The notes under the pieces: generated by a model | Database searches by the model: none | The model's input: the letters and a program-made list of their open reading frames with translations, nothing else | What the model was told of the DNA's origin: nothing | In this document: positions 1-45,887 of the stretch, piece after piece | Layout of the letters: each line of letters begins with the position of its first letter | Position numbering within the stretch: position 1 is the first letter of the stretch | Position numbers and translations under genes: made by a program | From: an uncultured Candidatus Saccharibacteria bacterium | GTDB lineage: Bacteria; Patescibacteriota; Minisyncoccia; Minisyncoccales; GWA2-38-27 | Assembly: GCA_964391095.1 (NCBI GenBank) | Contig: CAYMJA010000005.1 | Span: 1-45,887 of the forward strand | DNA: 45,887 nt | Direction of reading: 5' to 3'

Positions 1-2
1 CT

Positions 3-149
3 TCTACAATCGGAATCCCATGCATAATTGCTTTGGGAATACTTATCAAAGAATTCGGAGTTAAAAAAGCAATAACTTTAACAGCATCATCAATAATTTA
101 CGGTCTTTTATTTGCTGGTTTAGCTTGGAGAATAATCTCAATTTTTTGA
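3..149 (+). CDS. 3' end of a membrane protein, probably ferrous iron transporter FeoB (partial at window edge)
   Basis: Frame reads STIGIPCIIALGILIKEFGVKKAITLTASSIIYGLLFAGLAWRIISIF*, matching the PC...kE.G.k.a C-terminal Gate pattern of FeoB-type proteins. Confidence 0.6.
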   Translation, partial: STIGIPCIIALGILIKEFGVKKAITLTASSIIYGLLFAGLAWRIISIF

Positions 150-319
150 AAAGTAAACGCTATGTAGAATTATAAAGGATTTTTCTATACCGAAGATTCT
201 ACCAGACAAACATTGTCTACTAGGGGAAGTAATGTTGCGCTTGGTTCAAGAGACCGAGGCGCCTATTATAGCGCTAGGACGACCGAGAGGGGTCCGAATC
301 CTAGCACCAGAGCAAACTA

Positions 320-349
320 TTGACAAATATATCTATAATACGCTATAAT
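320..349 (+). promoter_or_regulatory. Consensus sigma70 promoter upstream of a non-coding structured region
   Basis: TTGACA (320-325), 18 nt, TATAAT (344-349). Confidence 0.8.
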
Positions 350-355
350 ACTGAT

Positions 356-590
356 AGATAAGAAATGGAGAAGTCGCCTAGCGGGCTTTCCCAACTATTA
401 TAGACAGCTAGGTCTCTAGAAAGACGGCCTCGGTCTTCTAGAGGAAAAACAGAGGCCGACTGGGAAAGTTGTCCTAACGGACTTCCAGCCGATAACAGAG
501 TTAGGCCCTGGGAAAAACGCCTTCGGTTTCCCCGGGGAAATAACAGGAGGAAGGGCCCGATGGATAAATCCAAAGGGCCCCTTTTTTATT
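356..590 (+). ncRNA. Candidate ncRNA of four tandem H-type pseudoknots ending in an intrinsic terminator
   Basis: Four stem-loops whose CCT-containing loops pair with downstream ...AGG strands (366-412, 414-457, 460-505, 506-550). GGGCCC hairpin plus T-run at 553-587. No + strand ORF in the track. Confidence 0.65.
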
Positions 591-881
591 TTTTTTATAC
601 CAAACAGGCTCTAACATCGTCCAAGCCCTGCAACTAAGGGGCTCAATTCTTTTAATTCCTCTCTAATTTTTCTCCAATCAATGATTCTAAACGTGTCCAA
701 TAGGGGGGGCTATCTTTTGTCAAAGCTACAAAATTAGTACATTAACAATAGTAGTTTTGGTCCTCTGTACTTATTTCATAAAATAAAAAAAGCCCCTTTG
801 AATTAACTCATTGAGGCTTATTTATTTTGGAGAAAATCCATTGGGGCTTTTACAACTTTGGTCACAAGTTCTTTCGCGTGA

Positions 882-917
882 TTAAGCTGTATCAAAGGCG
901 GTGCGCAAAACAATCAT
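882..917 (-). CDS. Mini-peptide MIVLRTAFDTA (11 aa)
   Basis: SD-like AAGGGGG 7 nt before ATG; frame and stop conserved in the second repeat copy. Confidence 0.6.
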   Translation of the reverse strand: MIVLRTAFDTA

Positions 918-955
918 AATTATACCCCCTTTCTGATTGTAGGATGGTCCTTTAC

Positions 956-997
956 CTAAGCCGCAGCCGCTGTAAGGGCAGTACGGAGAGCAACCAT
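956..997 (-). CDS. Mini-peptide MVALRTALTAAAA (13 aa)
   Basis: AAGGAGG SD before ATG; TTGACA promoter upstream on - strand (1091-1096). Confidence 0.6.
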   Translation of the reverse strand: MVALRTALTAAAA

Positions 998-1223
998 AAG
1001 ACACCCCTCCTTTCTTTGAAATTCTGTATATTCTATCTATATGAAAATTATTAAGGTTCTATAATTAGATTATCAAATATCTATTAGTCTTGTCAAGTGT
1101 ATGTGGTTAAAATAATATACTAATCAAAAGAGTTGTCTTAAAATATACACAAAGTTGACAAAATAAGATTTTTATGTAAAGATAAATTAGTTCTTTCATT
1201 GTTTAAAAAGGAGGTGAAGTTCT

Positions 1224-1730
1224 TTGACAACTTATCAACCCGATGGACCGTATGTGATACAATCCGGCAAACATGCTGGACAAGTTCTTGAATTGTTAAT
1301 GTTTCGTGATTATCCTTTTCTGAGCTTCATGCTCAAAAGACTCAAAGGACACTTCTGGAAGAAGAAGAATAAATTTCATTTGCATCTGGAGTGGTTGATG
1401 CAGGGAGGGGAAAATCGTCAGCCAAAAATGATTTGCCCTCAATGTAAAAAACAAACTGTCGAATATTTCTCAATTATTTATGGACATAGTGGCGGTTTCT
1501 CGATAAGTCCTCTTTATACCTGTTGCGGACAAGAAAAATGTAAAGAGCAATTGCGTGCTATGGCGTTAGGCAAACCGCAACGATTAATGCCCTTCCGTTC
1601 TTCAACGATAAAACGTTTTTCTACAATCGCTGGCAGGAAAGAGGTAGTTGGTTTGTATAAGCGTGTTTTCGGACTACCAGAACGTCTGACTCGTCAAGTT
1701 GCTTTTGAGTTTTTTAACCAAAAGACCTGA
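1224..1730 (+). CDS. Hypothetical Cys-rich, probable Zn-binding protein
   Basis: TTG start after AAGGAGGTG; GKHAGQ motif, CPQC and CCGxxxC; hairpin plus T-run terminator at about 1748-1778. Confidence 0.75.
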   Translation: MTTYQPDGPYVIQSGKHAGQVLELLMFRDYPFLSFMLKRLKGHFWKKKNKFHLHLEWLMQGGENRQPKMICPQCKKQTVEYFSIIYGHSGGFSISPLYTCCGQEKCKEQLRAMALGKPQRLMPFRSSTIKRFSTIAGRKEVVGLYKRVFGLPERLTRQVAFEFFNQKT

Positions 1731-1927
1731 AGGGAAGTTTAGAATTTAACCCCGTTCACTAAAAGTTCGGGGTTTTTTATAAATATAGGTAGTTTTGCTT
1801 CTGTACTTATTTCATAAAATAAAAAAAAGCCCCTTTGAATTAAGTCATCGAGGCTTATTTATTTTGGACAAAATCCATCGGGGCTTTTACTCAACAGCTT
1901 GGTCAGCTAAAGGGACCGTAGTGTGAC

Positions 1928-1963
1928 TTAAGCTGTATCAGGGGCGATGCGCAAAACAATCAT
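1928..1963 (-). CDS. Mini-peptide MIVLRIAPDTA (11 aa)
   Basis: Same SD and spacing as 882-917; two amino-acid differences. Confidence 0.6.
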   Translation of the reverse strand: MIVLRIAPDTA

Positions 1964-2016
1964 AATTATACCCCCTTTCTTTGAGTGATTTTTCTTTGAG
2001 TGATAGCCGCTCGAGT

Positions 2017-2049
2017 TTAAGCTCTATCCCAGGCAGTGTAAGCAACCAT
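2017..2049 (-). CDS. Mini-peptide MVAYTAWDRA (10 aa)
   Basis: GGGAGG SD before ATG; positional equivalent of 956-997. Confidence 0.55.
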   Translation of the reverse strand: MVAYTAWDRA

Positions 2050-2403
2050 AAAACTTCCCTCCCTTCTTTGGGATTTTGTATATTATAGAAATTATTAAGG
2101 TTCTATAATTAGATTATCAGATATCTATTATTCTTGTCAAGTGTATATGGTTAAAACAATATACTAATCAAAAGAGTTGTCTTGAAATATACACAAAGTT
2201 GACAAAATTTTATTTCTTGCATAGAATGTAAAATTAAATAGTTCTTTGAGAATTCAATAGGTAAAGAAATCTATAGATAGAACTTAGAAAGGAGGAAATA
2301 AAAACCGGTTTGTAGAATAGCACAACTGGTCATTCCAGCTCGTGAAGCGAAATCTGTTTTGATAGCAGTTAGAAGATTAAAATAACCGTAGGAGGTAGTT
2401 GAA

Positions 2404-2697
2404 ATGTCAAGCGCAAGATGTCCGAAGTGTGGTGCTATTGGACATTGTTACTGCCGCAACATTGAAGAAATAAGCGGTTGTGACCTCTACACGTTCTTTT
2501 GTCCAAAATGTGGTTATATCGAAAAAAGGAAACAATATGGTGCTTCTCCAGTTTTTGATGACTGTCCTACACGGTGTCCATTCTGTAACGAGTTATTTTC
2601 TCAGCATTCAGAAACCCCAGAAGAGTTATGGTTTGTGACATCTTTGTCTCCGATTGATCCTCGTGAACTCAATCCTTCTGATTTTGAGAGTTTGTAA
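2404..2697 (+). CDS. Small zinc-ribbon protein
   Basis: AGGAGG SD; CPKC, CYC, CPKC, CPFC motifs. Confidence 0.75.
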   Translation: MSSARCPKCGAIGHCYCRNIEEISGCDLYTFFCPKCGYIEKRKQYGASPVFDDCPTRCPFCNELFSQHSETPEELWFVTSLSPIDPRELNPSDFESL

Positions 2698-2870
2698 ACC
2701 TACGTTATAACCCTGTAAGATTCCAAATCTTTTCAGGGTTTTTTCTTTTCCCAATTTTGGCAAATATTGACAGAATTTTGTTATTTAAGTAAAATATAAA
2801 ATCAGATAGTTCTTTAAAAACTGAATAAACGAAAAGAACTGAAAATTGAAAACAGAAAAGGAGAAAGAAA

Positions 2871-3605
2871 ATGGTAGATATTAAAAAAATGGTAGATGTT
2901 TTAGAGAAAGCACTGAGAGGTTTTTTAAATGGAGAGTCTTTCTCCTGTATTCTTAGACGGGACGATGGCTTTAGTTGGTCTTTGGATATAGGAATATATT
3001 TTACCGAGTATCCAGAATGGGAAGATTTTGAGAAAGACATTCTAAAGTATGTACAAAGGAGAGTATTAGATATAGGGGCTGGAGTAGGTAGGCACGCTTT
3101 ATATCTACAAAACAAAAGATTTGAGGTTCACGCAATTGATATTGTGCCTTTAGCTGTAGAAACAATGAAGCAAAGAGGAGTAAAGAATGTTTATCTGATG
3201 GATTTGAGGAAGCTGGATTTTCCCAATAACTACTTTGATTCTATCTTAATGATGTCTAATAATTTTGGTTTGGCCGGTACGATAGAAGGTACAAAGAAAC
3301 TCCTAAAGGTTCTTTATTATATTTCTACTCCGAAAGGACGGATAATTACCACTATTAGAGACCTTTCCCAAACTACTAATCCAGAACACCTCGCATATCG
3401 CGAGCGAAACAGAAAATTGGGTAGACCGGCGGGCCAAGAAAAATTAAGAGTAGAATACAAAGACGAAATTGGGGAGTGGTTCAATTTATTGATGGTTTCA
3501 CCTAAGGAACTAGAAGAGTTAGTTAAGGATACTGGTTGGAGTATTCTTAAGATAGTTGAAGAAAAAGATGGAACCCACTACGGAGTAATATTACAGAAAA
3601 GCTAA
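2871..3605 (+). CDS. Class I SAM-dependent methyltransferase
   Basis: VLDIGAGVG motif I, AIDI, FDSILMM; SD AAGGAG. Confidence 0.9.
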   Translation: MVDIKKMVDVLEKALRGFLNGESFSCILRRDDGFSWSLDIGIYFTEYPEWEDFEKDILKYVQRRVLDIGAGVGRHALYLQNKRFEVHAIDIVPLAVETMKQRGVKNVYLMDLRKLDFPNNYFDSILMMSNNFGLAGTIEGTKKLLKVLYYISTPKGRIITTIRDLSQTTNPEHLAYRERNRKLGRPAGQEKLRVEYKDEIGEWFNLLMVSPKELEELVKDTGWSILKIVEEKDGTHYGVILQKS

Positions 3606-3763
3606 GTTTAGCTAAAGACCTGAGAAAATTCTTGGGTCTTTTTTCTTTCCCGCTTTTTTTTCCGTCAAAAATAGCCTTGAAAAACCCCAATTTTTAATGT
3701 AAAATAAAAACCGGTTTAGAAAAATTTTAAAAACCAATCAATTTTAGCCAAAGCATTTAAAAA

Positions 3764-4222
3764 ATGAAAAAGATTAATTTTGAAGGGCTTAAAAAATTTG
3801 TGGCGGAAGCAAGGAGAAATACTTATGCTGGAGAGGGTAAATCAGTTGAGGATTTGAATTTGACTGGTTCAAAGCAACTTGAGTATAGAAAAGGTGATTA
3901 TTTCTATCAAGATATCTATTTTGCAGGAAAGGATAATTTTGTTGGTCAAGAAGTTGTCTATTTTGAAGACAGCCCAATTTGGAGTATGGTTTATTGCGGC
4001 TCTGCTGAGCCGCAAGAGGTCATCTCTTTTCTCAAAGAATCGCTATTAACTTTATCTGAAAGATGTCGTTTTGGAGGAGTGTGCGAATTTGAAGAAAATG
4101 ATTTCCGATATGAGGATAAAGGAGAGGGAACAATGAGACGATTTAGCGGTAAAGAGCGAATATTCAAGAAAGGAGACAATATCTATGAATTAGATTATCA
4201 CGGCGGTTTAATTGTTAAATAA
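3764..4222 (+). CDS. DUF5680-like protein
   Basis: A.RNTYAG, Y.D.Y.G...FVGQEVVY, WSM.Y.G, F.G.E.I, Y.GG pattern. Confidence 0.75.
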   Translation: MKKINFEGLKKFVAEARRNTYAGEGKSVEDLNLTGSKQLEYRKGDYFYQDIYFAGKDNFVGQEVVYFEDSPIWSMVYCGSAEPQEVISFLKESLLTLSERCRFGGVCEFEENDFRYEDKGEGTMRRFSGKERIFKKGDNIYELDYHGGLIVK

Positions 4223-4254
4223 AAATTAATAAAATTCAGTCCAAAGCAGAGTTT

Positions 4255-4797
4255 ATGTTAAAAAATAATATACTGAAAGTAGCAGTAGGTTCTCGAAATC
4301 CAGTTAAAGTTGGGGCAGTAAAGAACGCTTTTGAAAAAGTGTTTGGTCTTGATGTCAAAGTTATAGGTGTTTCTGTTCCCTCTAATGTTTCTGACATGCC
4401 TATGAATTTTGAAGAAATGTTTGAGGGCGCTAAGAATAGAGCAAAGCGGGCAAGAAAAGAATTAGATGCTGATTTTGGTGTTGGCTTAGAGGGTGGCTTT
4501 GAAGACGAAAAAATAGGTACCTTTTTAAGTGGTTTTACAGCAATTGTTGATAAAAAAGGAACCTGGGGCTATGCTAAAGGATCAGGACTTTTAATGCCTA
4601 AGGAAATTGTTAAAGAAGTCAGAGAACAAGGAAAAGAATTAGGCGAAGTGATGGATAAAATAAGAGGATTGAAAAATACAAAACAGCACGAGGGCTGTGT
4701 TGGCTTTATGACAGACAATTTAATTCCAAGGCAAAAGGCATTTGAAAAAACAATTATTTATGCGCTTTCACGCTTTACTAAAAAAGAAATATTTTAA
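4255..4797 (+). CDS. yjjX: Inosine/xanthosine triphosphatase (YjjX family)
   Basis: VGSRNPVKV, GAKNRA, GVGLEGG, ELGEVMD, KQHEG motifs. Confidence 0.9.
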   Translation: MLKNNILKVAVGSRNPVKVGAVKNAFEKVFGLDVKVIGVSVPSNVSDMPMNFEEMFEGAKNRAKRARKELDADFGVGLEGGFEDEKIGTFLSGFTAIVDKKGTWGYAKGSGLLMPKEIVKEVREQGKELGEVMDKIRGLKNTKQHEGCVGFMTDNLIPRQKAFEKTIIYALSRFTKKEIF

Positions 4798-4842
4798 TTG
4801 TGAAAATAAAAAAGAGAACTAAAATCTATACTGTTGAAATCT

Positions 4843-5205
4843 ATGAAAATTGTTTTTATCGCAGGTCCTTATTTTAGTAAAGGGGGCAGAGAAGAGATTG
4901 AGAAAAATATTCGCAATGCTGAGAAATATCAAATTGTCCTTGCTAATTCTCAAGTTCCTTTCTTTTGTGCCCATAGTCATACAGAGCACTTTGAGGAGAA
5001 AGCAAGTGCCCCTGAAGAATTTTACAGAAAAATGGACATGGAGATTTTAAAACGATGTTGTAATGCAGTACTTGCTTTACCTGATTGGGAAACTTCCAGT
5101 GGCGCTAAGGCAGAAGTAAAATGGGCTCAAGAAAATAATCTACCGGTTTTCTTTCCGAAGTCATTAGATGGTTTAACAGAGATAATAAATTGGGCAAAAA
5201 AATAA
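4843..5205 (+). CDS. DUF4406/DUF1937-like protein (nucleoside deoxyribosyltransferase-like fold)
   Basis: IVFIAGPY, LPDWETSSGAKAEV motif; ATG at 4843 preferred over TTG 4834. Confidence 0.75.
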   Translation: MKIVFIAGPYFSKGGREEIEKNIRNAEKYQIVLANSQVPFFCAHSHTEHFEEKASAPEEFYRKMDMEILKRCCNAVLALPDWETSSGAKAEVKWAQENNLPVFFPKSLDGLTEIINWAKK

Positions 5206-5391
5206 TATGTCAATAAAATTAAAAAATAAACCAATCAATTTTAGCCAAAGGATTTGAAAAATTATGGAAAATTGGCAGAGTTTAAGCAAGAATAAATCAG
5301 GGCTTGACAAGGGTTTTAGATTTGTTAAAATGAAAATAGTTAATCCCACTGCCTTCCTGTGTTTCGGCGCACGACGGCAGTTTTTATTTCT

Positions 5392-5952
5392 ATGAAGAAA
5401 GCTTTTGTTTTTATCGATGGTAGTAATTTTTATTTTAGGTTAAAAGAACTAACTTCTAGACTTAATAGCAAATACAGTTTACTTGATTTTAACTTTAGGA
5501 AATTTGCCGAGTGGCTTGCTAAGCCCAATCAGTTAGTCGAAATTCACTATTATCTTGGCACAGTTAGCCGCCGGAAAAACGATAGTAAAAGTGAGGAATT
5601 GTACGCTGACCAGCAAAGATTATTTAGAAAACTACAGAAACAAAATATTATTATTACTTTAGGACAACTAATTAGACACCCCGATAAAACTTATCATGAA
5701 AAAGGCGTTGATGTGCGTTTAGCTGTAGAAATGATTAGATTTGCTAGAGAAAATAAATATGATATCGCCTATTTGGTGAGTTCTGATACTGATTTGGTGG
5801 CGGCAGTAGAAGAAGTTCAATCAATTGGGAAAGCTATCCAGTATGTTGGTATTTCTAAGGGGCAGTCATTTGGACTTTCAAAAACTGCTGATGATGTTAG
5901 ATTATTAAGAGCAGAGGAGATGGAACGATTTTTTCCTAAAACCTTAGTCTAG
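5392..5952 (+). CDS. NYN domain (PIN-like) ribonuclease
   Basis: FIDGSN, EKGVDV, LVSSDTDL; own TTGACA/TAAAAT promoter at about 5304-5331. Confidence 0.9.
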   Translation: MKKAFVFIDGSNFYFRLKELTSRLNSKYSLLDFNFRKFAEWLAKPNQLVEIHYYLGTVSRRKNDSKSEELYADQQRLFRKLQKQNIIITLGQLIRHPDKTYHEKGVDVRLAVEMIRFARENKYDIAYLVSSDTDLVAAVEEVQSIGKAIQYVGISKGQSFGLSKTADDVRLLRAEEMERFFPKTLV

Positions 5953-6008
5953 ATATTTTAGACAAAGCAAAACAAAAGGTCGATTCGTTAATTAAAAATT
6001 TATCAATT

Positions 6009-6308
6009 ATGAACCAAGAAAAACCCGGGCAAAAAAGAGAAATTAAGATTAAGATAACTGATGATGTAATAAGAGGAGTTTATGCGAATTTTATGAAAGT
6101 AAGTCATACTAAGGAGGAGTTTGTTTTGGATTTTGCAAATATAGTTCCTCCAACCGGCATAATTTCAGCCAGGATTATTACCAGTCCTGGTCATCTAAAA
6201 CGGGTTATCGGAGCCCTAGAATATAATTTAAAAAAATACGAGGAAAGATTTGGAAAAATTAAAGAAGCGGAAGAAATAAAAGAAGAAAAAGTCGGTTTTC
6301 GTACATAA
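6009..6308 (+). CDS. DUF3467 family protein
   Basis: GVYAN...SHTKEEFVLDF, RIITSPGHLKR, YEERFGKI. Confidence 0.85.
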   Translation: MNQEKPGQKREIKIKITDDVIRGVYANFMKVSHTKEEFVLDFANIVPPTGIISARIITSPGHLKRVIGALEYNLKKYEERFGKIKEAEEIKEEKVGFRT

Positions 6309-6371
6309 TCAAAATTTAGCCCGAAGTTGAAGGAAGTTTAACCAAACAGTTTTAGGTAAAGTGTTTAAAAA

Positions 6372-6830
6372 ATGAAAAAGATTAATTTTGAAGGGCTTAA
6401 AAAATTTGTGGCAGAAGCAAGGAGGAATACTTATGCTGGAGAGGGTAAATCAGTTGAGGATTTGAATTTGACTGGTTCAAAGCAACTTGAGTATAGAAAA
6501 GGTGATTATTTCTATCAAGATATCTATTTTGCAGGAAAGGATAATTTTGTTGGTCAAGAAGTTGTCTATTTTGAAGACAGCCCAATTTGGAGTATGGTTT
6601 ATTGCGGCTCTGCTGAGCCGCAAGAGGTCATCTCTTTTCTCAAAGAATCGCTATTAACTTTATCTGAAAGATGTCGTTTTGGAGGAGTGTGCGAATTTGA
6701 AGAAAATGATTTCCGATATGAGGATAAAGGAGAGGGAACAATGAGACGATTTAGCGGTAAAGAGCGAATATTCAAGAAAGGAGACAATATCTATGAATTA
6801 GATTATCACGGCGGTTTAATTGTTAAATAA
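6372..6830 (+). CDS. DUF5680-like protein (copy 2)
   Basis: Protein identical to 3764-4222. Confidence 0.75.
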   Translation: MKKINFEGLKKFVAEARRNTYAGEGKSVEDLNLTGSKQLEYRKGDYFYQDIYFAGKDNFVGQEVVYFEDSPIWSMVYCGSAEPQEVISFLKESLLTLSERCRFGGVCEFEENDFRYEDKGEGTMRRFSGKERIFKKGDNIYELDYHGGLIVK

Positions 6831-6862
6831 AAATTAATAAAATTCAGTCCAAAGCAGAGTTT

Positions 6863-7405
6863 ATGTTAAAAAATAATATACTGAAAGTAGCAGTAGGTTC
6901 TCGAAATCCAGTTAAAGTTGGGGCAGTAAAGAACGCTTTTGAAAAAGTGTTTGGTCTTGATGTCAAAGTTATAGGTGTTTCTGTTCCCTCTAATGTTTCT
7001 GACATGCCTATGAATTTTGAAGAAATGTTTGAGGGCGCTAAGAATAGAGCAAAGCGGGCAAGAAAAGAATTAGATGCTGATTTTGGTGTTGGCTTAGAGG
7101 GTGGCTTTGAAGACGAAAAAATAGGTACCTTTTTAAGTGGTTTTACAGCAATTGTTGATAAAAAAGGAACCTGGGGCTATGCTAAAGGATCAGGACTTTT
7201 AATGCCTAAGGAAATTGTTAAAGAAGTCAGAGAACAAGGAAAAGAATTAGGCGAAGTGATGGATAAAATAAGAGGATTGAAAAATACAAAACAGCACGAG
7301 GGCTGTGTTGGCTTTATGACAGACAATTTAATTCCAAGGCAAAAGGCATTTGAAAAAACAATTATTTATGCGCTTTCACGCTTTACTAAAAAAGAAATAT
7401 TTTAA
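6863..7405 (+). CDS. yjjX: Inosine/xanthosine triphosphatase (copy 2)
   Basis: Protein identical to 4255-4797. Confidence 0.9.
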   Translation: MLKNNILKVAVGSRNPVKVGAVKNAFEKVFGLDVKVIGVSVPSNVSDMPMNFEEMFEGAKNRAKRARKELDADFGVGLEGGFEDEKIGTFLSGFTAIVDKKGTWGYAKGSGLLMPKEIVKEVREQGKELGEVMDKIRGLKNTKQHEGCVGFMTDNLIPRQKAFEKTIIYALSRFTKKEIF

Positions 7406-7450
7406 TTGTGAAAATAAAAAAGAGAACTAAAATCTATACTGTTGAAATCT

Positions 7451-7813
7451 ATGAAAATTGTTTTTATCGCAGGTCCTTATTTTAGTAAAGGGGGCAGAGA
7501 AGAGATTGAGAAAAATATTCGCAATGCTGAGAAATATCAAATTGTCCTTGCTAATTCTCAAGTTCCTTTCTTTTGTGCCCATAGTCATACAGAGCACTTT
7601 GAGGAGAAAGCAAGTGCCCCTGAAGAATTTTACAGAAAAATGGACATGGAGATTTTAAAACGATGTTGTAATGCAGTACTTGCTTTACCTGATTGGGAAA
7701 CTTCCAGTGGCGCTAAGGCAGAAGTAAAATGGGCTCAAGAAAATAATCTACCGGTTTTCTTTCCGAAGTCATTAGATGGTTTAACAGAGATAATAAATTG
7801 GGCAAAAAAATAA
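7451..7813 (+). CDS. DUF4406/DUF1937-like protein (copy 2)
   Basis: Protein identical to 4843-5205. Confidence 0.75.
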   Translation: MKIVFIAGPYFSKGGREEIEKNIRNAEKYQIVLANSQVPFFCAHSHTEHFEEKASAPEEFYRKMDMEILKRCCNAVLALPDWETSSGAKAEVKWAQENNLPVFFPKSLDGLTEIINWAKK

Positions 7814-7897
7814 TTGAGAATTAAAATACAAAAGCCCACCGCTGGGCAATTTTTATTTGAAATCGCCAAGAGGGCGATTTTTTGGTAGAATGGAATA

Positions 7898-8476
7898 ATG
7901 GAAGAAAAAATTAAGAAAATAATATGGATTTCTGGCAGGTGTGGTTATGGTAAAACTGCATTTGCCAATTCTATAATTAAAGAATTTGAAGAGAAAAATA
8001 AAGAAACCTGTAAATTAGAGGGAAAAGACTTTGTAAACCTTTTGGTTGAAAATATAAGGAATAAGAATCCTATTGAGAATTTTGTGTTTTATTTTCAAAG
8101 CTATGATTTACTGGTGTTGGATGATATAGATTATTATTTATTAGGTAAAAAAGCTACTCAAAAAGCAATAAAAGAGGCTATACAGAAAATAACTAATAAT
8201 AACACTAAAGTGATTTTGATTACCCAAAAAAGAGCAAGAAAGTTGAGGAAATTAAAATTTGATAGCGACGAATGTTTCTATAAGCGGTTAAAAGCTCCGA
8301 CCGTAGAAATTAAAAGAAATTTAGTGAAAAGCTGGTTAAGGGTAGAAAGGTTAGTAATCCCAGAAGAAAAAACTAACGAAATTATAAATAAATCTAATAA
8401 TCTATTTCAACTTAAAGGATTATTTAATCAAATTTCTTTTCCCACAAAGGAAAATAGAATTAACTCTGGATTTTAA
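7898..8476 (+). CDS. DnaA/Hda-like AAA+ ATPase domain only
   Basis: Walker A GRCGYGKT, DFVNLLVENIR, Walker B YDLLVLDDID...KKATQ; no DnaA domains I or IV. Confidence 0.7.
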   Translation: MEEKIKKIIWISGRCGYGKTAFANSIIKEFEEKNKETCKLEGKDFVNLLVENIRNKNPIENFVFYFQSYDLLVLDDIDYYLLGKKATQKAIKEAIQKITNNNTKVILITQKRARKLRKLKFDSDECFYKRLKAPTVEIKRNLVKSWLRVERLVIPEEKTNEIINKSNNLFQLKGLFNQISFPTKENRINSGF

Positions 8477-8575
8477 CAGAAAACAAAAAGTCGAAGAATT
8501 AATTAAGAAAAATTAAACAATTAATTTTAGATAAAACCAAACAAAAAGTCGGGAGATTAATTAATTATAAAATTT

Positions 8576-8749
8576 ATGACTGAATTAACTATAAAGGAGA
8601 CACAACAAATCGTTGACAAATGGATTAAAACCGTTGGAGTTCGATATTTTTCTGAACTTACAATTTTGGCTCAGTTGGTCGAAGATGTTGGAGAAGTTGC
8701 CAGAAGAGATGCCAGCCGCCATAAAAATAACTTAAAATTAAGAAAATAG
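8576..8749 (+). pseudogene. Internally deleted MazG-like nucleotide pyrophosphohydrolase (YpjD type)
   Basis: MTELTIKETQQIVDKWIKTVGVRYFSELTILAQLVEDVGEVAR joined directly to RDASRHKNNLKLRK*; the ELAD motif half is missing. Confidence 0.75.
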
Positions 8750-8807
8750 TGATAAAAAGAGCTTTAAGTATAAAATAAAAATCGATTCTCAATCATAAAG
8801 AAAAAAG

Positions 8808-9494
8808 ATGAACAATAACAAAGCAATACAACTTTCGCCGAATTCATTAAATTTGTTTTTGGAATGTCAGCGTTGTTTTTGGCTGGAAAAGAAAGAGGGG
8901 ATTAGAAGACCGCCTTCTTATCCCTATGCCCTTAATATGGCGGTGGATGTTCTTTTAAAACAGGAGTTTGACAAATACAGGGCTAAGGGAGAGCCCCATC
9001 CGCTGCTTGTAGCTAACAATATTCCGGCCAAGCTTTTTTCAGACCAGGAATTATTAAACAAATGGCGTAGTAATTTTCAAGGGATAAGGTACTATGACAA
9101 AGAATTAGATGCCACTATTTTTGGAGCGGTTGACGACATTTTAGAATTTAAGAACGGCGAGTTGGCTCCGCTTGACTATAAATCAACCGGGAGCAAGGTG
9201 GCCAAAGTATATGACCGTTTTCAGCTGCAGATGGATGTTTATACTTATCTTTTGGAGAAAAACGGCTATTCAACTCCGAGGAAAGGTGTTTTGGCTTTTT
9301 ACATTGTTGACAAAGAAAACGGCTTTGAAAACAGATTGCCTTTTAGAAAAGAAGTGCATGTGATAGATACAGATCCTTCTTATGTCCAAAAGCTTTTTGA
9401 AGATGCGGTTGGGCTTTTGAGAAAAGATATCCCGCCTCCCTCCAATCCGGATTGCAAATTTTGCCAGTGGTTTAAAGAAGTGGCTAATTATTAA
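8808..9494 (+). CDS. PD-(D/E)XK nuclease family protein (Cas4/RecB-like)
   Basis: LSPNSL...CQRCFW, GAVDD, LDYKST, QMDVY, CKFC. Confidence 0.85.
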   Translation: MNNNKAIQLSPNSLNLFLECQRCFWLEKKEGIRRPPSYPYALNMAVDVLLKQEFDKYRAKGEPHPLLVANNIPAKLFSDQELLNKWRSNFQGIRYYDKELDATIFGAVDDILEFKNGELAPLDYKSTGSKVAKVYDRFQLQMDVYTYLLEKNGYSTPRKGVLAFYIVDKENGFENRLPFRKEVHVIDTDPSYVQKLFEDAVGLLRKDIPPPSNPDCKFCQWFKEVANY

Positions 9495-9696
9495 TAACGA
9501 GATAAATGTTAGTTAGGGTTAGGGTCTTCCCAAATTCAAAAAAGGAAGCAATAACTAAAAAGTCAGAAGATGGTAAAGTATATTTCTAAACCAAATTTTT
9601 CTTGACAAAAAATCATTGATATGGTAAGATAAAGCAAGCTATTGTTCTTTGAAATTTTAAAATTGATTGAAAAAACGAAGGAAAGGAGAAAGAAAA

Positions 9697-10014
9697 ATGG
9701 ATAATTTCAGCTTAAAGAAGACGATGAATTGGTTTATGGTTTTTTGTGTAGCTGTTTTGATTTTTCTAATGGGTTGCGTAAAAGAAAGTACAAAAAATTG
9801 CGCATGCGCAAAAGAAAACCCAAGAACCCGCCTGATGAAGAATCGGGCAGATACTGTTATCCGTTATCGGAATAGAGCGGCCAAGAAACCCGGTAGCACT
9901 CGAGTACACCATTATAAAGGCAGAAAGATAATTTCAACCCGAGGTTATCTATCGGGTAAGGAAGTGCGTCAGGTCCATCGTGAAAAATCACGCCAGTTCC
10001 GCCGCGGTCTATGA
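9697..10014 (+). CDS. Small basic putative lipoprotein
   Basis: ATG after AAGGAG; hydrophobic signal ending in lipobox LMGC. Confidence 0.6.
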   Translation: MDNFSLKKTMNWFMVFCVAVLIFLMGCVKESTKNCACAKENPRTRLMKNRADTVIRYRNRAAKKPGSTRVHHYKGRKIISTRGYLSGKEVRQVHREKSRQFRRGL

Positions 10015-10249
10015 AATCTTTCGAAAAAAACCATACCGTATCCAACCTAATAGCGACGATTAGGCGCGAGAGAAAAAATCTTGCGCCATTTTTTTTGACA
10101 AAAAATAATCGGTGTGATAAAAATAAAAACACTGATCTTTGAAAATTGAAGATGGAAGGTTAAAAACTTAACGAAAGAAAGGAGAAGGAACGATGGTAAG
10201 ACTCAGAAAACCTAAGAAAGAAGACAGAAAGATGAAAGGAGAAGGAACG

Positions 10250-11980
10250 ATGAACGGTTTTAGCTTGCGCGGAATTAAATGGATGATGTTTTTTTGCTTA
10301 ATTTTCCTGTTTTTTCAGGCAGGATGTACCAAAGAATCTCAAAAGAAAGAAGTCAGTCAAGTTAATGTTGGTAACTCAGACAACAGCCAGGCGTTGGACC
10401 TCAATATAGAAAACCTCATCTCCTCCGAGTACGAAACATTATCGTTGAAGCCTCTTCCTTTCCCTGCTGAGGGTTCTAGAATAAAGATCTCTGGAAACTT
10501 CGACTTTATGATGAGGGAAGCACCTGTCCTTGATCCTGAGGACCCTGGGTTTCATGAGGGAAATGCCTGCGAGTGGCACAAGCAAATGGCCGGGATGTTT
10601 ATGGTTAGCTCAATGATTGCATCTCCTGATTTCACTCAGTTAATGAAGGACTTAGCTTCGGCAACAACTAGCCAGATCGCAATTGGAAATCTGCTGGAAA
10701 AGATGATTAAATCAAACTCAGTAACTTCTGACCAAGCTCATATCACCTTGAATAATGCGCGCACTATTTTGCAACGTATTCGAGATTTTGAACCAAAGAC
10801 TAATGGGGATAAATTTCTGAAGCCATTTTTGGTAAAACATCTCTCTGACCAAATCAGGATTGCTACGATAATACTCGCGATGAGAGAAAAAACTACGCTG
10901 GTGAAAGGAAATCGATTACCAGAGCAGTTAAAAGATCTGGCTTCATTGATGAGAAAGTGGGCCGATGAGGTTAAGTTGTTAATTTTCCAACCCTCCATGA
11001 GCCCAGACTGTGTAAAAATGAGGAAGGCCCTCTGGATTGCCCTTAATAAACAAGCGGCGAGAATTGAATACGTGTTAAACGGGGATGCCGAAAAAGCCAT
11101 TCCTCTCTTGGAAAAAATGGGTGCTGATAAAGAGGCCGGGGCAGCATTATCATCAGAAAAGCGGCCGGGGGAAAAACAAATGGAAGCATTTGGTGAAGCT
11201 TTAAGAACCGCCGATCTGGAACAAATCAAAAGAATGGTTAAAAAATACCCGGCATTTCTGAAAGTCAATGTCAGTGCAGAGATGGACGGTATAACCTATT
11301 CAGCGACACCATTGCATCTGGCGATATCGTTGGGCAACAAAGAGATAGCCGAATTCTTCGTGGATCAGGGTATTAATATTGACACCTTGGACAGCAAAGG
11401 GCAGTCGCCACTTCATGTAGCGGTAATGTTGGGGAACAAAGATATTATAAAAATGCTGATCGCCAAGGGGGCAGATGTTAATTCCAAAGATGCAACAGGC
11501 AAAACCCCGATTTTCGCCGCGGTAATAGGTGGCAATATAGATTTACTGGAGCTCTTGGTGGCCAAAGGCGCTGACATCAATACCCGCGATAATGTGGGGA
11601 GTAGTCCCTTTGACATGGCTGTAATAGGAGGCAATAGAAATGCAATTGAATTTTTGCTAGCCAATGGTATCGATGTTAACTCTAAAGATAAAGATGGGGG
11701 GACACCATTGCATTCAGCAGCATTTAATGGCCATAAAGAAATTGTAGAACTTTTTCTAAACAAAGGCGCTGATATAAATGCCAAATCGCCTCCGAATAAT
11801 ACTACCCCATTACATCTAGCAGCAGCCCGAGGCCATTTTGAGGTGGTAAAGTTACTGCTAACAAGGGGGGCTGATATTAATACTAGAGATAAAAATGGCT
11901 ACACTCCTTTAGTCTACGCCAAAACCTACGACCATTTAGAGATTGCTAAGTTTTTCCAAGAACATGGAGGAAAAGAGTAA
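10250..11980 (+). CDS. Ankyrin-repeat putative lipoprotein (alternative start 10193)
   Basis: Signal peptide ending QAGC; about seven TPLH/GADIN ankyrin repeats in the C-terminal half. Confidence 0.9.
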   Translation: MNGFSLRGIKWMMFFCLIFLFFQAGCTKESQKKEVSQVNVGNSDNSQALDLNIENLISSEYETLSLKPLPFPAEGSRIKISGNFDFMMREAPVLDPEDPGFHEGNACEWHKQMAGMFMVSSMIASPDFTQLMKDLASATTSQIAIGNLLEKMIKSNSVTSDQAHITLNNARTILQRIRDFEPKTNGDKFLKPFLVKHLSDQIRIATIILAMREKTTLVKGNRLPEQLKDLASLMRKWADEVKLLIFQPSMSPDCVKMRKALWIALNKQAARIEYVLNGDAEKAIPLLEKMGADKEAGAALSSEKRPGEKQMEAFGEALRTADLEQIKRMVKKYPAFLKVNVSAEMDGITYSATPLHLAISLGNKEIAEFFVDQGINIDTLDSKGQSPLHVAVMLGNKDIIKMLIAKGADVNSKDATGKTPIFAAVIGGNIDLLELLVAKGADINTRDNVGSSPFDMAVIGGNRNAIEFLLANGIDVNSKDKDGGTPLHSAAFNGHKEIVELFLNKGADINAKSPPNNTTPLHLAAARGHFEVVKLLLTRGADINTRDKNGYTPLVYAKTYDHLEIAKFFQEHGGKE

Positions 11981-12254
11981 TAGAATACTGCTTCAAGCCC
12001 GGCGATAACTTCAAAGGGCTTTTTTATTTGCCCCGTTAGTTGAAGAAAATAGGGACGTTTCTGAATTTTATAGTTATAGTGATTTGCCAGAAGGTAGTTC
12101 TCTGACAATTCAGGCACAAGAAAAAATCTTTTGCGCCCTTTTTTATCCTGTAAATTTGACAAGAAATTATTGATGAGTTAAGATAAAATATTGCTCTTTG
12201 AAAATTTTAGTTGCGGAGATATTAAAAAAATCTTTCAGAAAGGAGGTGATTGAT

Positions 12255-13413
12255 ATGGAAAATAAAGAAGAGGGAAATAAAGAAGAACTAAATTCACTGA
12301 AAGCAGCATTCTGCGCCTTTGATAAGGGAATCATATCGGAAAAGGACTTCCGTAGAATTTTAGCTTCTGCATCAACAGATGTTCTAACCCGGTTCCTTAG
12401 GGCATACAACCATGACTATGATTCTCAGTTTAGCCGTTTAGGAACGCTTATTGTCCTGGAGTTGGGAAGAAAAAAGGACGAAAAGGCAGATGAAGCCCTT
12501 GTTTTTGCTGCCAGCGGCGACGAATTTACATACTCTCCAATAAAAAGCAATGCCCTTGGTATTTTGGGAGGGCGCATGAAAACCTGGAGGCCCAACGAGC
12601 TTGCTCGTGCTGCCACAGAAGGGGGTTACGATGTGGCAGACATTGCTCTTCAAATCCTGGGAAAAGAGAAAGTTGAAAAACTTGTGAAATCAGATCCCGA
12701 GTTGGCTGTGGTAGCTTTTGAGCATGACCGCGTAATGTTTGACAAAACATTAAATGCTGTTTTCGAATCCCTCGAAGAACATGAACTCGCCTTCCTTATT
12801 ATGGAACACCCCAACCACAAAGTCAGAGGGTGGGCTATTCACTATTCTAAGGGGAGAATGGGGAAAGATATCGGAGAAGCTCTTTTGCACGCTGCCACTC
12901 AGGATGAGAACAGGATAGTAAGATCTCGTGCTTTTGATGAATTGAAAAAGCACATGCCTGGTTGGGATCTACAAAAACTCATCTCCGCTGCCATGATGGG
13001 AAACTTTGATGTTACAGAACTTGTTCTCTTTATTCTGGAAAAAGAAAAAGCAAGAGAAGTAATCCTAGGCCGATAGAAACCTATCGGCCCATCTTTTTCC
13101 AAAATTTAATGAGGCGGAAAGCAATGTTCTGACTGTTCTGGAAAATCCTGCTTCAAAAGGCATTCACAACATAGTCTTCACCGGCGGAGTTCTCGAGGGA
13201 AGCAGATACTATTTTGGGACACTTTGCTCCGTAGTTCTGAGAAGATTTAAAGCCCATTGGGATGCTCCAAAAATTAGATGCATAAAACCAAAGGGCCACG
13301 CCGTGCTTGGAGCACTGATAATGGCTGCAACCAATGCCGGAATTGAAGTCAATGATGACTTCATCTCTGCGCTTCTGGAAAGTTGGGACAGGGTCAAGCG
13401 TGCTAACGCATGA
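12255..13413 (+). pseudogene. HEAT-like helical repeat protein with a frameshift near 13068
   Basis: SD AAGGAGGTG. First frame stops at 13076; the shifted frame 13069-13413 stays open, continues the internal repeat and ends just before a terminator at about 13430-13462. Confidence 0.65.
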
Positions 13414-13558
13414 TTTTGACCAGTCAATTAGGAGGGATTTTAAAAATTCCTCCCTTTTTTTTGACAAAAAATGGTTAATAAAGTAAAATAATCTATTGCT
13501 CTTTGAAAATTTAAATAGTCAAGAATTAAAGAAAATCTTTCAGAAAGGAGAAAGAGAA

Positions 13559-16500
13559 ATGAAGAAGCTAATGGTTGTTTTGGGAATGTTAGTTTTAGTT
13601 GTGCTATCAGGTTGCGGCAAAAGCACAGAAAAGGCCATAATTGGCAAATGGAAAGAAGTAGATAGCACCGAAACGATAGAGTTTTTTAAAGACGGGACAG
13701 TAACAGTAATTGATAAAGGAATGTCTATGTCGGGGAACTATAAGTTTGTAGGCAAGAACCGGATAAAAATGGAACTCGGCGGCTTAGGAGCTTTAATGGG
13801 ACCGATTGTTTCCAAGATATCTATTTCTGGAAACGAATTGAGTATGACTATGCCTGATGGAAAAATTGAAAGATATCAGAGATTGAAAAAATCAAGCAGT
13901 ATAGAGAAAAAAAGGAAAGTATTTAACAGGCGTAGAGAAAAGAAAACAAAAGAGCAAACTCAAGTTTTAAAGCCGATGCCAGAAAAAAAAGCTCCATTTT
14001 TTGAAGTTAAGTTTTCTTGGGGAAAATTTCGAATTGGAGATTTCTCTGTTGCTCTTAACTATCTAGACCGTGAACCGAGCAAAGCAAATTTGTATTTCGC
14101 TATTACGAAAGTTAAGCATACCGGTTCAGAAATTGGACCTGTAGCGATAACTTTAACCGATGACCATGAAAACAACTACTATGGTTCGCTTAATATTACT
14201 CCTTGTGATGATTTTCCTATTCGTTTGCTTCCAAAGAATTTCGCTTGGATAAGAAAAGTAAGCATAACTATGCCAAAGGCAGCTCCGATTGAGAGGATTC
14301 AGTTAGAAGACGGCAAAAAAATAGCATTCAAAAAGCTTAAGATAGTTAAGCTCAGATTTAAATCAGATTTTGGGAAAGCTCTTTTGCGGCCAGGAAAATC
14401 CGCTCCTGTAGGAAAGTTTCTTTTTTTTACTACCAATGGGATTATACCTGACCTTTATACCTGGGCCCTTTCAGTGACTGTAGAAAATAAGGAATATAAC
14501 GAATTAAGAGCTGATGTGAAATGCGCTATCCAATTTACTGATGGGACGATTAGTTCTCTAGGGTTACCAGTAAGTGTAGCAATCCCCGGATTATCCAAAA
14601 AGACAGTCCAAATAAAGCTTCGTTCTTTGCAAGATAGAAAAGTACCTCAATTAAAAACATTACTAATATTCTATCGTGATTATAACTCTGGCCAAACAAC
14701 TCTTAAATTATGGCCAATTTCCGACAAGAACTTGCCTCCTCGGGTAGGACAGGGAGCAAAAGAGGAAATCTTTATTGATGCCTATCAACGCAATGGCGGT
14801 CGTGAGCGTATGGAAAATCCTGTTGAATTGCCTCGTTGGTACGTTGGAGTGATTAGACCAAAGGATGAGCAGGACTTACTAATTCAGAGATTTCCAAAAG
14901 CCATTATTGTTTGGGACAAACAGCATTATGCTTCAAGGGCTTATGTTTTAAAAGGGCCTATTTTGAAGAAATATATAGAATTGGGAGGTCCATATCATTG
15001 CTCCGAGAGCCAGAAAGCTCTTTTCTTGGGCGCGCCAACCAGTGAACTAAAACCCTGCAAATCCGCTTTTGGTACCAAAGGTAACTTTGTTGCCTTTAAG
15101 GGCGGAGCGATATTTTTGCAAAATAATCGAACTTTTGTTCTTATGGGCAAAATAGGCCAGAAATGGGATGAACAAGAAGATGCCTTAGGTTTTCCTATTA
15201 GCGATATTCAACCTACTGTTTCCGATGTTCTCGGTTCTGACAACAAGGGCTGGGTTCAGGAATTTGAAGGCGGTTATATTTACTACATCACGAAAGGCGA
15301 ACAGGTAGGACAGGTTTTTGGAATATCTGGAACTATAGCGAAAATATACTCAAAAGCAAGTTGGCTTGGTCTTCCCATATCAGATACTTATAGTAGTCCG
15401 GAGACAGGCCACGATCAGTGTGATTTCGAGAAGGGCTATATAGCAAGCTCTGACGGAAAAACATTTCAGGTATTCCACTATGAGCCGGGTGTGATTGCCT
15501 TCGTTTCTGACAGAGACGGCAATAAAGAAATATATCTAACAGATGCCAGTGGTAGAAAACAAACAAATTTCACCAACAACCCATCTGACGATTGGTGTCC
15601 AGCTTGGTCACCCGATGGAAAAAAAATTGCTTTTGTGTCTAATAGAGGTGGCAAAGAAGGCATATATCTTATGAACGTAGATGGTAACGATCAAAGATTT
15701 TTGACGGCTGGAAAAGAACCCTCTTGGTTTCCCGATGGCGAGAAAATTATATTCTCGAAACCTATGACTTTTATTAGAAAGATTGTGTGGGAAACAAAGA
15801 AAGAGTCGTTGAAGCGAATATTTGCTATAAAAATTGATGGAACCGAGATTAGACAAATTTCTCCCGATGCTAGCACTGCAGAGATTGACGACTTTAAATG
15901 GCTACTAAGGAGACATTTCGTTGCGCCGGTGGTTTCGCCAGACGGCTCTAAAATAGCGTTTGCTGGGGGAGACTGGGGGAGTGGACATCCTTACAGTATT
16001 AATTTAATGAACATAGATGGAAAGCATGTGGAGAGCTTATCGAAACGGTTAGGAGAAAAATCGCAAAGCGGGGCAAATCCTTCTTGGTCTCCTGACGGCA
16101 CGAGAATCGCTTTCAGGTGTGACAGGGGCTATGATGGTCCAATTGGTAATGTGGGACGTATTCACATCGCCGACCTTAAAAAGTCACTAATTTCCGACCC
16201 ATATTTAAAGGTTATTTGGCGTTGTAGTGGACTGGACTGGTCGTCCGACGGTTCATCTCTTGTGTTCTCTGGGTATAAAGAAACAGGATATACATACACG
16301 GGAACTGTCGATATTTACATTGTGCGTCCCGGTTTAAAGGTCATTCGTAAGATAACTAAAGGGCAAGGGAATAACTATGATCCATCATGGACAACCGGGA
16401 AACAGGAAGGAAAAACAAAGATAGTTTCTAAAAAGAGAAGTGTTCCGAGCGAGAAGATATCAGAAATTAGTATTCCGGGCAAGTATATTCTGGAAACAGT

Positions 16501-16999
16501 TAATTCTAAAGGAAAGCGATTAAGTTGGGAGCCCGGAGCAATGTTCCTTAAAAAAGACGGTGTTGTTTCAGCTCAATATTCTGGCAGATGGAAAATTGAA
16601 GGTAATTTGATAAACTTCTATGAAGAAAGCAAGAAAGTAGGAAAAGGAAAACTCTCCAGTATTGCTATAGAGAATTGGTCGGTCTATGACGAGCCATCTT
16701 GGTCTGCCAATAAGATTGTTCCCCAAAATGGAGCAACAATAATTAAGCAATCTTCAGGAGAAAATATAGTGTTTAGTGCTTATCTTTCTCCGCAAAATAA
16801 TTCTTTTGACTTAAAGTTAAAAGAAGATGGCACGTTTTTAATGAAAGGAATTTTGAAAGAAACCTGGAAAATTGAAAATGGAACTTTCCAGATTTATAGA
16901 GGCGGCAGAAAAACTGATTTCAGCGACGGAAGAATTGATGGCAATAACGTAGTATTTAAGTTTGAAGACGGTTTTCTTCGACTCACAAGACAAGATTAA
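13559..16999 (+). CDS. Large multidomain lipoprotein: LGFP-like repeats plus TolB/PD40 beta-propeller
   Basis: Lipobox LSGC; LGAPTS/LGFPIS/LGLPIS...EFEGG repeats; PAWSPDGKKIAF repeats. Confidence 0.85.
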   Translation: MKKLMVVLGMLVLVVLSGCGKSTEKAIIGKWKEVDSTETIEFFKDGTVTVIDKGMSMSGNYKFVGKNRIKMELGGLGALMGPIVSKISISGNELSMTMPDGKIERYQRLKKSSSIEKKRKVFNRRREKKTKEQTQVLKPMPEKKAPFFEVKFSWGKFRIGDFSVALNYLDREPSKANLYFAITKVKHTGSEIGPVAITLTDDHENNYYGSLNITPCDDFPIRLLPKNFAWIRKVSITMPKAAPIERIQLEDGKKIAFKKLKIVKLRFKSDFGKALLRPGKSAPVGKFLFFTTNGIIPDLYTWALSVTVENKEYNELRADVKCAIQFTDGTISSLGLPVSVAIPGLSKKTVQIKLRSLQDRKVPQLKTLLIFYRDYNSGQTTLKLWPISDKNLPPRVGQGAKEEIFIDAYQRNGGRERMENPVELPRWYVGVIRPKDEQDLLIQRFPKAIIVWDKQHYASRAYVLKGPILKKYIELGGPYHCSESQKALFLGAPTSELKPCKSAFGTKGNFVAFKGGAIFLQNNRTFVLMGKIGQKWDEQEDALGFPISDIQPTVSDVLGSDNKGWVQEFEGGYIYYITKGEQVGQVFGISGTIAKIYSKASWLGLPISDTYSSPETGHDQCDFEKGYIASSDGKTFQVFHYEPGVIAFVSDRDGNKEIYLTDASGRKQTNFTNNPSDDWCPAWSPDGKKIAFVSNRGGKEGIYLMNVDGNDQRFLTAGKEPSWFPDGEKIIFSKPMTFIRKIVWETKKESLKRIFAIKIDGTEIRQISPDASTAEIDDFKWLLRRHFVAPVVSPDGSKIAFAGGDWGSGHPYSINLMNIDGKHVESLSKRLGEKSQSGANPSWSPDGTRIAFRCDRGYDGPIGNVGRIHIADLKKSLISDPYLKVIWRCSGLDWSSDGSSLVFSGYKETGYTYTGTVDIYIVRPGLKVIRKITKGQGNNYDPSWTTGKQEGKTKIVSKKRSVPSEKISEISIPGKYILETVNSKGKRLSWEPGAMFLKKDGVVSAQYSGRWKIEGNLINFYEESKKVGKGKLSSIAIENWSVYDEPSWSANKIVPQNGATIIKQSSGENIVFSAYLSPQNNSFDLKLKEDGTFLMKGILKETWKIENGTFQIYRGGRKTDFSDGRIDGNNVVFKFEDGFLRLTRQD

Positions 17000-17003
17000 A
17001 CTG

Positions 17004-17043
17004 ACAATAAAAGGGCTGAATTTTCCAGCCCTTCTTTTTTTTC
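17004..17043 (+). terminator. Intrinsic terminator, near-identical to 19983-20020
   Basis: AAGGGCTG...CAGCCCTT followed by T-run. Confidence 0.8.
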
Positions 17044-17195
17044 TCCAATTTTCTACAGAATCCGATAGGATATTTTTGTAGAAAAAGTTTTGACAAGAGC
17101 TAAAAAAATTGTAAGATTAAAATAGTACTTTGAAAACTGCATATTAGCAGATTTGAAAGAAATGAAAATCTTGATTGAAAAGAAAGGAGAAAGAA

Positions 17196-19976
17196 ATGAA
17201 AAGATTGATGGTGTTAGGAGTACTTATAGTAGGTCTTCTGATTGGTAGGCGAGCAGATGCCTTTTTTAGGGAAGATACAATTAAAAAAACCAGCAAAGAG
17301 CTTAAGGCCTCTCAATATAAGGGTCCTCCCCACATAGACAGCATAGAGCCATCCTTAGGAGCGCCAAATATACCTATTACAATAAAGGGAAGAAATTTAG
17401 GGTCCCGCTGGGTGAGATTTGGATGGCAAACAGCCGAAGTAATAGATTACAGCGATGATAAAATTGTAGTTAGGGTTCCTCCTCCCCCTTATCGGAAGAA
17501 CAGAACAGTTAAAGTAAAAGTAGGAACACTTGAGATTAGCAATAGTCTTTTATTTACCTATAAGGATCCTGAGATAAAATCAATTTTTCCCTCTTCGGGG
17601 AAAATAGATACAGAAGTAACAATAGAGGGTCGGTATTTCGGAGTTAAGGGTATCCATTCCATCCTTCCCCATCCTACCTTTTGGGTAAAATTTGGTAAAT
17701 CTTGCGTTGGGCTTGATATAAAAATATGGGAAGACAAAAAGATAGTTGTAAAAGCCCCTTCGGATTATGGAACAGGCAAATTAGATGAGAGAATGACGAA
17801 GTGGATGATAAAATTTGCTATCGCTGGAGCTACTGGGGGGATAACTATTCCCGAGTTTGTTCTTGATGTTATTAAAGACCTTGCCACGAGTGGGGTAAGG
17901 ATACCTCCGGGAAAAAGTAAAATATTAGTAGATGTAGCAATAAGAACTCCTGTCGGAACAAGCAATACCAAAGTATTTACCTATCAGCTTTCAGATGAGA
18001 ATTTGCCACCCGAGGGGGAGGAAGAAGTCCCAGAACATTTAATCTTTGCTGTGTATGCTACCCGGGCGGGACATGTTGGTGATAAAACTGCAAATGGGCA
18101 TCTGATTCAATCCAACGATCATTTTGTAGCCCTACCTTCAAATAAAGTCCTTTGCAGCAAAGGAGGCCGCCAGTTTGAGGTACGCATTACTTACCAAGGA
18201 AAGTCTGTAATAGCCCCGGTATGGGATGTGGGTCCCTGGAATATCTATGATAATTATTGGGAACCTGAACTCAAAAGAGAGATTTACGACCATCTTCGTT
18301 TTGGAGGTCAACCTGGGCTTGGTCAAGGAATTCCAGAGGCTCAAGCAGCCAAGTTGAATAATTATAACAAAGGATTTAGTGGAGATTTTTTGCCCCATAA
18401 ACTTCCTCAAGGTCAGTATGTTAAAAGTCCTGCTGGGATTGATTTAGCCGATGGCACCTGGAATGATCTTGGAATGACTGACAATGATTGGGTAACAGTA
18501 GAGTTTTTGTGGACTATCTCTAAACCGGTTAGTCCTGAAGAAGGACTGGTTACAGCTTTGGTAATAGACAGGTCGGGTAGTATGAGGGGAGAGAAAATTA
18601 AAAAAGCCAAGATTGCTGCTTATATTTATGTTAATACCAGCCAACCGGGAAGAGATTCAGTTTCATTGGCAGCTTTTTCCAGTGATGGCAAAAGTATCGC
18701 TGAACCGATTTCCATAAATAATGAAGGAAAAGAGATTCTAAAAAAAGATATTTCTTCTCTTTCAGCCGGAGGAAATACCAATGTTGGCTCAGGATTAACT
18801 ATAGCTCTTGGTCATCTTTCTTCTTCTAATCGGAAAGATAAGAAAGCAGTTCTAATATCTGATGGCAGGCATAATACCGGTACCTATAAGCCGGAAGTTG
18901 CTGAGTTTCAAAAAAGAGGATGGCCAATTTATACGGTGGCTTTTGGCGGAGACGCTGACCGAGAAATGCTTAACTGGATTGCCAATCAAACTGGTGGCCA
19001 GTCCCTCGCGCTTGATATGGCTAATATAGGCAGCGGTTATCACAAGATTAATGTTATGGCTCACAACGGCTCGATTTACCGCAGTTACAATGATTTTATT
19101 CGGCCGGGGCAAAAATTAACTTATAATATTCCGGTTGAGCCAGATATGAAAAGGGTGGGATTTTTCACCAACTGGCAGGGAAGCAAAATGGAGACAATTC
19201 TCTTTTCTCCCAGCAAAACGATGATAAATCGCTCCAATATCAGTAATCAGGGAAGATTTATTGAGGGAGAAACCCACAGTTGCTTTGAGATAGATAACCC
19301 TCAGTGCGGTAATTGGCAGGCCATTATTGCCGGATATGACCTTCCCTCAAAAGGAGAACAGGTTAATTTTCACTCCTTTTGCCAGTCAGATATTTTTTCC
19401 AATGTTTTGAGCTTTCAGCCCAGATATTCTCAAAATCAGGAAGTTCAAATTGGAGTAAAGTTAGCTGAAGTGATAAATGGTCGTCTTTCACCTTTAAGAG
19501 GAGCTCAACCTACAGCTGAAATCAGAAAACCTTCTCCTTCTTTGGAAAAGTTTATTTCTAAGGTTAAAGGAAATAGATTACAGTCCCGGGATATTTTTAC
19601 AATTTTCCAGGAGGTTTCCGGATTTACTGGAAAAATTACTCTTTATGACGATGGGCTTCATAAAGATGTTAGGCCTGGAGACGGGATTTATGCTAATAGT
19701 TACAAGGATACCACTATCAATGGTCCCTATCTGGTTACCATTAATTTTCAGGGTTATACTGCTCAAGGGATGCCGGTTAAAAGAACTCTTCAAGAATCTT
19801 TTCAGGTCGGACCCATTGAACAAAATTCTTTTACTGTCAGCGATTTTCTTAACTTGATAAACCAGCAGGGCAATAACAGACAGGCGCCTAGATATATACC
19901 TGGCCAAGAGCCAGAGGAGATAAAACCTGATGAGATTATAAAGAATCTGCTTGGCCAATTTTTAAAACAGAAATAA
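17196..19976 (+). CDS. Secreted protein with IPT/TIG domains, RlpA-like double-psi barrel region and vWA domain
   Basis: Signal peptide; two P.I.SI.P..G IPT repeats; TANGH...WDVGPWN...GIDLADG; MIDAS DRSGS; LYDDG...DGIY. Confidence 0.8.
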   Translation: MKRLMVLGVLIVGLLIGRRADAFFREDTIKKTSKELKASQYKGPPHIDSIEPSLGAPNIPITIKGRNLGSRWVRFGWQTAEVIDYSDDKIVVRVPPPPYRKNRTVKVKVGTLEISNSLLFTYKDPEIKSIFPSSGKIDTEVTIEGRYFGVKGIHSILPHPTFWVKFGKSCVGLDIKIWEDKKIVVKAPSDYGTGKLDERMTKWMIKFAIAGATGGITIPEFVLDVIKDLATSGVRIPPGKSKILVDVAIRTPVGTSNTKVFTYQLSDENLPPEGEEEVPEHLIFAVYATRAGHVGDKTANGHLIQSNDHFVALPSNKVLCSKGGRQFEVRITYQGKSVIAPVWDVGPWNIYDNYWEPELKREIYDHLRFGGQPGLGQGIPEAQAAKLNNYNKGFSGDFLPHKLPQGQYVKSPAGIDLADGTWNDLGMTDNDWVTVEFLWTISKPVSPEEGLVTALVIDRSGSMRGEKIKKAKIAAYIYVNTSQPGRDSVSLAAFSSDGKSIAEPISINNEGKEILKKDISSLSAGGNTNVGSGLTIALGHLSSSNRKDKKAVLISDGRHNTGTYKPEVAEFQKRGWPIYTVAFGGDADREMLNWIANQTGGQSLALDMANIGSGYHKINVMAHNGSIYRSYNDFIRPGQKLTYNIPVEPDMKRVGFFTNWQGSKMETILFSPSKTMINRSNISNQGRFIEGETHSCFEIDNPQCGNWQAIIAGYDLPSKGEQVNFHSFCQSDIFSNVLSFQPRYSQNQEVQIGVKLAEVINGRLSPLRGAQPTAEIRKPSPSLEKFISKVKGNRLQSRDIFTIFQEVSGFTGKITLYDDGLHKDVRPGDGIYANSYKDTTINGPYLVTINFQGYTAQGMPVKRTLQESFQVGPIEQNSFTVSDFLNLINQQGNNRQAPRYIPGQEPEEIKPDEIIKNLLGQFLKQK

Positions 19977-19982
19977 AAATTA

Positions 19983-20020
19983 ACAATAAAAGGGCTGGAA
20001 AATCCAGCCCTTCTTTTTTT
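19983..20020 (+). terminator. Intrinsic terminator
   Basis: AAGGGCTGGA AAA TCCAGCCCTT followed by T-run. Confidence 0.85.
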
Positions 20021-20163
20021 GAGGTTTTACGACCGACCTTAAACAAAAACTTGACAAACTTGCCTGAATTGATAAAATAAAGTTAGTGCTGAGAACAGCT
20101 TATGTTAAGTTTAGCGAAGCGTTTCTCAGTTTTGATAACTAAAAAAGGAAAGGAGAGATAAAA

Positions 20164-20586
20164 ATGAAGAAGATGGTAACTCTGGGACTGATTGTCTTAA
20201 TGGTGGTTATTTCCACTAGCTGCGCAACTAAGGGTCGGACAGGTGCTCTACTCGGTTCCGTGCTCGGAGCAGGTACTGGAGCAATTATCGGTCACCGATC
20301 AGGCCATGCAGCTGAAGGCGCTCTTGCTGGCGGTGCTCTCGGAGGAATCGGCGGTTATGTTGTAGGCAATGAGATGGATAAAGGCCAAGCCAAACAAACA
20401 ACCCAACAAGATATTGAAGCTGCTAGGCAAGCCGCCAATACTACTGTGGTTAATATTCATAACAGCAACGGAAGCATTACTCCGGTAGTAATAAAGCAAG
20501 TAGGAGGGAGATGGATAGGGCCTCGCGGAGAGGAATATATCTCTTGTCCCACCGAAGAACAGTTGAAACCAGTTTATGGATTCTAA
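20164..20586 (+). CDS. Glycine-zipper putative lipoprotein
   Basis: Signal ending STSC; GALLGSVLGAGTGAIIG...GALAGGALGGIGG. Confidence 0.8.
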   Translation: MKKMVTLGLIVLMVVISTSCATKGRTGALLGSVLGAGTGAIIGHRSGHAAEGALAGGALGGIGGYVVGNEMDKGQAKQTTQQDIEAARQAANTTVVNIHNSNGSITPVVIKQVGGRWIGPRGEEYISCPTEEQLKPVYGF

Positions 20587-20710
20587 CCCAGTCCAAAAAA
20601 GCCTTCAAAAAGCGCGGAAGATTGATAATATCATTCGCGCTCTTTTTTTGATAAAAAATAATTAATTTGTTAAAATAGAATTAGTACCTTAATAAGAAGA
20701 AAGAGGGGTG

Positions 20711-21153
20711 ATGAAAGTGAGAAAACAATTGAAAAGAAAAATCCAAGGGGGCTGGAAGAGAAAAGATGGAATTTTCGTCGAGATTAGAAAAGAAGTTCAA
20801 AAGAAGATGTCAACAGAACCGGAATTTTCAGCTATTATTGGTAAATTGAGGGAGGATAAGGTTGCTAAAGCACTTCAGAGTTTAAAAGAGAAGGGAGAAA
20901 TTCATGATTACTTAAAGTCAGGAAAATTAAGTTATCTTGATTTAATTGAGGGGGTGGATTTTATTTTCATTTATATTGATGGCTGTTATAAAGTTTGTCG
21001 TTTTTCAGTAACCGGATGGAGGTGGCTCGAAGAGCATCAAAAAAACATCCTGAAATTCCAACATTGCCAATTACCTTAGAAGAGAGCAGGAAGTCGGTTG
21101 AACAAAAAATTATGCAGATCTTGAAAAATAATGAGAGTAAGCAATCTCATTAA
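20711..21153 (+). pseudogene. Hypothetical protein with apparent frameshift in an A7 tract
   Basis: Adding one A at 21039-21045 gives ...HQKKHPEIPTLPITLEESRKSVEQKIMQILKNNESKQSH*, ending right before a hairpin at about 21155-21187. Confidence 0.6.
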
Positions 21154-21218
21154 TAAAGAGCTCATTTGTTCTAAGATGGGCTCTTTAATCTGTTTAAGAA
21201 ATTTGATAAGATAATCTA

Positions 21219-24215
21219 ATGAATATTCAAGATAAATTGAATAAAAAACAAAAACAGGCAGTTATTTACGGCGAGGGACCGCTTCTGATTGTGGCCGGAG
21301 CAGGCACTGGCAAGACAACGGTGATTACCCAGCGCATTGTTTATTTAATTGAAAAGGGCAGAGCCAAACCAGAAGAAATTTTAGCAGTGACTTTTACCGA
21401 CAAAGCAGCCGGAGAAATGGAAGAACGGGTGGATCGACTTTTACCCTACGGCTACATAGATTTATGGATTTCTACCTTTCATTCTTTTTGCGAAAGAATT
21501 TTAAAAGAGCATGCTTTGGATATTGGCTTGCCTCCTGATTTTAAATTATTAGACCAAACTGCTGCCTGGCTTTTGGTTAGACAAAATTTAGATAAATTTA
21601 ACCTTGATTATTACAAGCCCTTGGGCAGACCAACTAAATTTGTCCAGGTTTTAATTTCTCATTTTTCCCGCTGTAAAGACCAGGGGATTTATCCAGAGGA
21701 TTATTTAAAATATAGCGAAAGTTTAAAAACCAACCTTACTGATTTACCGGAAAACCAGGAAACAGAGAGAATTAAAGAGGTTGCCAACGCTTATCATGTT
21801 TATCAAAACTTGCTTTTAGAGAATAGTTTTTTAGATTTTGGCGACTTAATTAATTATTGTTTAAAACTTTTTCAAAAAAGACCGCTTATCTTAAAAGAGT
21901 ATAGGAAAAAATTTAAATATATCTTAATTGATGAATTTCAGGATACTAACTGGGCTCAGTATGAATTAGCAAAAATATTGGCATTCCCGCGTAATAATTT
22001 AACGGTTTCAGCTGACGACGACCAAGCAATTTATAGATGGCGCGGAGCTTCTTTTAATAATATTATCCAATTCAGAAAAGATTTTTCCAAGGCAAAAGAA
22101 ATATCCTTGATTAGAAATTATCGTTCTACTCAAAATATCTTAGATTTGGCTTATAAATTTATTAAAGCTAATAATCCCAATCGGCTTGAATATGTTAGTG
22201 GAGTTAATAAAAAATTAATTGCTTACAAAAAAGGTAAGGGTCTTATTGAATACTTGCATTTTAAAGATTCAGATGAGGAAACTCAGGGAGTAATTAATAA
22301 AATTGTGGAAATTTTGAAAAAAGACAAAGAAGCAAATTTTAGTGATTTTGCTATTTTGGTTAGAGTTAATGAATCGGCTAACTCATTTGTCAGGGCATTA
22401 GAGAGAGCAGGTTTTCCTTATCAGTTTTTAGCTTCTCGGGGACTTTATACTAAGCCGGTTATTTTAGATATTATTTCTTATCTCAAACTTTTAGATAATT
22501 ATCAGGAGGGTTCGGCAATTTATAGAATTTTGAATTTGCCATTTTTAGAAATTTCTTCGGAGGAGATAATGAAAATTACTCAATACAGTTGGCGGAAAGC
22601 AAAACCAGTTTATGAAATTCTCCAAGAACTTCCTTTAATTCACGGTCTTTCCCCAAAAACCCATAATAAAATTAATTTTCTTTTAAGTTTACTTAAAAAA
22701 CATACCGAACTGTCGCGCCAGAAAAATGTTTCTGAGATTTTGGTTGCCTTTTTAAAAGATTCCGGTTATCTAAATTATTTAATAGATAAAGAGAATAAAC
22801 AGGACCTGGATTTAATTAACCAGTTTTATAAAAAGCTCAAAGAATTTGAGGAATCAGCAATAGAACCAACCCTTAGAAATTTTATAGAAAAAATAAATTT
22901 AGAAATAGAATCAGGCGAGCAAGGCAAACTTGAATTTGACCCTGAACAGGGGCCGGATATGGTGAGAATAATGACTATTCATTCAGCCAAGGGTCTGGAA
23001 TTCAAATATGTATTTTTAGTTAATTTAACAGACAGAAAATTTCCAACCACTGAACGTAGAGAATTGATTGAAATTCCCCAGGAATTAGTTAAAGAAATTA
23101 TTCCTGAAGGCGATGTCCATTTACAGGAAGAGAGGCGGCTTTGTTATGTGGCAATGACTCGGGCAAAGGAAAAGTTGTTTTTTACTTCAGCCGATAATTA
23201 TAGCGGCTTGAGAAAAAAGAAGCCATCAAGATTTTTAATTGAAATGGGTCTCAGTAAAGAGGCTGATAAATTAAAGAGCAGAATCAGAGGTCTAAAACCC
23301 GATGTTTCAACACTAACTGGTTCATTAACACCCGATGTTAAATCTTTAACAATGTCGGGTGTTAAAGGTGTTAAATCGGTTGGTGTTAAGGGTATTAAGG
23401 GTTTTGTGCCTTCTCATTTTTCGTTTTCTCAATTAGCAGCTTTTGAGAAATGTCCCTTGCAATATAAATTTGCCTATATTCTGAAAGTGCCGGTTAGGGG
23501 TAAGGCAGTTTTCTCTTTTGGCAAGACAATACACAACGTTTTATATGAATTTGTGAAGTTGGTTAACCAACAGAAAGCCCAGAGCAATTTGTTTGGTTCT
23601 GTAAAAAAGAGTGTTTCAGTCCCGGGGCATCTTACTACAGCAAAAAAAAGGAATTACGGTTTTGAGGATTTAATCAAAATATACGAGCAGAAATGGATTG
23701 ATGAATGGTATGAATCTCAAACCCAAAAACAAGAATATTATAAATTAGGTAAGAAAATACTGAAAGATTTTTACAGTCGGTTCTTAAAAATGCCGCCTGA
23801 AATTTTAAGAGTTAATAACCAAATTGCTTTGGAACTGCCCTTTAAGCTAAAAGTTGGAGAACACATTTTGTTTGGCAGGATAGATAGAATTGATAAATTA
23901 GAAAATGGAGTTAGAGTTATTGACTACAAAACAGGGAGATTTAAAGAAAAATTATCTTTAGAAGATAAGCAACAGCTTTTGATTTATCAAATTGCCGCCG
24001 AAGAAGTTTTTGGACTTAGACCATCAGAACTCGGTTATTATTATCTGGAAAAAGGAAAGATAACTTCTTTTTTAGGCAAAGAAAAGGAAAAAGAGAAGCA
24101 GAAAGAAAAAATATTGTCAGAGATTGAAAAAATTAGAAAAAGCGATTTTGCTCCAAGTCCTGGCTGGCAGTGCAAGTTTTGTGATTTTAGAGATATTTGC
24201 GATTACGCCTCCTGA
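21219..24215 (+). CDS. UvrD/PcrA-family helicase fused to a C-terminal PD-(D/E)XK nuclease
   Basis: AGAGTGKT, DEFQD, TIHSAKGLEF, EERRLCYVAMTRAK; GRIDRID, IDYKTG, CKFCDF..C. Confidence 0.95.
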   Translation: MNIQDKLNKKQKQAVIYGEGPLLIVAGAGTGKTTVITQRIVYLIEKGRAKPEEILAVTFTDKAAGEMEERVDRLLPYGYIDLWISTFHSFCERILKEHALDIGLPPDFKLLDQTAAWLLVRQNLDKFNLDYYKPLGRPTKFVQVLISHFSRCKDQGIYPEDYLKYSESLKTNLTDLPENQETERIKEVANAYHVYQNLLLENSFLDFGDLINYCLKLFQKRPLILKEYRKKFKYILIDEFQDTNWAQYELAKILAFPRNNLTVSADDDQAIYRWRGASFNNIIQFRKDFSKAKEISLIRNYRSTQNILDLAYKFIKANNPNRLEYVSGVNKKLIAYKKGKGLIEYLHFKDSDEETQGVINKIVEILKKDKEANFSDFAILVRVNESANSFVRALERAGFPYQFLASRGLYTKPVILDIISYLKLLDNYQEGSAIYRILNLPFLEISSEEIMKITQYSWRKAKPVYEILQELPLIHGLSPKTHNKINFLLSLLKKHTELSRQKNVSEILVAFLKDSGYLNYLIDKENKQDLDLINQFYKKLKEFEESAIEPTLRNFIEKINLEIESGEQGKLEFDPEQGPDMVRIMTIHSAKGLEFKYVFLVNLTDRKFPTTERRELIEIPQELVKEIIPEGDVHLQEERRLCYVAMTRAKEKLFFTSADNYSGLRKKKPSRFLIEMGLSKEADKLKSRIRGLKPDVSTLTGSLTPDVKSLTMSGVKGVKSVGVKGIKGFVPSHFSFSQLAAFEKCPLQYKFAYILKVPVRGKAVFSFGKTIHNVLYEFVKLVNQQKAQSNLFGSVKKSVSVPGHLTTAKKRNYGFEDLIKIYEQKWIDEWYESQTQKQEYYKLGKKILKDFYSRFLKMPPEILRVNNQIALELPFKLKVGEHILFGRIDRIDKLENGVRVIDYKTGRFKEKLSLEDKQQLLIYQIAAEEVFGLRPSELGYYYLEKGKITSFLGKEKEKEKQKEKILSEIEKIRKSDFAPSPGWQCKFCDFRDICDYAS

Positions 24216-24291
24216 TTCAAGTTACAGAGGACAGACCTCTGTAACATTTAAAACACTTGTTAAATTTTTTCTTTGGAGGTAAAATAAAACA

Positions 24292-25911
24292 ATGAAAAGT
24301 AAAAAGCATGCCCTGCGTCATCCGAGCGGAACGAGGATTGGTGCGAGGTTAAAAACTAAAAAGACGGTCTCAAGGAAACCTTTCTCTTTTTTAAAAAGGA
24401 AAGAGGTTAGAATTCCCAAAAAGAAGCGCAGTTCGGAATCAGACATTCACAAGACCAAAATCAGGCTTATCGGCGTTGGTGGAGGTGGTGGTTCAATTGT
24501 TTCAGAAATTGCCTTCAGGATGAAGAAAGCAGATTTTGTAGTGGCTAATACTGATAGTCAGGCTCTTAAAAAAGTAGCAAAGAAAGTGAAACGATTTCAA
24601 TTTGGCCAGGATTTAACTCAGGGCTTAGGTACTGGTATGAATGTGGAGATAGGGGAGCAGGCCGCCCAAAACGAGAAGGAAAAGATAAAAAAGCTTTTTG
24701 AGAACCAGGACGTTTGTATTATAGTCGCTTCCTTAGGCGGGGGAACCGGCTCGGGCGCTGTTCCTATTTTTGCTAAAATTGCTAATAAATTAGATTGTCT
24801 TACTTATGGAATTTTTACTTTACCGTTTGAATTTGAGGGAGAAAAAAAGATGGAAATTGCCAAAGAGTCCCTCAGGAGAATAAAATCACACCTTAACGCT
24901 TATTCGGTTATTCCTAATGAAAGAATTTTCCAGATTATTAATAAAGATATCCCCTTAAAAAATGCTCTTTCTGCTATTAATCAGAAATTAGCCGAAAATT
25001 TGGAGGGATTAATTGAAATGATTTATTTGCCCGGTTTGGTTAATATTGATTTTGCTGACCTGAGAACAATCCTCGCCGGCAAAGCCAGGTTGGCTTATTT
25101 AAATACCGTAACAGTTGAAGCACCTAACAAACCTGCCCACAATGCTTCGCATAGCGATGCAGGCGAGGAAGAGGCAGTTAAAAAAGTGATTTCTAGTTCG
25201 TTGTATCCTTATACTATTAAAGGAGCCAAGGGGATTTTATATAATATATCAAGCGACAAGACACTTCAACTTTCAGAAGTTTCTCAAATATCAAAGATAA
25301 TTTCTGAATCAATCCACAAGAAAGCTAAAATTATTTTTGGCATTAATCAGAACCCAAAACTTCAACATAAAATTAAAATAACCTTGCTGGCTGTTGGCTG
25401 CGGCCTAAAAGGGGTTTTACTAAAACCTTCTCCAGAAAAAATAGAGAAAAAAAATAAAAAATATCCTGTTCCAAAAAGAGCAAAAATTAAAACAAAGACA
25501 AAAATAAAAGTAAAACCACTCTCCATTTTCTTAAAGAAAGCGAAGGGTAAACCTTCTACTATTTTTCACTCTGTTAAACGCAAAGATAGAAAGAAAAAGA
25601 GGAATAGATTAAAGATTAAGAAACCAGAGAAGAAAAATAAAGAAAATCCTTTAGAAGTTACAAAAATAAATCCCGTTAGAGATTCTAAAAGTAAAGAGGG
25701 GATACAGAACAAACATATCTCTAACGGGGTAAAGAGAAAACCCAAGAAGCAACCATTAGATTATAATCGCTATTCTCAAGAATTAGGGAACGAAAAGGTT
25801 AGACGAAGCGGTCTTCAAGTAAAAGAAGCGGTTGAGAGGGAAGAAAAAAAGATATTAGAGAGGGAAAAAATTTGGGAAACACCAGCAATTTTCAGGAAAA
25901 AAAACAAATGA
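24292..25911 (+). CDS. ftsZ: Cell division protein FtsZ with long Lys-rich tail
   Basis: GVGGGG, NTDSQAL, LGGGTGSG, PFEFEG, NIDFADL, terminal ETPAIFRK. Confidence 0.9.
   Translation: MKSKKHALRHPSGTRIGARLKTKKTVSRKPFSFLKRKEVRIPKKKRSSESDIHKTKIRLIGVGGGGGSIVSEIAFRMKKADFVVANTDSQALKKVAKKVKRFQFGQDLTQGLGTGMNVEIGEQAAQNEKEKIKKLFENQDVCIIVASLGGGTGSGAVPIFAKIANKLDCLTYGIFTLPFEFEGEKKMEIAKESLRRIKSHLNAYSVIPNERIFQIINKDIPLKNALSAINQKLAENLEGLIEMIYLPGLVNIDFADLRTILAGKARLAYLNTVTVEAPNKPAHNASHSDAGEEEAVKKVISSSLYPYTIKGAKGILYNISSDKTLQLSEVSQISKIISESIHKKAKIIFGINQNPKLQHKIKITLLAVGCGLKGVLLKPSPEKIEKKNKKYPVPKRAKIKTKTKIKVKPLSIFLKKAKGKPSTIFHSVKRKDRKKKRNRLKIKKPEKKNKENPLEVTKINPVRDSKSKEGIQNKHISNGVKRKPKKQPLDYNRYSQELGNEKVRRSGLQVKEAVEREEKKILEREKIWETPAIFRKKNK
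25131..25165. repeat. Short dispersed element in ftsZ, second copy at 45348-45384
   Basis: ACCTGCCC[A/G]CAATGCTTCGCATAGCGATGCAGGCG, 34 of 35 nt identical. Confidence 0.9.
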
Positions 25912-25970
25912 ATGATGAATAATGAACAAAACAAATTAAATACTCTTCGCTGTTCATTGACCGCTGATTT

Positions 25971-26846
25971 ATGGAGGTTAAAAAAGTAATTATTCCTATT
26001 GCCGGATTGGCTACAAGGTTTTTACCTCTGTCGAAAGTTGTGCCAAAAGAGGTTTGGCCTTTAGTCGACCTGCCGGTGATTCAATATATTATCGCCGAAG
26101 CAAAAAATTCAGGTATTCGTGAAATAGTTTTTGTTTTCAAACCAGAAAATAAAAAAATAGTTTTTGATTACTTAAAACCTTCTCTTAAATTAGAAAAGAC
26201 TTTAAAAGAAAAAAAACGAGATACTCTTTTAACAGAACTTAAAAAATCAGAAGATATTTTCAGAAGTATTTCTTTTTCTTATGTTTTTCAAAAAAAATCT
26301 TTAGGAGACGGCCATGCTATTTTACAAGCAGCAAAGCTTGTAAAGGAAGAACCAGCGGCTTGTTTGTTCGCAGATGATATTGTAGATTCAAGAATTCCTT
26401 GTCTTTTGCAACTGAAGAAAATTTTTAGAACCTGTCAAAAACCGGTTATTGCTCTTTATCGACTTCCCAGGGAAAAACTTTCTTCTTACGGGATAGTTAA
26501 GGTTGAGAAAATCGCTAACCGTCTTTATAAGGTTAAAAAAATTGTGGAAAAACCCTCTTTAGAACAAGCACCTTCTGATTTGGCTATTGTTGGAAAATAT
26601 ATTTTAACCCCTGAGGTTTTTGATTATTTAAAAAAAGCTAAGTTTAATAAAAAAGGAGAGATAATTCTTGCTGAAGTTTTAGATAAGATGTTAACAGATG
26701 GTAAAGTAATTTATGGATATGAATTTGAAGGGAAGTGGCTTGAATGCGGGAACAAATTTAACTGGTTAAAGTCCCATCTTTATCTTAGTTTGCAACATCC
26801 CCAAATAGGTCCGGAATTAAGAAAGTATTTAAAAGAGATTACTTAA
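25971..26846 (+). CDS. galU: UTP-glucose-1-phosphate uridylyltransferase
   Basis: IPIAGLATRFLP.SK..PKE, LGDGHAI, VEKP. Confidence 0.85.
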   Translation: MEVKKVIIPIAGLATRFLPLSKVVPKEVWPLVDLPVIQYIIAEAKNSGIREIVFVFKPENKKIVFDYLKPSLKLEKTLKEKKRDTLLTELKKSEDIFRSISFSYVFQKKSLGDGHAILQAAKLVKEEPAACLFADDIVDSRIPCLLQLKKIFRTCQKPVIALYRLPREKLSSYGIVKVEKIANRLYKVKKIVEKPSLEQAPSDLAIVGKYILTPEVFDYLKKAKFNKKGEIILAEVLDKMLTDGKVIYGYEFEGKWLECGNKFNWLKSHLYLSLQHPQIGPELRKYLKEIT

Positions 26847-26910
26847 TTATGTTTAAGACCTATGTTCAAGGTCGGACCTTGAACACCAGATCTTGAACAT
26901 TATTTAAAAT

Positions 26911-27774
26911 ATGTTAGAAGTTAATAGATCTATCTTAAAAGACATTTACAAAAAAAGGCCCGAAGATGCTAAAAAATATGATTATGGGCTATTATTAGTT
27001 ATCGGCGGTTCTGAGTTTTACAGCGGTTCACCCGCTTTATCTGCTTTGGCTGCTTTTAAAACAGGAGTAGATATGGTTAGAATCATCGCCCCTAAAAGAG
27101 CAGCTGATATAATCGCTTCTTTTGCTCCTGATTTAGCGGCTTACCCTATTGAAGGGGTTCGGTTGAACAAAGAACACTTAGGCACTTTAATTTCAATGAC
27201 AGAATCAGCTAAGGCTGTTGCCCGGGAAAATACAGCCGTAGTGATTGGTGGAGGAACGGGAAGATCAGAGGAAACTCAGGATGTAATTTTAGAATATTTA
27301 TCCCAAGTTGCTGTGCCTATTGTAATTGATGCTGATGGAATTCATGCTCTAAATAAGAACCCCGAAATTATATCCCAAAAACCTTTTTTAATCACCCCTC
27401 ATGCTTATGAGTTTTTTATTTTAACCGGGAAAGATGTATCCCAATTTTCCGACGAGAAAAAGATAAAAACAGTTCAAGAGGAAGCTGAACGCCTTCAAAC
27501 TACAATCCTACTTAAAGGCAAGACAGATATAATTTCTAATGGCCAAGAAGTTGCTCTATCAAAAACGGGTTCGCCTTTATTAACTGTTGGTGGAACAGGA
27601 GATACTTTAGCTGGGATTGCCGGAGCTTTAATGTCAAGAGGAATTAGTCCATTTGAAGCAGGTCAAGCCGCTGCTTTTATTAATGGGTCGGCCGGAAAAT
27701 TAGCAGCTAAAAAATTAGGGGAGTCAATAATGGCAACTGATTTAATTGAGGCAATTCCCGAAGTGTTAAAATAA
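26911..27774 (+). CDS. nnrD: ADP-dependent NAD(P)H-hydrate dehydratase
   Basis: IGGS..YSGSP, IDADG, ITPH..EF, LKG..D, GGTGDTLAG. Confidence 0.9.
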   Translation: MLEVNRSILKDIYKKRPEDAKKYDYGLLLVIGGSEFYSGSPALSALAAFKTGVDMVRIIAPKRAADIIASFAPDLAAYPIEGVRLNKEHLGTLISMTESAKAVARENTAVVIGGGTGRSEETQDVILEYLSQVAVPIVIDADGIHALNKNPEIISQKPFLITPHAYEFFILTGKDVSQFSDEKKIKTVQEEAERLQTTILLKGKTDIISNGQEVALSKTGSPLLTVGGTGDTLAGIAGALMSRGISPFEAGQAAAFINGSAGKLAAKKLGESIMATDLIEAIPEVLK

Positions 27775-27805
27775 AGACAATGCATAGTGTTTTAAATTCT
27801 GTTAT

Positions 27806-28723
27806 ATGTTTGACCTTATAATTATTGGTGGCGGACCGGCTGGTGTTACAGCCGGCATTTATGCCAGCCGGCAAAAATTAAATACTCTTTTAATTGCCAA
27901 AGGTTTCGGAGGTCAGGTAGCAAAAAAAGCTGTTGCTATTGAAAATTATCCTGGATTTAAAAAGATTTCAGGTCAGGATTTAGTTAAGAAATTTGAAGAC
28001 CATTTAAGAAAGCAGAAAGTTGAGATTAAAATTGATGAAGTAGAAAAAATTGAAAAAATAAATAATAATTTTTTAGTTGTCACTAAAAGTAAAAAAGAAT
28101 TTCAGGCAAAAACAATAATTGTCGCCTCAGGGGCTGACCCTCGCCTCTTGGAAGTACTCGGTGAAAAAGAATTTATAGGAAAAGGTTTAAGTTACTGCGC
28201 CATTTGTGATGGCGTTTTATTTGCCGATAAAATCGTGGCTGTGATTGGGGGAGGGGATGCTGGTTTCGAATCAGCAATATTTTTGTCAAATTATGTTAAA
28301 AAAATTTATATTTTAGAATACGGGTCAGAGGTTAAAGCGGATAAAACAAACCAGGAAATTGTAAAAAAGACTAAAAAAGCAGAAATAATAACAAATGCTG
28401 CCTTAAAAGAGATTAGAGGAGGAGAATTTGTAGAATCAGTAGTTTATGAAGATAGGGGAACTGAGGAAGAAAAAATCTTGCCTGTTGAGGGCATTTTTGT
28501 AGAAATTGGAACACAGCCGGCAACCTCATTTGTCAAAGATTTAGTTGAATTCAACGAGAAAGACGAAATAAAAGTTGAATTTGAGACCTATCAAACTAAG
28601 ACAACAGGTCTTTTCGCGGTGGGCGATGTAAATGTTGGCCAATATAAGCAAATTATCACTGCTTGCGGCGAAGGAGCCAAAGCCGCTTTAGCCGCTTATG
28701 GATATTTAAAAAGAACTCAATAA
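27806..28723 (+). CDS. trxB: Thioredoxin reductase
   Basis: GGGPAG, ENYPG, SYCAICDG, FAVGDV. Confidence 0.92.
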   Translation: MFDLIIIGGGPAGVTAGIYASRQKLNTLLIAKGFGGQVAKKAVAIENYPGFKKISGQDLVKKFEDHLRKQKVEIKIDEVEKIEKINNNFLVVTKSKKEFQAKTIIVASGADPRLLEVLGEKEFIGKGLSYCAICDGVLFADKIVAVIGGGDAGFESAIFLSNYVKKIYILEYGSEVKADKTNQEIVKKTKKAEIITNAALKEIRGGEFVESVVYEDRGTEEEKILPVEGIFVEIGTQPATSFVKDLVEFNEKDEIKVEFETYQTKTTGLFAVGDVNVGQYKQIITACGEGAKAALAAYGYLKRTQ

Positions 28724-28774
28724 TTTAGACTACGACCCACCCATTTCTCTTTATTCCACCATCCCATCTTAAAT

Positions 28775-30052
28775 ATGAAAAATTCTAAAATTAAATCAAT
28801 AGAAGCCAGAGAGATTTTAGATTCGCGGGGAGAGCCGACAATTGAGGTTGAATTGAAGACCGATTTAGGGATTTTTAGGGCTTCAGTGCCCTCAGGCGCA
28901 TCAAAAGGAAAATATGAGGCAAAAGAGTTGAGAGACAACGGAAAGAGATATTACGGAAAAGGGGTTTTAAGAGCAAATAAGAATATTAATGAAATTATTG
29001 CTCCAAAACTGAAAGATAAAAACTCGACCCAACAAAAAGAGATAGATGAATTGATGATTGAGTTAGACGGAACAGGGGATAAGTCAAATTTGGGCGCTAA
29101 TGCAATTTTGGCGGTCTCAATAGCAACCTGTCGAGCCGGCGCTGCGGCTAAGAATCTTTCTCTTTGGAAACACATTAATCAATTGTCCGAGAACGGTTCT
29201 CGTACCATTAGATTGCCAAGGCCTTGTTTTAATGTAATGAATGGGGGAGCCCATGCCGGAAATGATTTAGATATTCAAGAATTTATGGTTCTTCCCCGGG
29301 AAAAATCTTTTTCAGGAAACCTACAAATAGGAAGTGAAATTTATCATACTTTAAAGGCAGTTCTTCGAAAAGAACTTGGTGAACAAGCAACTAATATAGG
29401 AGATGAGGGGGGATTTGCTCCTTTGATTTCAAGAACTGAAGAAGCCCTAAATTTAATTGCTAAAGCTATTCAAAATCATCAAAATATGCTTTCCGCTTCG
29501 CTCCAAGATATTTCTGACCGAAATATAAAAATTGGTTTGGACTGCGCAGCTTCTCAATTTTACAAGGACAAAAAATATCAATTAGAAGGAACAGTTTTTA
29601 CCAAAGAAGGGCTTTTAGTTTTTTATCAAAGTTTTCTAAAAAACTATCCGATTATTTTTTTAGAAGACCCATTTTCAGAAGAAGATTGGCAGGGGTTTCA
29701 GGGAATTACCAAAGAGTTGGGGGAGAGGATAACTATTGTCGGGGACGACCTTTTAACTACTAATATTGAGAGGATAAAAAAAGCCCAAGATAAAAAGGCC
29801 TGTTCAGGACTTATTTTAAAACCAAATCAAATTGGAACTATTACTGAAACCCTTGAAGCAGTAAAATTAGCTAAATCCTTTAGATGGAAAATTATAGTTT
29901 CTCATCGGTCTGGAGATACTTGTGATGATTTTATTTCAGATTTAGCAGTTGGCATTGGAGCTGATTTTATTAAAGCCGGCGCTCCGGCTAGAGGAGAAAG
30001 AGTGGCTAAGTATAATAGATTGTTAAGGATAGAGGAAGAGTTGTTTAAATAA
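28775..30052 (+). CDS. eno: Enolase
   Basis: ILDSRG, VPSGAS, GDEGGFAP, SHRSG, ERVAKYNRLL. Confidence 0.97.
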   Translation: MKNSKIKSIEAREILDSRGEPTIEVELKTDLGIFRASVPSGASKGKYEAKELRDNGKRYYGKGVLRANKNINEIIAPKLKDKNSTQQKEIDELMIELDGTGDKSNLGANAILAVSIATCRAGAAAKNLSLWKHINQLSENGSRTIRLPRPCFNVMNGGAHAGNDLDIQEFMVLPREKSFSGNLQIGSEIYHTLKAVLRKELGEQATNIGDEGGFAPLISRTEEALNLIAKAIQNHQNMLSASLQDISDRNIKIGLDCAASQFYKDKKYQLEGTVFTKEGLLVFYQSFLKNYPIIFLEDPFSEEDWQGFQGITKELGERITIVGDDLLTTNIERIKKAQDKKACSGLILKPNQIGTITETLEAVKLAKSFRWKIIVSHRSGDTCDDFISDLAVGIGADFIKAGAPARGERVAKYNRLLRIEEELFK

Positions 30053-30071
30053 ATTTTGAATATATCTAACT

Positions 30072-30758
30072 ATGACTAAACTAATTTTACTAAGACATTT
30101 TAAATCTCAATGGAATTTAGAAAATAGATTTACTGGTTGGGTAGATGTTCCTTTAGCCAAAGACGGAGTTAAGAAAGTTAAATCAGTTGCTGAAAAAATA
30201 TTTAAATTTAAAATTGATGTTATTTATTCTTCTCCATTGGTTAGAAATCAAAATAGCGTTGTAAAAATTTTAGAATACGTTGATAAAAAATATCCTATTT
30301 TTATCCATCTTGATAAAGGCAAAATGAAAGAATGGGGAAATTTTAAAGAAATCAATAAGAACTATTTCCCGGTTTATATTTCAGAAAACTTAAACGAAAG
30401 GTATTATGGAAAATTACAGGGGCATAATAAAGATAAGATTATAAGAAAATATGGAGCAAAAAAGGTTCATCTTTGGCGTAGAGGTTTTGAGAATTGTCCT
30501 CCTGGTGGAGAAAGCTTCAAAGATACATTTAAAAGAGCTGTCCCTTTTTATCGTAAATATGTAGGAGGCGATTTGAGGCAAGGAAAAAATGTTCTAGTGG
30601 TTGCCAGTCACAACTCTTTAAGGGCATTGATAAAATATATTGAAAAAATATCTGATAAAGATATTATTGATGTTGAAGTGCCTTACGGTGGTTTGGTAAA
30701 ATACGAATTTGATAAGTCACTCAAATTAGAAAACAAAAAATACTTTAAACCCCATTAG
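30072..30758 (+). CDS. gpmA: 2,3-bisphosphoglycerate-dependent phosphoglycerate mutase
   Basis: LLRH..SQWNLENRFTGWVDV, LNERYYGKLQG, SHNSLRAL. Confidence 0.9.
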   Translation: MTKLILLRHFKSQWNLENRFTGWVDVPLAKDGVKKVKSVAEKIFKFKIDVIYSSPLVRNQNSVVKILEYVDKKYPIFIHLDKGKMKEWGNFKEINKNYFPVYISENLNERYYGKLQGHNKDKIIRKYGAKKVHLWRRGFENCPPGGESFKDTFKRAVPFYRKYVGGDLRQGKNVLVVASHNSLRALIKYIEKISDKDIIDVEVPYGGLVKYEFDKSLKLENKKYFKPH

Positions 30759-30850
30759 AGATTCTGGGGACAGAGAAAAAACATTAAAAGGAGGCATCTC
30801 TAACGAGGTAAGGAGTTGCCAAGAAATAAGTTTGTGATAATATTAAATTG

Positions 30851-31822
30851 ATGAAAAAAAATATAATACCAATAGCAGTTATTATTGCCGGTGTTTTAAT
30901 TGCCGGAGCAGTTGTTTATTTAAATTATCCCAAATGCCCGGAACCAAAAAACGGAACATCAATCGAGGGTAAAATACTATCTCCCCAAGAGGCGGGAGAG
31001 AAGGTTATTGATTTCATTAATCAGGACATTCTAAAAGGAGAATCCTTTGCTTCTTTGAATGAGATTCTTAAAGAAAACGGATTGTATAAAATAAAATTTA
31101 CTATTGAGGGACAAGAAATTGAAACTTATGTAACTCTCGATGGAAAATTTTTATTCCCTAAAGAGTCGGCAATAGACTTAGAACCGCTTGCGGCTAAGGA
31201 TATTCCCAAAACTGATATTCCAGACGTTAAACTTTTTGTAATGTCTTTTTGTCCCTATGGAAATCAAGCTGAAGAGTTGATGGTACCAGTGGTTGATCTT
31301 TTAGGAGATAAAACTAATATTCAAATTCATTATATTGTTTCTGAACCAGCTGATGGAGAATATGGTTCTTTGCATGGAGAACAAGAGCTTCATCAGGATA
31401 TTAGAGAGCTTTGCGTTAACAAATATCAAGAGGATAAATTTTGGGAGTTTGTGAAAGAGATAAATAAGAATTGTAATCCCCAAGATGTAGATAGCAAGTG
31501 GGAAAAAATAGCAACCGATATTGGAGTTGATGTTCAGAAAATAAAAGATTGCCAGAAGACAGAAAGGACAGATTTATTAGATAAAGAGATTGCGTTTAGC
31601 CAAAATGAGTATTTGGTCCAGAATCCAGCAAACCACCAGAATCAAGACAAAATAACCATTTCTGGTTCTCCGACTTTAGTTATAAATGGTATGGTTTATG
31701 ATGGAGAGAGGTCTTCAGAGGGATATAAAAATGGAATTTGTTCTGCTTTTAAAAATCCCCCTGAAGAGTGTAATGAAACTTTAGGCGGGACTTCAGAATC
31801 TGAAGGAATGGTTTGTGAGTAA
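30851..31822 (+). CDS. Membrane-anchored thioredoxin/DsbA-fold protein
   Basis: N-terminal TM helix; FVMSFCPYG, SLHG, GSPTLVING. Confidence 0.75.
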   Translation: MKKNIIPIAVIIAGVLIAGAVVYLNYPKCPEPKNGTSIEGKILSPQEAGEKVIDFINQDILKGESFASLNEILKENGLYKIKFTIEGQEIETYVTLDGKFLFPKESAIDLEPLAAKDIPKTDIPDVKLFVMSFCPYGNQAEELMVPVVDLLGDKTNIQIHYIVSEPADGEYGSLHGEQELHQDIRELCVNKYQEDKFWEFVKEINKNCNPQDVDSKWEKIATDIGVDVQKIKDCQKTERTDLLDKEIAFSQNEYLVQNPANHQNQDKITISGSPTLVINGMVYDGERSSEGYKNGICSAFKNPPEECNETLGGTSESEGMVCE

Positions 31823-31838
31823 AATTAACAAAATTGTT

Positions 31839-32078
31839 ATGCCGAGAGTAAAAGTATATTCAACTCAAATGTGTCCCTATTGCTCTACTCTAAAACAATT
31901 CTTAAAAGAGCATAATATTGAATTTGAAGATATTGATCCTTCTCAAGACAAAAAGGCATTAGATGAAATGGTTCAGAAATCGGGTCAGATGGGAGTGCCA
32001 GTAGTGGATATAGATGGAGAGATTGTTGTTGGCTTTGACAAAGAGAAAATTTGTGAATTGTTAAATATAAGAACCTGA
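31839..32078 (+). CDS. Glutaredoxin/NrdH-like redoxin
   Basis: CPYC, SGQMGVPV, VGFD. Confidence 0.9.
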   Translation: MPRVKVYSTQMCPYCSTLKQFLKEHNIEFEDIDPSQDKKALDEMVQKSGQMGVPVVDIDGEIVVGFDKEKICELLNIRT

Positions 32079-32175
32079 CTTCGCCGCGTCAGACGCGGCT
32101 TCGTCAGAACCTTGATTCGCTAAGGCATAGATACATAATCTTGAATTTGAAGAATTAAAATAATTTTTAATTTTT

Positions 32176-33186
32176 ATGTCAATCAAAATAGCTATTAATG
32201 GTTTTGGCCGGATAGGCCGACCAACATTTAGGCGAATATTAAAAAACCACCCTGATTTGGAAGTGAAGGCAATTAATGACCTAACAGATAATAAAACCCT
32301 GGCTCATCTTTTAAAATACGATTCTGTCTACGGAAAGTATGACCAAGAAGTGAAATTTGACCAGCAGAGTCTTACGGTTAAAGGAAAAAAATTTAGAGTT
32401 TTTGCCGAAAAAGAGCCGGAGAAGTTACCCTGGAAAAAATTAGGGGTGGACGTTGTTTTGGAGTGTACCGGAGTTTTTAGAAAATTTGAAGATGCGAAAA
32501 GACATATTACAGCCGGAGCCAAAAAAGTAATAATTTCAGCCCCCGGTAAAAGTCCAGAAATTCCGAGTTTTGTTTTAGGTGTAAATGAAGAAAAGTTTGA
32601 TTCCCAGAAAGATGAGATTATTGATATGGGCTCTTGCACCACGAATTGCTTGGCTCCGATAGTTAAAGTTTTAAATGATAATTTTGTAATTGAGAAAGGA
32701 TTTATGACCACTATTCATAGCTATACCACTGACCAGAGAATTTTGGATTTACCCCATAAAGACCTAAGAAGAGCCAGAGCATCGGCTTTAAATATTATTC
32801 CTACCACCACTGGAGCCGCCAAAGCCATAGGTCGGGTTATTCCAGAAGTTAAAGGAAAAATAGACGGAATTGCTATTAGGGTTCCCACTCCTGTTGTTTC
32901 TCTTTTAGACCTTGTTGTTCAGGTTCAAAAATCCAGCACAGCGGAGGAAGTAAACCAAACTTTTAAAAAAGCTTGCGGCCAGGAAAATTTTAAAGGCATT
33001 ATGAGGATAGAAAAAGAACCTCTGGTTTCCACAGATTATGTTGGTGATAGTTATTCTTCAATTGTTGATTTATCCCAGACAATGGTCAAAGATAATTTAA
33101 TTAAAGTAGTGAGCTGGTATGACAATGAATATGCTTACGCCTGCCGCTTAGCAGAATTCGCCGAGTATGTGGGAAGGAAGATTTAA
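32176..33186 (+). CDS. gap: Glyceraldehyde-3-phosphate dehydrogenase type I
   Basis: INGFGRIGR, SCTTNCLAP, WYDNE. Confidence 0.97.
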   Translation: MSIKIAINGFGRIGRPTFRRILKNHPDLEVKAINDLTDNKTLAHLLKYDSVYGKYDQEVKFDQQSLTVKGKKFRVFAEKEPEKLPWKKLGVDVVLECTGVFRKFEDAKRHITAGAKKVIISAPGKSPEIPSFVLGVNEEKFDSQKDEIIDMGSCTTNCLAPIVKVLNDNFVIEKGFMTTIHSYTTDQRILDLPHKDLRRARASALNIIPTTTGAAKAIGRVIPEVKGKIDGIAIRVPTPVVSLLDLVVQVQKSSTAEEVNQTFKKACGQENFKGIMRIEKEPLVSTDYVGDSYSSIVDLSQTMVKDNLIKVVSWYDNEYAYACRLAEFAEYVGRKI

Positions 33187-33262
33187 TTAATACCTGATAT
33201 TTCTGATTAAGGGTGAGCTTTTCACCCTTTTTTTATTTTTTAAAAAAGGATATAATAACATT

Positions 33263-33832
33263 ATGCAGAAAAAGATTCCAATTGAGATTTCAGCCCGGCA
33301 TATTCATTTGAGTCAGAAAGACCTAGAGGCGCTTTTTGGCAAAGGATATAAATTAAAGAAACTGAGAAATCTTACTCAACCAGATCAATTTGCTGCAAGA
33401 GAAACAGTAGATGTCCAAAACGGTTCAAAAAAAATTTCCAAAATAAGAATTGTAGGTCCTCTAAGAAAAGAAACACAGGTGGAATTGTCTTTAACTGATG
33501 CTATTCATTTAGAAATAAATCCTTTGATAAGAATCTCGGGAAATCTTAGAGGAACACCAGGAGTTATTTTAATAAGTCCTAAAAAGGAAATAAGAATTAA
33601 AAAAGGAGTGATTACTCCCTTGCGGCATATCCATTGCAGTCCTAAAGAAGCTAAAGAAATGAAACTGAAAGACAGGACATCAGTTTCAGTGAAAATTAGA
33701 GGTAAAAGGGCTCTGATTTTTCATAATGTCAAGATTCGGGTAGATAAAAATTTCCGGCTTTGTATGCACCTTGATACTGACGAAGGAAACGCCGCCGGAA
33801 TAATGAAAAGAGGAATAGGATACTTAATTTAA
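33263..33832 (+). CDS. pduL: PduL-type phosphate acyltransferase
   Basis: SARHIHLS, GP.RK.TQVE, RHIH, MHLDTDEGNAA. Confidence 0.9.
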   Translation: MQKKIPIEISARHIHLSQKDLEALFGKGYKLKKLRNLTQPDQFAARETVDVQNGSKKISKIRIVGPLRKETQVELSLTDAIHLEINPLIRISGNLRGTPGVILISPKKEIRIKKGVITPLRHIHCSPKEAKEMKLKDRTSVSVKIRGKRALIFHNVKIRVDKNFRLCMHLDTDEGNAAGIMKRGIGYLI

Positions 33833-33862
33833 AAGATACTTTTAATACTAACGAGTTAATAC

Positions 33863-34921
33863 ATGATACTTATTTTAAATTGCGGCAGTCAGTCAATAAA
33901 ATGGAAATTATTTGATAAGAAGAATTTAAAATTAATCAGAGGAGAAAAACAAGAAATTTTTGATTCAAAGAATTACAGTAGAATTTTAGCAGAAGAATTA
34001 GGCAGATTAAGAAAGTATCAAGATAGCATTCAGATAATTGGCCACCGGGTTGTTCACGGAGGAGAGAAATTCAGAAAACCCGTAAAAGTAAATAAGAAAA
34101 TCTTAAAAGAGTTGGAAAAATTTAATAAATTAGCTCCTTTACACAATCCTTTTAATATCTTGGGAATAAAGGTTGCCCAGAAAATTTTTCCCCGAGTTTC
34201 CCAGATTGCTGTGTTTGATACTGAGTTCTATGCTGATATGCCAAAAAGGGCCTATATTTATCCTTTACAGGAAAGGTTGAGAAAAAAATATGGCTTCCGA
34301 CGTTTTGGTTTTCACGGTATTTCTCATGAATATGCAGCCCGAACAGCAGCCGAGAAAGTTAAGAAAAAATTTAACAAATTAAAAATTATCAGTTGTCATT
34401 TAGGCGGGGGAGCCAGTATTACTGCCATAAAGAAGGGAAAAGTAATTGACACCTCAATGGGGTTTACTCCGATGGAGGGATTGGTAATGATGACTCGTCC
34501 CGGCGATATTGATACCGGCATTGTCTTAAGGTTAGCTGAAATTTTTTCTTTAAAAAGAACTAATAAAATCTTAAACTTTGAATCAGGAATAAAAGGAATT
34601 ACCGGAGAAAATAATATGTTGGAAGTTTTGAAAAAAGCCAAGAAGGGAAACAAGAAAGCAAAACTTGGCTTGGAAATATTTATTTATAGAATTCAGAAAT
34701 ATATTGGAGCTTATTTTGCTATCTTAGGAGGATGCGATTTATTAGTATTTACCGGGGCGATTGGCTCAGGTTCTCTTAAGGTTAGAAACAGGATTTGTAA
34801 AAACTTAAATATTTTAAAACCTGCCTCGCGGCAAAGCGGGAATACTAAAATTTTAGCTATAAAAACAGATGAAGAATTAGCAATAGCTAAAAAAATAAAA
34901 ATGTTCAAGACCCGACCTTGA
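33863..34921 (+). CDS. ackA: Acetate/propionate kinase
   Basis: LNCGS.S.K, GHRVVHGG, APLHNP, GFHGISH, SMGFTPMEG, TDEE. Confidence 0.93.
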   Translation: MILILNCGSQSIKWKLFDKKNLKLIRGEKQEIFDSKNYSRILAEELGRLRKYQDSIQIIGHRVVHGGEKFRKPVKVNKKILKELEKFNKLAPLHNPFNILGIKVAQKIFPRVSQIAVFDTEFYADMPKRAYIYPLQERLRKKYGFRRFGFHGISHEYAARTAAEKVKKKFNKLKIISCHLGGGASITAIKKGKVIDTSMGFTPMEGLVMMTRPGDIDTGIVLRLAEIFSLKRTNKILNFESGIKGITGENNMLEVLKKAKKGNKKAKLGLEIFIYRIQKYIGAYFAILGGCDLLVFTGAIGSGSLKVRNRICKNLNILKPASRQSGNTKILAIKTDEELAIAKKIKMFKTRP

Positions 34922-34931
34922 ACACTCGTTT

Positions 34932-37418
34932 ATGACTAAAAAATCACAAAAAAATATTTTATGGCTCAAAGATATCGATTTTAAAGATGTTCCTTTGGCA
35001 GGAGGAAAAAATGCTTCTTTAGGAGAGATGTTTAGAGAGCTTTCCAAAAAAGGAATAAATGTTCCCGATGGTTTTGTTCTCACTACCAAGGCCTATTGGA
35101 AGATTGTGAGAGTAAATAAGATTGATAAAAAATTAAAAACAATTTTTAAAAAATTTAATCCCAAGAGCATCAAAAGCCTTCAAGAAATTGGAAAGAAGTC
35201 CCGAAATCTCTTTTTGGAAGCAAAATTCCCTGAGGACATACAAAAAGAAATTTCAGAGAGCTATCGTAAATTAGCAAAAAAATATGGTGAAAATCTTGAT
35301 GTTGCGGTTCGTTCCTCAGGTGTTTGCGAGGATATGCCGGAAGCTTCTTTTGCAGGACAATTTGAGACCTTTTTAAATATTTCTGGAGAGGAAAATTTGT
35401 TGAAAGCAATTAAAAAATGCCTGGCTTCAACATTTAATGACCGGGTTATTTCTTATCGCCAGGAAAAGAAAATCTCCCAATTAAAATTTGCTCTTTCGGT
35501 TGGAATTATAAAAATGGTGAGGTCAGATTTAGCTTCTTCGGGAATAATTTTTACCCTGGATACTGAAACGGGTTTCCCTAATGTTGTTTTAATTAATTCA
35601 ATATGGGGGATAGGGGAAATGATTGTAAAGGGAAACATTACCCCAGATGAGTTTTATGTTTTTAAACCGACCCTTGCAAAGGGTTTTAAATCAATCATTG
35701 TTAAAAATTTAGGTAGAAAATCAAGAAAATATGTTTATGCCAGAAAAGGCGGGTTAAAAGAAATAAGAGTAGATCCTCAAGAACAGTTAAAATTTTCTTT
35801 AACTGACCAGGAAATTTTAACTCTTGCTAAATGGGCTGTTTTACTTGAGGAGCATTATTCGAAAAAGGCAAAAAAATGGATGCCCCAGGATATTGAATGG
35901 GCAAAAGACGGAAAAACAGGAGAACTTTTTATTGTTCAATCAAGACCAGAGACCATTCATACCTCGAAAAACAAAACAGTTTACAAAGAATATGAGATAG
36001 GAACTAAGAAAAGACCGATTTTAAAGGGTATTGCCATTGGAGACAAAATTGGGCTCGGAACAGTAAGAGTAATTTCTGATGTTTCAAAAATTAGCCAATT
36101 CAAAAAAGGAGAAGTATTAGTAACTAAAATGACCGACCCGGATTGGACGACAATTATGACTATGGCTTCAGCTATTATTACTGATGAGGGGGGCAAAACC
36201 TGTCATTCAGCGATTGTTGCTCGAGAATTGGGCATTCCCTGTGTTGTTGGCACTGAAAAAGCTACCAAGATTTTGAAGACAGGCCAAATAGTAACCGTAG
36301 ATTGCACTCAGGGTTTAAACGGGAGAATTTATGCCGGAAGAATTCTTTTTAGAATAAAAAAATACGATTTAAAAAAAATTCCCAAATTAAAGACAAAAAT
36401 AAGAACCCGCTCGCTGCGCTCGCGGAACCTTGTTTCCGGCAAGGTAGAAAATTATATTCCGAAAATAATGATGAATATCGGCGCTCCAGATATCGCTTTC
36501 AAGAGCTCTTTTTTACCAAATGCCGGTGTGGGTTTAGCCAGAGAAGAATTTATAATTGCCGAAAAAATTCGGGTTCACCCCTTAGCCCTTTACCATTTTA
36601 AAAATCTAAAAAACCAGAAGTTAAAAAAGGCAATCGCAGAGATAACCATTGAGCATAAAGATAAAAAAGAATTTTTTATAAAAGAATTAGCTGAAGGAAT
36701 TGCCCAGATAGCTGCTGCGTTTTATCCCAAAGAGGTAATTGTTAGATTTTCCGATTTTAAAACAAATGAATACAAAAATTTAATTGGGGGAAAACTTTTT
36801 GAAAGAGAGGAAGCCAATCCTATGCTTGGATTTAGAGGGGCTTCTCGCTACATCGATGAAACTTTTCAGCCAGCATTTAAAATGGAATTAGAAGCGATAA
36901 AAAGGGCAAGAAATCTATTTGGTCTAAAAAATATTAATCTAATGGTGCCTTTCTGCCGAACCATAGAGGAAGGCAAAAAGGTTATAGAATTAATGGAAAA
37001 AAATGGCTTAGCTAAGGGTAAAGACGGATTGAAGGTTTATGTAATGTGCGAAATTCCCTCTAATGTTATTTTAGCTGATGAATTTTTAAAGATTTTTGAC
37101 GGAATGAGTATTGGTTCTAACGACTTAACTCAATTGTCTTTAGGTCTTGATAGAGACAATGCCCAAATCGCCTATATTGGAGATGAAAGAAATCCTACTA
37201 TAAAGAAGATGGTAGCTAAGGTGATACAATTATGTAAGACGAAGAATAAATACTGCGGAATTTGCGGCCAGGCACCCTCGGATTTACCGGACTTTGCCGA
37301 ATTTTTAGTAAAAGAAGGAATTGAAAGTATGTCTCTGAGTCCTGATACCGTTATTAAAACAATTTTGAATTTATCCAAAAATAAAAAACAGAAGACAAAG
37401 AACAGAAAACAGAAATAA
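34932..37418 (+). CDS. ppsA: Phosphoenolpyruvate synthase
   Basis: GGKNASLGEM, DIEWAKDG, TCHSAIVARELG, SIGSNDLTQL, GICGQAPSD. Confidence 0.95.
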   Translation: MTKKSQKNILWLKDIDFKDVPLAGGKNASLGEMFRELSKKGINVPDGFVLTTKAYWKIVRVNKIDKKLKTIFKKFNPKSIKSLQEIGKKSRNLFLEAKFPEDIQKEISESYRKLAKKYGENLDVAVRSSGVCEDMPEASFAGQFETFLNISGEENLLKAIKKCLASTFNDRVISYRQEKKISQLKFALSVGIIKMVRSDLASSGIIFTLDTETGFPNVVLINSIWGIGEMIVKGNITPDEFYVFKPTLAKGFKSIIVKNLGRKSRKYVYARKGGLKEIRVDPQEQLKFSLTDQEILTLAKWAVLLEEHYSKKAKKWMPQDIEWAKDGKTGELFIVQSRPETIHTSKNKTVYKEYEIGTKKRPILKGIAIGDKIGLGTVRVISDVSKISQFKKGEVLVTKMTDPDWTTIMTMASAIITDEGGKTCHSAIVARELGIPCVVGTEKATKILKTGQIVTVDCTQGLNGRIYAGRILFRIKKYDLKKIPKLKTKIRTRSLRSRNLVSGKVENYIPKIMMNIGAPDIAFKSSFLPNAGVGLAREEFIIAEKIRVHPLALYHFKNLKNQKLKKAIAEITIEHKDKKEFFIKELAEGIAQIAAAFYPKEVIVRFSDFKTNEYKNLIGGKLFEREEANPMLGFRGASRYIDETFQPAFKMELEAIKRARNLFGLKNINLMVPFCRTIEEGKKVIELMEKNGLAKGKDGLKVYVMCEIPSNVILADEFLKIFDGMSIGSNDLTQLSLGLDRDNAQIAYIGDERNPTIKKMVAKVIQLCKTKNKYCGICGQAPSDLPDFAEFLVKEGIESMSLSPDTVIKTILNLSKNKKQKTKNRKQK

Positions 37419-37473
37419 AAAATATTGTTTATCAAGATACTGTTCGCTGTTCATTGTTCGCTGTTCATTGATT

Positions 37474-38487
37474 ATGTTTGATATTATCACTTTTGGTTCA
37501 GCTACCTGGGATATTTTTTTGACCCTTCACCCAAAATTTTGGGTGAAAGGGTTGAGACCTAAAAATTTTCAGATAGCAAGGGATAAAAAATTTATTACCG
37601 GCAAGGGTATTTGTTTTAATTCGGGTTCTAAGGTTGACGTAGAAGATATATATTTTTCTTCTGGAGGCGGAGGAACCAATACAATCGCTGGTTTCCTAAA
37701 ACAAGGCCTTAGGGTAGCTTATTGCGGAAGAGTAGGGGATGATATCGGAGGGCAAGAAATAATTGAAGAACTTAAAGATCTTGGTATAAACCCTCAATTT
37801 ATTTTTAAGACAAAACTCAAACCAACTAATCATTCCGTTATCTTGACCGGTCCGAGAATAGATAGAACTATTCTGGTTTATCGGGGAGCTTCAGAACTCT
37901 TAGGAAAGAAAGATGTTCCCTGGAACAAATTAAGAGCAAAATGGTTTTATTTAGCTCCTCTTTCTGGAGAACTTTGTAATATTACAGAAAAGATAGTTAA
38001 TTTTGCCTATAAAAACAAAATAAAAATCGCAATTAACCCTGGTAATTCCCAGCTTTCTTTGCCTCTAAAAGCCCTGAAAAGAATTCTTAAAAAGGTTGAT
38101 ATTTTAATTCTAAACCAGGAAGAGGCCTCTCTCTTAACTAAAATTCCTTATCAAAAAGAAAAGAAGATTTTCAAAGAAATTGATGAACTTTGCCCTGGTA
38201 TTGTTATAATGACCAAAGGCCCTCTGGGAGCAGTAGTTTCAAACGGAAAATATCTTTATAGGAGCGGGGTTCCAAAATCAAAAGTAGTTGACCGGACCGG
38301 AGCTGGAGATTCTTTTGCTTCAGGATTTGTCAGCGGTTTTATTAGAAAAAAGGGAAACATAGAATATGCTATTCAATTAGCTACGGCTAATGCTACTTCT
38401 TGTTTGAAAAAATGGGGAGCAAAACAAGGGTTGTTAAAGAAAGACGAAAAATTTAAAAAGGTGAAAATAGAAAAAACCTGTGTCTAA
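37474..38487 (+). CDS. PfkB-family carbohydrate kinase
   Basis: GGGGTN, N.EEA, DRTGAGDSFASG. Confidence 0.9.
   Translation: MFDIITFGSATWDIFLTLHPKFWVKGLRPKNFQIARDKKFITGKGICFNSGSKVDVEDIYFSSGGGGTNTIAGFLKQGLRVAYCGRVGDDIGGQEIIEELKDLGINPQFIFKTKLKPTNHSVILTGPRIDRTILVYRGASELLGKKDVPWNKLRAKWFYLAPLSGELCNITEKIVNFAYKNKIKIAINPGNSQLSLPLKALKRILKKVDILILNQEEASLLTKIPYQKEKKIFKEIDELCPGIVIMTKGPLGAVVSNGKYLYRSGVPKSKVVDRTGAGDSFASGFVSGFIRKKGNIEYAIQLATANATSCLKKWGAKQGLLKKDEKFKKVKIEKTCV
37519..37555. repeat. Palindromic element CCCTTCACCCAAA..TTTGGGTGAAGGG, in-frame copy in the PfkB gene
   Basis: Other copies at 43206-43241 and 45118-45154; each flanked by TTGA direct repeats. Confidence 0.9.
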
Positions 38488-38507
38488 ATTGAGGTTTTAA
38501 ACAATTT

Positions 38508-39377
38508 ATGGCTCATTTAACTCTAAAACAAATTCTCAAAGATGCTCAAAAAAAGCATTATGCGATTGGCCAATTTAATTTTTCCACCCTGGAACAATTG
38601 AGAGGGATTTTGGCTGCTGCTCAAAAAATGAAAAGTCCGGTGATTCTGGGAACTTCAGAAGGGGAAAGTAAGTTTTTAGGATTAAAAGAAACTATTGCTT
38701 TGGTTGAGATTTCTAAGGTGAAGTACCAGATTCCCGCTTTTTTAAACCTTGATCATGGGAAAGATTTAAAATGGATAAAACAAGCTATTGATTATGGATA
38801 TCCGGCAGTCCATTTTGATGGGTCGGGACTGGCTCTTGAAGAAAATATTAAATATGCTAAAGAGATAGTAGAATATGCTCACAAAAAAGGCGTTTTAGTT
38901 GAAGGCGAATTAGGTTATTTAAGAGGAAAGTCAGGACTTCATAAAAAGATAACGAGAATAAGAAAAAAAGATTTAACTTCTCCTCAAGAAGTAATAAGAT
39001 TCACTAAAGAGACAAAAGTAGATAGTTTGGCCATAGCTATTGGTAATATTCATGGAATATATAGCCGAATGCCAAAACTTGATTTTGCAAGGTTAAAAGA
39101 AATTAGAGAAAAAACAAATAGCTTTTTGGTCTTGCATGGGGGGTCGGGGATTTCCAATAAGGGAATTAAAAAAGCTGTAAAATTCGGCATTGTAAAAGTT
39201 AACATAAATACCGAGTTAAGATTAGTTTGGAAAAATTCTTTAGAGAATTATTTCAAAAGAAAACCTCAAGAGATTAAACCTTACAAAATTTTGACTCAAG
39301 TTCAAATTGCCATTCAAAAGAAGGTCGAAGAAAAATTAGAATTATTTGGCAGTAAAAATTGTAGATACTTTACATAA
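38508..39377 (+). CDS. fba: Class II fructose-bisphosphate aldolase
   Basis: NLDHG, VEGELG, IGNIHG, LVLHGGSG, KVNINTE. Confidence 0.92.
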   Translation: MAHLTLKQILKDAQKKHYAIGQFNFSTLEQLRGILAAAQKMKSPVILGTSEGESKFLGLKETIALVEISKVKYQIPAFLNLDHGKDLKWIKQAIDYGYPAVHFDGSGLALEENIKYAKEIVEYAHKKGVLVEGELGYLRGKSGLHKKITRIRKKDLTSPQEVIRFTKETKVDSLAIAIGNIHGIYSRMPKLDFARLKEIREKTNSFLVLHGGSGISNKGIKKAVKFGIVKVNINTELRLVWKNSLENYFKRKPQEIKPYKILTQVQIAIQKKVEEKLELFGSKNCRYFT

Positions 39378-39384
39378 AAATTTT

Positions 39385-39831
39385 ATGAAAAAAAAAGAAC
39401 TTTTAATAATTGGGACGGGCATACTTGCTTTAGCTGTAATAGTTTTGATTGCCTTTTTACTTCCCCCGGAGGGTCAAGTAAATGTTATTACCGATAAATC
39501 AGAATATGAAGCAGGTAGTGCTTTAAAAGTAAAAATTAAAAATAATTTAAGAAAAAGTATTTGTTTTTCTTCTTGCTATCCTTATTATTTGGAAAAGAAC
39601 AAAGAAGCAGAATGGAAAGAATATTCTTACGCCAACTGTTTGACTGCTAATTTAGTTGAAAAATGTGTTAACCCGGGAGAGGTTAAGGCATTTAAACTTA
39701 ATTTGTCTTTAATGGATAAAGGGCCCCACCGACTCGCTATACCAGTATGCGTTGAGTGTAATATAAATGAAACCTTTAGAGAAGCCGAACGATTTTATTC
39801 TAATGAGTTTATGATTAATCAAGGTAGGTGA
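39385..39831 (+). CDS. Hypothetical membrane-anchored protein (Ig-like, Cys pairs)
   Basis: N-terminal TM helix; TDK.EY..G..LKV.I.N, YSNEF.I. Confidence 0.65.
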   Translation: MKKKELLIIGTGILALAVIVLIAFLLPPEGQVNVITDKSEYEAGSALKVKIKNNLRKSICFSSCYPYYLEKNKEAEWKEYSYANCLTANLVEKCVNPGEVKAFKLNLSLMDKGPHRLAIPVCVECNINETFREAERFYSNEFMINQGR

Positions 39832-39845
39832 GTAGTTTCTTTAAT

Positions 39846-40562
39846 ATGTTAACCCTAAGGGCCAAAATTAGAAAAGAGGTCGGGAAGAAAGTAAAACTTT
39901 TAAGAAAAAAAGGTATTTTACCTGCTGTTTTGTATGGCCCAAAAATAAAAAGCCAACCCATAAAGGTTGATTTCAAAGAATTTGAGCAAGTTTTTAGAGA
40001 AGCCGGAGAAAGTTCATTAATTTCACTTCAAGTTGACCCTTCAACGGCCTCAGGACAAGTAAAAAAAGGATTAGTTTTGATTCATGAAACAAAACAAGAC
40101 CCTTTAAGCGGAAAGCCAATTCATATAGACTTTTATCAGCCAATACTCACAGAAGAAGTTGAGGCAACTGTGCCTTTGGTTTTTGAAGGAGAACCCCCGG
40201 CAGTAAAAGAATTAGGAGGAACCTTAGTGAAAGAAATTCAAGAATTAACAGTTAAGGCCTTACCTCAAAACCTTCCCCACGAAATTAAGGTAAATGTAGG
40301 AGGTTTAAAAGTTTTTGAGGATGAGATTATGATAAAAGATTTAGAATTACCAAAAGATGTTAAGATTAAAAGGGAACCAGATGACATTGTAGCTCTTGTT
40401 ATGCCTCCAGAGAAAGTGGAAGAGGAATTAGAAAAACCGGTTGAAGAAAAAGTAGAAGAGGTGGAGGAAGTGGAAGGAGAGAAAAAAGAAGAAGAGAAAA
40501 GCGAGGAGAAGAAAAAAGAAAACAAAGAAGGCGAGGAGAAAGAAAGGAAAGATAATAAATAA
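39846..40562 (+). CDS. rplY: 50S ribosomal protein L25 (Ctc type)
   Basis: LPAVLYG, HIDFYQ, acidic C-terminal tail. Confidence 0.93.
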   Translation: MLTLRAKIRKEVGKKVKLLRKKGILPAVLYGPKIKSQPIKVDFKEFEQVFREAGESSLISLQVDPSTASGQVKKGLVLIHETKQDPLSGKPIHIDFYQPILTEEVEATVPLVFEGEPPAVKELGGTLVKEIQELTVKALPQNLPHEIKVNVGGLKVFEDEIMIKDLELPKDVKIKREPDDIVALVMPPEKVEEELEKPVEEKVEEVEEVEGEKKEEEKSEEKKKENKEGEEKERKDNK

Positions 40563-40570
40563 ATAATAGT

Positions 40571-41962
40571 ATGTCCTTTCGTATTTCAAAAGTAACAATA
40601 TTATTAATCTTGATTTTGGCTTTGGTTTTGCCGAATTTAATTTTTGGCGAGGAAAATTTAAGCAAAAGATGCGAAGAAATAATTAATAAGGGACAACAAA
40701 ATCTTTCAAAAGAGGATTATCAATCCTTATTGAAAGAGTGTCAGATTCTTTACGAAAAGCAAATTACAGAGATTGAAAAAGATATCAGCAAGACCGGGCA
40801 GGAGAAAAAGACGCTTCAGAATGAAATTTATACCATAAACAAGAAAATAGAAAACTTAAATTATCAGATTTATCAAAGTAATTTAGTTATTAAAGACCTG
40901 GGGATTCAAATTGGAGACACTGAGACCTCTATTGAAAAGAGTTTTTTGAAAATTGAAGACTCCAAAGAAAAGTTAAGCAATATTCTAAGAATTATCTATG
41001 AAGAAGACCGGAAGTCCATTATTGAAATTTTATTATCTGAACCAGAACTTTCTGATTTTTTTGATAATTTAGTGGCTTTGGAGATTTTGAATAACGAGAA
41101 TAGAGAACTGTTACAAAATATTAAAGATTTAAAATCAAACTTAGAAGAGCAGAGTCAAGCTTTAGACGAAGAAAAAGGGGATTTAGAGCAGACAGTTAAA
41201 ATTTATGCTCTTCAGAAAAACGAAAGCGCCAAAACAAAAGGAGAGCAAGAATATTATTTAGGATTAACCGAAAAAGAATATCAGAAACAATTAAAGGAAA
41301 AACAAAAAACCGAAAAAAAAGCGGCTGAAATTAGGGCTAGAATTTTTGAGTTGGCTGGAGTTATAAAACCTCCTACTTTTGGCGAGGCCTATGAAATAGC
41401 TAAATATGTTAAAGGACTGTTAGGAGTAAGGCCAGCTTTTCTGCTTGCTGTATTACAGCAAGAATCAGCCATTGGAAAAAATGTAGGCCAATGTTATTTA
41501 GAAAATACTTCAACTGGAGAAGGTATAATAATTAGTAGCGGTAGAGCAATTTCAAGAGTAATGAAACCTTCACGGGATGTGGCTCCTTTTTTAATAATTA
41601 CCAAAGAATTAGGCAGAGATCCTTATGTTACTCCTGTTTCTTGTCCAATGAGTTTTGGCTATGGCGGAGCAATGGGTCCAGCCCAGTTTATTCCTTCTAC
41701 CTGGGCTTTATATAAAAATAAGTTGAAATCCATCCTTGGAAGACCTTGCGATCCTTGGAATATTCAGGATTCGTTTGTAGCAGCTGGACTGTATCTATCA
41801 GATTCTGGAGCATCTGCCCAAACCTATAATACTGAATGGAGGGCAGCTATGATTTATTTTTCCGGTTCCACAAATCCAAGATATAGTTTTTATGGTAATT
41901 CAGTAATGAATCAGGCAGCTCGATTCCAAGAAGATATTGAGGCGCTTAAAGCAGCCAAGTAA
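40571..41962 (+). CDS. Secreted coiled-coil protein with C-terminal lytic transglycosylase domain
   Basis: Signal peptide, long coiled coil, QES, GAMGPAQFIPSTW, DPWN..D...AAG.YL. Confidence 0.85.
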   Translation: MSFRISKVTILLILILALVLPNLIFGEENLSKRCEEIINKGQQNLSKEDYQSLLKECQILYEKQITEIEKDISKTGQEKKTLQNEIYTINKKIENLNYQIYQSNLVIKDLGIQIGDTETSIEKSFLKIEDSKEKLSNILRIIYEEDRKSIIEILLSEPELSDFFDNLVALEILNNENRELLQNIKDLKSNLEEQSQALDEEKGDLEQTVKIYALQKNESAKTKGEQEYYLGLTEKEYQKQLKEKQKTEKKAAEIRARIFELAGVIKPPTFGEAYEIAKYVKGLLGVRPAFLLAVLQQESAIGKNVGQCYLENTSTGEGIIISSGRAISRVMKPSRDVAPFLIITKELGRDPYVTPVSCPMSFGYGGAMGPAQFIPSTWALYKNKLKSILGRPCDPWNIQDSFVAAGLYLSDSGASAQTYNTEWRAAMIYFSGSTNPRYSFYGNSVMNQAARFQEDIEALKAAK

Positions 41963-41966
41963 AATT

Positions 41967-41995
41967 AAAAAAGCGTCTTTTAAAGACGCTTTTTT
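41967..41995. terminator. Bidirectional terminator between convergent genes
   Basis: AAAAAAGCGTCTTT T AAAGACGCTTTTTT. Confidence 0.85.
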
Positions 41996-42014
41996 GGTTG
42001 GATTTTTTTCTTAT

Positions 42015-42890
42015 TTAAAATTCAAACTTCCGCTCTAATGCTTTAATTATCTTATCCAGCTTTCCCTCCATAATTGCTTCAATATTGGACCAGCTTTTTT
42101 TGATTCGGTGGTCAGTTACTCTATCTTGGGGAAAATTATAAGTTCTAATTTTTTCAGCCCTTTTTGCCCCACCAATCTGGGTTTTTCTTTTACCTCCAGT
42201 TTTGGTTTGTTCTTCTTGTTCTTTTCTTTCTAAAAGGCGGGCAGCTAAGATTGACAAAGCATTTTCTTTATTTTGCAATTGGTTTCTTTCGGTTTGAGAG
42301 GTAACAACAAGATTGGTCGGCAGATGGGTAATTCTTATTGCGGTTTCCCGTTTATTGACATTTTGGCCTCCTGGTCCCGAAGATTTATAAATATCAATTT
42401 TTAGGTCGTTGGGGTCTATTTTAATTTGAGTTTTTTTGGGCGTAGCTAAAACAGCAACCGTGGCAGTTGAAGTATGAATTCTGCCTGATTTTTCGGTTTC
42501 GGGAATTCTTTGAACCCGGTGGACTCCGCCTTCGTATTTTATTTTAGAGAAAACATCGCTGTCTTTTAGTTCAAAAATTATTTGCTTGAAACCGCCAAGT
42601 TCGGTTGGATGAGAATCTAAAATTTTTTGTTTCCAATTTTGAGAAACAGCATATTTTGAATACATTCTGAATAAATCACCGGTGAATAAACTCGCCTCAT
42701 CTCCTCCTGCTCCGGCTCGAATTTCAATAATTACTGAATAAGGTTCTGACTGTTTCTCTATTATTTTCTCTAATAAATTTTTCTTTTTAGATAATTCTTC
42801 CATTTTTTTCCAATCAGAAATTAATTTAGAGTCATTGAGTTGCTCTAATAGGGCCTTGTATTCTTCTTTGATGGACTTTATGTCAGTCAT
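42015..42890 (-). CDS. prfA: Peptide chain release factor 1 (short N-domain)
   Basis: IRAGAGGDEA, RIPETE (PxT motif), GPGGQNVN, RTYNFPQDRVTDHRI. Confidence 0.92.
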   Translation of the reverse strand: MTDIKSIKEEYKALLEQLNDSKLISDWKKMEELSKKKNLLEKIIEKQSEPYSVIIEIRAGAGGDEASLFTGDLFRMYSKYAVSQNWKQKILDSHPTELGGFKQIIFELKDSDVFSKIKYEGGVHRVQRIPETEKSGRIHTSTATVAVLATPKKTQIKIDPNDLKIDIYKSSGPGGQNVNKRETAIRITHLPTNLVVTSQTERNQLQNKENALSILAARLLERKEQEEQTKTGGKRKTQIGGAKRAEKIRTYNFPQDRVTDHRIKKSWSNIEAIMEGKLDKIIKALERKFEF

Positions 42891-42901
42891 ATCATATTAT
42901 T

Positions 42902-43129
42902 TTATTTATTTTTTTTCTTTGGCTTTACTTTCTTTGCTGCTCTTTTTCTAAATTTTTCCACTCTTCCCATAGTATCAATGAGCTTCTTTTTTCCTGTATA
43001 AAAAGGATGGCACTTTGAGCAAATTTCAATTTCCATAAATTCCTTGGTTGAACCAACCGTAAAAGTATTTCCACAGGCACAGTGAACAGTTGCTTTTGGA
43101 TAGTATTTTGGGTGTATATCTTTTTTCAT
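42902..43129 (-). CDS. rpmE: 50S ribosomal protein L31
   Basis: [23 protein letters not shown]. Confidence 0.95.
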
Positions 43130-43274
43130 AATTATATAAGACATAAGACGTTAGTTTTCTATATTTTCTTTAATTTTATCAGATTTGGCTAAAAAATCAA
43201 GGGGTTTGACCCTTCACCCAAAGCTTTGGGTGAAGGGTTGATAATTTTTTTTATAGTGATACAATAATACCATA

Positions 43275-44057
43275 ATGGCAGACACCAAAACCAAAAAGCA
43301 AGAAGAAAAAAAGAAGCCCGCTTCGCCGAAGCCACAGCGAGGCGAGTCCGCTTCCGCTAAAGCTACGGTGGGCAAGGGTTTCAATATTAGCCTTGAGGAA
43401 ATGGCAGAGGCGGGTTTACATTTTGGTCATCGAACTTCTCGAGTTCATCCTAAAATGAAACCCTATATCTATGGAATGAGAAATACTATTCATATTATTG
43501 ATCTTAATAAAACCGTTGAGAAATTTAAAGAAGCACTTAAATTTATTCAAAAACTTATTTCTGAAAATAAAATTTTACTTTTAATTGGTACAAAAGTTCA
43601 AATCAAAGACCTGGTAAAAAATATCGCTGTAGATTGCAACTTGCCCTATGTTAATGAGAGATGGTTGGGAGGGACTCTTACTAATTTCGGAATTATTAAA
43701 CAAAGAATAGAGTATTTCAAAGAATTAGAAAGAAAAAAAGAAGCCCGAGAATTAGAAAAATATACTAAAAAAGAAAGAGCCGATATAGACAAGGAATTAA
43801 AAAAATTAGAAAATAAATTTGGAGGAATAAAAAAATTGGAGAAAGTTCCTGATGCTGTTTTTATAATAGATATAAGAAAAGATATTTTAGTAATTAGGGA
43901 GGCGAGAAAAAAAGGAATAAAAATTATTGGTATCGCAGATACTAATGTTGATCCGTGTTTAGTCGATTATCCAATTCCAGCCAATGACGATGCAATTTCT
44001 TCTGTTAAGTATATCTTGGAGAAAGTTAAGGAAGTAATCTTAAAAGCGAGAAAGTAA
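43275..44057 (+). CDS. rpsB: 30S ribosomal protein S2
   Basis: AGLHFGH, RWLGGTLTNF, PANDDAI. Confidence 0.96.
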   Translation: MADTKTKKQEEKKKPASPKPQRGESASAKATVGKGFNISLEEMAEAGLHFGHRTSRVHPKMKPYIYGMRNTIHIIDLNKTVEKFKEALKFIQKLISENKILLLIGTKVQIKDLVKNIAVDCNLPYVNERWLGGTLTNFGIIKQRIEYFKELERKKEARELEKYTKKERADIDKELKKLENKFGGIKKLEKVPDAVFIIDIRKDILVIREARKKGIKIIGIADTNVDPCLVDYPIPANDDAISSVKYILEKVKEVILKARK

Positions 44058-44073
44058 TCACTCGCTGTTAGCT

Positions 44074-44658
44074 ATGCCGAACATCAATCAAATTAAACAA
44101 CTTCGTCAGGAAACAGGGATTTCAGTAACAGAATGTAAAAAAGCCTTAGAAGAATCGGAGGGCGATTTTGAGAAAGCAAAAGAGATTTTGAGAAAGCGAG
44201 GGAAAGAATTTATTAAGGGAAAAGCAGGGAGAGAAACTCAAATAGGAATAATTGAAAGTTATATTCATCCTAATAAAAAAATTGGAGTTTTGCTAGAATT
44301 AGGCTGCGAGACAGACTTTGTTGCTAGATCAGAAGATTTTAAGAAATTAGCTCATGAGCTTTGTTTACAAATTGCGGCTATGGGTCCTCTCTTTTTAGGA
44401 GAAGAGGATATTCCTTTGAAATTTTTAGATGGAGAGAAAAAAATTTATCAAGAGCAGTTAAAAAATTCTGGTAAACCGCAAAAAATAATTAATGAAATTA
44501 TAGAAGGGAAATTGAAAAAGTATAAAGAAGAAATTTCTTTAATGTCACAGCCCTGGATAAAAGATGAAACAAAAACAATAAAGGAATTAATTGAAAGTTA
44601 TATCAGTAGAATAGGGGAGAACATTGTAGTAAAAAGGTTTGCGAGATACGAGACTTAG
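44074..44658 (+). CDS. tsf: Elongation factor Ts (short form)
   Basis: LRQETG...CKKAL, CETDFVAR, IGENIVVKRF. Confidence 0.95.
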   Translation: MPNINQIKQLRQETGISVTECKKALEESEGDFEKAKEILRKRGKEFIKGKAGRETQIGIIESYIHPNKKIGVLLELGCETDFVARSEDFKKLAHELCLQIAAMGPLFLGEEDIPLKFLDGEKKIYQEQLKNSGKPQKIINEIIEGKLKKYKEEISLMSQPWIKDETKTIKELIESYISRIGENIVVKRFARYET

Positions 44659-44662
44659 AACC

Positions 44663-45040
44663 ATGATGGTAGAACTAATCGTTTTAATCATATTTTTAGT
44701 CGGCCTCATAGGTATGGGGGTGATTATAGTTCGGAAAATTCCTGTTTTAACCGAGTTATCACCTCAAGAAATTGAGCCGAGTTCTCTAAAAAAACTTGGA
44801 AAAAAGATTAAAGACCGCGAAATTCTCAAATCTTTTTCCAAAGGAATTTTATTACAAAAAATACTTTCCAAAGTTAGAATTCTAACCCTAAAAACTGACA
44901 ATAAAACAAGCACCTGGCTAATGAAATTGCGGCAGAAATCAGCAAAAAAGAAAAATAATTTTTCAGATGATTATTGGGAGAAAGTAAACCCCCACACCAA
45001 ACGCTCCCGTTCTGGTGTAGGGGTAAAAAAGGGAAAGTAA
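44663..45040 (+). CDS. Hypothetical membrane-anchored protein
   Basis: N-terminal TM helix, RKIPVL, K.RIL.LKTDNK. Confidence 0.7.
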   Translation: MMVELIVLIIFLVGLIGMGVIIVRKIPVLTELSPQEIEPSSLKKLGKKIKDREILKSFSKGILLQKILSKVRILTLKTDNKTSTWLMKLRQKSAKKKNNFSDDYWEKVNPHTKRSRSGVGVKKGK

Positions 45041-45044
45041 TTTT

Positions 45045-45116
45045 GCCGAGGTAGCTCAATGGTAGAGCAACGGATTTGTAATTCGTAGGTTGGGGGTTCA
45101 AATCCTCTCCTCGGCT
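45045..45116 (+). tRNA. tRNA-Thr(UGU), no encoded CCA
   Basis: Acceptor GCCGAGG/CCTCGGC, D arm AGCTCAATGGTAGAGC, anticodon loop TTTGTAA, GGTTCAAATCC. Confidence 0.95.
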
Positions 45117-45150
45117 TTTGACCCTTCACTCAAAGCTTTGGGTGAAGGGC

Positions 45151-45178
45151 TTGACAAAGATTTTTAGAAAAGTAAAAT
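45151..45178 (+). promoter_or_regulatory. rRNA operon promoter; boxA-like GAACTTTGACAA downstream at 45305-45316
   Basis: TTGACA, 16 nt, TAAAAT. Confidence 0.75.
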
Positions 45179-45386
45179 AAAAATAGAAAGGTTAAGAAGT
45201 TTAATGACCCGGATTAAGAAGTTCAAAAAATGAATTAAAAAGAGTAAAAATTGAAGACGCATCAGAGAAAAATCAGGAGTGTCTTCCTGATTTTATTTTA
45301 GAAAGAACTTTGACAATTGAATAATTCAGTTTTTTAGAGTTGTCCCGACCTGCCCGCAATGCTTCGCATAGCGATGCAGGCGGGCT

Positions 45387-45887
45387 ATTTTTGAGAGTTT
45401 GATCTTGGCTCAGGATAAACGCTAGCGGCGTGGATAAGGCATGCAAGTCGAACGCCCACCCAAACTTCTCTTCGGAGAAGAATGTTGGCGGGAGTGGCGA
45501 ACGGGTTAGTAACGCGTGGATAATAAACCCTGAAGACGGGTATAACTTGGAGAAATCCAGGCTAATTCCCGATAGTTCGAGCAATCAGTTCGCTGAATGC
45601 TCGGTAAACGGAAGCTTCGGCAACCGCTTTAGGATTAGTCCGCGACCTATCAGCTAGTTGGTAAGATAACAGCTTACCAAGGCTATGACGGGTAGGGGAT
45701 GCTAGAACATGTTCCCCAACAATGGAATTGAGAACGGTCCATACTCCTACGGGAGGCAGCAGTCGAGAATATTCGACAATGGGCGAAAGCCTGATCGAGC
45801 GACGCCGCGTGCTTGAAGAAACCCTTCGGGGCGTAAAGAGCTTTTCTGGAGGAAGAACCTTCGGGTGACGGTACTCCAGGAATAAGG
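45387..45887 (+). rRNA. rrs: 16S rRNA, 5' part (runs off window)
   Basis: AGAGTTTGATCTTGGCTCAG, GCATGCAAGTCG, ACTCCTACGGGAGGCAGCAG. Confidence 0.98.

Follow-up and report, generated by a model that had tools for sequence, protein, structure and literature searches.

The window analysed here, a 45,887-nt stretch of DNA, comes from the 0.57-Mb genome of a tiny bacterium that occurs in salt-marsh samples and whose lifestyle is probably symbiotic. It carries two copies (A and B) of a small module that occurs three times in this genome, the third (copy C) being located on contig C11. Copies A and B each run from a promoter through two mini-ORFs, both with an SD and an ATG, and then a small hairpin to the long hairpin of a terminator, while copy C holds a single ORF (Table 1). 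The three copies together cost about 1.2 kb of the streamlined genome. The duplicated module with promoter, SDs, two mini-ORFs, and terminator, as described in the original prediction, was recovered in full: the A/B repeat appeared as repeat families D1-D4, with copy B as the query, blastn within the genome returned copy A at 81% identity (query 17-417, E 1.2e-104), the MAFFT alignment had a mean column identity of 86%, and folding recovered both terminators, which a simple terminator scan had missed. The letters of the four peptides claimed for A1, A2, B1, and B2 were exactly confirmed on translation. A 40-aa ORF starting with GTG (882..1004) was dropped, as the matching frame in copy A, read by hand, has a stop and no start.

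Table 1 Features of the three module copies and of the genes divergent from copies A and B (positions in the window unless a contig is given).
Feature	Position	Strand	Remarks
Copy B	751-1200	-	
Conserved trailing stretch B	751..784	-	past the U run; repeat D17
Extended terminator hairpin and U run B	785..851	-	by folding
Small hairpin B	854..870	-	loop with GACCA; by folding
Mini-ORF B2	882..917	-	11 aa, MIVLRTAFDTA, then TAA
SD of B2	925..934	-	AGAAAGGGGG
Mini-ORF B1	956..997	-	13 aa, MVALRTALTAAAA, then TAG
SD of B1	1006..1015	-	AGAAAGGAGG
Predicted promoter B	1069..1096	-	TTGACA, 16 nt, GATAAT; 11/12 consensus positions
Shared upstream block B	1097..1171		part of repeat D1; holds TTGACAAA (+ strand, at 1155), facing the 168-aa gene
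Divergent neighbour of copy B	1224..1730	+	168-aa protein, no named family; conserved CPxC and CCx4C
Copy A	1789-2250	-	
Conserved trailing stretch A	1789..1820	-	past the U run; repeat D17
Extended terminator hairpin and U run A	1821..1888	-	by folding
Small hairpin A	1895..1909	-	loop with GACCA, directly before the terminator; by folding
Mini-ORF A2	1928..1963	-	11 aa, MIVLRIAPDTA, then TAA
SD of A2	1971..1980	-	AGAAAGGGGG
Mini-ORF A1	2017..2049	-	10 aa, MVAYTAWDRA, then TAA
SD of A1	2058..2067	-	AGAAGGGAGG
Predicted promoter A	2113..2140	-	TTGACA, 16 nt, GATAAT; 11/12 consensus positions
Shared upstream block A	2141..2215		part of repeat D1; holds TTGACAAA (+ strand, at 2199), promoter of the 97-aa gene (TTGACA-17-TAGAAT)
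Divergent neighbour of copy A	2404..2697	+	97-aa Cys-rich, zinc-ribbon-like protein
Copy C	C11:16775-17090		single ORF, 18 aa, MIVLYIDGTGPKPKRRSV

The start signals of the mini-ORFs resemble those of genes. A GG[AG]GG core lies 7-8 nt ahead of the ATG in all five mini-ORFs of copies A, B, and C, and this SD-ATG geometry is the same as that of real genes in the same genome, some of which are also preceded by long SDs (14-nt matches before ORFs of 273 and 438 aa). Perfect matches of at least 9 nt to the anti-SD complement were found only in B1 and C (9-10 nt), the complement used here being a consensus and the 3' end of the genome's own 16S rRNA not being assembled. The unpaired probability of the SDs ranged from 0.07 to 0.64; sequestration of the SD by a fold was dropped, as no fold is common to the copies. 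As for the promoters, 66 sites genome-wide are at least as good as those of A and B, compared with 30-46 in five mononucleotide shuffles, and the -10 hexamer of copy C, read from the sequence, is poor. Open frames of 10-18 codons behind an ATG are not unlikely to arise by chance. Considering that the units have their own promoter and terminator as well as a gene-like SD-ATG geometry, translation of the mini-ORFs is a reasonable expectation. Transcription and translation of the modules are inferred, as is any role of the peptides.

According to the ORF lists, none of the three copies is followed by a gene on the same strand. Each unit is convergent at its end with another gene or RNA and therefore stands alone, and these convergent neighbours (the 168-aa gene, an RNA gene, and a Nudix-like fragment) are mutually unrelated. 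This layout bears directly on attenuation by a leader peptide, of which the modules might be orphaned or unconventional cases; translation of the mini-ORFs would then decide whether the terminator forms and thereby gate read-through antisense into the convergent neighbour. As in classical leader peptides, the ORFs have 10-18 codons and lie 30-95 nt before an intrinsic terminator, and the sequence reads as if the 3' G-rich arm could pair either with the C-rich arm on the 5' side or with a second C-rich segment in the middle. However, both of these pairings give a terminator, and the predicted folds, which are not alike in the copies, showed no antiterminator alternative. Given also the absence of runs of regulatory codons, the lack of a downstream same-strand gene in every copy, and the unrelated convergent neighbours, attenuation is a very unlikely explanation.

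A comparison of copies A and B revealed a mosaic pattern of conservation. The promoter block (116/123 identical positions), SD2 with ORF2 (50/53), and the terminator (65/70) are 93-94% identical, whereas the ORF1 body and both spacers reach only about 35% and are unalignable (22/60 for the ORF1 body and its spacer; 12/37 for the spacer after ORF2). The earlier statement that signals are kept while spacers diverge is thus borne out. The best-conserved block is the divergent promoter region, which also drives the + strand genes. The distant copy C retains the -35 element, the leader, the SD, the ATG, the first four codons, and the terminator; its Leu codon has changed synonymously relative to A and B (TTG to CTG), and its ORF continues to 18 codons, the shared TAA having moved out of frame.

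The original prediction regarded the peptides as a conserved functional family, for which the coding changes offered no support. A2 and B2 differ at three positions, each time non-synonymously, with the synonymous sites unchanged, and the summed pairwise similarity of the translations was 121 in the ORF frame versus 92 and 129 in the other two frames, a comparison that draws on three paralogues from one genome that are not independent of each other. The ORF frame was therefore not singled out and no selection on the peptide was detected in these paralogues; the frame-shifted stop of copy C points in the same direction. The length difference between A1 and B1 is 9 nt, a multiple of three, and the only population variant within an ORF among the fragmentary contigs compared (position 974, in B1) is synonymous and derives from a single contig at a depth of 2.9. 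If the peptides have a role, the natural guess would be a variable diffusible or inhibitory peptide. It seems improbable that the peptides of 10-18 aa are themselves the products, with a body under diversifying selection and a role in diffusible signalling or in inhibiting a target of a host or competitor; if true, few independently transcribed bacterial genes would be shorter than theirs. A microcin C-type or other RiPP precursor was dropped, as the neighbours match no modifying enzyme or exporter (Pfam, NCBIfam) and the C-termini are Ala or Val. A type I toxin-antitoxin system was dropped as well, since the peptides (10-18 aa) are not membrane-spanning; the promoter scan detected, at its threshold, no opposite-strand promoter directed into the mini-ORFs.

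The same pattern of changes could be expected if the product were a small regulatory or structural RNA whose mini-cistrons act only in cis, making the peptide sequence irrelevant. Ribosomes bound near the 5' end would then shield the RNA from 5'-to-3' decay, or translating ribosomes would set its fold. Constraint on nucleotides would account for SD2 and ORF2, in which synonymous sites are fixed and three of three changes are non-synonymous, and this explanation also accommodates the variable ORF body with its non-discriminating frame comparison as well as the tolerance of a frame shift at the stop of copy C. Folding provided further points in its favour: the terminator hairpins are kept across the copies (the stem and part of the loop, with one compensatory pair), and each of the three copies has the small hairpin ahead of its terminator, with a stem that shows paired changes between A and B when read from the sequence. 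An RNase J-like gene fragment (152.7 bits, below the cut-off because it is truncated by the contig end) is present in the genome, and an SD-like 10-mer with no ORF behind it occurs in the 5' UTR of the 97-aa gene. On the other side, the fold z-scores of the copies (-1.8, -0.8, and -2.4) are unexceptional apart from the terminator, and folding revealed no structure over the ORF region that is shared across the copies. A scan of the rest of the genome gave no complementarity of at least 13 nt that the copies have in common (the best complementary match, 16 nt, falls in a non-conserved part of copy A), the Rfam covariance models assigned no family (best in the module: SAM-III, 17.5 bits, cut-off 45, E 2.1), and neither Hfq nor CsrA was found in this 96%-complete genome. 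A CsrA-sequestering decoy was dropped accordingly, each RNA having only two to three GGA or SD-like motifs. Moreover, a purely cis-acting RNA leaves unexplained why an ATG stands at the ideal SD spacing in all five mini-ORFs. An RNA product is thus possible but somewhat doubtful.

The neighbouring genes were also compared. Both divergent neighbours of A and B, the 168-aa and the 97-aa proteins, are Cys-rich as predicted, but the proposed partnership between the peptides and these putative Zn proteins was not supported: the two proteins are unrelated, copy C has no Cys-rich neighbour and faces a doubtful 77-aa ORF with one Cys, and the module is absent upstream of all nine homologues of the 168-aa protein and all three homologues of the 97-aa protein elsewhere. 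No significant defence or phage context was found for either neighbour. The 168-aa protein has two relatives (P0002 and P0003) at 46% identity. A search of 38 same-family genomes did not turn up its gene, whereas other families of the order do have it (e.g., 16 of 22 genomes of f21), a distribution suggesting that it was recently acquired.

Relatives of the module itself were sought in other genomes, metagenome contigs, phages, and plasmids; none was found in these collections, and the only matches lie in contigs of the same organism. The pattern SD-ATGRTTGYT-N18-33-GCTTAR has four matches in the source genome and a single one in 400 further genomes of the order, this foreign match being out of frame as read from its letters, and the reversed-pattern control gave 0 matches. 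Its occurrence exceeds chance, and this composite of SD, ATG, ORF, and stop is thus essentially unique to the source genome among 401 of the order. Searching related genomes for an SD and an ATG followed by a short ORF, as the original prediction had envisaged, yielded no homologous module: the SD-ATG pattern had three foreign matches among 39 genomes of the family, and all of them start, or lie inside, long ORFs. In 60 relatives, blastn returned only 19-47-nt matches with E-values of 5e-5 or weaker, in 12 of the 60. Covariance model R1 scored at most 36 bits for foreign loci in 151 genomes of the order, compared with 113-133 bits for the three own copies, and the 19 foreign loci inspected are plain terminators. 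The terminator pattern matched 12 stretches in genome contigs and one in viral contigs, none of them module-like; among its 30 stretches in metagenome contigs only two fit (L054 and L071), which are identical to the window and to C11 over the stretch shown. Two further viral pattern scans gave 3 and 102 stretches, none with the flanks of the module (33 of the 102 start ORFs of at most 30 aa), and the phage and plasmid collections gave zero pattern matches. In its own genome, nhmmer recovered the three copies and the terminator of a conserved RNA at 512-593 (E 6.6e-5; inverted repeat I1), and nothing else. The module terminator looks like a doubled version of this neighbouring terminator, a resemblance that makes a local origin plausible.

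A question raised from these findings is whether the modules have any function of their own. They might instead have arisen recently in this lineage as a by-product, local duplication having multiplied a cassette of two-way promoter and terminator within a region that is remodelled and was acquired horizontally; the mini-ORFs would then be incidental or at most proto-genes. The lack of anything similar outside the source organism in the sequences searched, the apparently recent acquisition of the 168-aa gene, and the likeness of the terminator to that of the RNA at 512-593 are consistent with such an origin, as is the fact that the top-conserved A/B block is a divergent promoter region serving the + strand genes too. 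However, blocks of 93-94% identity beside unalignable ones speak for constraint or recurrent conversion and against plain decay, copy C has kept its -35 element, leader, SD, ATG, and terminator at a distant site, and three copies amount to some 1.2 kb in a streamlined genome. We therefore regard a mere by-product as unlikely.

Overall, we tentatively favour, with somewhat less than even confidence, the interpretation that the modules are translated mini-cistrons on a lineage-restricted small RNA, in which a conserved expression scaffold surrounds a variable ORF body. In this model, three paralogous, self-contained small transcription units would each be transcribed from a sigma-70-type promoter, giving an AU-rich leader of about 70 nt, then one (C) or two (A and B) mini-cistrons of 10-18 codons each, followed by the small hairpin and the extended intrinsic terminator. 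Ribosomes would load on these RNAs and produce very short peptides starting with M-[IV]-[VA]. The scaffold would comprise the promoter, leader, SD, first three to four codons, and terminator, while the ORF body would change rapidly. Of the original prediction, the self-contained units with gene-like SD-ATG signals found support, and the functional conservation of the peptides and their pairing with putative Zn proteins did not. As it stands, the family is confined to one organism in the sequences searched and is a candidate rather than a discovery. If translated, the mini-ORFs would be stand-alone genes of 10-13 codons, far under every annotation threshold, and three copies in a 0.57-Mb genome would be a noticeable investment; they would then offer a clean case in which to ask if ultra-short peptides or ribosome-loaded small RNAs are important to very small uncultured bacteria, whose biology is poorly understood.

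Several known systems share part of this anatomy. The dual-function sRNAs SR1/SR1P, RNAIII/delta-haemolysin, and SgrS/SgrT have ORFs of 26-43 codons and known base-pairing targets. The modules likewise seem to specify a stand-alone promoter-to-terminator RNA with a small, presumably translated ORF inside, but their ORFs have 10-18 codons, the complementarity scan gave no target, and Hfq was not found. The microcin C precursor gene mccA, with 7 codons, is among the shortest known genes; its peptide ends in Asn, and its operon includes the adenylating enzyme MccB and an exporter. The modules resemble mccA as ultra-short candidate peptide genes with a strong SD, whereas their peptides end in Ala or Val and no family of this kind was matched by their neighbours. 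STAB-SD of Bacillus thuringiensis cryIIIA is an SD-like 5' mRNA stabiliser that lacks a following start codon and shields a long mRNA downstream. The modules resemble it in having a long SD-like sequence close to the presumed transcript 5' end, in an organism with an RNase J-like gene fragment, but the module SD has an ATG at ideal spacing and no downstream cistron. The sibling sRNAs OmrA/B and LhrC1-5 are multi-copy and non-coding, with seed motifs, C-rich or otherwise, that target SD regions; the modules are similarly paralogous (two in tandem), with a conserved promoter and terminator and a variable middle, but their RNAs carry an SD and an ATG themselves.

A further parallel is peTrpL of Sinorhizobium meliloti, a 14-aa leader peptide acting in trans, whose attenuator sRNA is rnTrpL (PMC7298713, PMC7968998, 10.1101/864512). 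As reported, trpL differs from the modules in lying upstream of trpE(G) as a true attenuator with Trp codons, whereas the modules have neither a following gene nor regulatory codons, carry up to two cistrons per RNA, and occur as three paralogues. In both systems, a short RNA that ends at a terminator carries a very short ORF preceded by an SD of its own, and the RNA and the peptide are both possible products.

Two copies of the duplicated module named in the original prediction were recovered on the minus strand of the window, copy B at ~751-1200 and copy A at ~1789-2250, by blastn (81% identity over 401 nt, E 1.2e-104) and MAFFT (mean column identity 86%), and the duplication also appears in repeat families D1-D4. 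Each copy carries the expected TTGACA promoter in the form TTGACA-16-GATAAT, which matches 11/12 consensus positions; sites this good number 66 genome-wide versus 30-46 in five shuffles. Both copies contain two SD-ATG mini-ORFs, whose peptides are exactly those predicted, and folding showed the anticipated terminator, a long hairpin with a U run, in each.

Elements of the two minus-strand modules in the window
Feature	Position	Strand	Peptide or basis
Mini-ORF A1 (first, copy A)	2049..2017	-	MVAYTAWDRA
Mini-ORF A2 (second, copy A)	1963..1928	-	MIVLRIAPDTA
Mini-ORF B1 (first, copy B)	997..956	-	MVALRTALTAAAA
Mini-ORF B2 (second, copy B)	917..882	-	MIVLRTAFDTA
Small hairpin with GACCA loop, 3' of ORFs, copy A	1909..1895	-	folding
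Small hairpin with GACCA loop, 3' of ORFs, copy B	870..854	-	folding
Long hairpin + U run (terminator), after small hairpin, copy A	1888..1821	-	folding
Long hairpin + U run (terminator), after small hairpin, copy B	851..785	-	folding

Comparison of A with B by blocks bore out the claim that the signals were kept while the spacers diverged. The promoter block (116/123 identical, 94%), the second SD with its ORF (SD2 + ORF2; 50/53, 94%) and the terminator (65/70, 93%) are conserved, whereas the ORF1 body with the inter-ORF spacer (22/60, 37%) and the spacer after ORF2 (12/37, 32%) are at the level of unrelated sequence. Even so, ORF1 in both copies still keeps its SD, ATG, next two codons, open frame and GCT-stop end. 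A ~15-nt tandem duplication in the inter-ORF spacer of copy A (1981-2012, -), with ATCACTCAAAGAAA occurring twice directly before SD2, has no counterpart in copy B.

A third, more distant copy (copy C) with a single ORF lies in the same genome on contig C11 (C11:16775-17090), and B versus C shows the same mosaic, with leader, SD, first codons and terminator conserved and the ORF body diverged. Copy C retains the -35 box, leader, SD, ATG ATT GTT CTG and terminator; because small indels relative to A2/B2 put the common TAA out of frame, its ORF extends to 18 codons (MIVLYIDGTGPKPKRRSV). No further copies were found in the genome by nhmmer, the sole extra match (E 6.6e-5) being to a terminator at 512-593 that belongs to a neighbouring RNA. 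Since the ORF lists show no same-strand gene 3' of A, B or C, the modules are stand-alone units and not operon leaders: copy A is convergent with a 168-aa gene, copy B with a + strand RNA gene at 356-592, and copy C with a Nudix-like fragment. That they are orphaned attenuators seems to us very improbable.

Judged from their sequence, the start signals of the mini-ORFs are of gene grade. A GG[AG]GG core stands 7-8 nt 5' of the ATG in 5/5 mini-ORFs. Scored against the presumed anti-SD complement, B1 (10 nt) and C (9 nt) match perfectly and A1, A2 and B2 are one position off; long SDs also precede real genes here, for example 14-nt matches before 273- and 438-aa ORFs. This organism's 16S gene lacks an assembled 3' end: the contig ends with a tRNA-Thr(UGU) gene (45045-45116, +) and the first 491 positions of the 16S rRNA gene (45387-45887, +), and two short motifs did not locate the 3' part elsewhere in the assembly. 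The composite pattern SD, ATGRTTGYT, 18-33 nt, GCTTAR occurs 4 times in this genome; 400 further genomes from the order gave it once, out of frame. Our best reading, held tentatively, is that the modules are translated mini-cistron RNAs: the RNA from each would be translated as mini-cistrons, and a conserved expression scaffold would surround a variable ORF body.

A functional peptide family, as originally proposed, gained no support: neither the frame comparison nor the A2/B2 substitutions gave evidence of selection on the peptide. The 3 nt differences between A2 and B2 are all non-synonymous (I/T, P/F), with 0 synonymous. Summed over pairs, translation similarity comes to 121 for the ORF frame, against 92 for frame +1 and 129 for frame +2, and copy C has a frame shift at the stop. 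Weak points for coding are the A1/B1 length difference of 9 nt, a multiple of three, a synonymous Leu codon difference (TTG/CTG) between B2 and C, and a synonymous population variant at 974, seen on a single contig (depth 2.9). None of this evidence, from three paralogues in one genome, is decisive. The main rival to translated mini-cistrons is a function of the RNA itself, with ribosome loading working only in cis, which we consider somewhat unlikely. It draws on the nucleotide-level conservation of SD2+ORF2, on an RNase J-like fragment in the genome (G000 C18:5238-5771, -; 152.7 bits over model positions 370-545 only, ending at the contig edge) and on an orphan SD-like 10-mer nearby, but the folding is unexceptional and no conserved complementarity was found elsewhere in the genome. 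This 10-mer, AGAAAGGAGG (2286-2295, +), lies within the ~170-nt 5' UTR of a 97-aa gene without a usable start codon downstream, and may be a 5' stabiliser-type element. Neither Hfq nor CsrA was found in this 96%-complete genome.

The suggested partnership of the peptides with Zn proteins was not supported, because the neighbours are unrelated, the loci of their homologues lack the module and the 77-aa ORF that copy C faces is doubtful and has only one Cys. The 168-aa (divergent from copy B) and 97-aa (divergent from copy A) proteins showed no relationship to each other and no named family above cut-off, and the module was upstream of 0/9 homologues of the former and 0/3 distant relatives of the latter in the family. 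Sequence conservation marks the 168-aa gene as real: CPxC and CCx4C do not vary among relatives at 46% identity. A search of the 38 other genomes in its family did not find the gene, yet 25/400 other genomes from the order have it, 16/22 of family f21 among them, which suggests horizontal acquisition. A language-model search gave the protein a weak lead only, to ExoX-like_C / QSregVF_b clusters. In genus g44 (L216, L219, L220), its homologues are preceded on the gene's strand by a ~170-nt conserved, structured-looking element with a terminal terminator, which looks like a leader or riboswitch-like RNA and has no Rfam match. Of the three distant relatives of the 97-aa zinc-ribbon-like gene, the one in genome G010 has a T-box-like leader immediately 5' of it (L074 1218-1400, +; 65.6 bits, E 8.5e-13, short of the gathering score of 93); such a gene is unusual behind a T-box.

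Upstream of A and B, another 75 nt are shared, including a TTGACA box on the + strand that points towards the 168-aa and 97-aa genes; thus, the duplication copied a two-way promoter region. The module terminator is similar to the one that ends the conserved RNA next to it (inverted repeat I1; nhmmer) and, as read from the sequence, looks like two tandem copies of that simpler hairpin, most clearly in copy C. This likeness and the foreign 168-aa gene suggest young modules in a recently remodelled A/B region; that the modules are a functionless young repeat we regard as improbable. The RNA gene itself (320-595, +), without an assigned family or an Rfam match, has a perfect TTGACA-18-TATAAT promoter (320-349) and a ~235 nt G+C-rich RNA with a terminator at 551-592. 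It shows two similar CCUARC...ACAG..UAGG domains, and a 75%-identical homologue from a different genus within the family (G011) gives 7 compensatory pairs in a two-sequence alignment.

As far as searched, the module is confined to one organism. In 60 relatives, blastn gave short matches only, in 12/60; in 39 genomes of the family, a pattern search gave three foreign matches, all within long ORFs. A terminator covariance model reached a foreign maximum of 36 bits in 151 genomes of the order, versus 113-133 bits for the own copies, and the 19 foreign loci inspected were plain terminators. When genome_contigs, viral_contigs and metagenome_contigs were scanned with patterns, only two true matches came up, both from the same organism; phage and plasmid collections and Rfam held no match. 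The window is contig C5 of the genome, which comprises 567,614 bases in 18 contigs (35% G+C), a size that fits an ultra-small, probably host-dependent bacterium; public runs in which the stretch occurs carry the label salt marsh metagenome. A limited full-text literature search brought up general small-protein papers and peTrpL/rnTrpL papers, but no account of such mini-ORF units from Patescibacteria. Overall, the module has a real, unusual and clean anatomy but is confined to one organism, and as read from sequence it is a candidate variant on sORF-bearing small RNAs and leader-like mini-cistrons.

Follow-up and report, generated by a model that had tools for sequence, protein, structure and literature searches.

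rRNA-type boxA words in the leaders of GC-rich accessory genes of a Patescibacteria genome in which no Rho was found

Introduction

The boxA element and the Nus factors are textbook machinery of rRNA and phage transcription, and the E. coli rRNA antitermination complex comprises NusB, NusE (ribosomal protein S10), NusA, NusG, SuhB, and S4. The 8-nt boxA core is recognised by NusB-NusE (PMC3177189), and its E. coli consensus is given as UGCUCUUUAACA (PMC13753749). For Bacillus subtilis, an rrn consensus AUGAUCUUUGAAA located 3' of a small hairpin is described together with binding of BsNusB as seen by NMR (PMC13753749). Outside of rRNA operons, boxA is found upstream of CRISPR arrays in gamma-proteobacteria (PMC13753749), and Nus factors have already been shown to have mRNA targets, though these are described as few and mostly autoregulatory (PMC5725501). 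Gamma-proteobacterial genomes, for which GYTCTTTAANA served as search consensus, contain 0 to 7 perfect boxA matches that mostly lie before Nus and translation genes (Baniulyte et al. 2017, PMC5725501, with 407 putative boxA sites in Supplementary Data 1), and the outcome in these organisms is translational repression and then Rho termination (PMC5725501). The boxA in the 5' UTR of E. coli suhB lies 6 nt away from the Shine-Dalgarno sequence (SD) and represses translation, and this repression is kept when up to 100 nt are inserted (PMC5725501). Specialised NusG paralogues (RfaH with ops, LoaP, and UpxY) form another group of known systems (PMC12691694), and the purpose of the Nus complex in Rho-independent bacteria is presented as an open question (PMC13753749).

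Here we describe boxA-like words in a stretch of 45,887 nt (in the following "the window") from the genome of an uncultured member of the Patescibacteria. With a genome of 0.57 Mb, a retained nusB, neither rho nor suhB found, and the rrn boxA on around a dozen strongly promoted genes of foreign composition, this organism is a natural test case that makes a Rho-independent function of Nus factors on mRNAs directly testable. Within a limited literature collection, we found no paper linking boxA with Patescibacteria, and a text search with the literal 12-mer plus "boxA" found none either.

Results

Seven of the eight boxA-like strings that a sequence-only reading of the window had listed are strong sites at their positions (2241, 2809, 9644, 10134, 12193, 13498, and 17125), and the eighth, at 1190, is present as a degenerate copy (Table 1). 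The copies read (A/T)G(T/C/A)(T/A)CTTT and then GA(A/G)AA, and lie on the sense strand upstream of an SD and past consensus -10 hexamers, with transcription starts being predicted. Counted by hand, the G of the motif follows the end of the -10 hexamer at a distance of 13 nt in sites 2241, 2809, and 9644, of 10 nt in site 10134, of 8 nt in sites 12193 and 13498, and of 7 nt in site 17125. Within the window, the spacing varies from 7 to 13 nt, and it reaches 19 nt at C4(-)15270. This variable spacing fits a word read in RNA and not a fixed promoter element, and we infer that the word lies within the transcript; with spacings as short as 7 to 8 nt, the first motif base might coincide with the predicted transcription start or even precede it. 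The genome belongs to a salt-marsh community, and all 20 sequencing runs that contain the stretch are registered as DNA. That the element follows the promoter of nearly every accessory cassette, as had been claimed, is an overstatement: positions 1 to 20000 contain 10 plus-strand promoter-like sites that agree with the consensus at 10 or more of 12 positions, and 7 of these have the motif. It is missing from those at 320, 3677, and 5304, and a further promoter at 20051 lacks it too. The promoter at 1155 is not among the promoter-scan matches listed.

Table 1. Promoter-like sites, boxA-like words, terminators, and rRNA features of the window; bits and genome ranks refer to the rrn-derived matrix.
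Feature	Position	Strand	Remarks
Promoter-like site	1155..1183	+	consensus -35 TTGACA, weak -10; ends repeated intergenic module
Degenerate motif copy GTTCTTTCATT	1190..1200	+	<10 bits
boxA-like GTTCTTTGACAA	1219..1230	+	16.5 bits; overlaps likely TTG start of 168-aa ORF
Promoter-like site	2199..2227	+	11/12 consensus matches
boxA-like GTTCTTTGAGAA	2241..2252	+	18.1 bits, rank 7; leader of 97-aa Cys-rich protein gene (2404-2697)
Promoter-like site	2767..2795	+	11/12 consensus matches
boxA-like GTTCTTTAAAAA	2809..2820	+	20.7 bits, rank 3; before methyltransferase gene (2871-3605)
Intrinsic-terminator-like hairpin with T-run	3614..3641	+	closes methyltransferase unit
Promoter-like site	9602..9630	+	10/12 consensus matches, TG-extended
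boxA-like GTTCTTTGAAAT	9644..9655	+	15.5 bits; before 105-aa gene (9697-10014)
Terminator-like hairpin	10063..10087	+	closes 9697-10014 unit
Promoter-like site	10095..10124	+	abuts terminator 10063-10087
boxA-like GATCTTTGAAAA	10134..10145	+	17.4 bits, rank 10; before 595-aa ankyrin-repeat protein gene (10193-11980)
Promoter-like site	12156..12184	+	promoter scan
boxA-like GCTCTTTGAAAA	12193..12204	+	13.3 bits; before 273-aa protein gene (12255-13076)
Terminator-like hairpin	13068..13089	+	closes 12255-13076 unit
Terminator-like hairpin	13431..13453	+	directly 5' of 13461 promoter
Promoter-like site	13461..13489	+	abuts terminator 13431-13453
boxA-like GCTCTTTGAAAA	13498..13509	+	20.2 bits, rank 4; before 1146-aa PD40/LGFP protein gene (13559-16999)
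Terminator module	16998..17041	+	3' of 1146-aa gene; 86% identity to 19977-20020
Promoter-like site	17090..17117	+	promoter scan
boxA-like GTACTTTGAAAA	17125..17136	+	23.2 bits, rank 2; before 926-aa TIG/VWA protein gene (17196-19976)
Paralogous terminator module	19977..20020	+	3' of 926-aa gene, unrelated to 1146-aa gene
16S rRNA promoter-like site	45151..45178	+	-
Leader hairpin, then T-rich run	45271..45292	+	just 5' of rrn boxA; same order in relatives
rrn boxA GAACTTTGACAA of 16S leader	45305..45316	+	26.1 bits, rank 1
16S rRNA gene, 5' part	45387..45887	+	gene continues past contig end

Several of these words closely resemble boxA as described in other bacteria. Site 2809 is an exact match to GYTCTTTAANA, a consensus made for gamma-proteobacteria (PMC5725501), the first 8 nt at 12193 (counted from the T that precedes the word) and at 13498, UGCUCUUU, equal the first 8 nt of the E. 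coli consensus (PMC13753749), and site 10134 with its flank matches the B. subtilis rrn consensus at 12 of 13 positions (PMC13753749). A whole-genome rRNA search did not find a 23S rRNA gene and did not report the truncated 16S rRNA gene of the window; with the genome's own 23S missing and its 16S truncated, the set of rrn boxA sites was therefore drawn from relatives, whose rRNA ends were taken from Infernal coordinates. In the rRNA leaders of these relatives, boxA lies 3' of a hairpin, and a match of 11 or more out of 12 positions is reached by 25 of 30 sense leaders, compared to 0 of 30 reverse complements and 10 of 600 shuffles. A first matrix built from the genome's own sites (which gives 24.2 bits to site 12193) is circular for its 9 sites, and we therefore relied on a matrix built solely from 26 16S and 23S leader boxA sites of related genomes. 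Across both strands of the whole 567-kb genome, this matrix ranks the leader of the genome's own 16S rRNA first, which bears out the rRNA-leader boxA that had been proposed at 45305, and places the mRNA-leader sites at ranks 2 to 7 and 10. The comparison with the rrn boxA that the sequence-only reading had suggested, carried out with this rrn-derived matrix, identifies the motif as the lineage's own rrn boxA word. By this measure of sequence, the elements are genuine boxA words of the kind that the family carries in its 16S and 23S leaders.

Before rRNA genes, the word is found at a distance of approximately 37 to 227 nt, past leader hairpins and a long way downstream of visible promoters, and several copies share an extension past the 12-mer (AAYTGAATA). 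These observations bear on the alternative that the word acts at the RNA level without Nus factors, e.g., as a stability element or translation enhancer of mRNAs (a single-stranded U/A-rich landing site for S1 or 30S subunits, or a shield against a 5'-end-dependent RNase), and that its likeness to boxA is convergent or incidental. Such a role would suit an A/U-rich, unstructured word that sits at the 5' end and near the SD in all promoter-proximal cases and that also precedes short genes. However, the word and its AAYTGAATA extension also stand in the leaders of 16S and 23S rRNA, which are not translated and have no SD nearby, and a matrix made only from rrn sites finds the mRNA sites as the best of the genome, so that a separate factor would be the less parsimonious explanation; we consider this alternative distinctly unlikely.

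A degenerate consensus derived from the relatives' rRNA leaders matches 0 to 25 nt past 82 promoter-like sites seven times in sense and never in antisense orientation, with 0.09 matches expected (Poisson p 9e-12). The same arrangement of promoter and motif was found 24 times in sense across 39 genomes of the family (3 antisense, 1 in a reversed control) and 30 times in 400 further genomes from the phylum (3 in a reversed control), all other genomes being scanned with exact patterns. It stands before unrelated genes in 13 of the 38 other family genomes and is more thinly spread across the phylum. Outside of the window, the arrangement is seen at C4(-)15270 and 13683 and at C3(-)67320, and the motif follows terminator hairpins at C12(-)8170 and 7569. 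If the word were instead a DNA operator, i.e., a site for the repressor or activator of a small regulon, placed at or just past the transcription start, its location at +1 to approximately +25 of consensus promoters would be easily explained, and inspection shows a 5-5-5 palindrome (AGTTC-TTTGA-GAACT) in the C4 copies. Yet this palindrome is lost in the other aligned copies, the orientation is strictly sense (7 vs 0 here, 24 vs 3 in the family), the spacing from the -10 hexamer varies between 7 and 19 nt, and the same word occurs well upstream of rRNA genes and after the C12 terminator hairpins, all of which makes an operator highly improbable. A palindromic operator was rejected on the ground that only the C4 copies are palindromic; the aligned sites share neither a palindrome nor a hairpin and are A/U-rich and unstructured on inspection.

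The motif is also conserved beyond its surroundings, with a mean pairwise identity of 0.84 vs 0.41 in the next 30 nt, and a run of 15 nt is invariant in an orthologous leader found in three genera, with a 16-nt indel further downstream in that leader. Some leaders are paralogous (12193/13498, the C4 pair, and weakly 2241/2809), so that the number of independent sites is smaller than the number of copies. The word could accordingly be a passenger without a role of its own, a chance likeness to boxA within a promoter-leader module that was copied by duplication or recombination. This would account for the paralogous leaders (78% identity between 12155-12245 and 13460-13550, the C4 pair, and 92% between the intergenic modules 1040-1171 and 2084-2215), for terminators common to unrelated protein genes, and for the seven copies within one 15-kb stretch. 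We regard it as improbable, given that the motif, -35, -10, and SD stay fixed in the paralogous modules where the remainder drifts, that non-paralogous sites exist on other contigs (C3 and C12), that unrelated genes in other family genomes, and thinly phylum-wide, are preceded by the same arrangement, and that the word is invariant in the orthologous leader of three genera.

Among the 57 genes in the top GC decile, 10 have a site of 15 bits or more before them, vs 2 of the 504 others (Fisher 3e-9; 1 and 2, respectively, in an antisense control), with gene counts that are approximate due to crude gene calling (longest ORFs, 594 calls, some of them spurious over RNA genes). At least 12 genes in 0.57 Mb thus have a site of 15 bits or more. 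None of these sites lies before translation or Nus genes, in line with the initial impression that the motif is absent before core genes, and a matrix scan of the regions upstream of nusB, nusG, rpsJ, and nusA found no boxA, with best scores below 0. The genes led by boxA had been characterised as foreign or surface genes. Their tie to compositionally atypical, GC-rich genes agrees with the former, but "surface" is only partly right; the set also includes a methyltransferase, an ankyrin protein, a DAHP synthase, and a BadF/BcrAD-type ATPase. Among the products encoded in the window, the 1146-aa PD40/LGFP protein has a lipoprotein-signal-like N-terminus, and no Pfam family was found for the 105-aa product of 9697-10014. 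Taken together, both the boxA identity of the word and its link to accessory genes hold.

The cassettes follow a common order of terminator, consensus sigma-70 promoter, boxA, SD, gene, and terminator, are mostly single-gene units, and are each closed by a strong intrinsic terminator. In the mRNA cases, the motif stops 10 to 66 nt short of the start codon, and in several relatives it abuts the SD, leaving 10 to 13 nt up to the ATG in L038, L039, and L041. Many boxA-led genes in relatives are short (36 to 230 aa). Three relatives have the word at the head of a leader resembling a T-box attenuator, which scores 57 to 64 bits and stays below the Rfam gathering score of 93, and in L044 a second boxA-like word follows behind the T-box-like leader, 14 nt before the SD. 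Terminator-like hairpins inside of genes are not enriched among boxA-led genes (7 in 17.6 kb, i.e., 0.40 per kb vs 0.48 per kb elsewhere). A helix between leader and trailer has no support in the seven cassettes of the window, where duplex energies gave z-scores of -1.05 to +0.65 against shuffled trailers; an rRNA-like closed-loop mRNA (boxA plus leader-trailer helix) was rejected because these energies do not go beyond those of shuffled trailers.

Of the factors named in the sequence-only reading, NusB, S10, and NusG (one match in the genome) are encoded, as is NusA, but rho was not found: this genome gave no match, and none of the 39 family genomes had one above the cut-off. PF00459, representing SuhB, was not found either in this genome, which is 96% complete. 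Classical anti-Rho antitermination therefore cannot be the purpose of these elements, and the E. coli-type anti-Rho function was excluded. NusB aligns with solved NusB structures and retains the Phe whose counterpart in the Aquifex complex stacks on U8 of boxA, and it has Asp in place of E81 and Ser in place of K118 of the Aquifex protein. The S10 of this organism has Tyr-Lys where Aquifex S10 contacts boxA U8 and NusB E81 through His15-Arg16. The proposal that rRNA-type Nus complexes have been co-opted for accessory genes is supported in part, by the rrn boxA word, by the presence of Nus genes, and by the tie to GC-rich genes, but has to do without an anti-Rho role and without SuhB.

Discussion

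The presence of the lineage's rrn boxA word before approximately a dozen GC-rich accessory genes suggests that these genes borrow the rRNA transcription machinery. In the reading that we favour, the nascent leader RNA would be bound by NusB-S10, which together with NusG and NusA would turn RNA polymerase into a modified elongation complex of the rRNA type on accessory mRNAs. Given that no Rho was found and that the cassettes end in intrinsic terminators, the benefit is likely ribosome-independent elongation: Transcription would be fast and pause-resistant without a trailing ribosome, perhaps with additional chaperoning of the RNA, a mode that would suit strongly expressed genes of foreign composition. 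Judging from the sequence features described above, we hold such a Rho-independent, pause-resistant NusB-S10-modified elongation complex to be plausible, if slightly short of probable.

Several observations speak against the elongation reading. Processivity seems unnecessary for the short boxA-led genes of relatives, and a T-box-like leader would be defeated by a terminator-resistant polymerase. With neither rho nor SuhB found, the best-understood purpose of the complex and one of its E. coli components are missing. Each cassette has its intrinsic terminator, there is no excess of internal terminators, and the paralogous pairs reduce the number of independent sites. The Tyr-Lys of S10 at positions that make contacts in Aquifex, and the Asp and Ser of NusB, may also point away from it, and, by analogy, so may the E. 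coli suhB boxA that represses translation rather than aiding expression (PMC5725501).

This precedent leads to the alternative that NusB-S10 does bind the word but represses: A tethered Nus complex would impede the access of 30S subunits to the SD, and translation of the accessory genes would be tied to the pool of free NusB and S10 and thereby to rRNA synthesis and ribosome assembly. The short distances between motif and start codon, with the motif abutting the SD in several relatives and the second word of L044 in similar proximity, are compatible with the suhB case and its tolerance of inserted sequence (PMC5725501). Many of the genes led by boxA are short, and repression would need neither Rho nor internal terminators, which fits the absence of the former and the lack of enrichment of the latter. 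On the other hand, consensus promoters and strong SDs suggest selection for high output, the autoregulatory logic of gamma-proteobacteria is missing in a genome without boxA before nusB, nusG, rpsJ, and nusA, and the final drop in expression in E. coli is partly dependent on Rho, which was not found here. We consider repression unlikely and lean towards a positive effect of the word on expression.

In its broadest form, the elongation reading would make the combination of consensus promoter, boxA, SD, and intrinsic terminator an "expression socket" by which Rho-less Patescibacteria domesticate horizontally acquired GC-rich genes via rRNA-type NusB-S10 polymerase, a generalisation that appears rather doubtful to us. 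If true, boxA would mark the expressed accessory genome of Rho-less Patescibacteria, and Nus factors and boxA would have a general Rho-independent role in mRNA synthesis. The boxA word would in addition serve as a simple sequence marker for active accessory genes in uncultured Patescibacteria, including those of large surface proteins that are thought to mediate host attachment.

Compared to the rrn boxA of E. coli and B. subtilis, the elements described here have in common the core word, its sense orientation, and its predicted location in untranslated sequence, and NusB, S10, NusA, and NusG are encoded in the genome. They differ in leading protein-coding mRNAs from the extreme 5' end without the preceding hairpin of rrn leaders, and neither Rho, SuhB, nor a leader-trailer helix was found. 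With the suhB boxA they share a place in the 5' UTR tens of nt from the SD (within approximately 100 nt), but here at least 12 genes have sites of 15 bits or more, none of them a Nus or translation gene, and no Rho was found. The boxA-bearing transcripts of CRISPR arrays are untranslated, and their target is Rho; they are likewise a case of rrn-type boxA co-opted outside of rRNA operons, where it secures that a non-core locus is transcribed, whereas the transcripts considered here are translated in an organism in which Rho was not found. In the RfaH, LoaP, and UpxY systems, a signal in the leader recruits an elongation factor to long operons that are horizontally acquired or encode surface structures. 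The logic would be the same here, though with a single NusG match in the genome, the boxA word as the signal, and mostly single-gene units as the targets.

Identity of the word

The sequence-only reading had reported boxA-like strings behind promoters in this stretch, and all of them are present, each at its reported position. Seven strong copies (table) fit the 12-nt word (A/T)G(T/C/A)(T/A)CTTT(G/A)A(A/G)A(A/T). Its statement that nearly every cassette carries one is too broad: within 1-20000 the word follows seven of the 10 plus-strand promoter-like sites that match the consensus at 10 or more of 12 positions, and is absent at 320, 3677 and 5304 and also at 20051.

As the genome's own rRNA operon is not assembled beyond its leader, rRNA leaders were taken from related genomes. 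The 16S and 23S genes of the family are separate transcription units (relatives' loci L006-L019 and L062-L080) whose leaders run from promoter through one or two hairpins with a T-run and a word fitting GWWCTTTGAMAA to a strand pairing with the trailer; the hairpins are terminator-like and lie directly upstream of boxA, and the trailer is complementary to the leader. A GWWCTTTGAMAA-type word matching at least 11 of 12 positions occurs in 25 of 30 rRNA leaders; none of their 30 reverse complements and 10 of 600 shuffled sequences reach that level. Several relatives have a terminator after 16S, followed by a protein gene or tRNA. With a weight matrix built from 26 relatives' rrn sites alone, and hence independent of the sites in the sequence-only reading, both strands of the whole genome were scanned: the genome's own 16S leader site came first, and mRNA-leader sites took ranks 2-7 and 10. 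These independent tests support the comparison with the rrn boxA and the identification of the word as a boxA.

Occurrence and strandedness

A degenerate consensus derived from rrn sites gave seven sense matches at most 25 nt after 82 promoter-like sites, with none antisense and 0.09 expected. Our comparative scan searched for the exact word (sense CTTTGARAA) after a promoter and found 24 matches in 14 of 39 family genomes (five in this genome; one for the reversed-pattern control), only three for the reverse complement in the same genomes (control 0), and 30 in 25 of 400 other, evenly drawn genomes of the phylum (control 3). The arrangement is thus widespread but sparse, denser in the family, and of the genomes searched this one has it at the highest density. 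Beside these strand counts, we hold it highly improbable that the word is a DNA operator. Three site pairs within this genome are clearly paralogous modules, and the word might be a passenger in copied modules, which we consider improbable; mean pairwise identity in this genome is 0.84 for the 12-mer versus 0.41 for the next 30 nt, and across three genera the orthologous leaders of a small secreted protein share an unchanged 15-base run spanning the word, while the leader behind it has diverged and carries a 16-nt indel.

Features in the window (contig named where elsewhere); strong copies start 7-13 nt past the -10 hexamer, and all ranked sites but the first lie in mRNA leaders
Feature	Position	Strand	Remarks
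16S leader site	45302 (match start)		matrix rank 1, 26.1 bits
Strong copy	17125	+	match start 17122, rank 2
Strong copy	2809	+	match start 2806, rank 3
Strong copy	13498	+	match start 13495, rank 4
Two sites	contig C4		ranks 5-6
Strong copy	2241	+	match start 2238, rank 7
Strong copy	10134	+	match start 10131, rank 10
Strong copy	9644	+	match start 9641, rank 16
Strong copy	12193	+	match start 12190, rank 30
Degenerate copy	1190	+	promoter with weak -10
Better copy	1219	+	overlaps probable start codon
S10/NusB locus	L003 1498-1833, contig C1	-	
S10/NusB locus L001	1489-1908, contig C1	-	
Repeated intergenic module, ~390 nt	780-1171; 1817-2215		92-94% identity; terminates in promoters 1155 and 2199 (+)
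Promoter-like sites in this module	1096; 2140 (first hexamer)	-	related minus-type site on contig C11 near 16775
Terminator modules	16998-17041; 19977-20020		86% identical
Three-gene block (DUF5680, NTPase_I-T/DUF84, DUF7768-like)	3732-8950		tandem duplication, start-to-start 2608 nt; 97% identity over 300 nt reported; equal ORF lengths (3764-5205; 6372-7813)

Genes behind the word

Within the window, the word leads genes for a 97-aa Cys-rich protein, a methyltransferase, a 105-aa protein without Pfam family, a 595-aa ankyrin protein, a 273-aa protein with no Pfam family above its cut-off, a 1146-aa PD40/LGFP protein with a lipoprotein-signal-like N-terminus and a 926-aa TIG/VWA protein. Elsewhere in the genome it leads a NamZ muramidase with a pilin-type head, which shares a promoter-leader-head module with its 118-aa neighbor, a 1408-aa BadF/BcrAD-DUF2229 protein and, on contig C12, a 70-aa protein and a DAHP synthase; relatives' word-led genes mostly encode small proteins without Pfam families. 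The two C12 genes follow in succession (7500-8200, locus L088), each with a 5' terminator-like hairpin with T-run, then the word, then a Shine-Dalgarno (SD) site as in the order of rrn leaders; inspection of this locus found no recognizable promoter.

Base composition is the clearest property common to word-led genes: a site scoring 15 bits or more stands before 10 of the 57 top-decile G+C genes and before 2 of 504 others (Fisher 3e-9; antisense control 1 and 2), and third-position G+C is also high. Together with the absence of a copy upstream of nusB, nusG, rpsJ and nusA in this genome, this test supports the proposed accessory-gene bias on independent grounds. Other high-G+C genes exist without any site, so high G+C may stand for foreign origin, high expression, or both.

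From 1 to 20.7 kb, the window, contig C5 of this genome, contains single-gene units in one orientation, each ordered as intrinsic-terminator-like hairpin, near-consensus sigma-70 promoter, short A/U-rich leader, strong SD site and gene. Each of the paired terminator modules (table) lies 3' of a different large secreted protein; these proteins are unrelated (BLASTP E 0.36), their promoter-boxA-SD leaders are similar, and their first residues are alike (MKKLMV and MKRLMV). Such regulatory flanks resemble sockets reused for differing cargo.

At 320-349, a perfect 12-of-12 promoter precedes a GC-rich stretch of ~235 nt, closed near 553-590 by a hairpin followed by a T-run; 320-592 shows no convincing ORF, its fold z-score is -2.57, and Rfam gave no match there (the best hit, E 0.6, fell elsewhere in the searched stretch), making it a candidate unannotated structured RNA. 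The region 13090-13430, between two plus-strand terminators, could be a gene remnant; it has no plus-strand ORF in the ORF list, and a 104-aa minus-strand ORF (13153-13467, 44% G+C) may be spurious.

Nus machinery and possible function

The sequence-only reading proposed that rRNA-type Nus complexes are co-opted, and NusB, S10 (NusE), NusG and also NusA are indeed encoded in this genome. It had also named rho, which was not found here and has no match over cut-off in any of the 39 family genomes, so that protection from Rho, the classical boxA rationale, does not apply. SuhB was sought in this genome (567,614 bases in 18 contigs, ~35% G+C, estimated 96% complete) and not found. The genome's NusB aligns with solved NusB structures and has retained the Phe whose Aquifex counterpart stacks on boxA U8 in the ternary complex; Asp stands in place of Glu81, and Ser in place of Lys118. 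In the Aquifex complex, S10 His15 and Arg16 contact NusB Glu81 and boxA U8; S10 here reads KAYDYK where solved S10/NusE read KAYDHR, placing Tyr-Lys for His-Arg at the U8 pocket. These changes may represent a co-varied RNA pocket.

The cassettes close with good intrinsic terminators, internal terminator-like hairpins are not commoner in boxA-led genes (0.40/kb versus 0.48/kb in others), and in relatives the word often leads short genes. In three relatives (loci L035, L044 and L053), the promoter-proximal word is directly followed by a T-box-like leader (L044 1548-1750) that scores 57-64 bits against RF00230, short of its gathering score of 93 (E about 1e-11); the leaders in L035 and L044 precede small CxxC-rich proteins, not an aminoacyl-tRNA synthetase. 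Together, these four points speak against the word's purpose being strong read-through at intrinsic terminators. The word might instead be a leader element independent of Nus factors; with the rrn-matrix ranks on the other side, we think this quite unlikely. Tests for a leader-trailer helix around the cassettes found none.

The antitermination reading appears plausible only if modified so as not to involve Rho. We tentatively favor, at somewhat short of an even call, that NusB-S10 would load on boxA in the leader RNA, so that strongly expressed genes of atypical composition would be transcribed by an rRNA-type elongation complex. Complexes on rrn operons elongate faster and resist pausing, and these properties would, with RNA chaperoning, remain available as a rationale. 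An excerpt of PMC13753749 states intrinsic-termination and Rho-blocking aspects of these complexes. The main rival, unlikely in our view, keeps NusB-S10 binding and reverses the sign, with the tethered Nus complex repressing translation as for suhB; E. coli suhB repression by boxA acts over at least 100 nt according to an excerpt of PMC5725501, and L044 has a second boxA-like word (about 1822-1835) 14 nt ahead of the SD site.

Comparison with known boxA elements

Our search of one literature collection found no paper linking boxA with Patescibacteria. New here would be the enlarged number of boxA sites on mRNAs, in a bacterium lacking rho and suhB. The word agrees with published boxA elements as excerpted from two papers: the E. 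coli consensus UGCUCUUUAACA (PMC13753749), the B. subtilis rrn consensus AUGAUCUUUGAAA, which is preceded by a small hairpin and whose binding by B. subtilis NusB was demonstrated with NMR (PMC13753749), and the search consensus GYTCTTTAANA of Baniulyte et al. (PMC5725501).

Follow-up and report, generated by a model that had tools for sequence, protein, structure and literature searches.

Seven consecutive genes on one strand of the window, the whole 45,887-nt stretch of DNA analyzed here, encode mostly lipoproteins and secreted multidomain proteins and stand between regulatory sequences that resemble each other. How do unrelated ORFs come to lie between related heads and tails? The initial annotation had suggested a capture or shuffling mechanism that places foreign ORFs between reusable regulatory modules. 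Below, G000 is the genome carrying the island, and other G numbers are compared genomes.

Layout and composition of the array

The region 9602-21190 consists of seven plus-strand units (Table 1), each with a promoter of the TTGACA-N16-18-TAnnnT type and a strong SD, which confirms the annotated series of monocistronic units. The seven best plus-strand promoter-like sites within 9000-22000 lie at 9602, 10095, 12156, 13461, 17090, 20051, and 20648, match the consensus at 10-11 of 12 positions each, and are followed by an ORF start after 60-160 nt in all seven units. Terminator-like hairpins on the plus strand were found 3' of ORFs at 10063, 13068, 13431, 17011, 19990, and 21154. A T-run directly abutting the next -35 box, annotated as frequent, was present at three of the six junctions (10088, 13454, 20641), the remaining three having gaps of 13-49 nt.

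Table 1. Heads, ORFs, and tails of the array, and the rRNA leader of the same window
Feature	Position	Strand	Description
Head H1	9602..9696	+	TTGACA-17-TAAGAT promoter, box TGTTCTTTGAAAT at 9643, SD GGAAAGGAG
ORF1	9697..10014	+	105 aa, lipoprotein-type signal (…FLMGC, by eye), then very basic tail
Tail T1	10063..10095	+	hairpin GGCGCGAGA…TCTTGCGCC, T-run reaching into next TTGACA
Head H2	10095..10249	+	promoter, box TGATCTTTGAAAA at 10133
ORF2	10250..11980	+	576 aa; 595 aa if the start is at 10193
Tail T2	12112..12144	+	degenerate copy of T1
Head H3	12156..12254	+	promoter, box TGCTCTTTGAAAA at 12192, SD
ORF3	12255..13076	+	273 aa, without signal peptide, weak HEAT-like repeats
Tail T3	13068..13098	+	hairpin GGCCGATAG…CTATCGGCC
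Headless stretch	13100..13460		both strands open, GC ~0.44, own terminator at 13431-13453
Head H4	13461..13558	+	promoter, box TGCTCTTTGAAAA at 13497, SD
ORF4	13559..16999	+	1146-aa lipoprotein; DUF5640/lipocalin-like ends, LGFP and PD40 repeats
Tail T4	16998..17041	+	AAGGGCTGAATTTTCCAGCCCTT and T-run
Head H5	17090..17195	+	promoter, box AGTACTTTGAAAA at 17124, hairpin; SD region doubled (17155, 17189)
ORF5	17196..19976	+	926-aa secreted protein
Tail T5	19977..20020	+	AAGGGCTGGAAAATCCAGCCCTT and T-run
Head H6 (type B)	20051..20163	+	promoter, hairpin GCTGAGAA…TTTCTCAG, degenerate box, SD
ORF6	20164..20586	+	140-aa glycine-zipper lipoprotein
Tail T6	20607..20647	+	long-loop hairpin
Head H7 and ORF7	20648..21079	+	TTGATA -35 box, box AGTACCTTAATAA; ORF7 of 123 aa, GTG start at 20708
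Own 16S rRNA promoter and leader	45151..45386	+	TTGACA-17-TAAAAT, hairpin, boxA AGAACTTTGACAA at 45304

The island has a GC content of 0.400, compared with 0.349 for all other parts of the window. For ORF1-6, GC ranges from 0.395 to 0.485 and GC3 from 0.33 to 0.43, against a GC3 of 0.28-0.29 in the genes for UvrD and enolase; hence, the annotated excess of GC over core genes holds for these six ORFs and not for ORF7, which has native composition (GC 0.349) and is located beside UvrD in G017 too. Because of these two properties, ORF7 does not belong to the array and the island proper comprises ORF1 to ORF6. In our view, 9602-20650 is probably accessory DNA of a CPR bacterium of the Nealsonbacteria type, an island built from six expression cassettes that are each self-contained. 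It shows both the deviant composition and the patchiness by which horizontal islands are recognized.

Five of the seven products have an N-terminal signal by eye. ORF1 matched no Pfam family; over its first 33 residues it shares 48% identity with the beginning of ORF2. The latter has a lipoprotein signal, C-terminal ankyrin repeats, and an N-terminal part of ~320 residues for which a search found no relatives; its head contains SD and ATG twice, in frame and 57 nt apart (10193, 10250). ORF3 is effectively without relatives. ORF5 combines two TIG domains, an extra widespread domain, a VWA domain, and a conserved C-terminal half. No homolog or Pfam match was obtained for 13100..13460, which may be a decayed cassette. 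The tail T6 has a second copy on contig C3 (44948-45000, 89% identical). A single-base insertion at ~20623/20625, within T6 and just upstream of H7, was present in one contig each of two public sequencing runs.

Reused heads and tails and an rRNA-type leader

The relatedness of heads and of tails was borne out by repeats and by alignments of intergenic regions against shuffled sequences. A 37-nt promoter repeat (D1) occurs in five copies that are 73-81% identical to the reference copy. The D2 repeat of 91 nt (12155-12245 and 13460-13550, 78% identical without gaps) includes AAAATCTTTCAGAAAGGAG, which the initial annotation had quoted as common to the heads at 12.2 and 13.5 kb. The terminators described as near-identical (17004-17043 and 19983-20020) correspond to D6 (16998-17041 and 19977-20020, 86% over 44 nt), and the tails described as related (~10062-10095 and ~12112-12144) to D13 (10071-10096 and 12119-12144, 77%). 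Local alignments gave z = 12-28 among the intergenic regions IG0, IG1, IG2, and IG3b and z = 14.5 for IG4/IG5, compared with at most 3.7 for eight other intergenic regions of the window aligned with those of the island. The homology of H3 and H4 (z = 27.7; 80.4% identical over 92 nt) has the -35 box and the SD as its exact limits, ahead of the unrelated ORF3 and ORF4.

The rrn leaders of all six family genomes examined have a box after a hairpin and before CAGTTTTTTAGAGTTGT, for example TGTTCTTTGAAAA in G014 and AGTTCTTTGAAAA in G017. The same regular expression matches six of the seven island heads (for example TGTTCTTTGAAAT and TGCTCTTTGAAAA), in line with the annotation that a boxA-like box is usual; H6 has a hairpin and a degenerate box instead. 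To judge from sequence, the island box is the same element as the boxA in the rRNA leaders of this family. It is also close to the gamma-proteobacterial boxA consensus given as GYTCTTTAANA (PMC5725501).

NusB is encoded in G000 (117 bits), and the type-A leaders of H3 and H4 are predicted to be unstructured, being no more structured than shuffled sequences (z at least 0). The box begins 6-12 nt after the -10 box and is thus transcribed only if the start site is the predicted one. A Rho RNA-binding domain was not found in the 96%-complete G000, so boxA may lack its classical anti-Rho role here. Moreover, an antitermination signal is unexpected in units that each end in a terminator.

The heads are not special to the array and also occur elsewhere. 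A box lies within 35 nt past the -10 box in 20 of 116 consensus promoters of G000, where ~0.8 are expected from the genome-wide frequency of the regular expression, and genes with promoter and box have a mean GC of 0.413 (n = 15) versus 0.348 for genes with neither (n = 503; Mann-Whitney p = 3e-6; without the island, p = 2e-4 and n = 11), both the enrichment and the association being inflated by a regular expression devised after viewing these promoters and by crude gene calling. A strict promoter-to-box pattern had 52 matches in 26 of the 39 family genomes, and the reversed control had one. G010 contains another array with four near-identical heads. Hence, the heads appear to be a genome-wide and family-wide rRNA-type promoter-leader that is enriched before GC-rich accessory genes.

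Probable exchange of cargo between modules and genomes

The head of the ORF4 ortholog in G014 aligned with H5 of G000 with a score of 66 and with H4 with a score of 24. Likewise, the heads of two ORF6 orthologs are unrelated to each other (score 19), and H6 aligned with a G172 head that precedes another ORF (score 60). In G182, two heads identical at 92 of 92 nt stand before unrelated ORFs. Modules and cargo are thus uncoupled, with orthologous ORFs having different heads in two genera, and heads and tails qualify as the reusable modules that had been proposed.

When the 38 other genomes of the family were searched, none had ORF3 or the N-terminal part of ORF2, one had full-length ORF4, and three had ORF5; three cargo proteins have no recognizable relatives, and the others are patchy. 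The cargo is odd in composition and patchy, in contrast to the native ORF7. The C-terminal half of ORF5 is most similar in G014 (72%), followed by G010 (66%) and G172 (64%), and the order for enolase is G017 (79%), G172 (72%), G014 (64%), and G010 (60%). G017, the closest relative, is without ORF4 and ORF5. The order of cargo similarity departs from that of the core genes. Vertically inherited, syntenic ORFs, as expected in the absence of slot swapping, were found in part: the order ORF4-ORF5-ORF6 is kept in G014, one other genus, so part of the array was inherited or moved as a block on that time scale.

At the G000 island itself, no empty site or swapped slot was demonstrable in the compared genomes, and ORF7-UvrD is the only part of its surroundings shared with G017, the closest genome available. 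In public runs the same strain is represented by short contigs only, and these contained no supported structural variant; head length did not vary in four runs.

A swap was seen at a homologous locus in genomes titled Pirellulales. At locus L066 of the metagenome-assembled genome G186 (5.3 Mb), the genes for an aminotransferase and NIF3 are separated by an insert of 4.2 kb that contains two type-B heads, an ORF4-like lipoprotein, a tail of the T4/T5 type, and an ORF5 homolog (identity 59% N-terminally, 72% over the C-terminal half). The two flanking genes are adjacent, leaving an empty site, in 14 of 25 relatives. In G191, site and junctions correspond to those of G186 (167 nt, 88% identical) and both flanks are kept, but the cargo on each side of the shared junction is unrelated, so that an ORF swap between conserved junctions was observed in this one pair of metagenome-assembled genomes.

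In 26 Pirellulales-type genomes the hairpin-head pattern occurs in inserts only, and 6 of 39 CPR family genomes have it. The second promoter of the G186 insert has a shortened spacer, and the insert cargo has a GC of 0.39-0.42 versus 0.44-0.55 in the flanks. These three features suggest transfer from CPR to the planctomycete-type genome; heads confined to the insert, together with the 14 empty relatives, point to the Pirellulales-type genome as the recipient.

In agreement with the initial annotation, the Pfam scan revealed no integrase among the window ORFs, and no attC was found within the island or next to it. Judged from ORF lists and Pfam scans, the arrays of G000, G014, G172, G186, and G191 likewise have no adjacent integrase. 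The tails are short perfect GC hairpins of 8-12 bp with T-runs, and long imperfect palindromes resembling attC were not seen there. RecA is present in G000. Recombinases and reverse transcriptases do exist elsewhere in this genome, away from the island: three tyrosine recombinases (PF00589) on contigs C3 and C10, and one reverse transcriptase on another contig in a DGR-like unit. Overall, the proposed shuffling gained partial support from the uncoupled modules and the swap at the homologous locus, and dedicated machinery for it was not found.

Origin of the array and comparison with known systems

We favor as the probable explanation that promoter-carrying cassettes are exchanged by recombination at conserved junctions without a dedicated capture enzyme. 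Each cassette would consist of a sigma-70 consensus promoter, a short boxA leader, a strong SD, one ORF, and an intrinsic terminator, with the leading boxA replaced by a hairpin and degenerate box in one head, and each gene would be transcribed alone and at a high level. NusB/NusE could bind the unstructured boxA at the 5' end and convert RNA polymerase into an rRNA-type elongation complex. The terminator-promoter-leader junctions would be reused modules that are spread and homogenized locally by duplication and gene conversion; being conserved, they could serve as crossover points for ordinary homologous recombination, by which one cargo ORF takes the place of another while the junctions stay fixed. 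Horizontal transfer of entire cassettes would occur as well, both among CPR genera and to a planctomycete-type genome. Exchanged cargo is found in the genomes, and recombination would be the mechanism behind it.

If nothing moved, the array would be an ordinary set of strongly expressed envelope genes passed on vertically, with heads and tails alike by convergence on one optimal promoter, boxA, SD, and terminator. Heads that are a genome-wide standard, the synteny of ORF4-5-6 in G014, cargo identities of 46-72%, which are within the core-protein range between these genera, and a window without a mobility gene agree with this. However, the homology spans the non-consensus spacer and leader (80% over 92 nt in H3/H4; 92/92 in G182), orthologous ORFs have non-orthologous heads, and occurrence is patchy, with ORF4 and ORF5 absent from the closest relative; heads, tail, and cargo are also found as an insert in a non-CPR genome of 5.3 Mb, the site being empty in relatives of that genome. 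We regard vertical descent as rather improbable. We give equally little credence to a recent acquisition of the block from a non-CPR donor, phage, or plasmid, from a planctomycete or third party into CPR, with heads that came along or were recruited later. It would account for the GC of 0.40 against 0.35, the raised GC3, and a cargo GC of ~0.39-0.42 in both hosts, as if this were the cargo's own composition, and fits the ORF5 C-terminal-half proteins labeled as other phyla (~70% identical, for example an Aminicenantales partial protein; ~40% identical, Acidobacteriota and Bathyarchaeota). Against it stand the Pirellulales-type heads found inside the insert only, the 14 empty relatives that mark a recipient, the match of the heads to the rrn boxA and many other promoters of the CPR family, and phage contigs without head or tail in context, their eight matches (four per pattern) all being unrelated. 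A third party as donor is conceivable all the same.

Site-specific capture as in integrons, with a recombinase elsewhere and hairpin tails acting like attC, would explain unidirectional single-gene cassettes that often lack relatives and end in a hairpin, and the genome does have three tyrosine recombinases. We consider it highly unlikely: the five arrays have no integrase beside them, the tails, plain GC hairpins of 8-12 bp followed by T-runs, are unlike the imperfect attC palindromes of 57-141 nt, every cassette has its own promoter, and the conserved block consists of tail, head, and first codons, as homologous exchange predicts. Surface variation by a lipoprotein family like Mycoplasma vlp/vsp, in which genes with a conserved block of promoter and signal peptide ahead of divergent mature parts are switched on and off, is very doubtful as well. 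The tiny genome, probably of a cell living attached to others, the signals by eye in five of seven products, and the head and 33-residue lipoprotein signal (48%) shared by the first two units, whose mature parts are unrelated, would suit such a family, but only that pair has a common signal peptide, the promoters contain no long homopolymer or tandem repeat (A-runs of 6-7 nt), no invertible element was seen, and the heads did not vary in length in four runs.

Beyond the favored exchange of cassettes at conserved junctions, it is conceivable, though we would not expect it, that the junctions are portable adaptors for expression and recombination in a phylum-crossing pool of surface-protein cassettes. 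If true, this would be a functional analogue of the integron that is integrase-free and in which each cassette brings its promoter. Cargo would change places through homologous exchange at the junctions, cassettes would flow between ultra-small CPR and much larger bacteria, the planctomycete-type genome might be that of a partner or host, and the rRNA-type leader would secure full-length transcription of incoming GC-richer genes.

The array has features in common with several known systems. The rrn antitermination leader (boxB hairpin, boxA, and boxC, with NusB/NusE/NusA/NusG) has the same box sequence, and its hairpin-before-box order recurs in type-B heads; here, however, many accessory genes have the box right at the start of a short mRNA leader, and each of these genes is followed by a terminator. 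BoxA sites also ahead of protein-coding genes have been reported (Baniulyte et al. 2017, PMC5725501), and suhB-type sites are described there as repressing translation beside the SD in a Rho-dependent manner. The island box, in contrast, lies 40-60 nt before the SD in a genome whose Rho RNA-binding domain was not found. As in integron arrays, single, unrelated, often orphan genes stand in unidirectional rows that vary between relatives. Integron cassettes are typically promoterless, and integrons use IntI, attC, and one shared Pc promoter, whereas the island has a promoter per cassette and neither IntI nor attC. With the Mycoplasma vlp/vsp/vsa families it shares a tiny genome, clustered lipoprotein genes, a conserved 5' region and, in the ORF1/ORF2 pair, a conserved signal peptide; it differs in that no phase-variation repeat or invertase was found and in cargo that is mostly unrelated rather than paralogous. 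Putative mobile promoters (Nijveen, Matus-Garcia, van Passel 2012, PMC3575422) are upstream regions that recur with high similarity before genes not homologous to each other, in one genome as well as in different taxa, and to which no known mobile element is attached; by definition their identity is 80% or more across 50 nt or more. H3/H4 and the G182 pair lie within this definition, but here the reused unit is the whole junction of terminator, promoter, boxA leader, and SD, it occurs in arrays, and it travels with cargo between phyla while cargo is replaced between fixed junctions.

Anatomy and cargo of the island

The window is all of contig C5, one of the 18 contigs of a 567,614-base, 96% complete genome (G000). 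By its size and gene content this genome belongs to the ultra-small CPR/Patescibacteria. Terminator-like hairpins on the + strand lie downstream of the ORFs served by the seven promoter-like sites (Table). A repeat search of the window recovered the promoter as a five-copy repeat family, a 91-nt repeat common to the heads (promoter, leader and SD) at 12.2 kb and 13.5 kb, and two pairs of repeated tails or tail-like sequences. In local alignments compared with shuffles the intergenic regions of the island reached z = 12-28, and eight other intergenic regions of the window, aligned with those of the island, reached z ≤ 3.7. GC is 0.400 in the island versus 0.349 in the rest of the window, and third-codon-position GC is 0.33-0.43 versus 0.28-0.29 in UvrD and enolase. 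The initial annotation had counted seven units with related heads; promoters, terminators, repeats and intergenic z-scores agree with this, but ORF7 is a native gene with a GC of 0.349 and a 45%-identical counterpart that adjoins UvrD in the related genome G017, and the island proper is therefore ORF1-ORF6. Core genes lie to its right, namely those for a UvrD/PD-(D/E)XK helicase-nuclease, FtsZ, glycolysis enzymes and rpsB-tsf, followed by the start of the 16S rRNA at 45387. Rfam identified a tRNA and the 16S start in the window and no other family.

Features of the window. The best seven + strand promoter-like sites within 9000-22000, each upstream of an ORF, are listed with corrected ORF starts; G010, G014, G017 and G172 are related genomes of the same family
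Feature	Promoter-like site or position	Corrected ORF start	Strand	Size	Description
H1, ORF1	9602	9697	+	105 aa	Lipoprotein-type signal, basic tail; no Pfam family
H2, ORF2	10095	10250 (or 10193)	+	576 aa	Lipoprotein signal, ~320-aa N-terminal part, ankyrin repeats
H3, ORF3	12156	12255	+	273 aa	Without signal; weak HEAT-like repeats
H4, ORF4	13461	13559	+	1146 aa	Lipoprotein; lipocalin-like ends, LGFP, PD40
H5, ORF5	17090	17196	+	926 aa	Secreted; two TIG domains, VWA
H6, ORF6	20051	20164	+	140 aa	Glycine-zipper lipoprotein; found in G014 and G010
H7, ORF7	20648	20708	+		Native gene
Terminator pair	16998 and 19977		+	44 nt	86% identical
Further repeat pair	10071 and 12119				
Duplication in H2	10179-10253				SD and start-codon region duplicated inside the head; both ATGs in frame
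Duplication in H5	17155-17209				SD and start-codon region duplicated inside the head; upstream copy opens a short out-of-frame ORF overlapping the ORF5 start; same layout in the G014 ORF4 head
Repeated segment	3731-5226 and 6339-7833			1.5 kb	99.1% identical; DUF5680, DUF84 NTPase and DUF7768/DUF4406 genes; NYN-domain gene between the copies
Multi-copy motif	7860-7897				Hairpin AAATCGCC…GGCGATTT, then TGGTAGAAT; recurs at 85-97% identity across many related genomes, at numerous sites; in public runs its neighbours on either side vary widely
Short open frame	8576-8740				83%-identical 41-aa stretch in G017; presumably resembles the start of a MazG-type pyrophosphohydrolase
Conserved stretch	9504-9574			~70 nt	Between PD-(D/E)XK gene and H1; conserved at 77-79% on unrelated contigs of six related genomes; no Rfam match
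Palindrome	43204-43240 and 45117-45150			~32 nt	CCCTTCAC…GGTGAAGGG; abuts the -35 of the rpsB and rRNA promoters
GC-rich palindrome	45348-45384			37 nt	Between rRNA leader and 16S start; recurs in G017, G010 and G172 at 85-100%

Domains of the cargo were taken from Pfam-type assignments and signal peptides were read by eye. The N-terminal part of ORF2 had no relative but itself in a large protein collection, and neither it nor ORF3 occurred in any of the 38 other family genomes; a search of 1.8 billion representatives with ORF3 returned only four weak repeat-type matches (E 8e-8 to 2e-5). Judged by its matches, ORF5 is a mosaic. Its C-terminal half alone is matched by ~25 proteins at ~60-74% identity with differing N-terminal halves, and its ~170-aa middle domain matches many unrelated proteins. 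The headless stretch at 13153-13413 was considered as a gene remnant for a supposed likeness to BadF/GlcNAc-kinase C-termini; nothing in Pfam matched it up to E = 5 and searches gave no homolog of greater length, and it was dropped as such.

The box in the heads and the rRNA leader

At the level of sequence, the box after the -10 in the heads is the same boxA that the family has in its rRNA operons. We extracted the 16S leaders of six family genomes (G000, G014, G172, G182, G010 and G017), and all six contain the box, preceded by a hairpin and followed by a conserved CAGTTTTTTAGAGTTGT. Boxes in the rRNA leaders include TGTTCTTTGAAAA, AGTTCTTTGAAAA and, in G000 at 45304, AGAACTTTGACAA; those in the island heads read TGTTCTTTGAAAT, TGATCTTTGAAAA, TGCTCTTTGAAAA (twice) and AGTACTTTGAAAA, with AGTACCTTAATAA in H7 and a hairpin plus degenerate box in H6. 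Heads of G014 (AGAACCTTGAAAATTGAATAA) have the same base as the G000 rRNA leader (AGAACTTTGACAATTGAATAA) at 19 of 21 positions. In gamma-proteobacteria the boxA consensus is GYTCTTTAANA and sites upstream of protein genes are known (PMC5725501). G000 has a gene for NusB, and no Rho RNA-binding domain was found in this 96% complete genome. Folding of the H3 and H4 leaders was no better than that of shuffles, and hairpins were found before the box in H6 (z = -2.3) and after it in H5 (z = -3.3). We propose that Nus factors act on the box in the leader, in which case the expression part would work like an rrn/boxA leader. A literature search found no paper tying boxA or antitermination to CPR/Patescibacteria.

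Such heads are not confined to the island: they are standard across the family and are enriched in front of accessory genes that are rich in GC. Among 116 sites in G000 with the pattern TTGAC[AT]-N16-18-TAnnnT, 20 have a box within 35 nt after the -10, versus ~0.8 expected from the genome-wide frequency of the box regex, an enrichment factor that is inflated because the regex was written after seeing these sequences. In a crude call of 563 genes, mean GC was 0.413 for genes with promoter plus box (n = 15), 0.380 with the promoter only (n = 45) and 0.348 with neither (n = 503); the Mann-Whitney test gave p = 3e-6 for the promoter-plus-box genes and 2e-4 when the island was left out (n = 11). 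Pfam was run on eight box-driven genes outside the island: six belong to no family, one encodes a NamZ muramidase whose head is of the pilin type, and one encodes a member of the histidine phosphatase superfamily. The strict promoter-to-box pattern matched 52 times, in 26 of the 39 family genomes (reversed control, 1). G010 contains a second array, in which four near-identical heads, each immediately preceded by a GC hairpin, stand before genes for DAP dehydrogenase, small membrane proteins and lipoproteins, and CdsA.

Junctions and cargo in related genomes and in an insert of a planctomycete-type genome

We compared the island with the other family genomes, using enolase and PPDK as distance markers because UvrD was not found in G014, G010 and G182. 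G014 encodes ORF4 (46-51% amino acid identity), ORF5 (32-36% in the N-terminal part, 72% in the C-terminal half) and ORF6 (46%) in the order seen in G000, each counterpart with its own head and tail, in a block that lies downstream of hisC and not beside UvrD. ORF5 is present in 4 of the 39 genomes (G000, G014, G010 and G172) and full-length ORF4 in two; G172, G182 and G005 encode short proteins that share the end domains of ORF4. The closest genome, G017 (enolase 79%, UvrD 84%), is without ORF4 and ORF5. The most similar C-terminal half of ORF5 is that of G014, a genome further away by enolase (64%). The heads do not follow their ORFs, and modules and cargo are uncoupled. By local alignment the G014 ORF4 head scored 66 against H5 and 24 against H4, the heads of the two ORF6 orthologs were unrelated (score 19), and H6 was nearest to a G172 head that precedes another ORF (score 60). 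Neighbouring heads are most alike within a genome (42-88 among H1-H4 of G000, 73-108 among three G014 heads), and two G182 heads are identical over 92 nt, which is the pattern that local duplication or gene conversion of modules would leave. Tails of the T4/T5 type, found in 7 of the 39 genomes, stand behind ORF4 and ORF5 in G000 and behind three different ORFs in G014; this family search replaced an order-level sample (2 of 151 genomes) that was too thin. The proposal of capture or shuffling between reusable modules is partly supported in the related genomes, by the uncoupling of heads and ORFs, but the order ORF4-ORF5-ORF6 is kept in G014.

For the G000 island itself no slot swap was seen in G017 or in four public runs. 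G017 shares only ORF7-UvrD around the island, and hence no empty site could be defined. A metagenome scan anchored on ORF7 returned two loci, and a near-strain copy was not obtained because the one clear relative (64% identical) stands in another gene context. Twenty public-run rows labelled salt marsh metagenome, with no RNA run listed, contain the stretch or part of it; the four compared (X5, X8, X9 and X10) gave short contigs of the same strain. Structural variants suggested as a check of the shuffling idea did not emerge from these contigs: all listed joints were distrusted, their shorter side spanning only 21-53 letters at 88% likeness, and single-contig loose ends directly after 9773, 12257 and 13049, considered as the same heads with other cargo in other organisms, were too weak to count.

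A non-CPR genome also contains cassettes with these modules, in the form of an insert. Scanning one genome per species, we found the C-terminal half of ORF5 only in G014 and in L066, a contig of a 5.3-Mb genome (G186) recorded as an uncultured Pirellulales MAG. The insert of ~4.2 kb (L066 6230-10465) lies between an aminotransferase gene and NIF3, in flanks with a GC of 0.44-0.55 that encode chorismate-binding, aminotransferase IV, NIF3, ScpB, esterase and heparinase-like proteins. It consists, in order, of a type-B head (of the H6 kind, with a hairpin before the box), a 63-aa zinc-ribbon ORF, a DUF2085 gene, an ORF5 homolog (59% and 72% identical, GC 0.393), a second head of type B (hairpin GCTGAGAGCGTTTCTCAG and AATTGAATAATTT) whose promoter spacer is shortened and whose box is degenerate, a 297-aa lipoprotein with the N- and C-terminal domains of ORF4 (52% and 27%), and a T4/T5-type tail. 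The first part is bracketed by a 43-nt sequence repeated from the 3' end of the aminotransferase gene, which the insertion may have left behind. The site is empty in 14 of the 25 G186 relatives, where both flank genes have their matches on one contig, separated by 13-176 nt; these 14 include G192, whose flanks are the most similar to those of G186 (G189 was also checked). Insert and flank proteins are recorded from further assemblies, on contigs of up to 79,878 nt, which argues against a chimeric contig.

At this site related genomes keep the junctions and differ in cargo. G191 has an insert at the same position, with both flanks and the part from head 1 through DUF2085 kept (83%). Also kept (88%) is a 167-nt block that starts 38 nt before the end of the upstream ORF and runs through head 2 into the first codons of the ORF downstream. 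In place of the 2.2-kb ORF5 homolog G191 encodes an unrelated 813-aa protein in which BNR-like repeats were recognised by eye and one domain shares ~30% identity with a part of ORF4, and in place of the ORF4-like lipoprotein a 178-aa ankyrin lipoprotein. The hairpin-head pattern occurs among 26 planctomycete-type genomes only in the G186 and G191 inserts, and 8 times in 6 of the 39 CPR family genomes; the strict promoter-box pattern had no match in G186. We infer that the transfer ran from a CPR-type donor.

Proposed route of exchange and comparison with known systems

The heads are homologous modules carrying the family's rRNA boxA, and G000 has RecA; cargo may be exchanged by homologous recombination at the junctions. 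As the initial annotation had reported for the island, no integrase or attC was found at any array inspected, and its suggestion to look elsewhere for recombinases or reverse transcriptases led to three tyrosine recombinases, all on contigs of G000 other than the window, and to a reverse transcriptase gene (85791-86423 on contig C1) in a unit that looks like a diversity-generating retroelement. Gap-free imperfect repeat pairs at 84577/85058 (117 nt, 85%) and 83420/86780 (182 nt, 86%) lie beside this gene, and the region (about 83400-87000) includes a very GC-rich ORF at 83915-84700. The unit and the island have no repeat in common, and we rejected the reverse transcriptase as a player in the island. 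A phage vector was rejected as well: the head hairpin and tail patterns had four matches each in a viral contig collection, all in unrelated contexts. Homologous recombination at the junctions is the route we favor.

The genomes of CPR bacteria are very small and encode few regulators, and to our knowledge little is known of how they express and renew surface proteins for their attached lifestyle. In this locus and its relatives a whole class of accessory genes is linked to the signal used for rRNA transcription, the junctions with their regulatory elements persist as the genes between them change, and cassettes pass from one phylum to another together with their regulatory parts. Should this prove general, promoter plus boxA and hairpin-type tails would be a simple sequence handle for the fast-evolving surface gene pool of CPR bacteria, and the same handle would trace gene flow between them and their neighbours or hosts.

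Among known systems, integrons bear only a superficial likeness to the array, which lacks all three of their defining features. The reuse of heads fits the concept of putative mobile promoters (PMC3575422), and the island heads belong to the rrn/boxA leader class at the level of sequence only. Arrays of complete junction modules, a leader of the rRNA type, replacement of cargo at fixed junctions and cross-phylum spread with regulatory parts were not found together in the literature searched.

Follow-up and report, generated by a model that had tools for sequence, protein, structure and literature searches.

Why do housekeeping genes in an AT-rich genome carry G+C-rich palindromes in frame, and are these palindromes mobile DNA? 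The question is raised by a 45,887-nucleotide stretch of DNA (the window), which is one whole contig of a genome of 567,614 bases in 18 contigs, with 29-36% GC per contig. The host is a CPR/Patescibacteria bacterium with a tiny genome from a free-living habitat. In a first-pass annotation, 12 sites in the window had been listed as hairpin insertions and attributed to several distinct miniature element families, which would give essential proteins extra peptide loops at an unusually high density. We counted perfect 9-bp stems with ≥5 G/C and a loop of 3-40; the window contains 7 such stems, where 100 shuffled versions averaged 0.58 (maximum 3), and the genome contains 102, where 10 shuffled versions averaged 6.6 (maximum 9). 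GC-rich hairpins are thus far more frequent in this AT-rich DNA than in shuffles, and the ~15-fold genome excess speaks against an explanation in which the sites are ordinary lineage-specific indels or low-complexity loops in fast-evolving proteins, with incidental hairpins and no mobile element.

Self-BLAST comparison and clustering identified 81 short-repeat families in the whole genome, and at least five families of G+C-rich palindromic repeats, 28-66 nt long, are represented in the window. The family alignments show palindromic ends, i.e., terminal inverted repeats. Based on nhmmer searches, ORFs of ≥90 aa contain 14/14 matches of family F4 (one of these ORFs is spurious and lies over the 16S leader), 10/12 of F7, 8/9 of F16/18, 4/6 of F12, 7/17 of F6, and 6/25 of F1, with the other 19 F1 matches outside; the repeats at the main sites are accordingly multi-copy. 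Across these six families, there are ~35 internal in-ORF copies genome-wide (36 counted, one in the spurious ORF), and Pfam assigns core-protein domains to 35 of the 36 host ORFs. Hosts assigned by Pfam include RpoB, RpoC, RpoA, GyrB, GroEL, RecA, SSB, NusA, trigger factor, LepA, and MiaA, as well as L4, L19, S4, S16, S1, CysRS, LeuRS, and others. The number of families and their placement in ORFs support the earlier proposal of several distinct, miniature palindromic families whose dense insertions give essential proteins extra loops.

The ftsZ gene contains three elements (coordinates here and below are window positions, on the forward strand unless noted). A 77-nt F12 repeat, identified by self-BLAST and nhmmer at 24285..24362, consists of A-rich arms and a GC hairpin at the 5' end of the gene; it encodes residues 1-23, including the ATG at 24292, and contains the hairpin first listed at 24310-24348. 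Further F12 copies occur inside RpoC (C2:79452-79529) and inside a class-I tRNA synthetase (C4:38582-38664). A 36-nt F4 element (PAHNASHSDAGE) at 25132..25167, previously placed at 25131-25165, lies in frame and encodes residues 281-292. It is missing in 28 of 29 orthologues, and the 29th has its own 44-aa insert in the same loop; comparison with the empty site AACAAA/GAAGAA (slash at the insertion point) reveals no target duplication. The third element, an F7 copy at 25667..25733 that encodes NPVRDSKSKEGIQNKHISNGV, has a 59-nt core (25671-25729) between two TAAA tetranucleotides in the disordered linker of FtsZ; these direct TAAA repeats are a putative target duplication. Downstream of it, the conserved C-terminal peptide WETPAIFRKK is still in frame. 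In the predicted structure of FtsZ, residues 281-290 within the F4 insert have a mean pLDDT of 59, the only dip in the confident core, and both residues 1-50 (F12) and the F7 linker have pLDDT <50 and appear as disordered tails. All three ftsZ inserts are in frame, as reported, and all belong to repeat families of the genome.

Elsewhere in the window, three further genes carry inserts of this kind. In ppsA, an nhmmer member of F1 (a 59-nt unit) together with a second AAAATAA forms a 66-nt, 22-residue in-frame insert at 36403..36468; it is missing in 29/29 orthologues, and the orthologue alignment, with the empty site AAAACA/AAAATAATG, agrees with the first-pass description of an insert between 7-base AAAATAA direct repeats. 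In a PfkB-family kinase gene, a 29-nt F6 core and a duplicated TTGA make up a 33-nt insert (37523..37555) that encodes LTLHPKFWVKG in frame. This insert is missing in 24/24 orthologues, and the closest relative has the empty site TTTTTGAGA, relative to which TTGA is duplicated. The predicted PfkB structure places the insert between two strands, and the sole segment with pLDDT <50 is found there. Structure mapping in FtsZ and PfkB, which had been proposed as a check, thus located the inserts at low-pLDDT loops or disordered parts. In a gene for a hypothetical membrane protein, a 39-nt element (NPHTKRSRSGVGV) at 44985..45027 reads as TAAA, a 35-nt palindrome, and TAAA, with TAAA duplicated relative to the empty site. 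Among 25 orthologues, 15 have nothing at this position, nine have unrelated Lys-rich tails, and one shares the insert. The core follows the F16/18 pattern CCCC.CACC...GGTG.GGGG, albeit this copy is not among the nhmmer F16/18 matches in the genome profile search; the in-frame insertion stands, and we describe it as resembling F16/18 rather than as a proven member.

Every insert whose size could be fixed (21, 33, 36, 36, 39, and 66 nt) is a multiple of three, consistent with the earlier measurements. F4 (36 nt) and the F7 unit (63 nt by repeat structure) both add whole codons; read by eye, most F4 frames and two frames per F7 orientation are free of stops. The orthologues compared came from 30 related genera. 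Most insertions cannot be dated, because all of these relatives belong to genera other than that of the host. In these alignments, the segments at the main sites are absent from distant orthologues. For the ordinary-indel explanation, these sites are difficult: the inserts in ftsZ, ppsA, and pfkB are 85-97% identical to repeats found at other places in the genome, and target sites are duplicated. By eye, ~9 of ~14 full-length F6 copies are flanked on both sides by a TTGA/TCAA direct repeat. The same explanation also leaves aside the occurrence of the F4 36-mer in unrelated genes of other genomes. Of 401 genomes from the phylum, 22 contain this 36-mer when ≤3 mismatches are allowed (a reversed control gave 0); its host genes there include those for GyrA, a UvrD-like helicase, and SerRS. 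Without mismatches, the 36-mer is present in at least 121 stretches, with other phyla among their titles.

A different concern is that metagenome assembly or binning misjoined repeats into genes. Contigs that end in F1 arrays (the end of C2 and the start of C18) and repeat-driven false joints, visible where contigs align to the window, are of the kind that such artefacts would produce. Against this, metagenome contigs from separate runs span the ftsZ, ppsA, and pfkB inserts with 0 differences, although these runs may include the source sample and are not fully independent. None of the inserts disrupts the reading frame, and the same kinds of insert occur in independently assembled relatives. 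We regard an artefactual origin as extremely improbable. One metagenome contig (X1, depth 5.8) matches the 861 nt upstream without a difference and then lacks 33 nt precisely where the pfkB insert lies; it seems to represent a pfkB gene free of the insert, albeit a low-depth short-read contig of this sort could represent a related strain or a chimera.

The remaining listed sites are of a more mixed nature. In the enolase gene, the second eno site has a 36-nt in-frame insert (MLSASLQDISDR) at 29486..29521 that adds 12 residues; it is missing in 28/29 orthologues, and the remaining one has an insert of its own there. In ackA, a 21-nt in-frame insert (PASRQSG) at 34820..34840 is missing in 13/14 orthologues and shows no duplication; one orthologue has 2 residues at this place. 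Both are clean in-frame insertions, as claimed, but neither has a further copy in the genome, so that membership in a repeat family did not hold up, and a mobile origin for them is only a guess. The first eno site (29185-29205), previously read as an insertion, has the usual loop length, and one orthologue reads ENGSCNIGLP there.

In rplY, the segment DPSTASGQ (40029..40060) starts like F6 (TTGACCCTTCA) and then decays. The segment is common to three of 28 informative orthologues and is for that reason old. At this site, two others have longer inserts of a different kind, and another relative has an insert of F7 type (PVR...ISNG). The rplY segment could be upheld only as an old shared segment. 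In rpsB, a GC-rich stretch at 43316..43376 lies in an N-terminal extension whose length varies among 29 orthologues; the stretch has no other copy in the genome and is partly common to the closest relative, and it is at most a putative element. The UvrD/AddA-like helicase-nuclease has REP-like hairpins with a CCCGA loop (e.g., 23325-23341) in a variable linker (23290..23405); the predicted energy of the hairpin is -22.7 kcal/mol. There are 11 CCCGA-loop hairpins in the genome, including that of uvrD, compared with 0-4 for unrelated permutations of the motif. The linker is ambiguous and not a clean indel, because it has a similar length in the closest relative. Neither rpsB nor uvrD could be upheld as an element insertion.

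The 12 sites thus divide into six in-frame insertions of repeat families or resembling them, two orphan insertions, three that are old, shared, or ambiguous, and one that is not an insertion. It is at some of these sites that ordinary indels find their support: the first eno loop is of normal length, the uvrD and rpsB regions vary in length in all relatives, the ackA and second eno inserts are single-copy, and unrelated inserts in other genera at the same FtsZ, enolase, and L25 loops indicate that these loops tolerate indels. For the members of repeat families, such an origin is already refuted, and as an account of the whole set we consider it quite unlikely.

Repeat copies also occur outside genes or at gene ends in the window. 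An F7 copy at 30746..30814 (nhmmer E 1.3e-17) overlaps the 3' end of the phosphoglycerate mutase ORF (30072-30758), which ends within the element, where the first arm provides the stop (CCC CAT TAG). An intergenic F1 unit at 32075..32155, consisting of a GC hairpin, AACCTTGATTCGCTAAGG, and an AT-rich tail, lies upstream of gap and has nine self-BLAST partners. An F9 REP hairpin (TGTTCAAG-ACCCGAC-CTTGAACA) at 34896..34927 overlaps the final codons of ackA, stop included. Three copies have no strand assigned: an F6 copy before rpsB (43205..43242; 11 self-BLAST partners), an F6 copy (45116..45157; nhmmer E 4.5e-13) between tRNA-Thr (45045-45116) and the top-ranked promoter-like site ahead of the 16S rRNA gene, and a non-coding F4 copy at 45347..45386, which is 97% identical to the ftsZ copy and lies directly 5' of the 16S rRNA (45387-45887).

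Such positions invite the view that each palindrome is a functional cis-element that selection has retained where it lies, for RNA processing or attenuation, protein binding, promoter parts, or terminators, and that the coding copies are regulatory structures of the mRNA. Some families are indeed nearly or wholly intergenic: 16/17 F0 copies, 11/12 F3 copies, and 8/8 F9 matches lie outside ORFs based on profile searches, with five of the F9 matches at ORF ends. The right-hand TTGA of both intergenic F6 copies in the window begins the -35 hexamer of one of the two best promoter-like sites, namely TTGATA-16-TACAAT at 43238-43265 before rpsB and TTGACA-16-TAAAAT at 45151-45178 before the 16S rRNA gene; one F6 copy fits a terminator-like pattern, and the F4 copy directly before the 16S rRNA may be added to these. 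In addition, all 10 in-ORF F7 copies have one orientation relative to the host gene. However, the host genes of the coding copies lack a common trait, orthologues work without the inserts, and both the target duplications and the patchy cross-phylum spread are left unexplained. No palindrome family scored above threshold in Rfam, in which the matches above threshold were rRNA and tRNA only. We judge site-by-site selection as the general origin to be unlikely; nevertheless, selfish insertion and cis-regulatory use are compatible and do not exclude each other, and co-option of mobile repeats is frequent.

Seven F7 copies are exact, sharing an identical 57-nt span. The uniform orientation of F7 is not predicted by plain random insertion; by eye, two frames of the opposite orientation look open, and the peptide in the orientation used looks hydrophilic.

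A search for RAYT or related mobilisers had also been suggested, and the sole transposase-like gene in the genome is indeed one RAYT-like, putative HUH gene (ORF C12:2126-2866), flanked by inverted F9 hairpins at C12:2098-2122 and 2880-2908. Its product matches Pfam Y1_Tnp (PF01797) at 25.2 bits (cut-off 23) and the NCBIfam RAYT model NF047646 at 16 bits (cut-off 80). Residues H94, H96, Y137, and Y154 do not vary among 25 homologues; sequence and profile searches gave no PDB match. Inverted matches between the flanks are present at 22/30 homologue loci, 17 of them ≥15 nt. The gene is present, but it is tied to the gene-end family F9 and not to the in-gene families: F4, F6, F7, F12, and F1 were considered as RAYT-tied repeats and rejected, as F9 alone flanks the gene. 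The uvrD linker hairpins have an F9-like CCCGA loop. In the 96% complete genome, DDE_Tnp_1 and rve were not found, and a TnpB zinc ribbon reached 18 bits, below the 26.3 cut-off; no parent insertion sequence with matching ends and a transposase was detected in this genome. At E ≤1, the genome has no GIY-YIG domain. Among 18 foreign F4 loci scanned (28 chosen ORFs), a small GIY-YIG gene lies beside F4 in three (L223, L232, and L233).

Taken together, we consider it probable that the G+C-rich short palindromes are non-autonomous mobile DNA of the MITE/REP kind; the in-gene survivors would be transcribed and translated. A copy that lands in a gene would usually destroy it. Survival would depend on the element plus its duplication being a multiple of three bases, on the G+C-rich sequence being free of stops in the frame used, and on a site in a surface loop, a linker, or a protein end; the surviving copies would then be expressed as part of the protein, with 7-22 residues added. 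Production of these peptides is suggested by the open frames and the multiples of three; a search among RNA runs gave none that includes this stretch. The means of movement we infer from the insertion sites: F6, F7, and F16/18-like elements, with 4-base duplications, and F1, with a 7-base duplication at the one site tested, look like products of cut-and-paste or copy-in by a transposase that would be encoded outside this genome, and F4 would move by a route that leaves no duplication and that sometimes places it next to a small GIY-YIG nuclease gene in other genomes. More tentatively, CPR bacteria, and to a lesser degree other phyla, could share a common pool of ultra-short palindromes shaped to be harmless when translated and spread horizontally by a non-classical mobiliser, e.g., a small GIY-YIG nuclease; such a pool might conceivably be a main source of -35 boxes and of the many loops that set the core proteins of individual CPR lineages apart.

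Several known systems resemble this one in part. In a review (PMC10969869), Rickettsia palindromic elements are described as ~150 bp long and as forming ten families, with 44 copies in R. conorii, nearly half of them in ORFs. The likeness lies in behaviour: in-frame palindromes are scattered over many, unrelated housekeeping genes in a small genome and read as extra peptide. At ~150 bp, the Rickettsia elements are longer than the 28-66 nt found here. Here, in contrast, several families have 4-base, 7-base, or no duplications, the host is a CPR bacterium of free-living habitat, and one family is letter-identical across phyla. By analogy, the system may be viewed as a shorter, denser version of the Rickettsia case.

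Bacterial MITEs, including Correia/NEMIS, RUP, Nezha, and others, are covered in the same review (PMC10969869). Like MITEs, the elements are short and non-autonomous, with terminal inverted repeats and duplications relative to empty sites (TTGA, TAAA, AAAATAA), and some copies supply promoter parts; unlike MITEs, the entire element is one hairpin of 28-59 nt, and this genome has no parent insertion sequence with matching ends. To our knowledge, all described MITEs are longer than these single-hairpin elements.

For F9, the likeness is to REPIN-RAYT systems, as a single-copy Y1/HUH transposase-like gene lies between inverted hairpins that are also found at gene ends elsewhere, and many homologue loci in relatives have their own inverted flanking hairpin. 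The in-gene F4, F6, F7, F12, and F1 differ in that they do not flank a RAYT-like gene, and three of them show target duplications; HUH transposases are not known to make target duplications. RAYTs are described as single-copy (PMC5581495). Palindromic amphipathic repeat coding elements (PARCEL) are likewise described as palindromic coding DNA that is translated and has spread horizontally among unrelated microbes (PMC2996958). PARCEL are described as intragenic tandem repeats of surface proteins, whereas the elements here are single units in housekeeping enzymes.

Odd insertions in the core proteins of CPR bacteria are known, and the ~35 in-ORF copies in 0.57 Mb of one genome point to a source for some of them that is concrete and open to test. 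The copies serve as natural experiments in loop tolerance, with 7-22 residues added to essential proteins. They also call for caution from annotators and phylogeneticists, for whom the inserted segments are non-homologous characters. Finally, the letter-for-letter spread of the 36-base F4 across phyla without a known mobiliser is now a question that can be addressed.

The window is one entire contig, C5, of a genome that comprises 567,614 bases in 18 contigs, with 29–36% G+C per contig, and is 96% complete based on marker genes; for one of its proteins, the named homologs were from Patescibacteria, e.g., Candidatus Nealsonbacteria. The sequencing runs carrying this DNA are labelled salt marsh metagenomes, and no RNA run containing the stretch was found among the carrier runs listed. 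From 21 kb onward, the window is a run of housekeeping genes, almost all on the + strand (UvrD/AddA-like helicase-nuclease, ftsZ, eno, gap, ackA, ppsA, PfkB-family kinase, rplY, rpsB, and tsf), and it closes with tRNA-Thr followed by the first part of the 16S rRNA gene; an Rfam search of the window at gathering thresholds returned the 16S rRNA and tRNA-Thr and no other match. Elsewhere in the window, a gene-sized segment is duplicated (3731-5206 and 6340-7814, ~1.47 kb each).

Counting as hairpins all perfect 9-bp stems with at least five G/C and a loop of 3–40 nt, we found 7 in the window, compared with a mean of 0.58 (maximum 3) in 100 shuffles, and 102 in the genome, compared with a mean of 6.6 (maximum 9) in 10 shuffles. 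Hairpins are strongly enriched at both scales.

The first-pass annotation had listed 12 sites between 23290 and 45030 as GC-rich hairpins inserted in frame into housekeeping genes. We checked each site against the remainder of the genome and against orthologs from 30 relatives, every one from another genus; 18 relatives are placed in the same family and 12 in the same order. Six sites proved to be in-frame insertions that belong to or resemble a repeat family of this genome. Three of these are in ftsZ: a 36-nt insert of family F4 (25132-25167) in the FtsZ core, missing from 28 of 29 orthologs; a 63-nt repeat unit, in frame, in the linker (25671-25732); and a 77-nt repeat unit that forms the N-terminus (24285-24362). 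The others are a 66-nt insert in ppsA (36403-36468), missing from all 29 orthologs; a 33-nt insert in the PfkB gene (37523-37555), missing from all 24; and a 39-nt insert in the hypothetical gene (~44985-45027), where 15 of 25 orthologs have nothing and one has the same segment. This last insert has F16/18-like architecture, yet it is outside the nhmmer match list for that family. A placement of the pfkB palindrome upstream of the true start was ruled out, as the conserved N-terminus MFDIITFGSATWDIF comes before it.

Two further sites are clean insertions with no second copy in the genome, namely 21 nt in ackA (34820-34840; 13 of 14 orthologs without it) and 36 nt at the second enolase site (29486-29521; 28 of 29 without it). 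The claim that insert lengths are multiples of three held in every measured case (21, 33, 36, 36, 39, and 66 nt). The remaining four sites did not stand as listed: the first enolase site (29185-29205) is not an insertion, and the other three are old, shared, or ambiguous. The rplY segment (40029-40060) is common to 3 of 28 informative orthologs and its start resembles family F6, and it is therefore old; the rpsB stretch (43316-43376) lies within an N-terminal extension of varying length, part of which is common to the closest relative; and the uvrD stretch (~23290-23405) is a variable linker, for which the closest relative has one of similar length. Some relatives carry their own distinct inserts at identical loops, in FtsZ (L020, genome G008), enolase (L043, G019), and ribosomal protein L25 (L133, G024), the last reading HPVR...ISNG and resembling family F7. 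A second, shorter FtsZ-like gene (contig C4, 1935-2873; ~310 aa, 39% identity) is also present in most relatives. In relative G009 (locus L087, contig C9, about 9372-10588), the ppsA match is interrupted at residues 423–426 by ~1.2 kb within a single 1203-aa open frame, an arrangement resembling an intein or the insertion of a large domain.

Self-match clustering of the genome yielded 81 short-repeat families. We built profiles from the main clusters, searched the genome with nhmmer, de-duplicated the matches, and scored their location in ORFs of ≥90 aa. Several families occur largely within ORFs: F4, a 36-nt GC palindrome (14 of 14 matches, one in a spurious ORF over the 16S leader); F7, CCCCGTTAGAGAT-N33-ATCTCTAACGGGG (10 of 12); F16/18, CCCCGCACC...GGTGCGGGG (8 of 9); and F12, the ftsZ N-terminal unit (4 of 6). 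For F6, CCCTTCACC...GGTGAAGGG, 7 of 17 matches are in ORFs, and for F1, the ppsA-type unit, 6 of 25. The gene-end hairpin F9 (0 of 8) and the intergenic hairpins F0 (1 of 17) and F3 (1 of 12) are almost confined to the space outside ORFs. Because ORFs of this length cover ~91% of the genome, an ORF location is what random survival would predict; the notable feature of the in-ORF copies is that the frames remain open. The spurious ORF (45273-45584, – strand) overlaps the 16S rRNA gene, and its F4 copy (45347-45386) ends one base 5′ of the gene start, hence in the rRNA leader. An F7 copy (30746-30814) overlaps the phosphoglycerate mutase gene at its 3′ end, where a one-base arm variant, CCC CAT TAG, supplies the stop codon. 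F1 units occur in tandem arrays and at contig ends (C2:87058-87242, C2:48163-48297, and C18:6-113), so the assembly probably breaks within such arrays and the F1 copy number is probably too low.

Defining internal copies as those ≥30 codons from the ORF start and ≥10 codons from its end, we counted 36, or 35 without the spurious ORF, and 35 of the 36 host ORFs have Pfam domains. The hosts identified include RpoB, RpoC, RpoA, GyrB, RecA, SSB, DprA, NusA, L4, L19, S4, S16, S1, CysRS, LeuRS, an Ile/Val-type synthetase, GroEL, trigger factor (two copies), LepA, MiaA, and KsgA, among others.

Codon-level DNA alignments with orthologs allowed empty sites to be read. At pfkB, the closest relative has TTTTTGAGA, and the window has TTGA, a 29-nt palindrome, and TTGA again. 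The insert in the hypothetical gene is laid out as TAAA, 35 nt, and TAAA, and that in ppsA, a complete F1 unit, as AAAATAA, 59 nt, and AAAATAA. No target duplication flanks the 36-nt F4 insert of ftsZ or the 21-nt insert of ackA. By an eye count, a TTGA or TCAA repeat, direct rather than inverted, flanks ~9 of 14 full-length F6 copies. For both F6 copies that lie between genes in the window, the TTGA on the right starts the −35 hexamer of the region's two best promoter-like sites, one 5′ of rpsB and one 5′ of the 16S rRNA gene; the copy before rpsB (43206-43241) also has a terminator-like pattern, a 16-pair stem with a T run after it.

Contigs of four runs were placed on the window, and the ftsZ, ppsA, and pfkB inserts were all present with 0 differences. 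One contig matches the window exactly over the 861 nt that precede the pfkB site and then has a different sequence of 25 letters in place of the window's 58; it is 33 nt shorter there, compatible with TTGA joined directly to the downstream codons. This single low-depth short-read contig reads as a putative empty-site pfkB allele of a co-occurring strain. Contig joints from 37555 to 25131 (all four runs) and from 25059 to 25222 (side 20) were rejected as repeat-driven or too short.

Stops are rare inside the elements because these are G+C-rich in an A+T-rich genome. F4 is read in three frames among its in-ORF copies, whereas F7 has one orientation in 10 of 10 and uses two frames; as read by eye, the opposite orientation would likewise offer two open frames, and its peptides would be hydrophobic. 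Intergenic F6 copies have a canonical core of 28 nt (32 with the duplication); in pfkB and SSB the core is 29 nt (33 with the duplication), two cases that are suggestive only. We examined AlphaFold models with ortholog alignments for PfkB and FtsZ. The PfkB model has a mean pLDDT of 89.3, and its sole segment below 50 is residues 23–29; the insert occupies residues 16–26, between strands at 11–18 and 32–36. In FtsZ, the predicted insert peptide PAHNASHSDAGE sits between ...APNK and EEAV..., and the core (residues 57–370) is confidently modeled save for a dip at this insert (mean 59 at residues 281–290); the remaining two elements fall where pLDDT is <50, in the N-terminal region and the linker. 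As modeled, the inserts of both proteins sit at tolerant places.

Of 401 genomes chosen from across the phylum, 22 contain the F4 36-mer with ≤3 mismatches (reversed control, 0). The foreign loci examined lie inside GyrA, a UvrD-like helicase-nuclease, SerRS, ApbE, an aminotransferase, and a sortase, and a small GIY-YIG ORF adjoins F4 at 3 of 18. The exact 36-mer, three of whose positions are degenerate, was found in at least 121 stretches of a species-representative genome collection; record titles among the matches listed cover many Patescibacteria classes and, beyond them, Verrucomicrobiota, Kiritimatiellia, Lentisphaerae, Gammaproteobacteria, and Bdellovibrionales MAGs. The strict F7 pattern, with 7 copies in this genome, was found in 3 of the 401 phylum genomes, and the strict form is therefore local; F7-type peptides (PVR...ISNG) occur in FtsZ and L25 of two relatives.

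The search for a RAYT mobilizer succeeded in part: one RAYT-like gene with F9 flanks was found, and no mobilizer was identifiable for the in-gene families. This gene is the genome's one Y1/HUH transposase-like ORF (contig C12, 2126-2866; 246 aa), scoring 25.2 bits against Pfam Y1_Tnp (cut-off 23) and just 16 against the NCBIfam RAYT model (cut-off 80). Inverted F9 hairpins, ATGTTCAAG-ACCCGAC-CTTGAACAT, stand on both sides of it; elsewhere F9 is found where genes end, as at ackA, whose last codons and stop one copy overlaps. The protein has 574 relatives at E ≤1e-5, one named RayT by its source, and no meaningful match among PDB sequences, either singly or as a 25-sequence profile. Homologs occur in 17 of the 30 relatives (≤5 per genome), and their 150-nt flanks contain an exact inverted match of ≥10 nt at 22 of 30 loci and ≥15 nt at 17 of 30, in lineage-specific sequence with a loop that is often ACCCGA. 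Where paralogs coexist (L281-L309), each has its own flanking hairpin; two of these hairpins (CGAGAAC...GTTCTCG types) are similar to the one at the first enolase site. CCCGA-loop hairpins number 11 in the genome, compared with 0–4 for unrelated motif permutations, and one lies inside the uvrD linker, so this site may be REP-derived. In this genome, the DDE families DDE_Tnp_1 (PF01609) and rve (PF00665) were not found, the TnpB zinc ribbon gave two matches, both sub-threshold, and a search for GIY-YIG (PF01541) at E ≤1 returned nothing.

The in-gene elements behave as MITEs do in general and as Rickettsia palindromic elements do in the summary of section 4.2 of PMC10969869, and the arrangement of F9 and the RAYT-like gene matches that of REP-RAYT systems. 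Unlike these systems, they are very small, comprise several families with differing end signatures in one 0.57-Mb genome, are dense in core proteins, include one family common to several phyla, and lack an identifiable mobilizer. Among the papers returned by our literature searches, none describes such elements in CPR bacteria.
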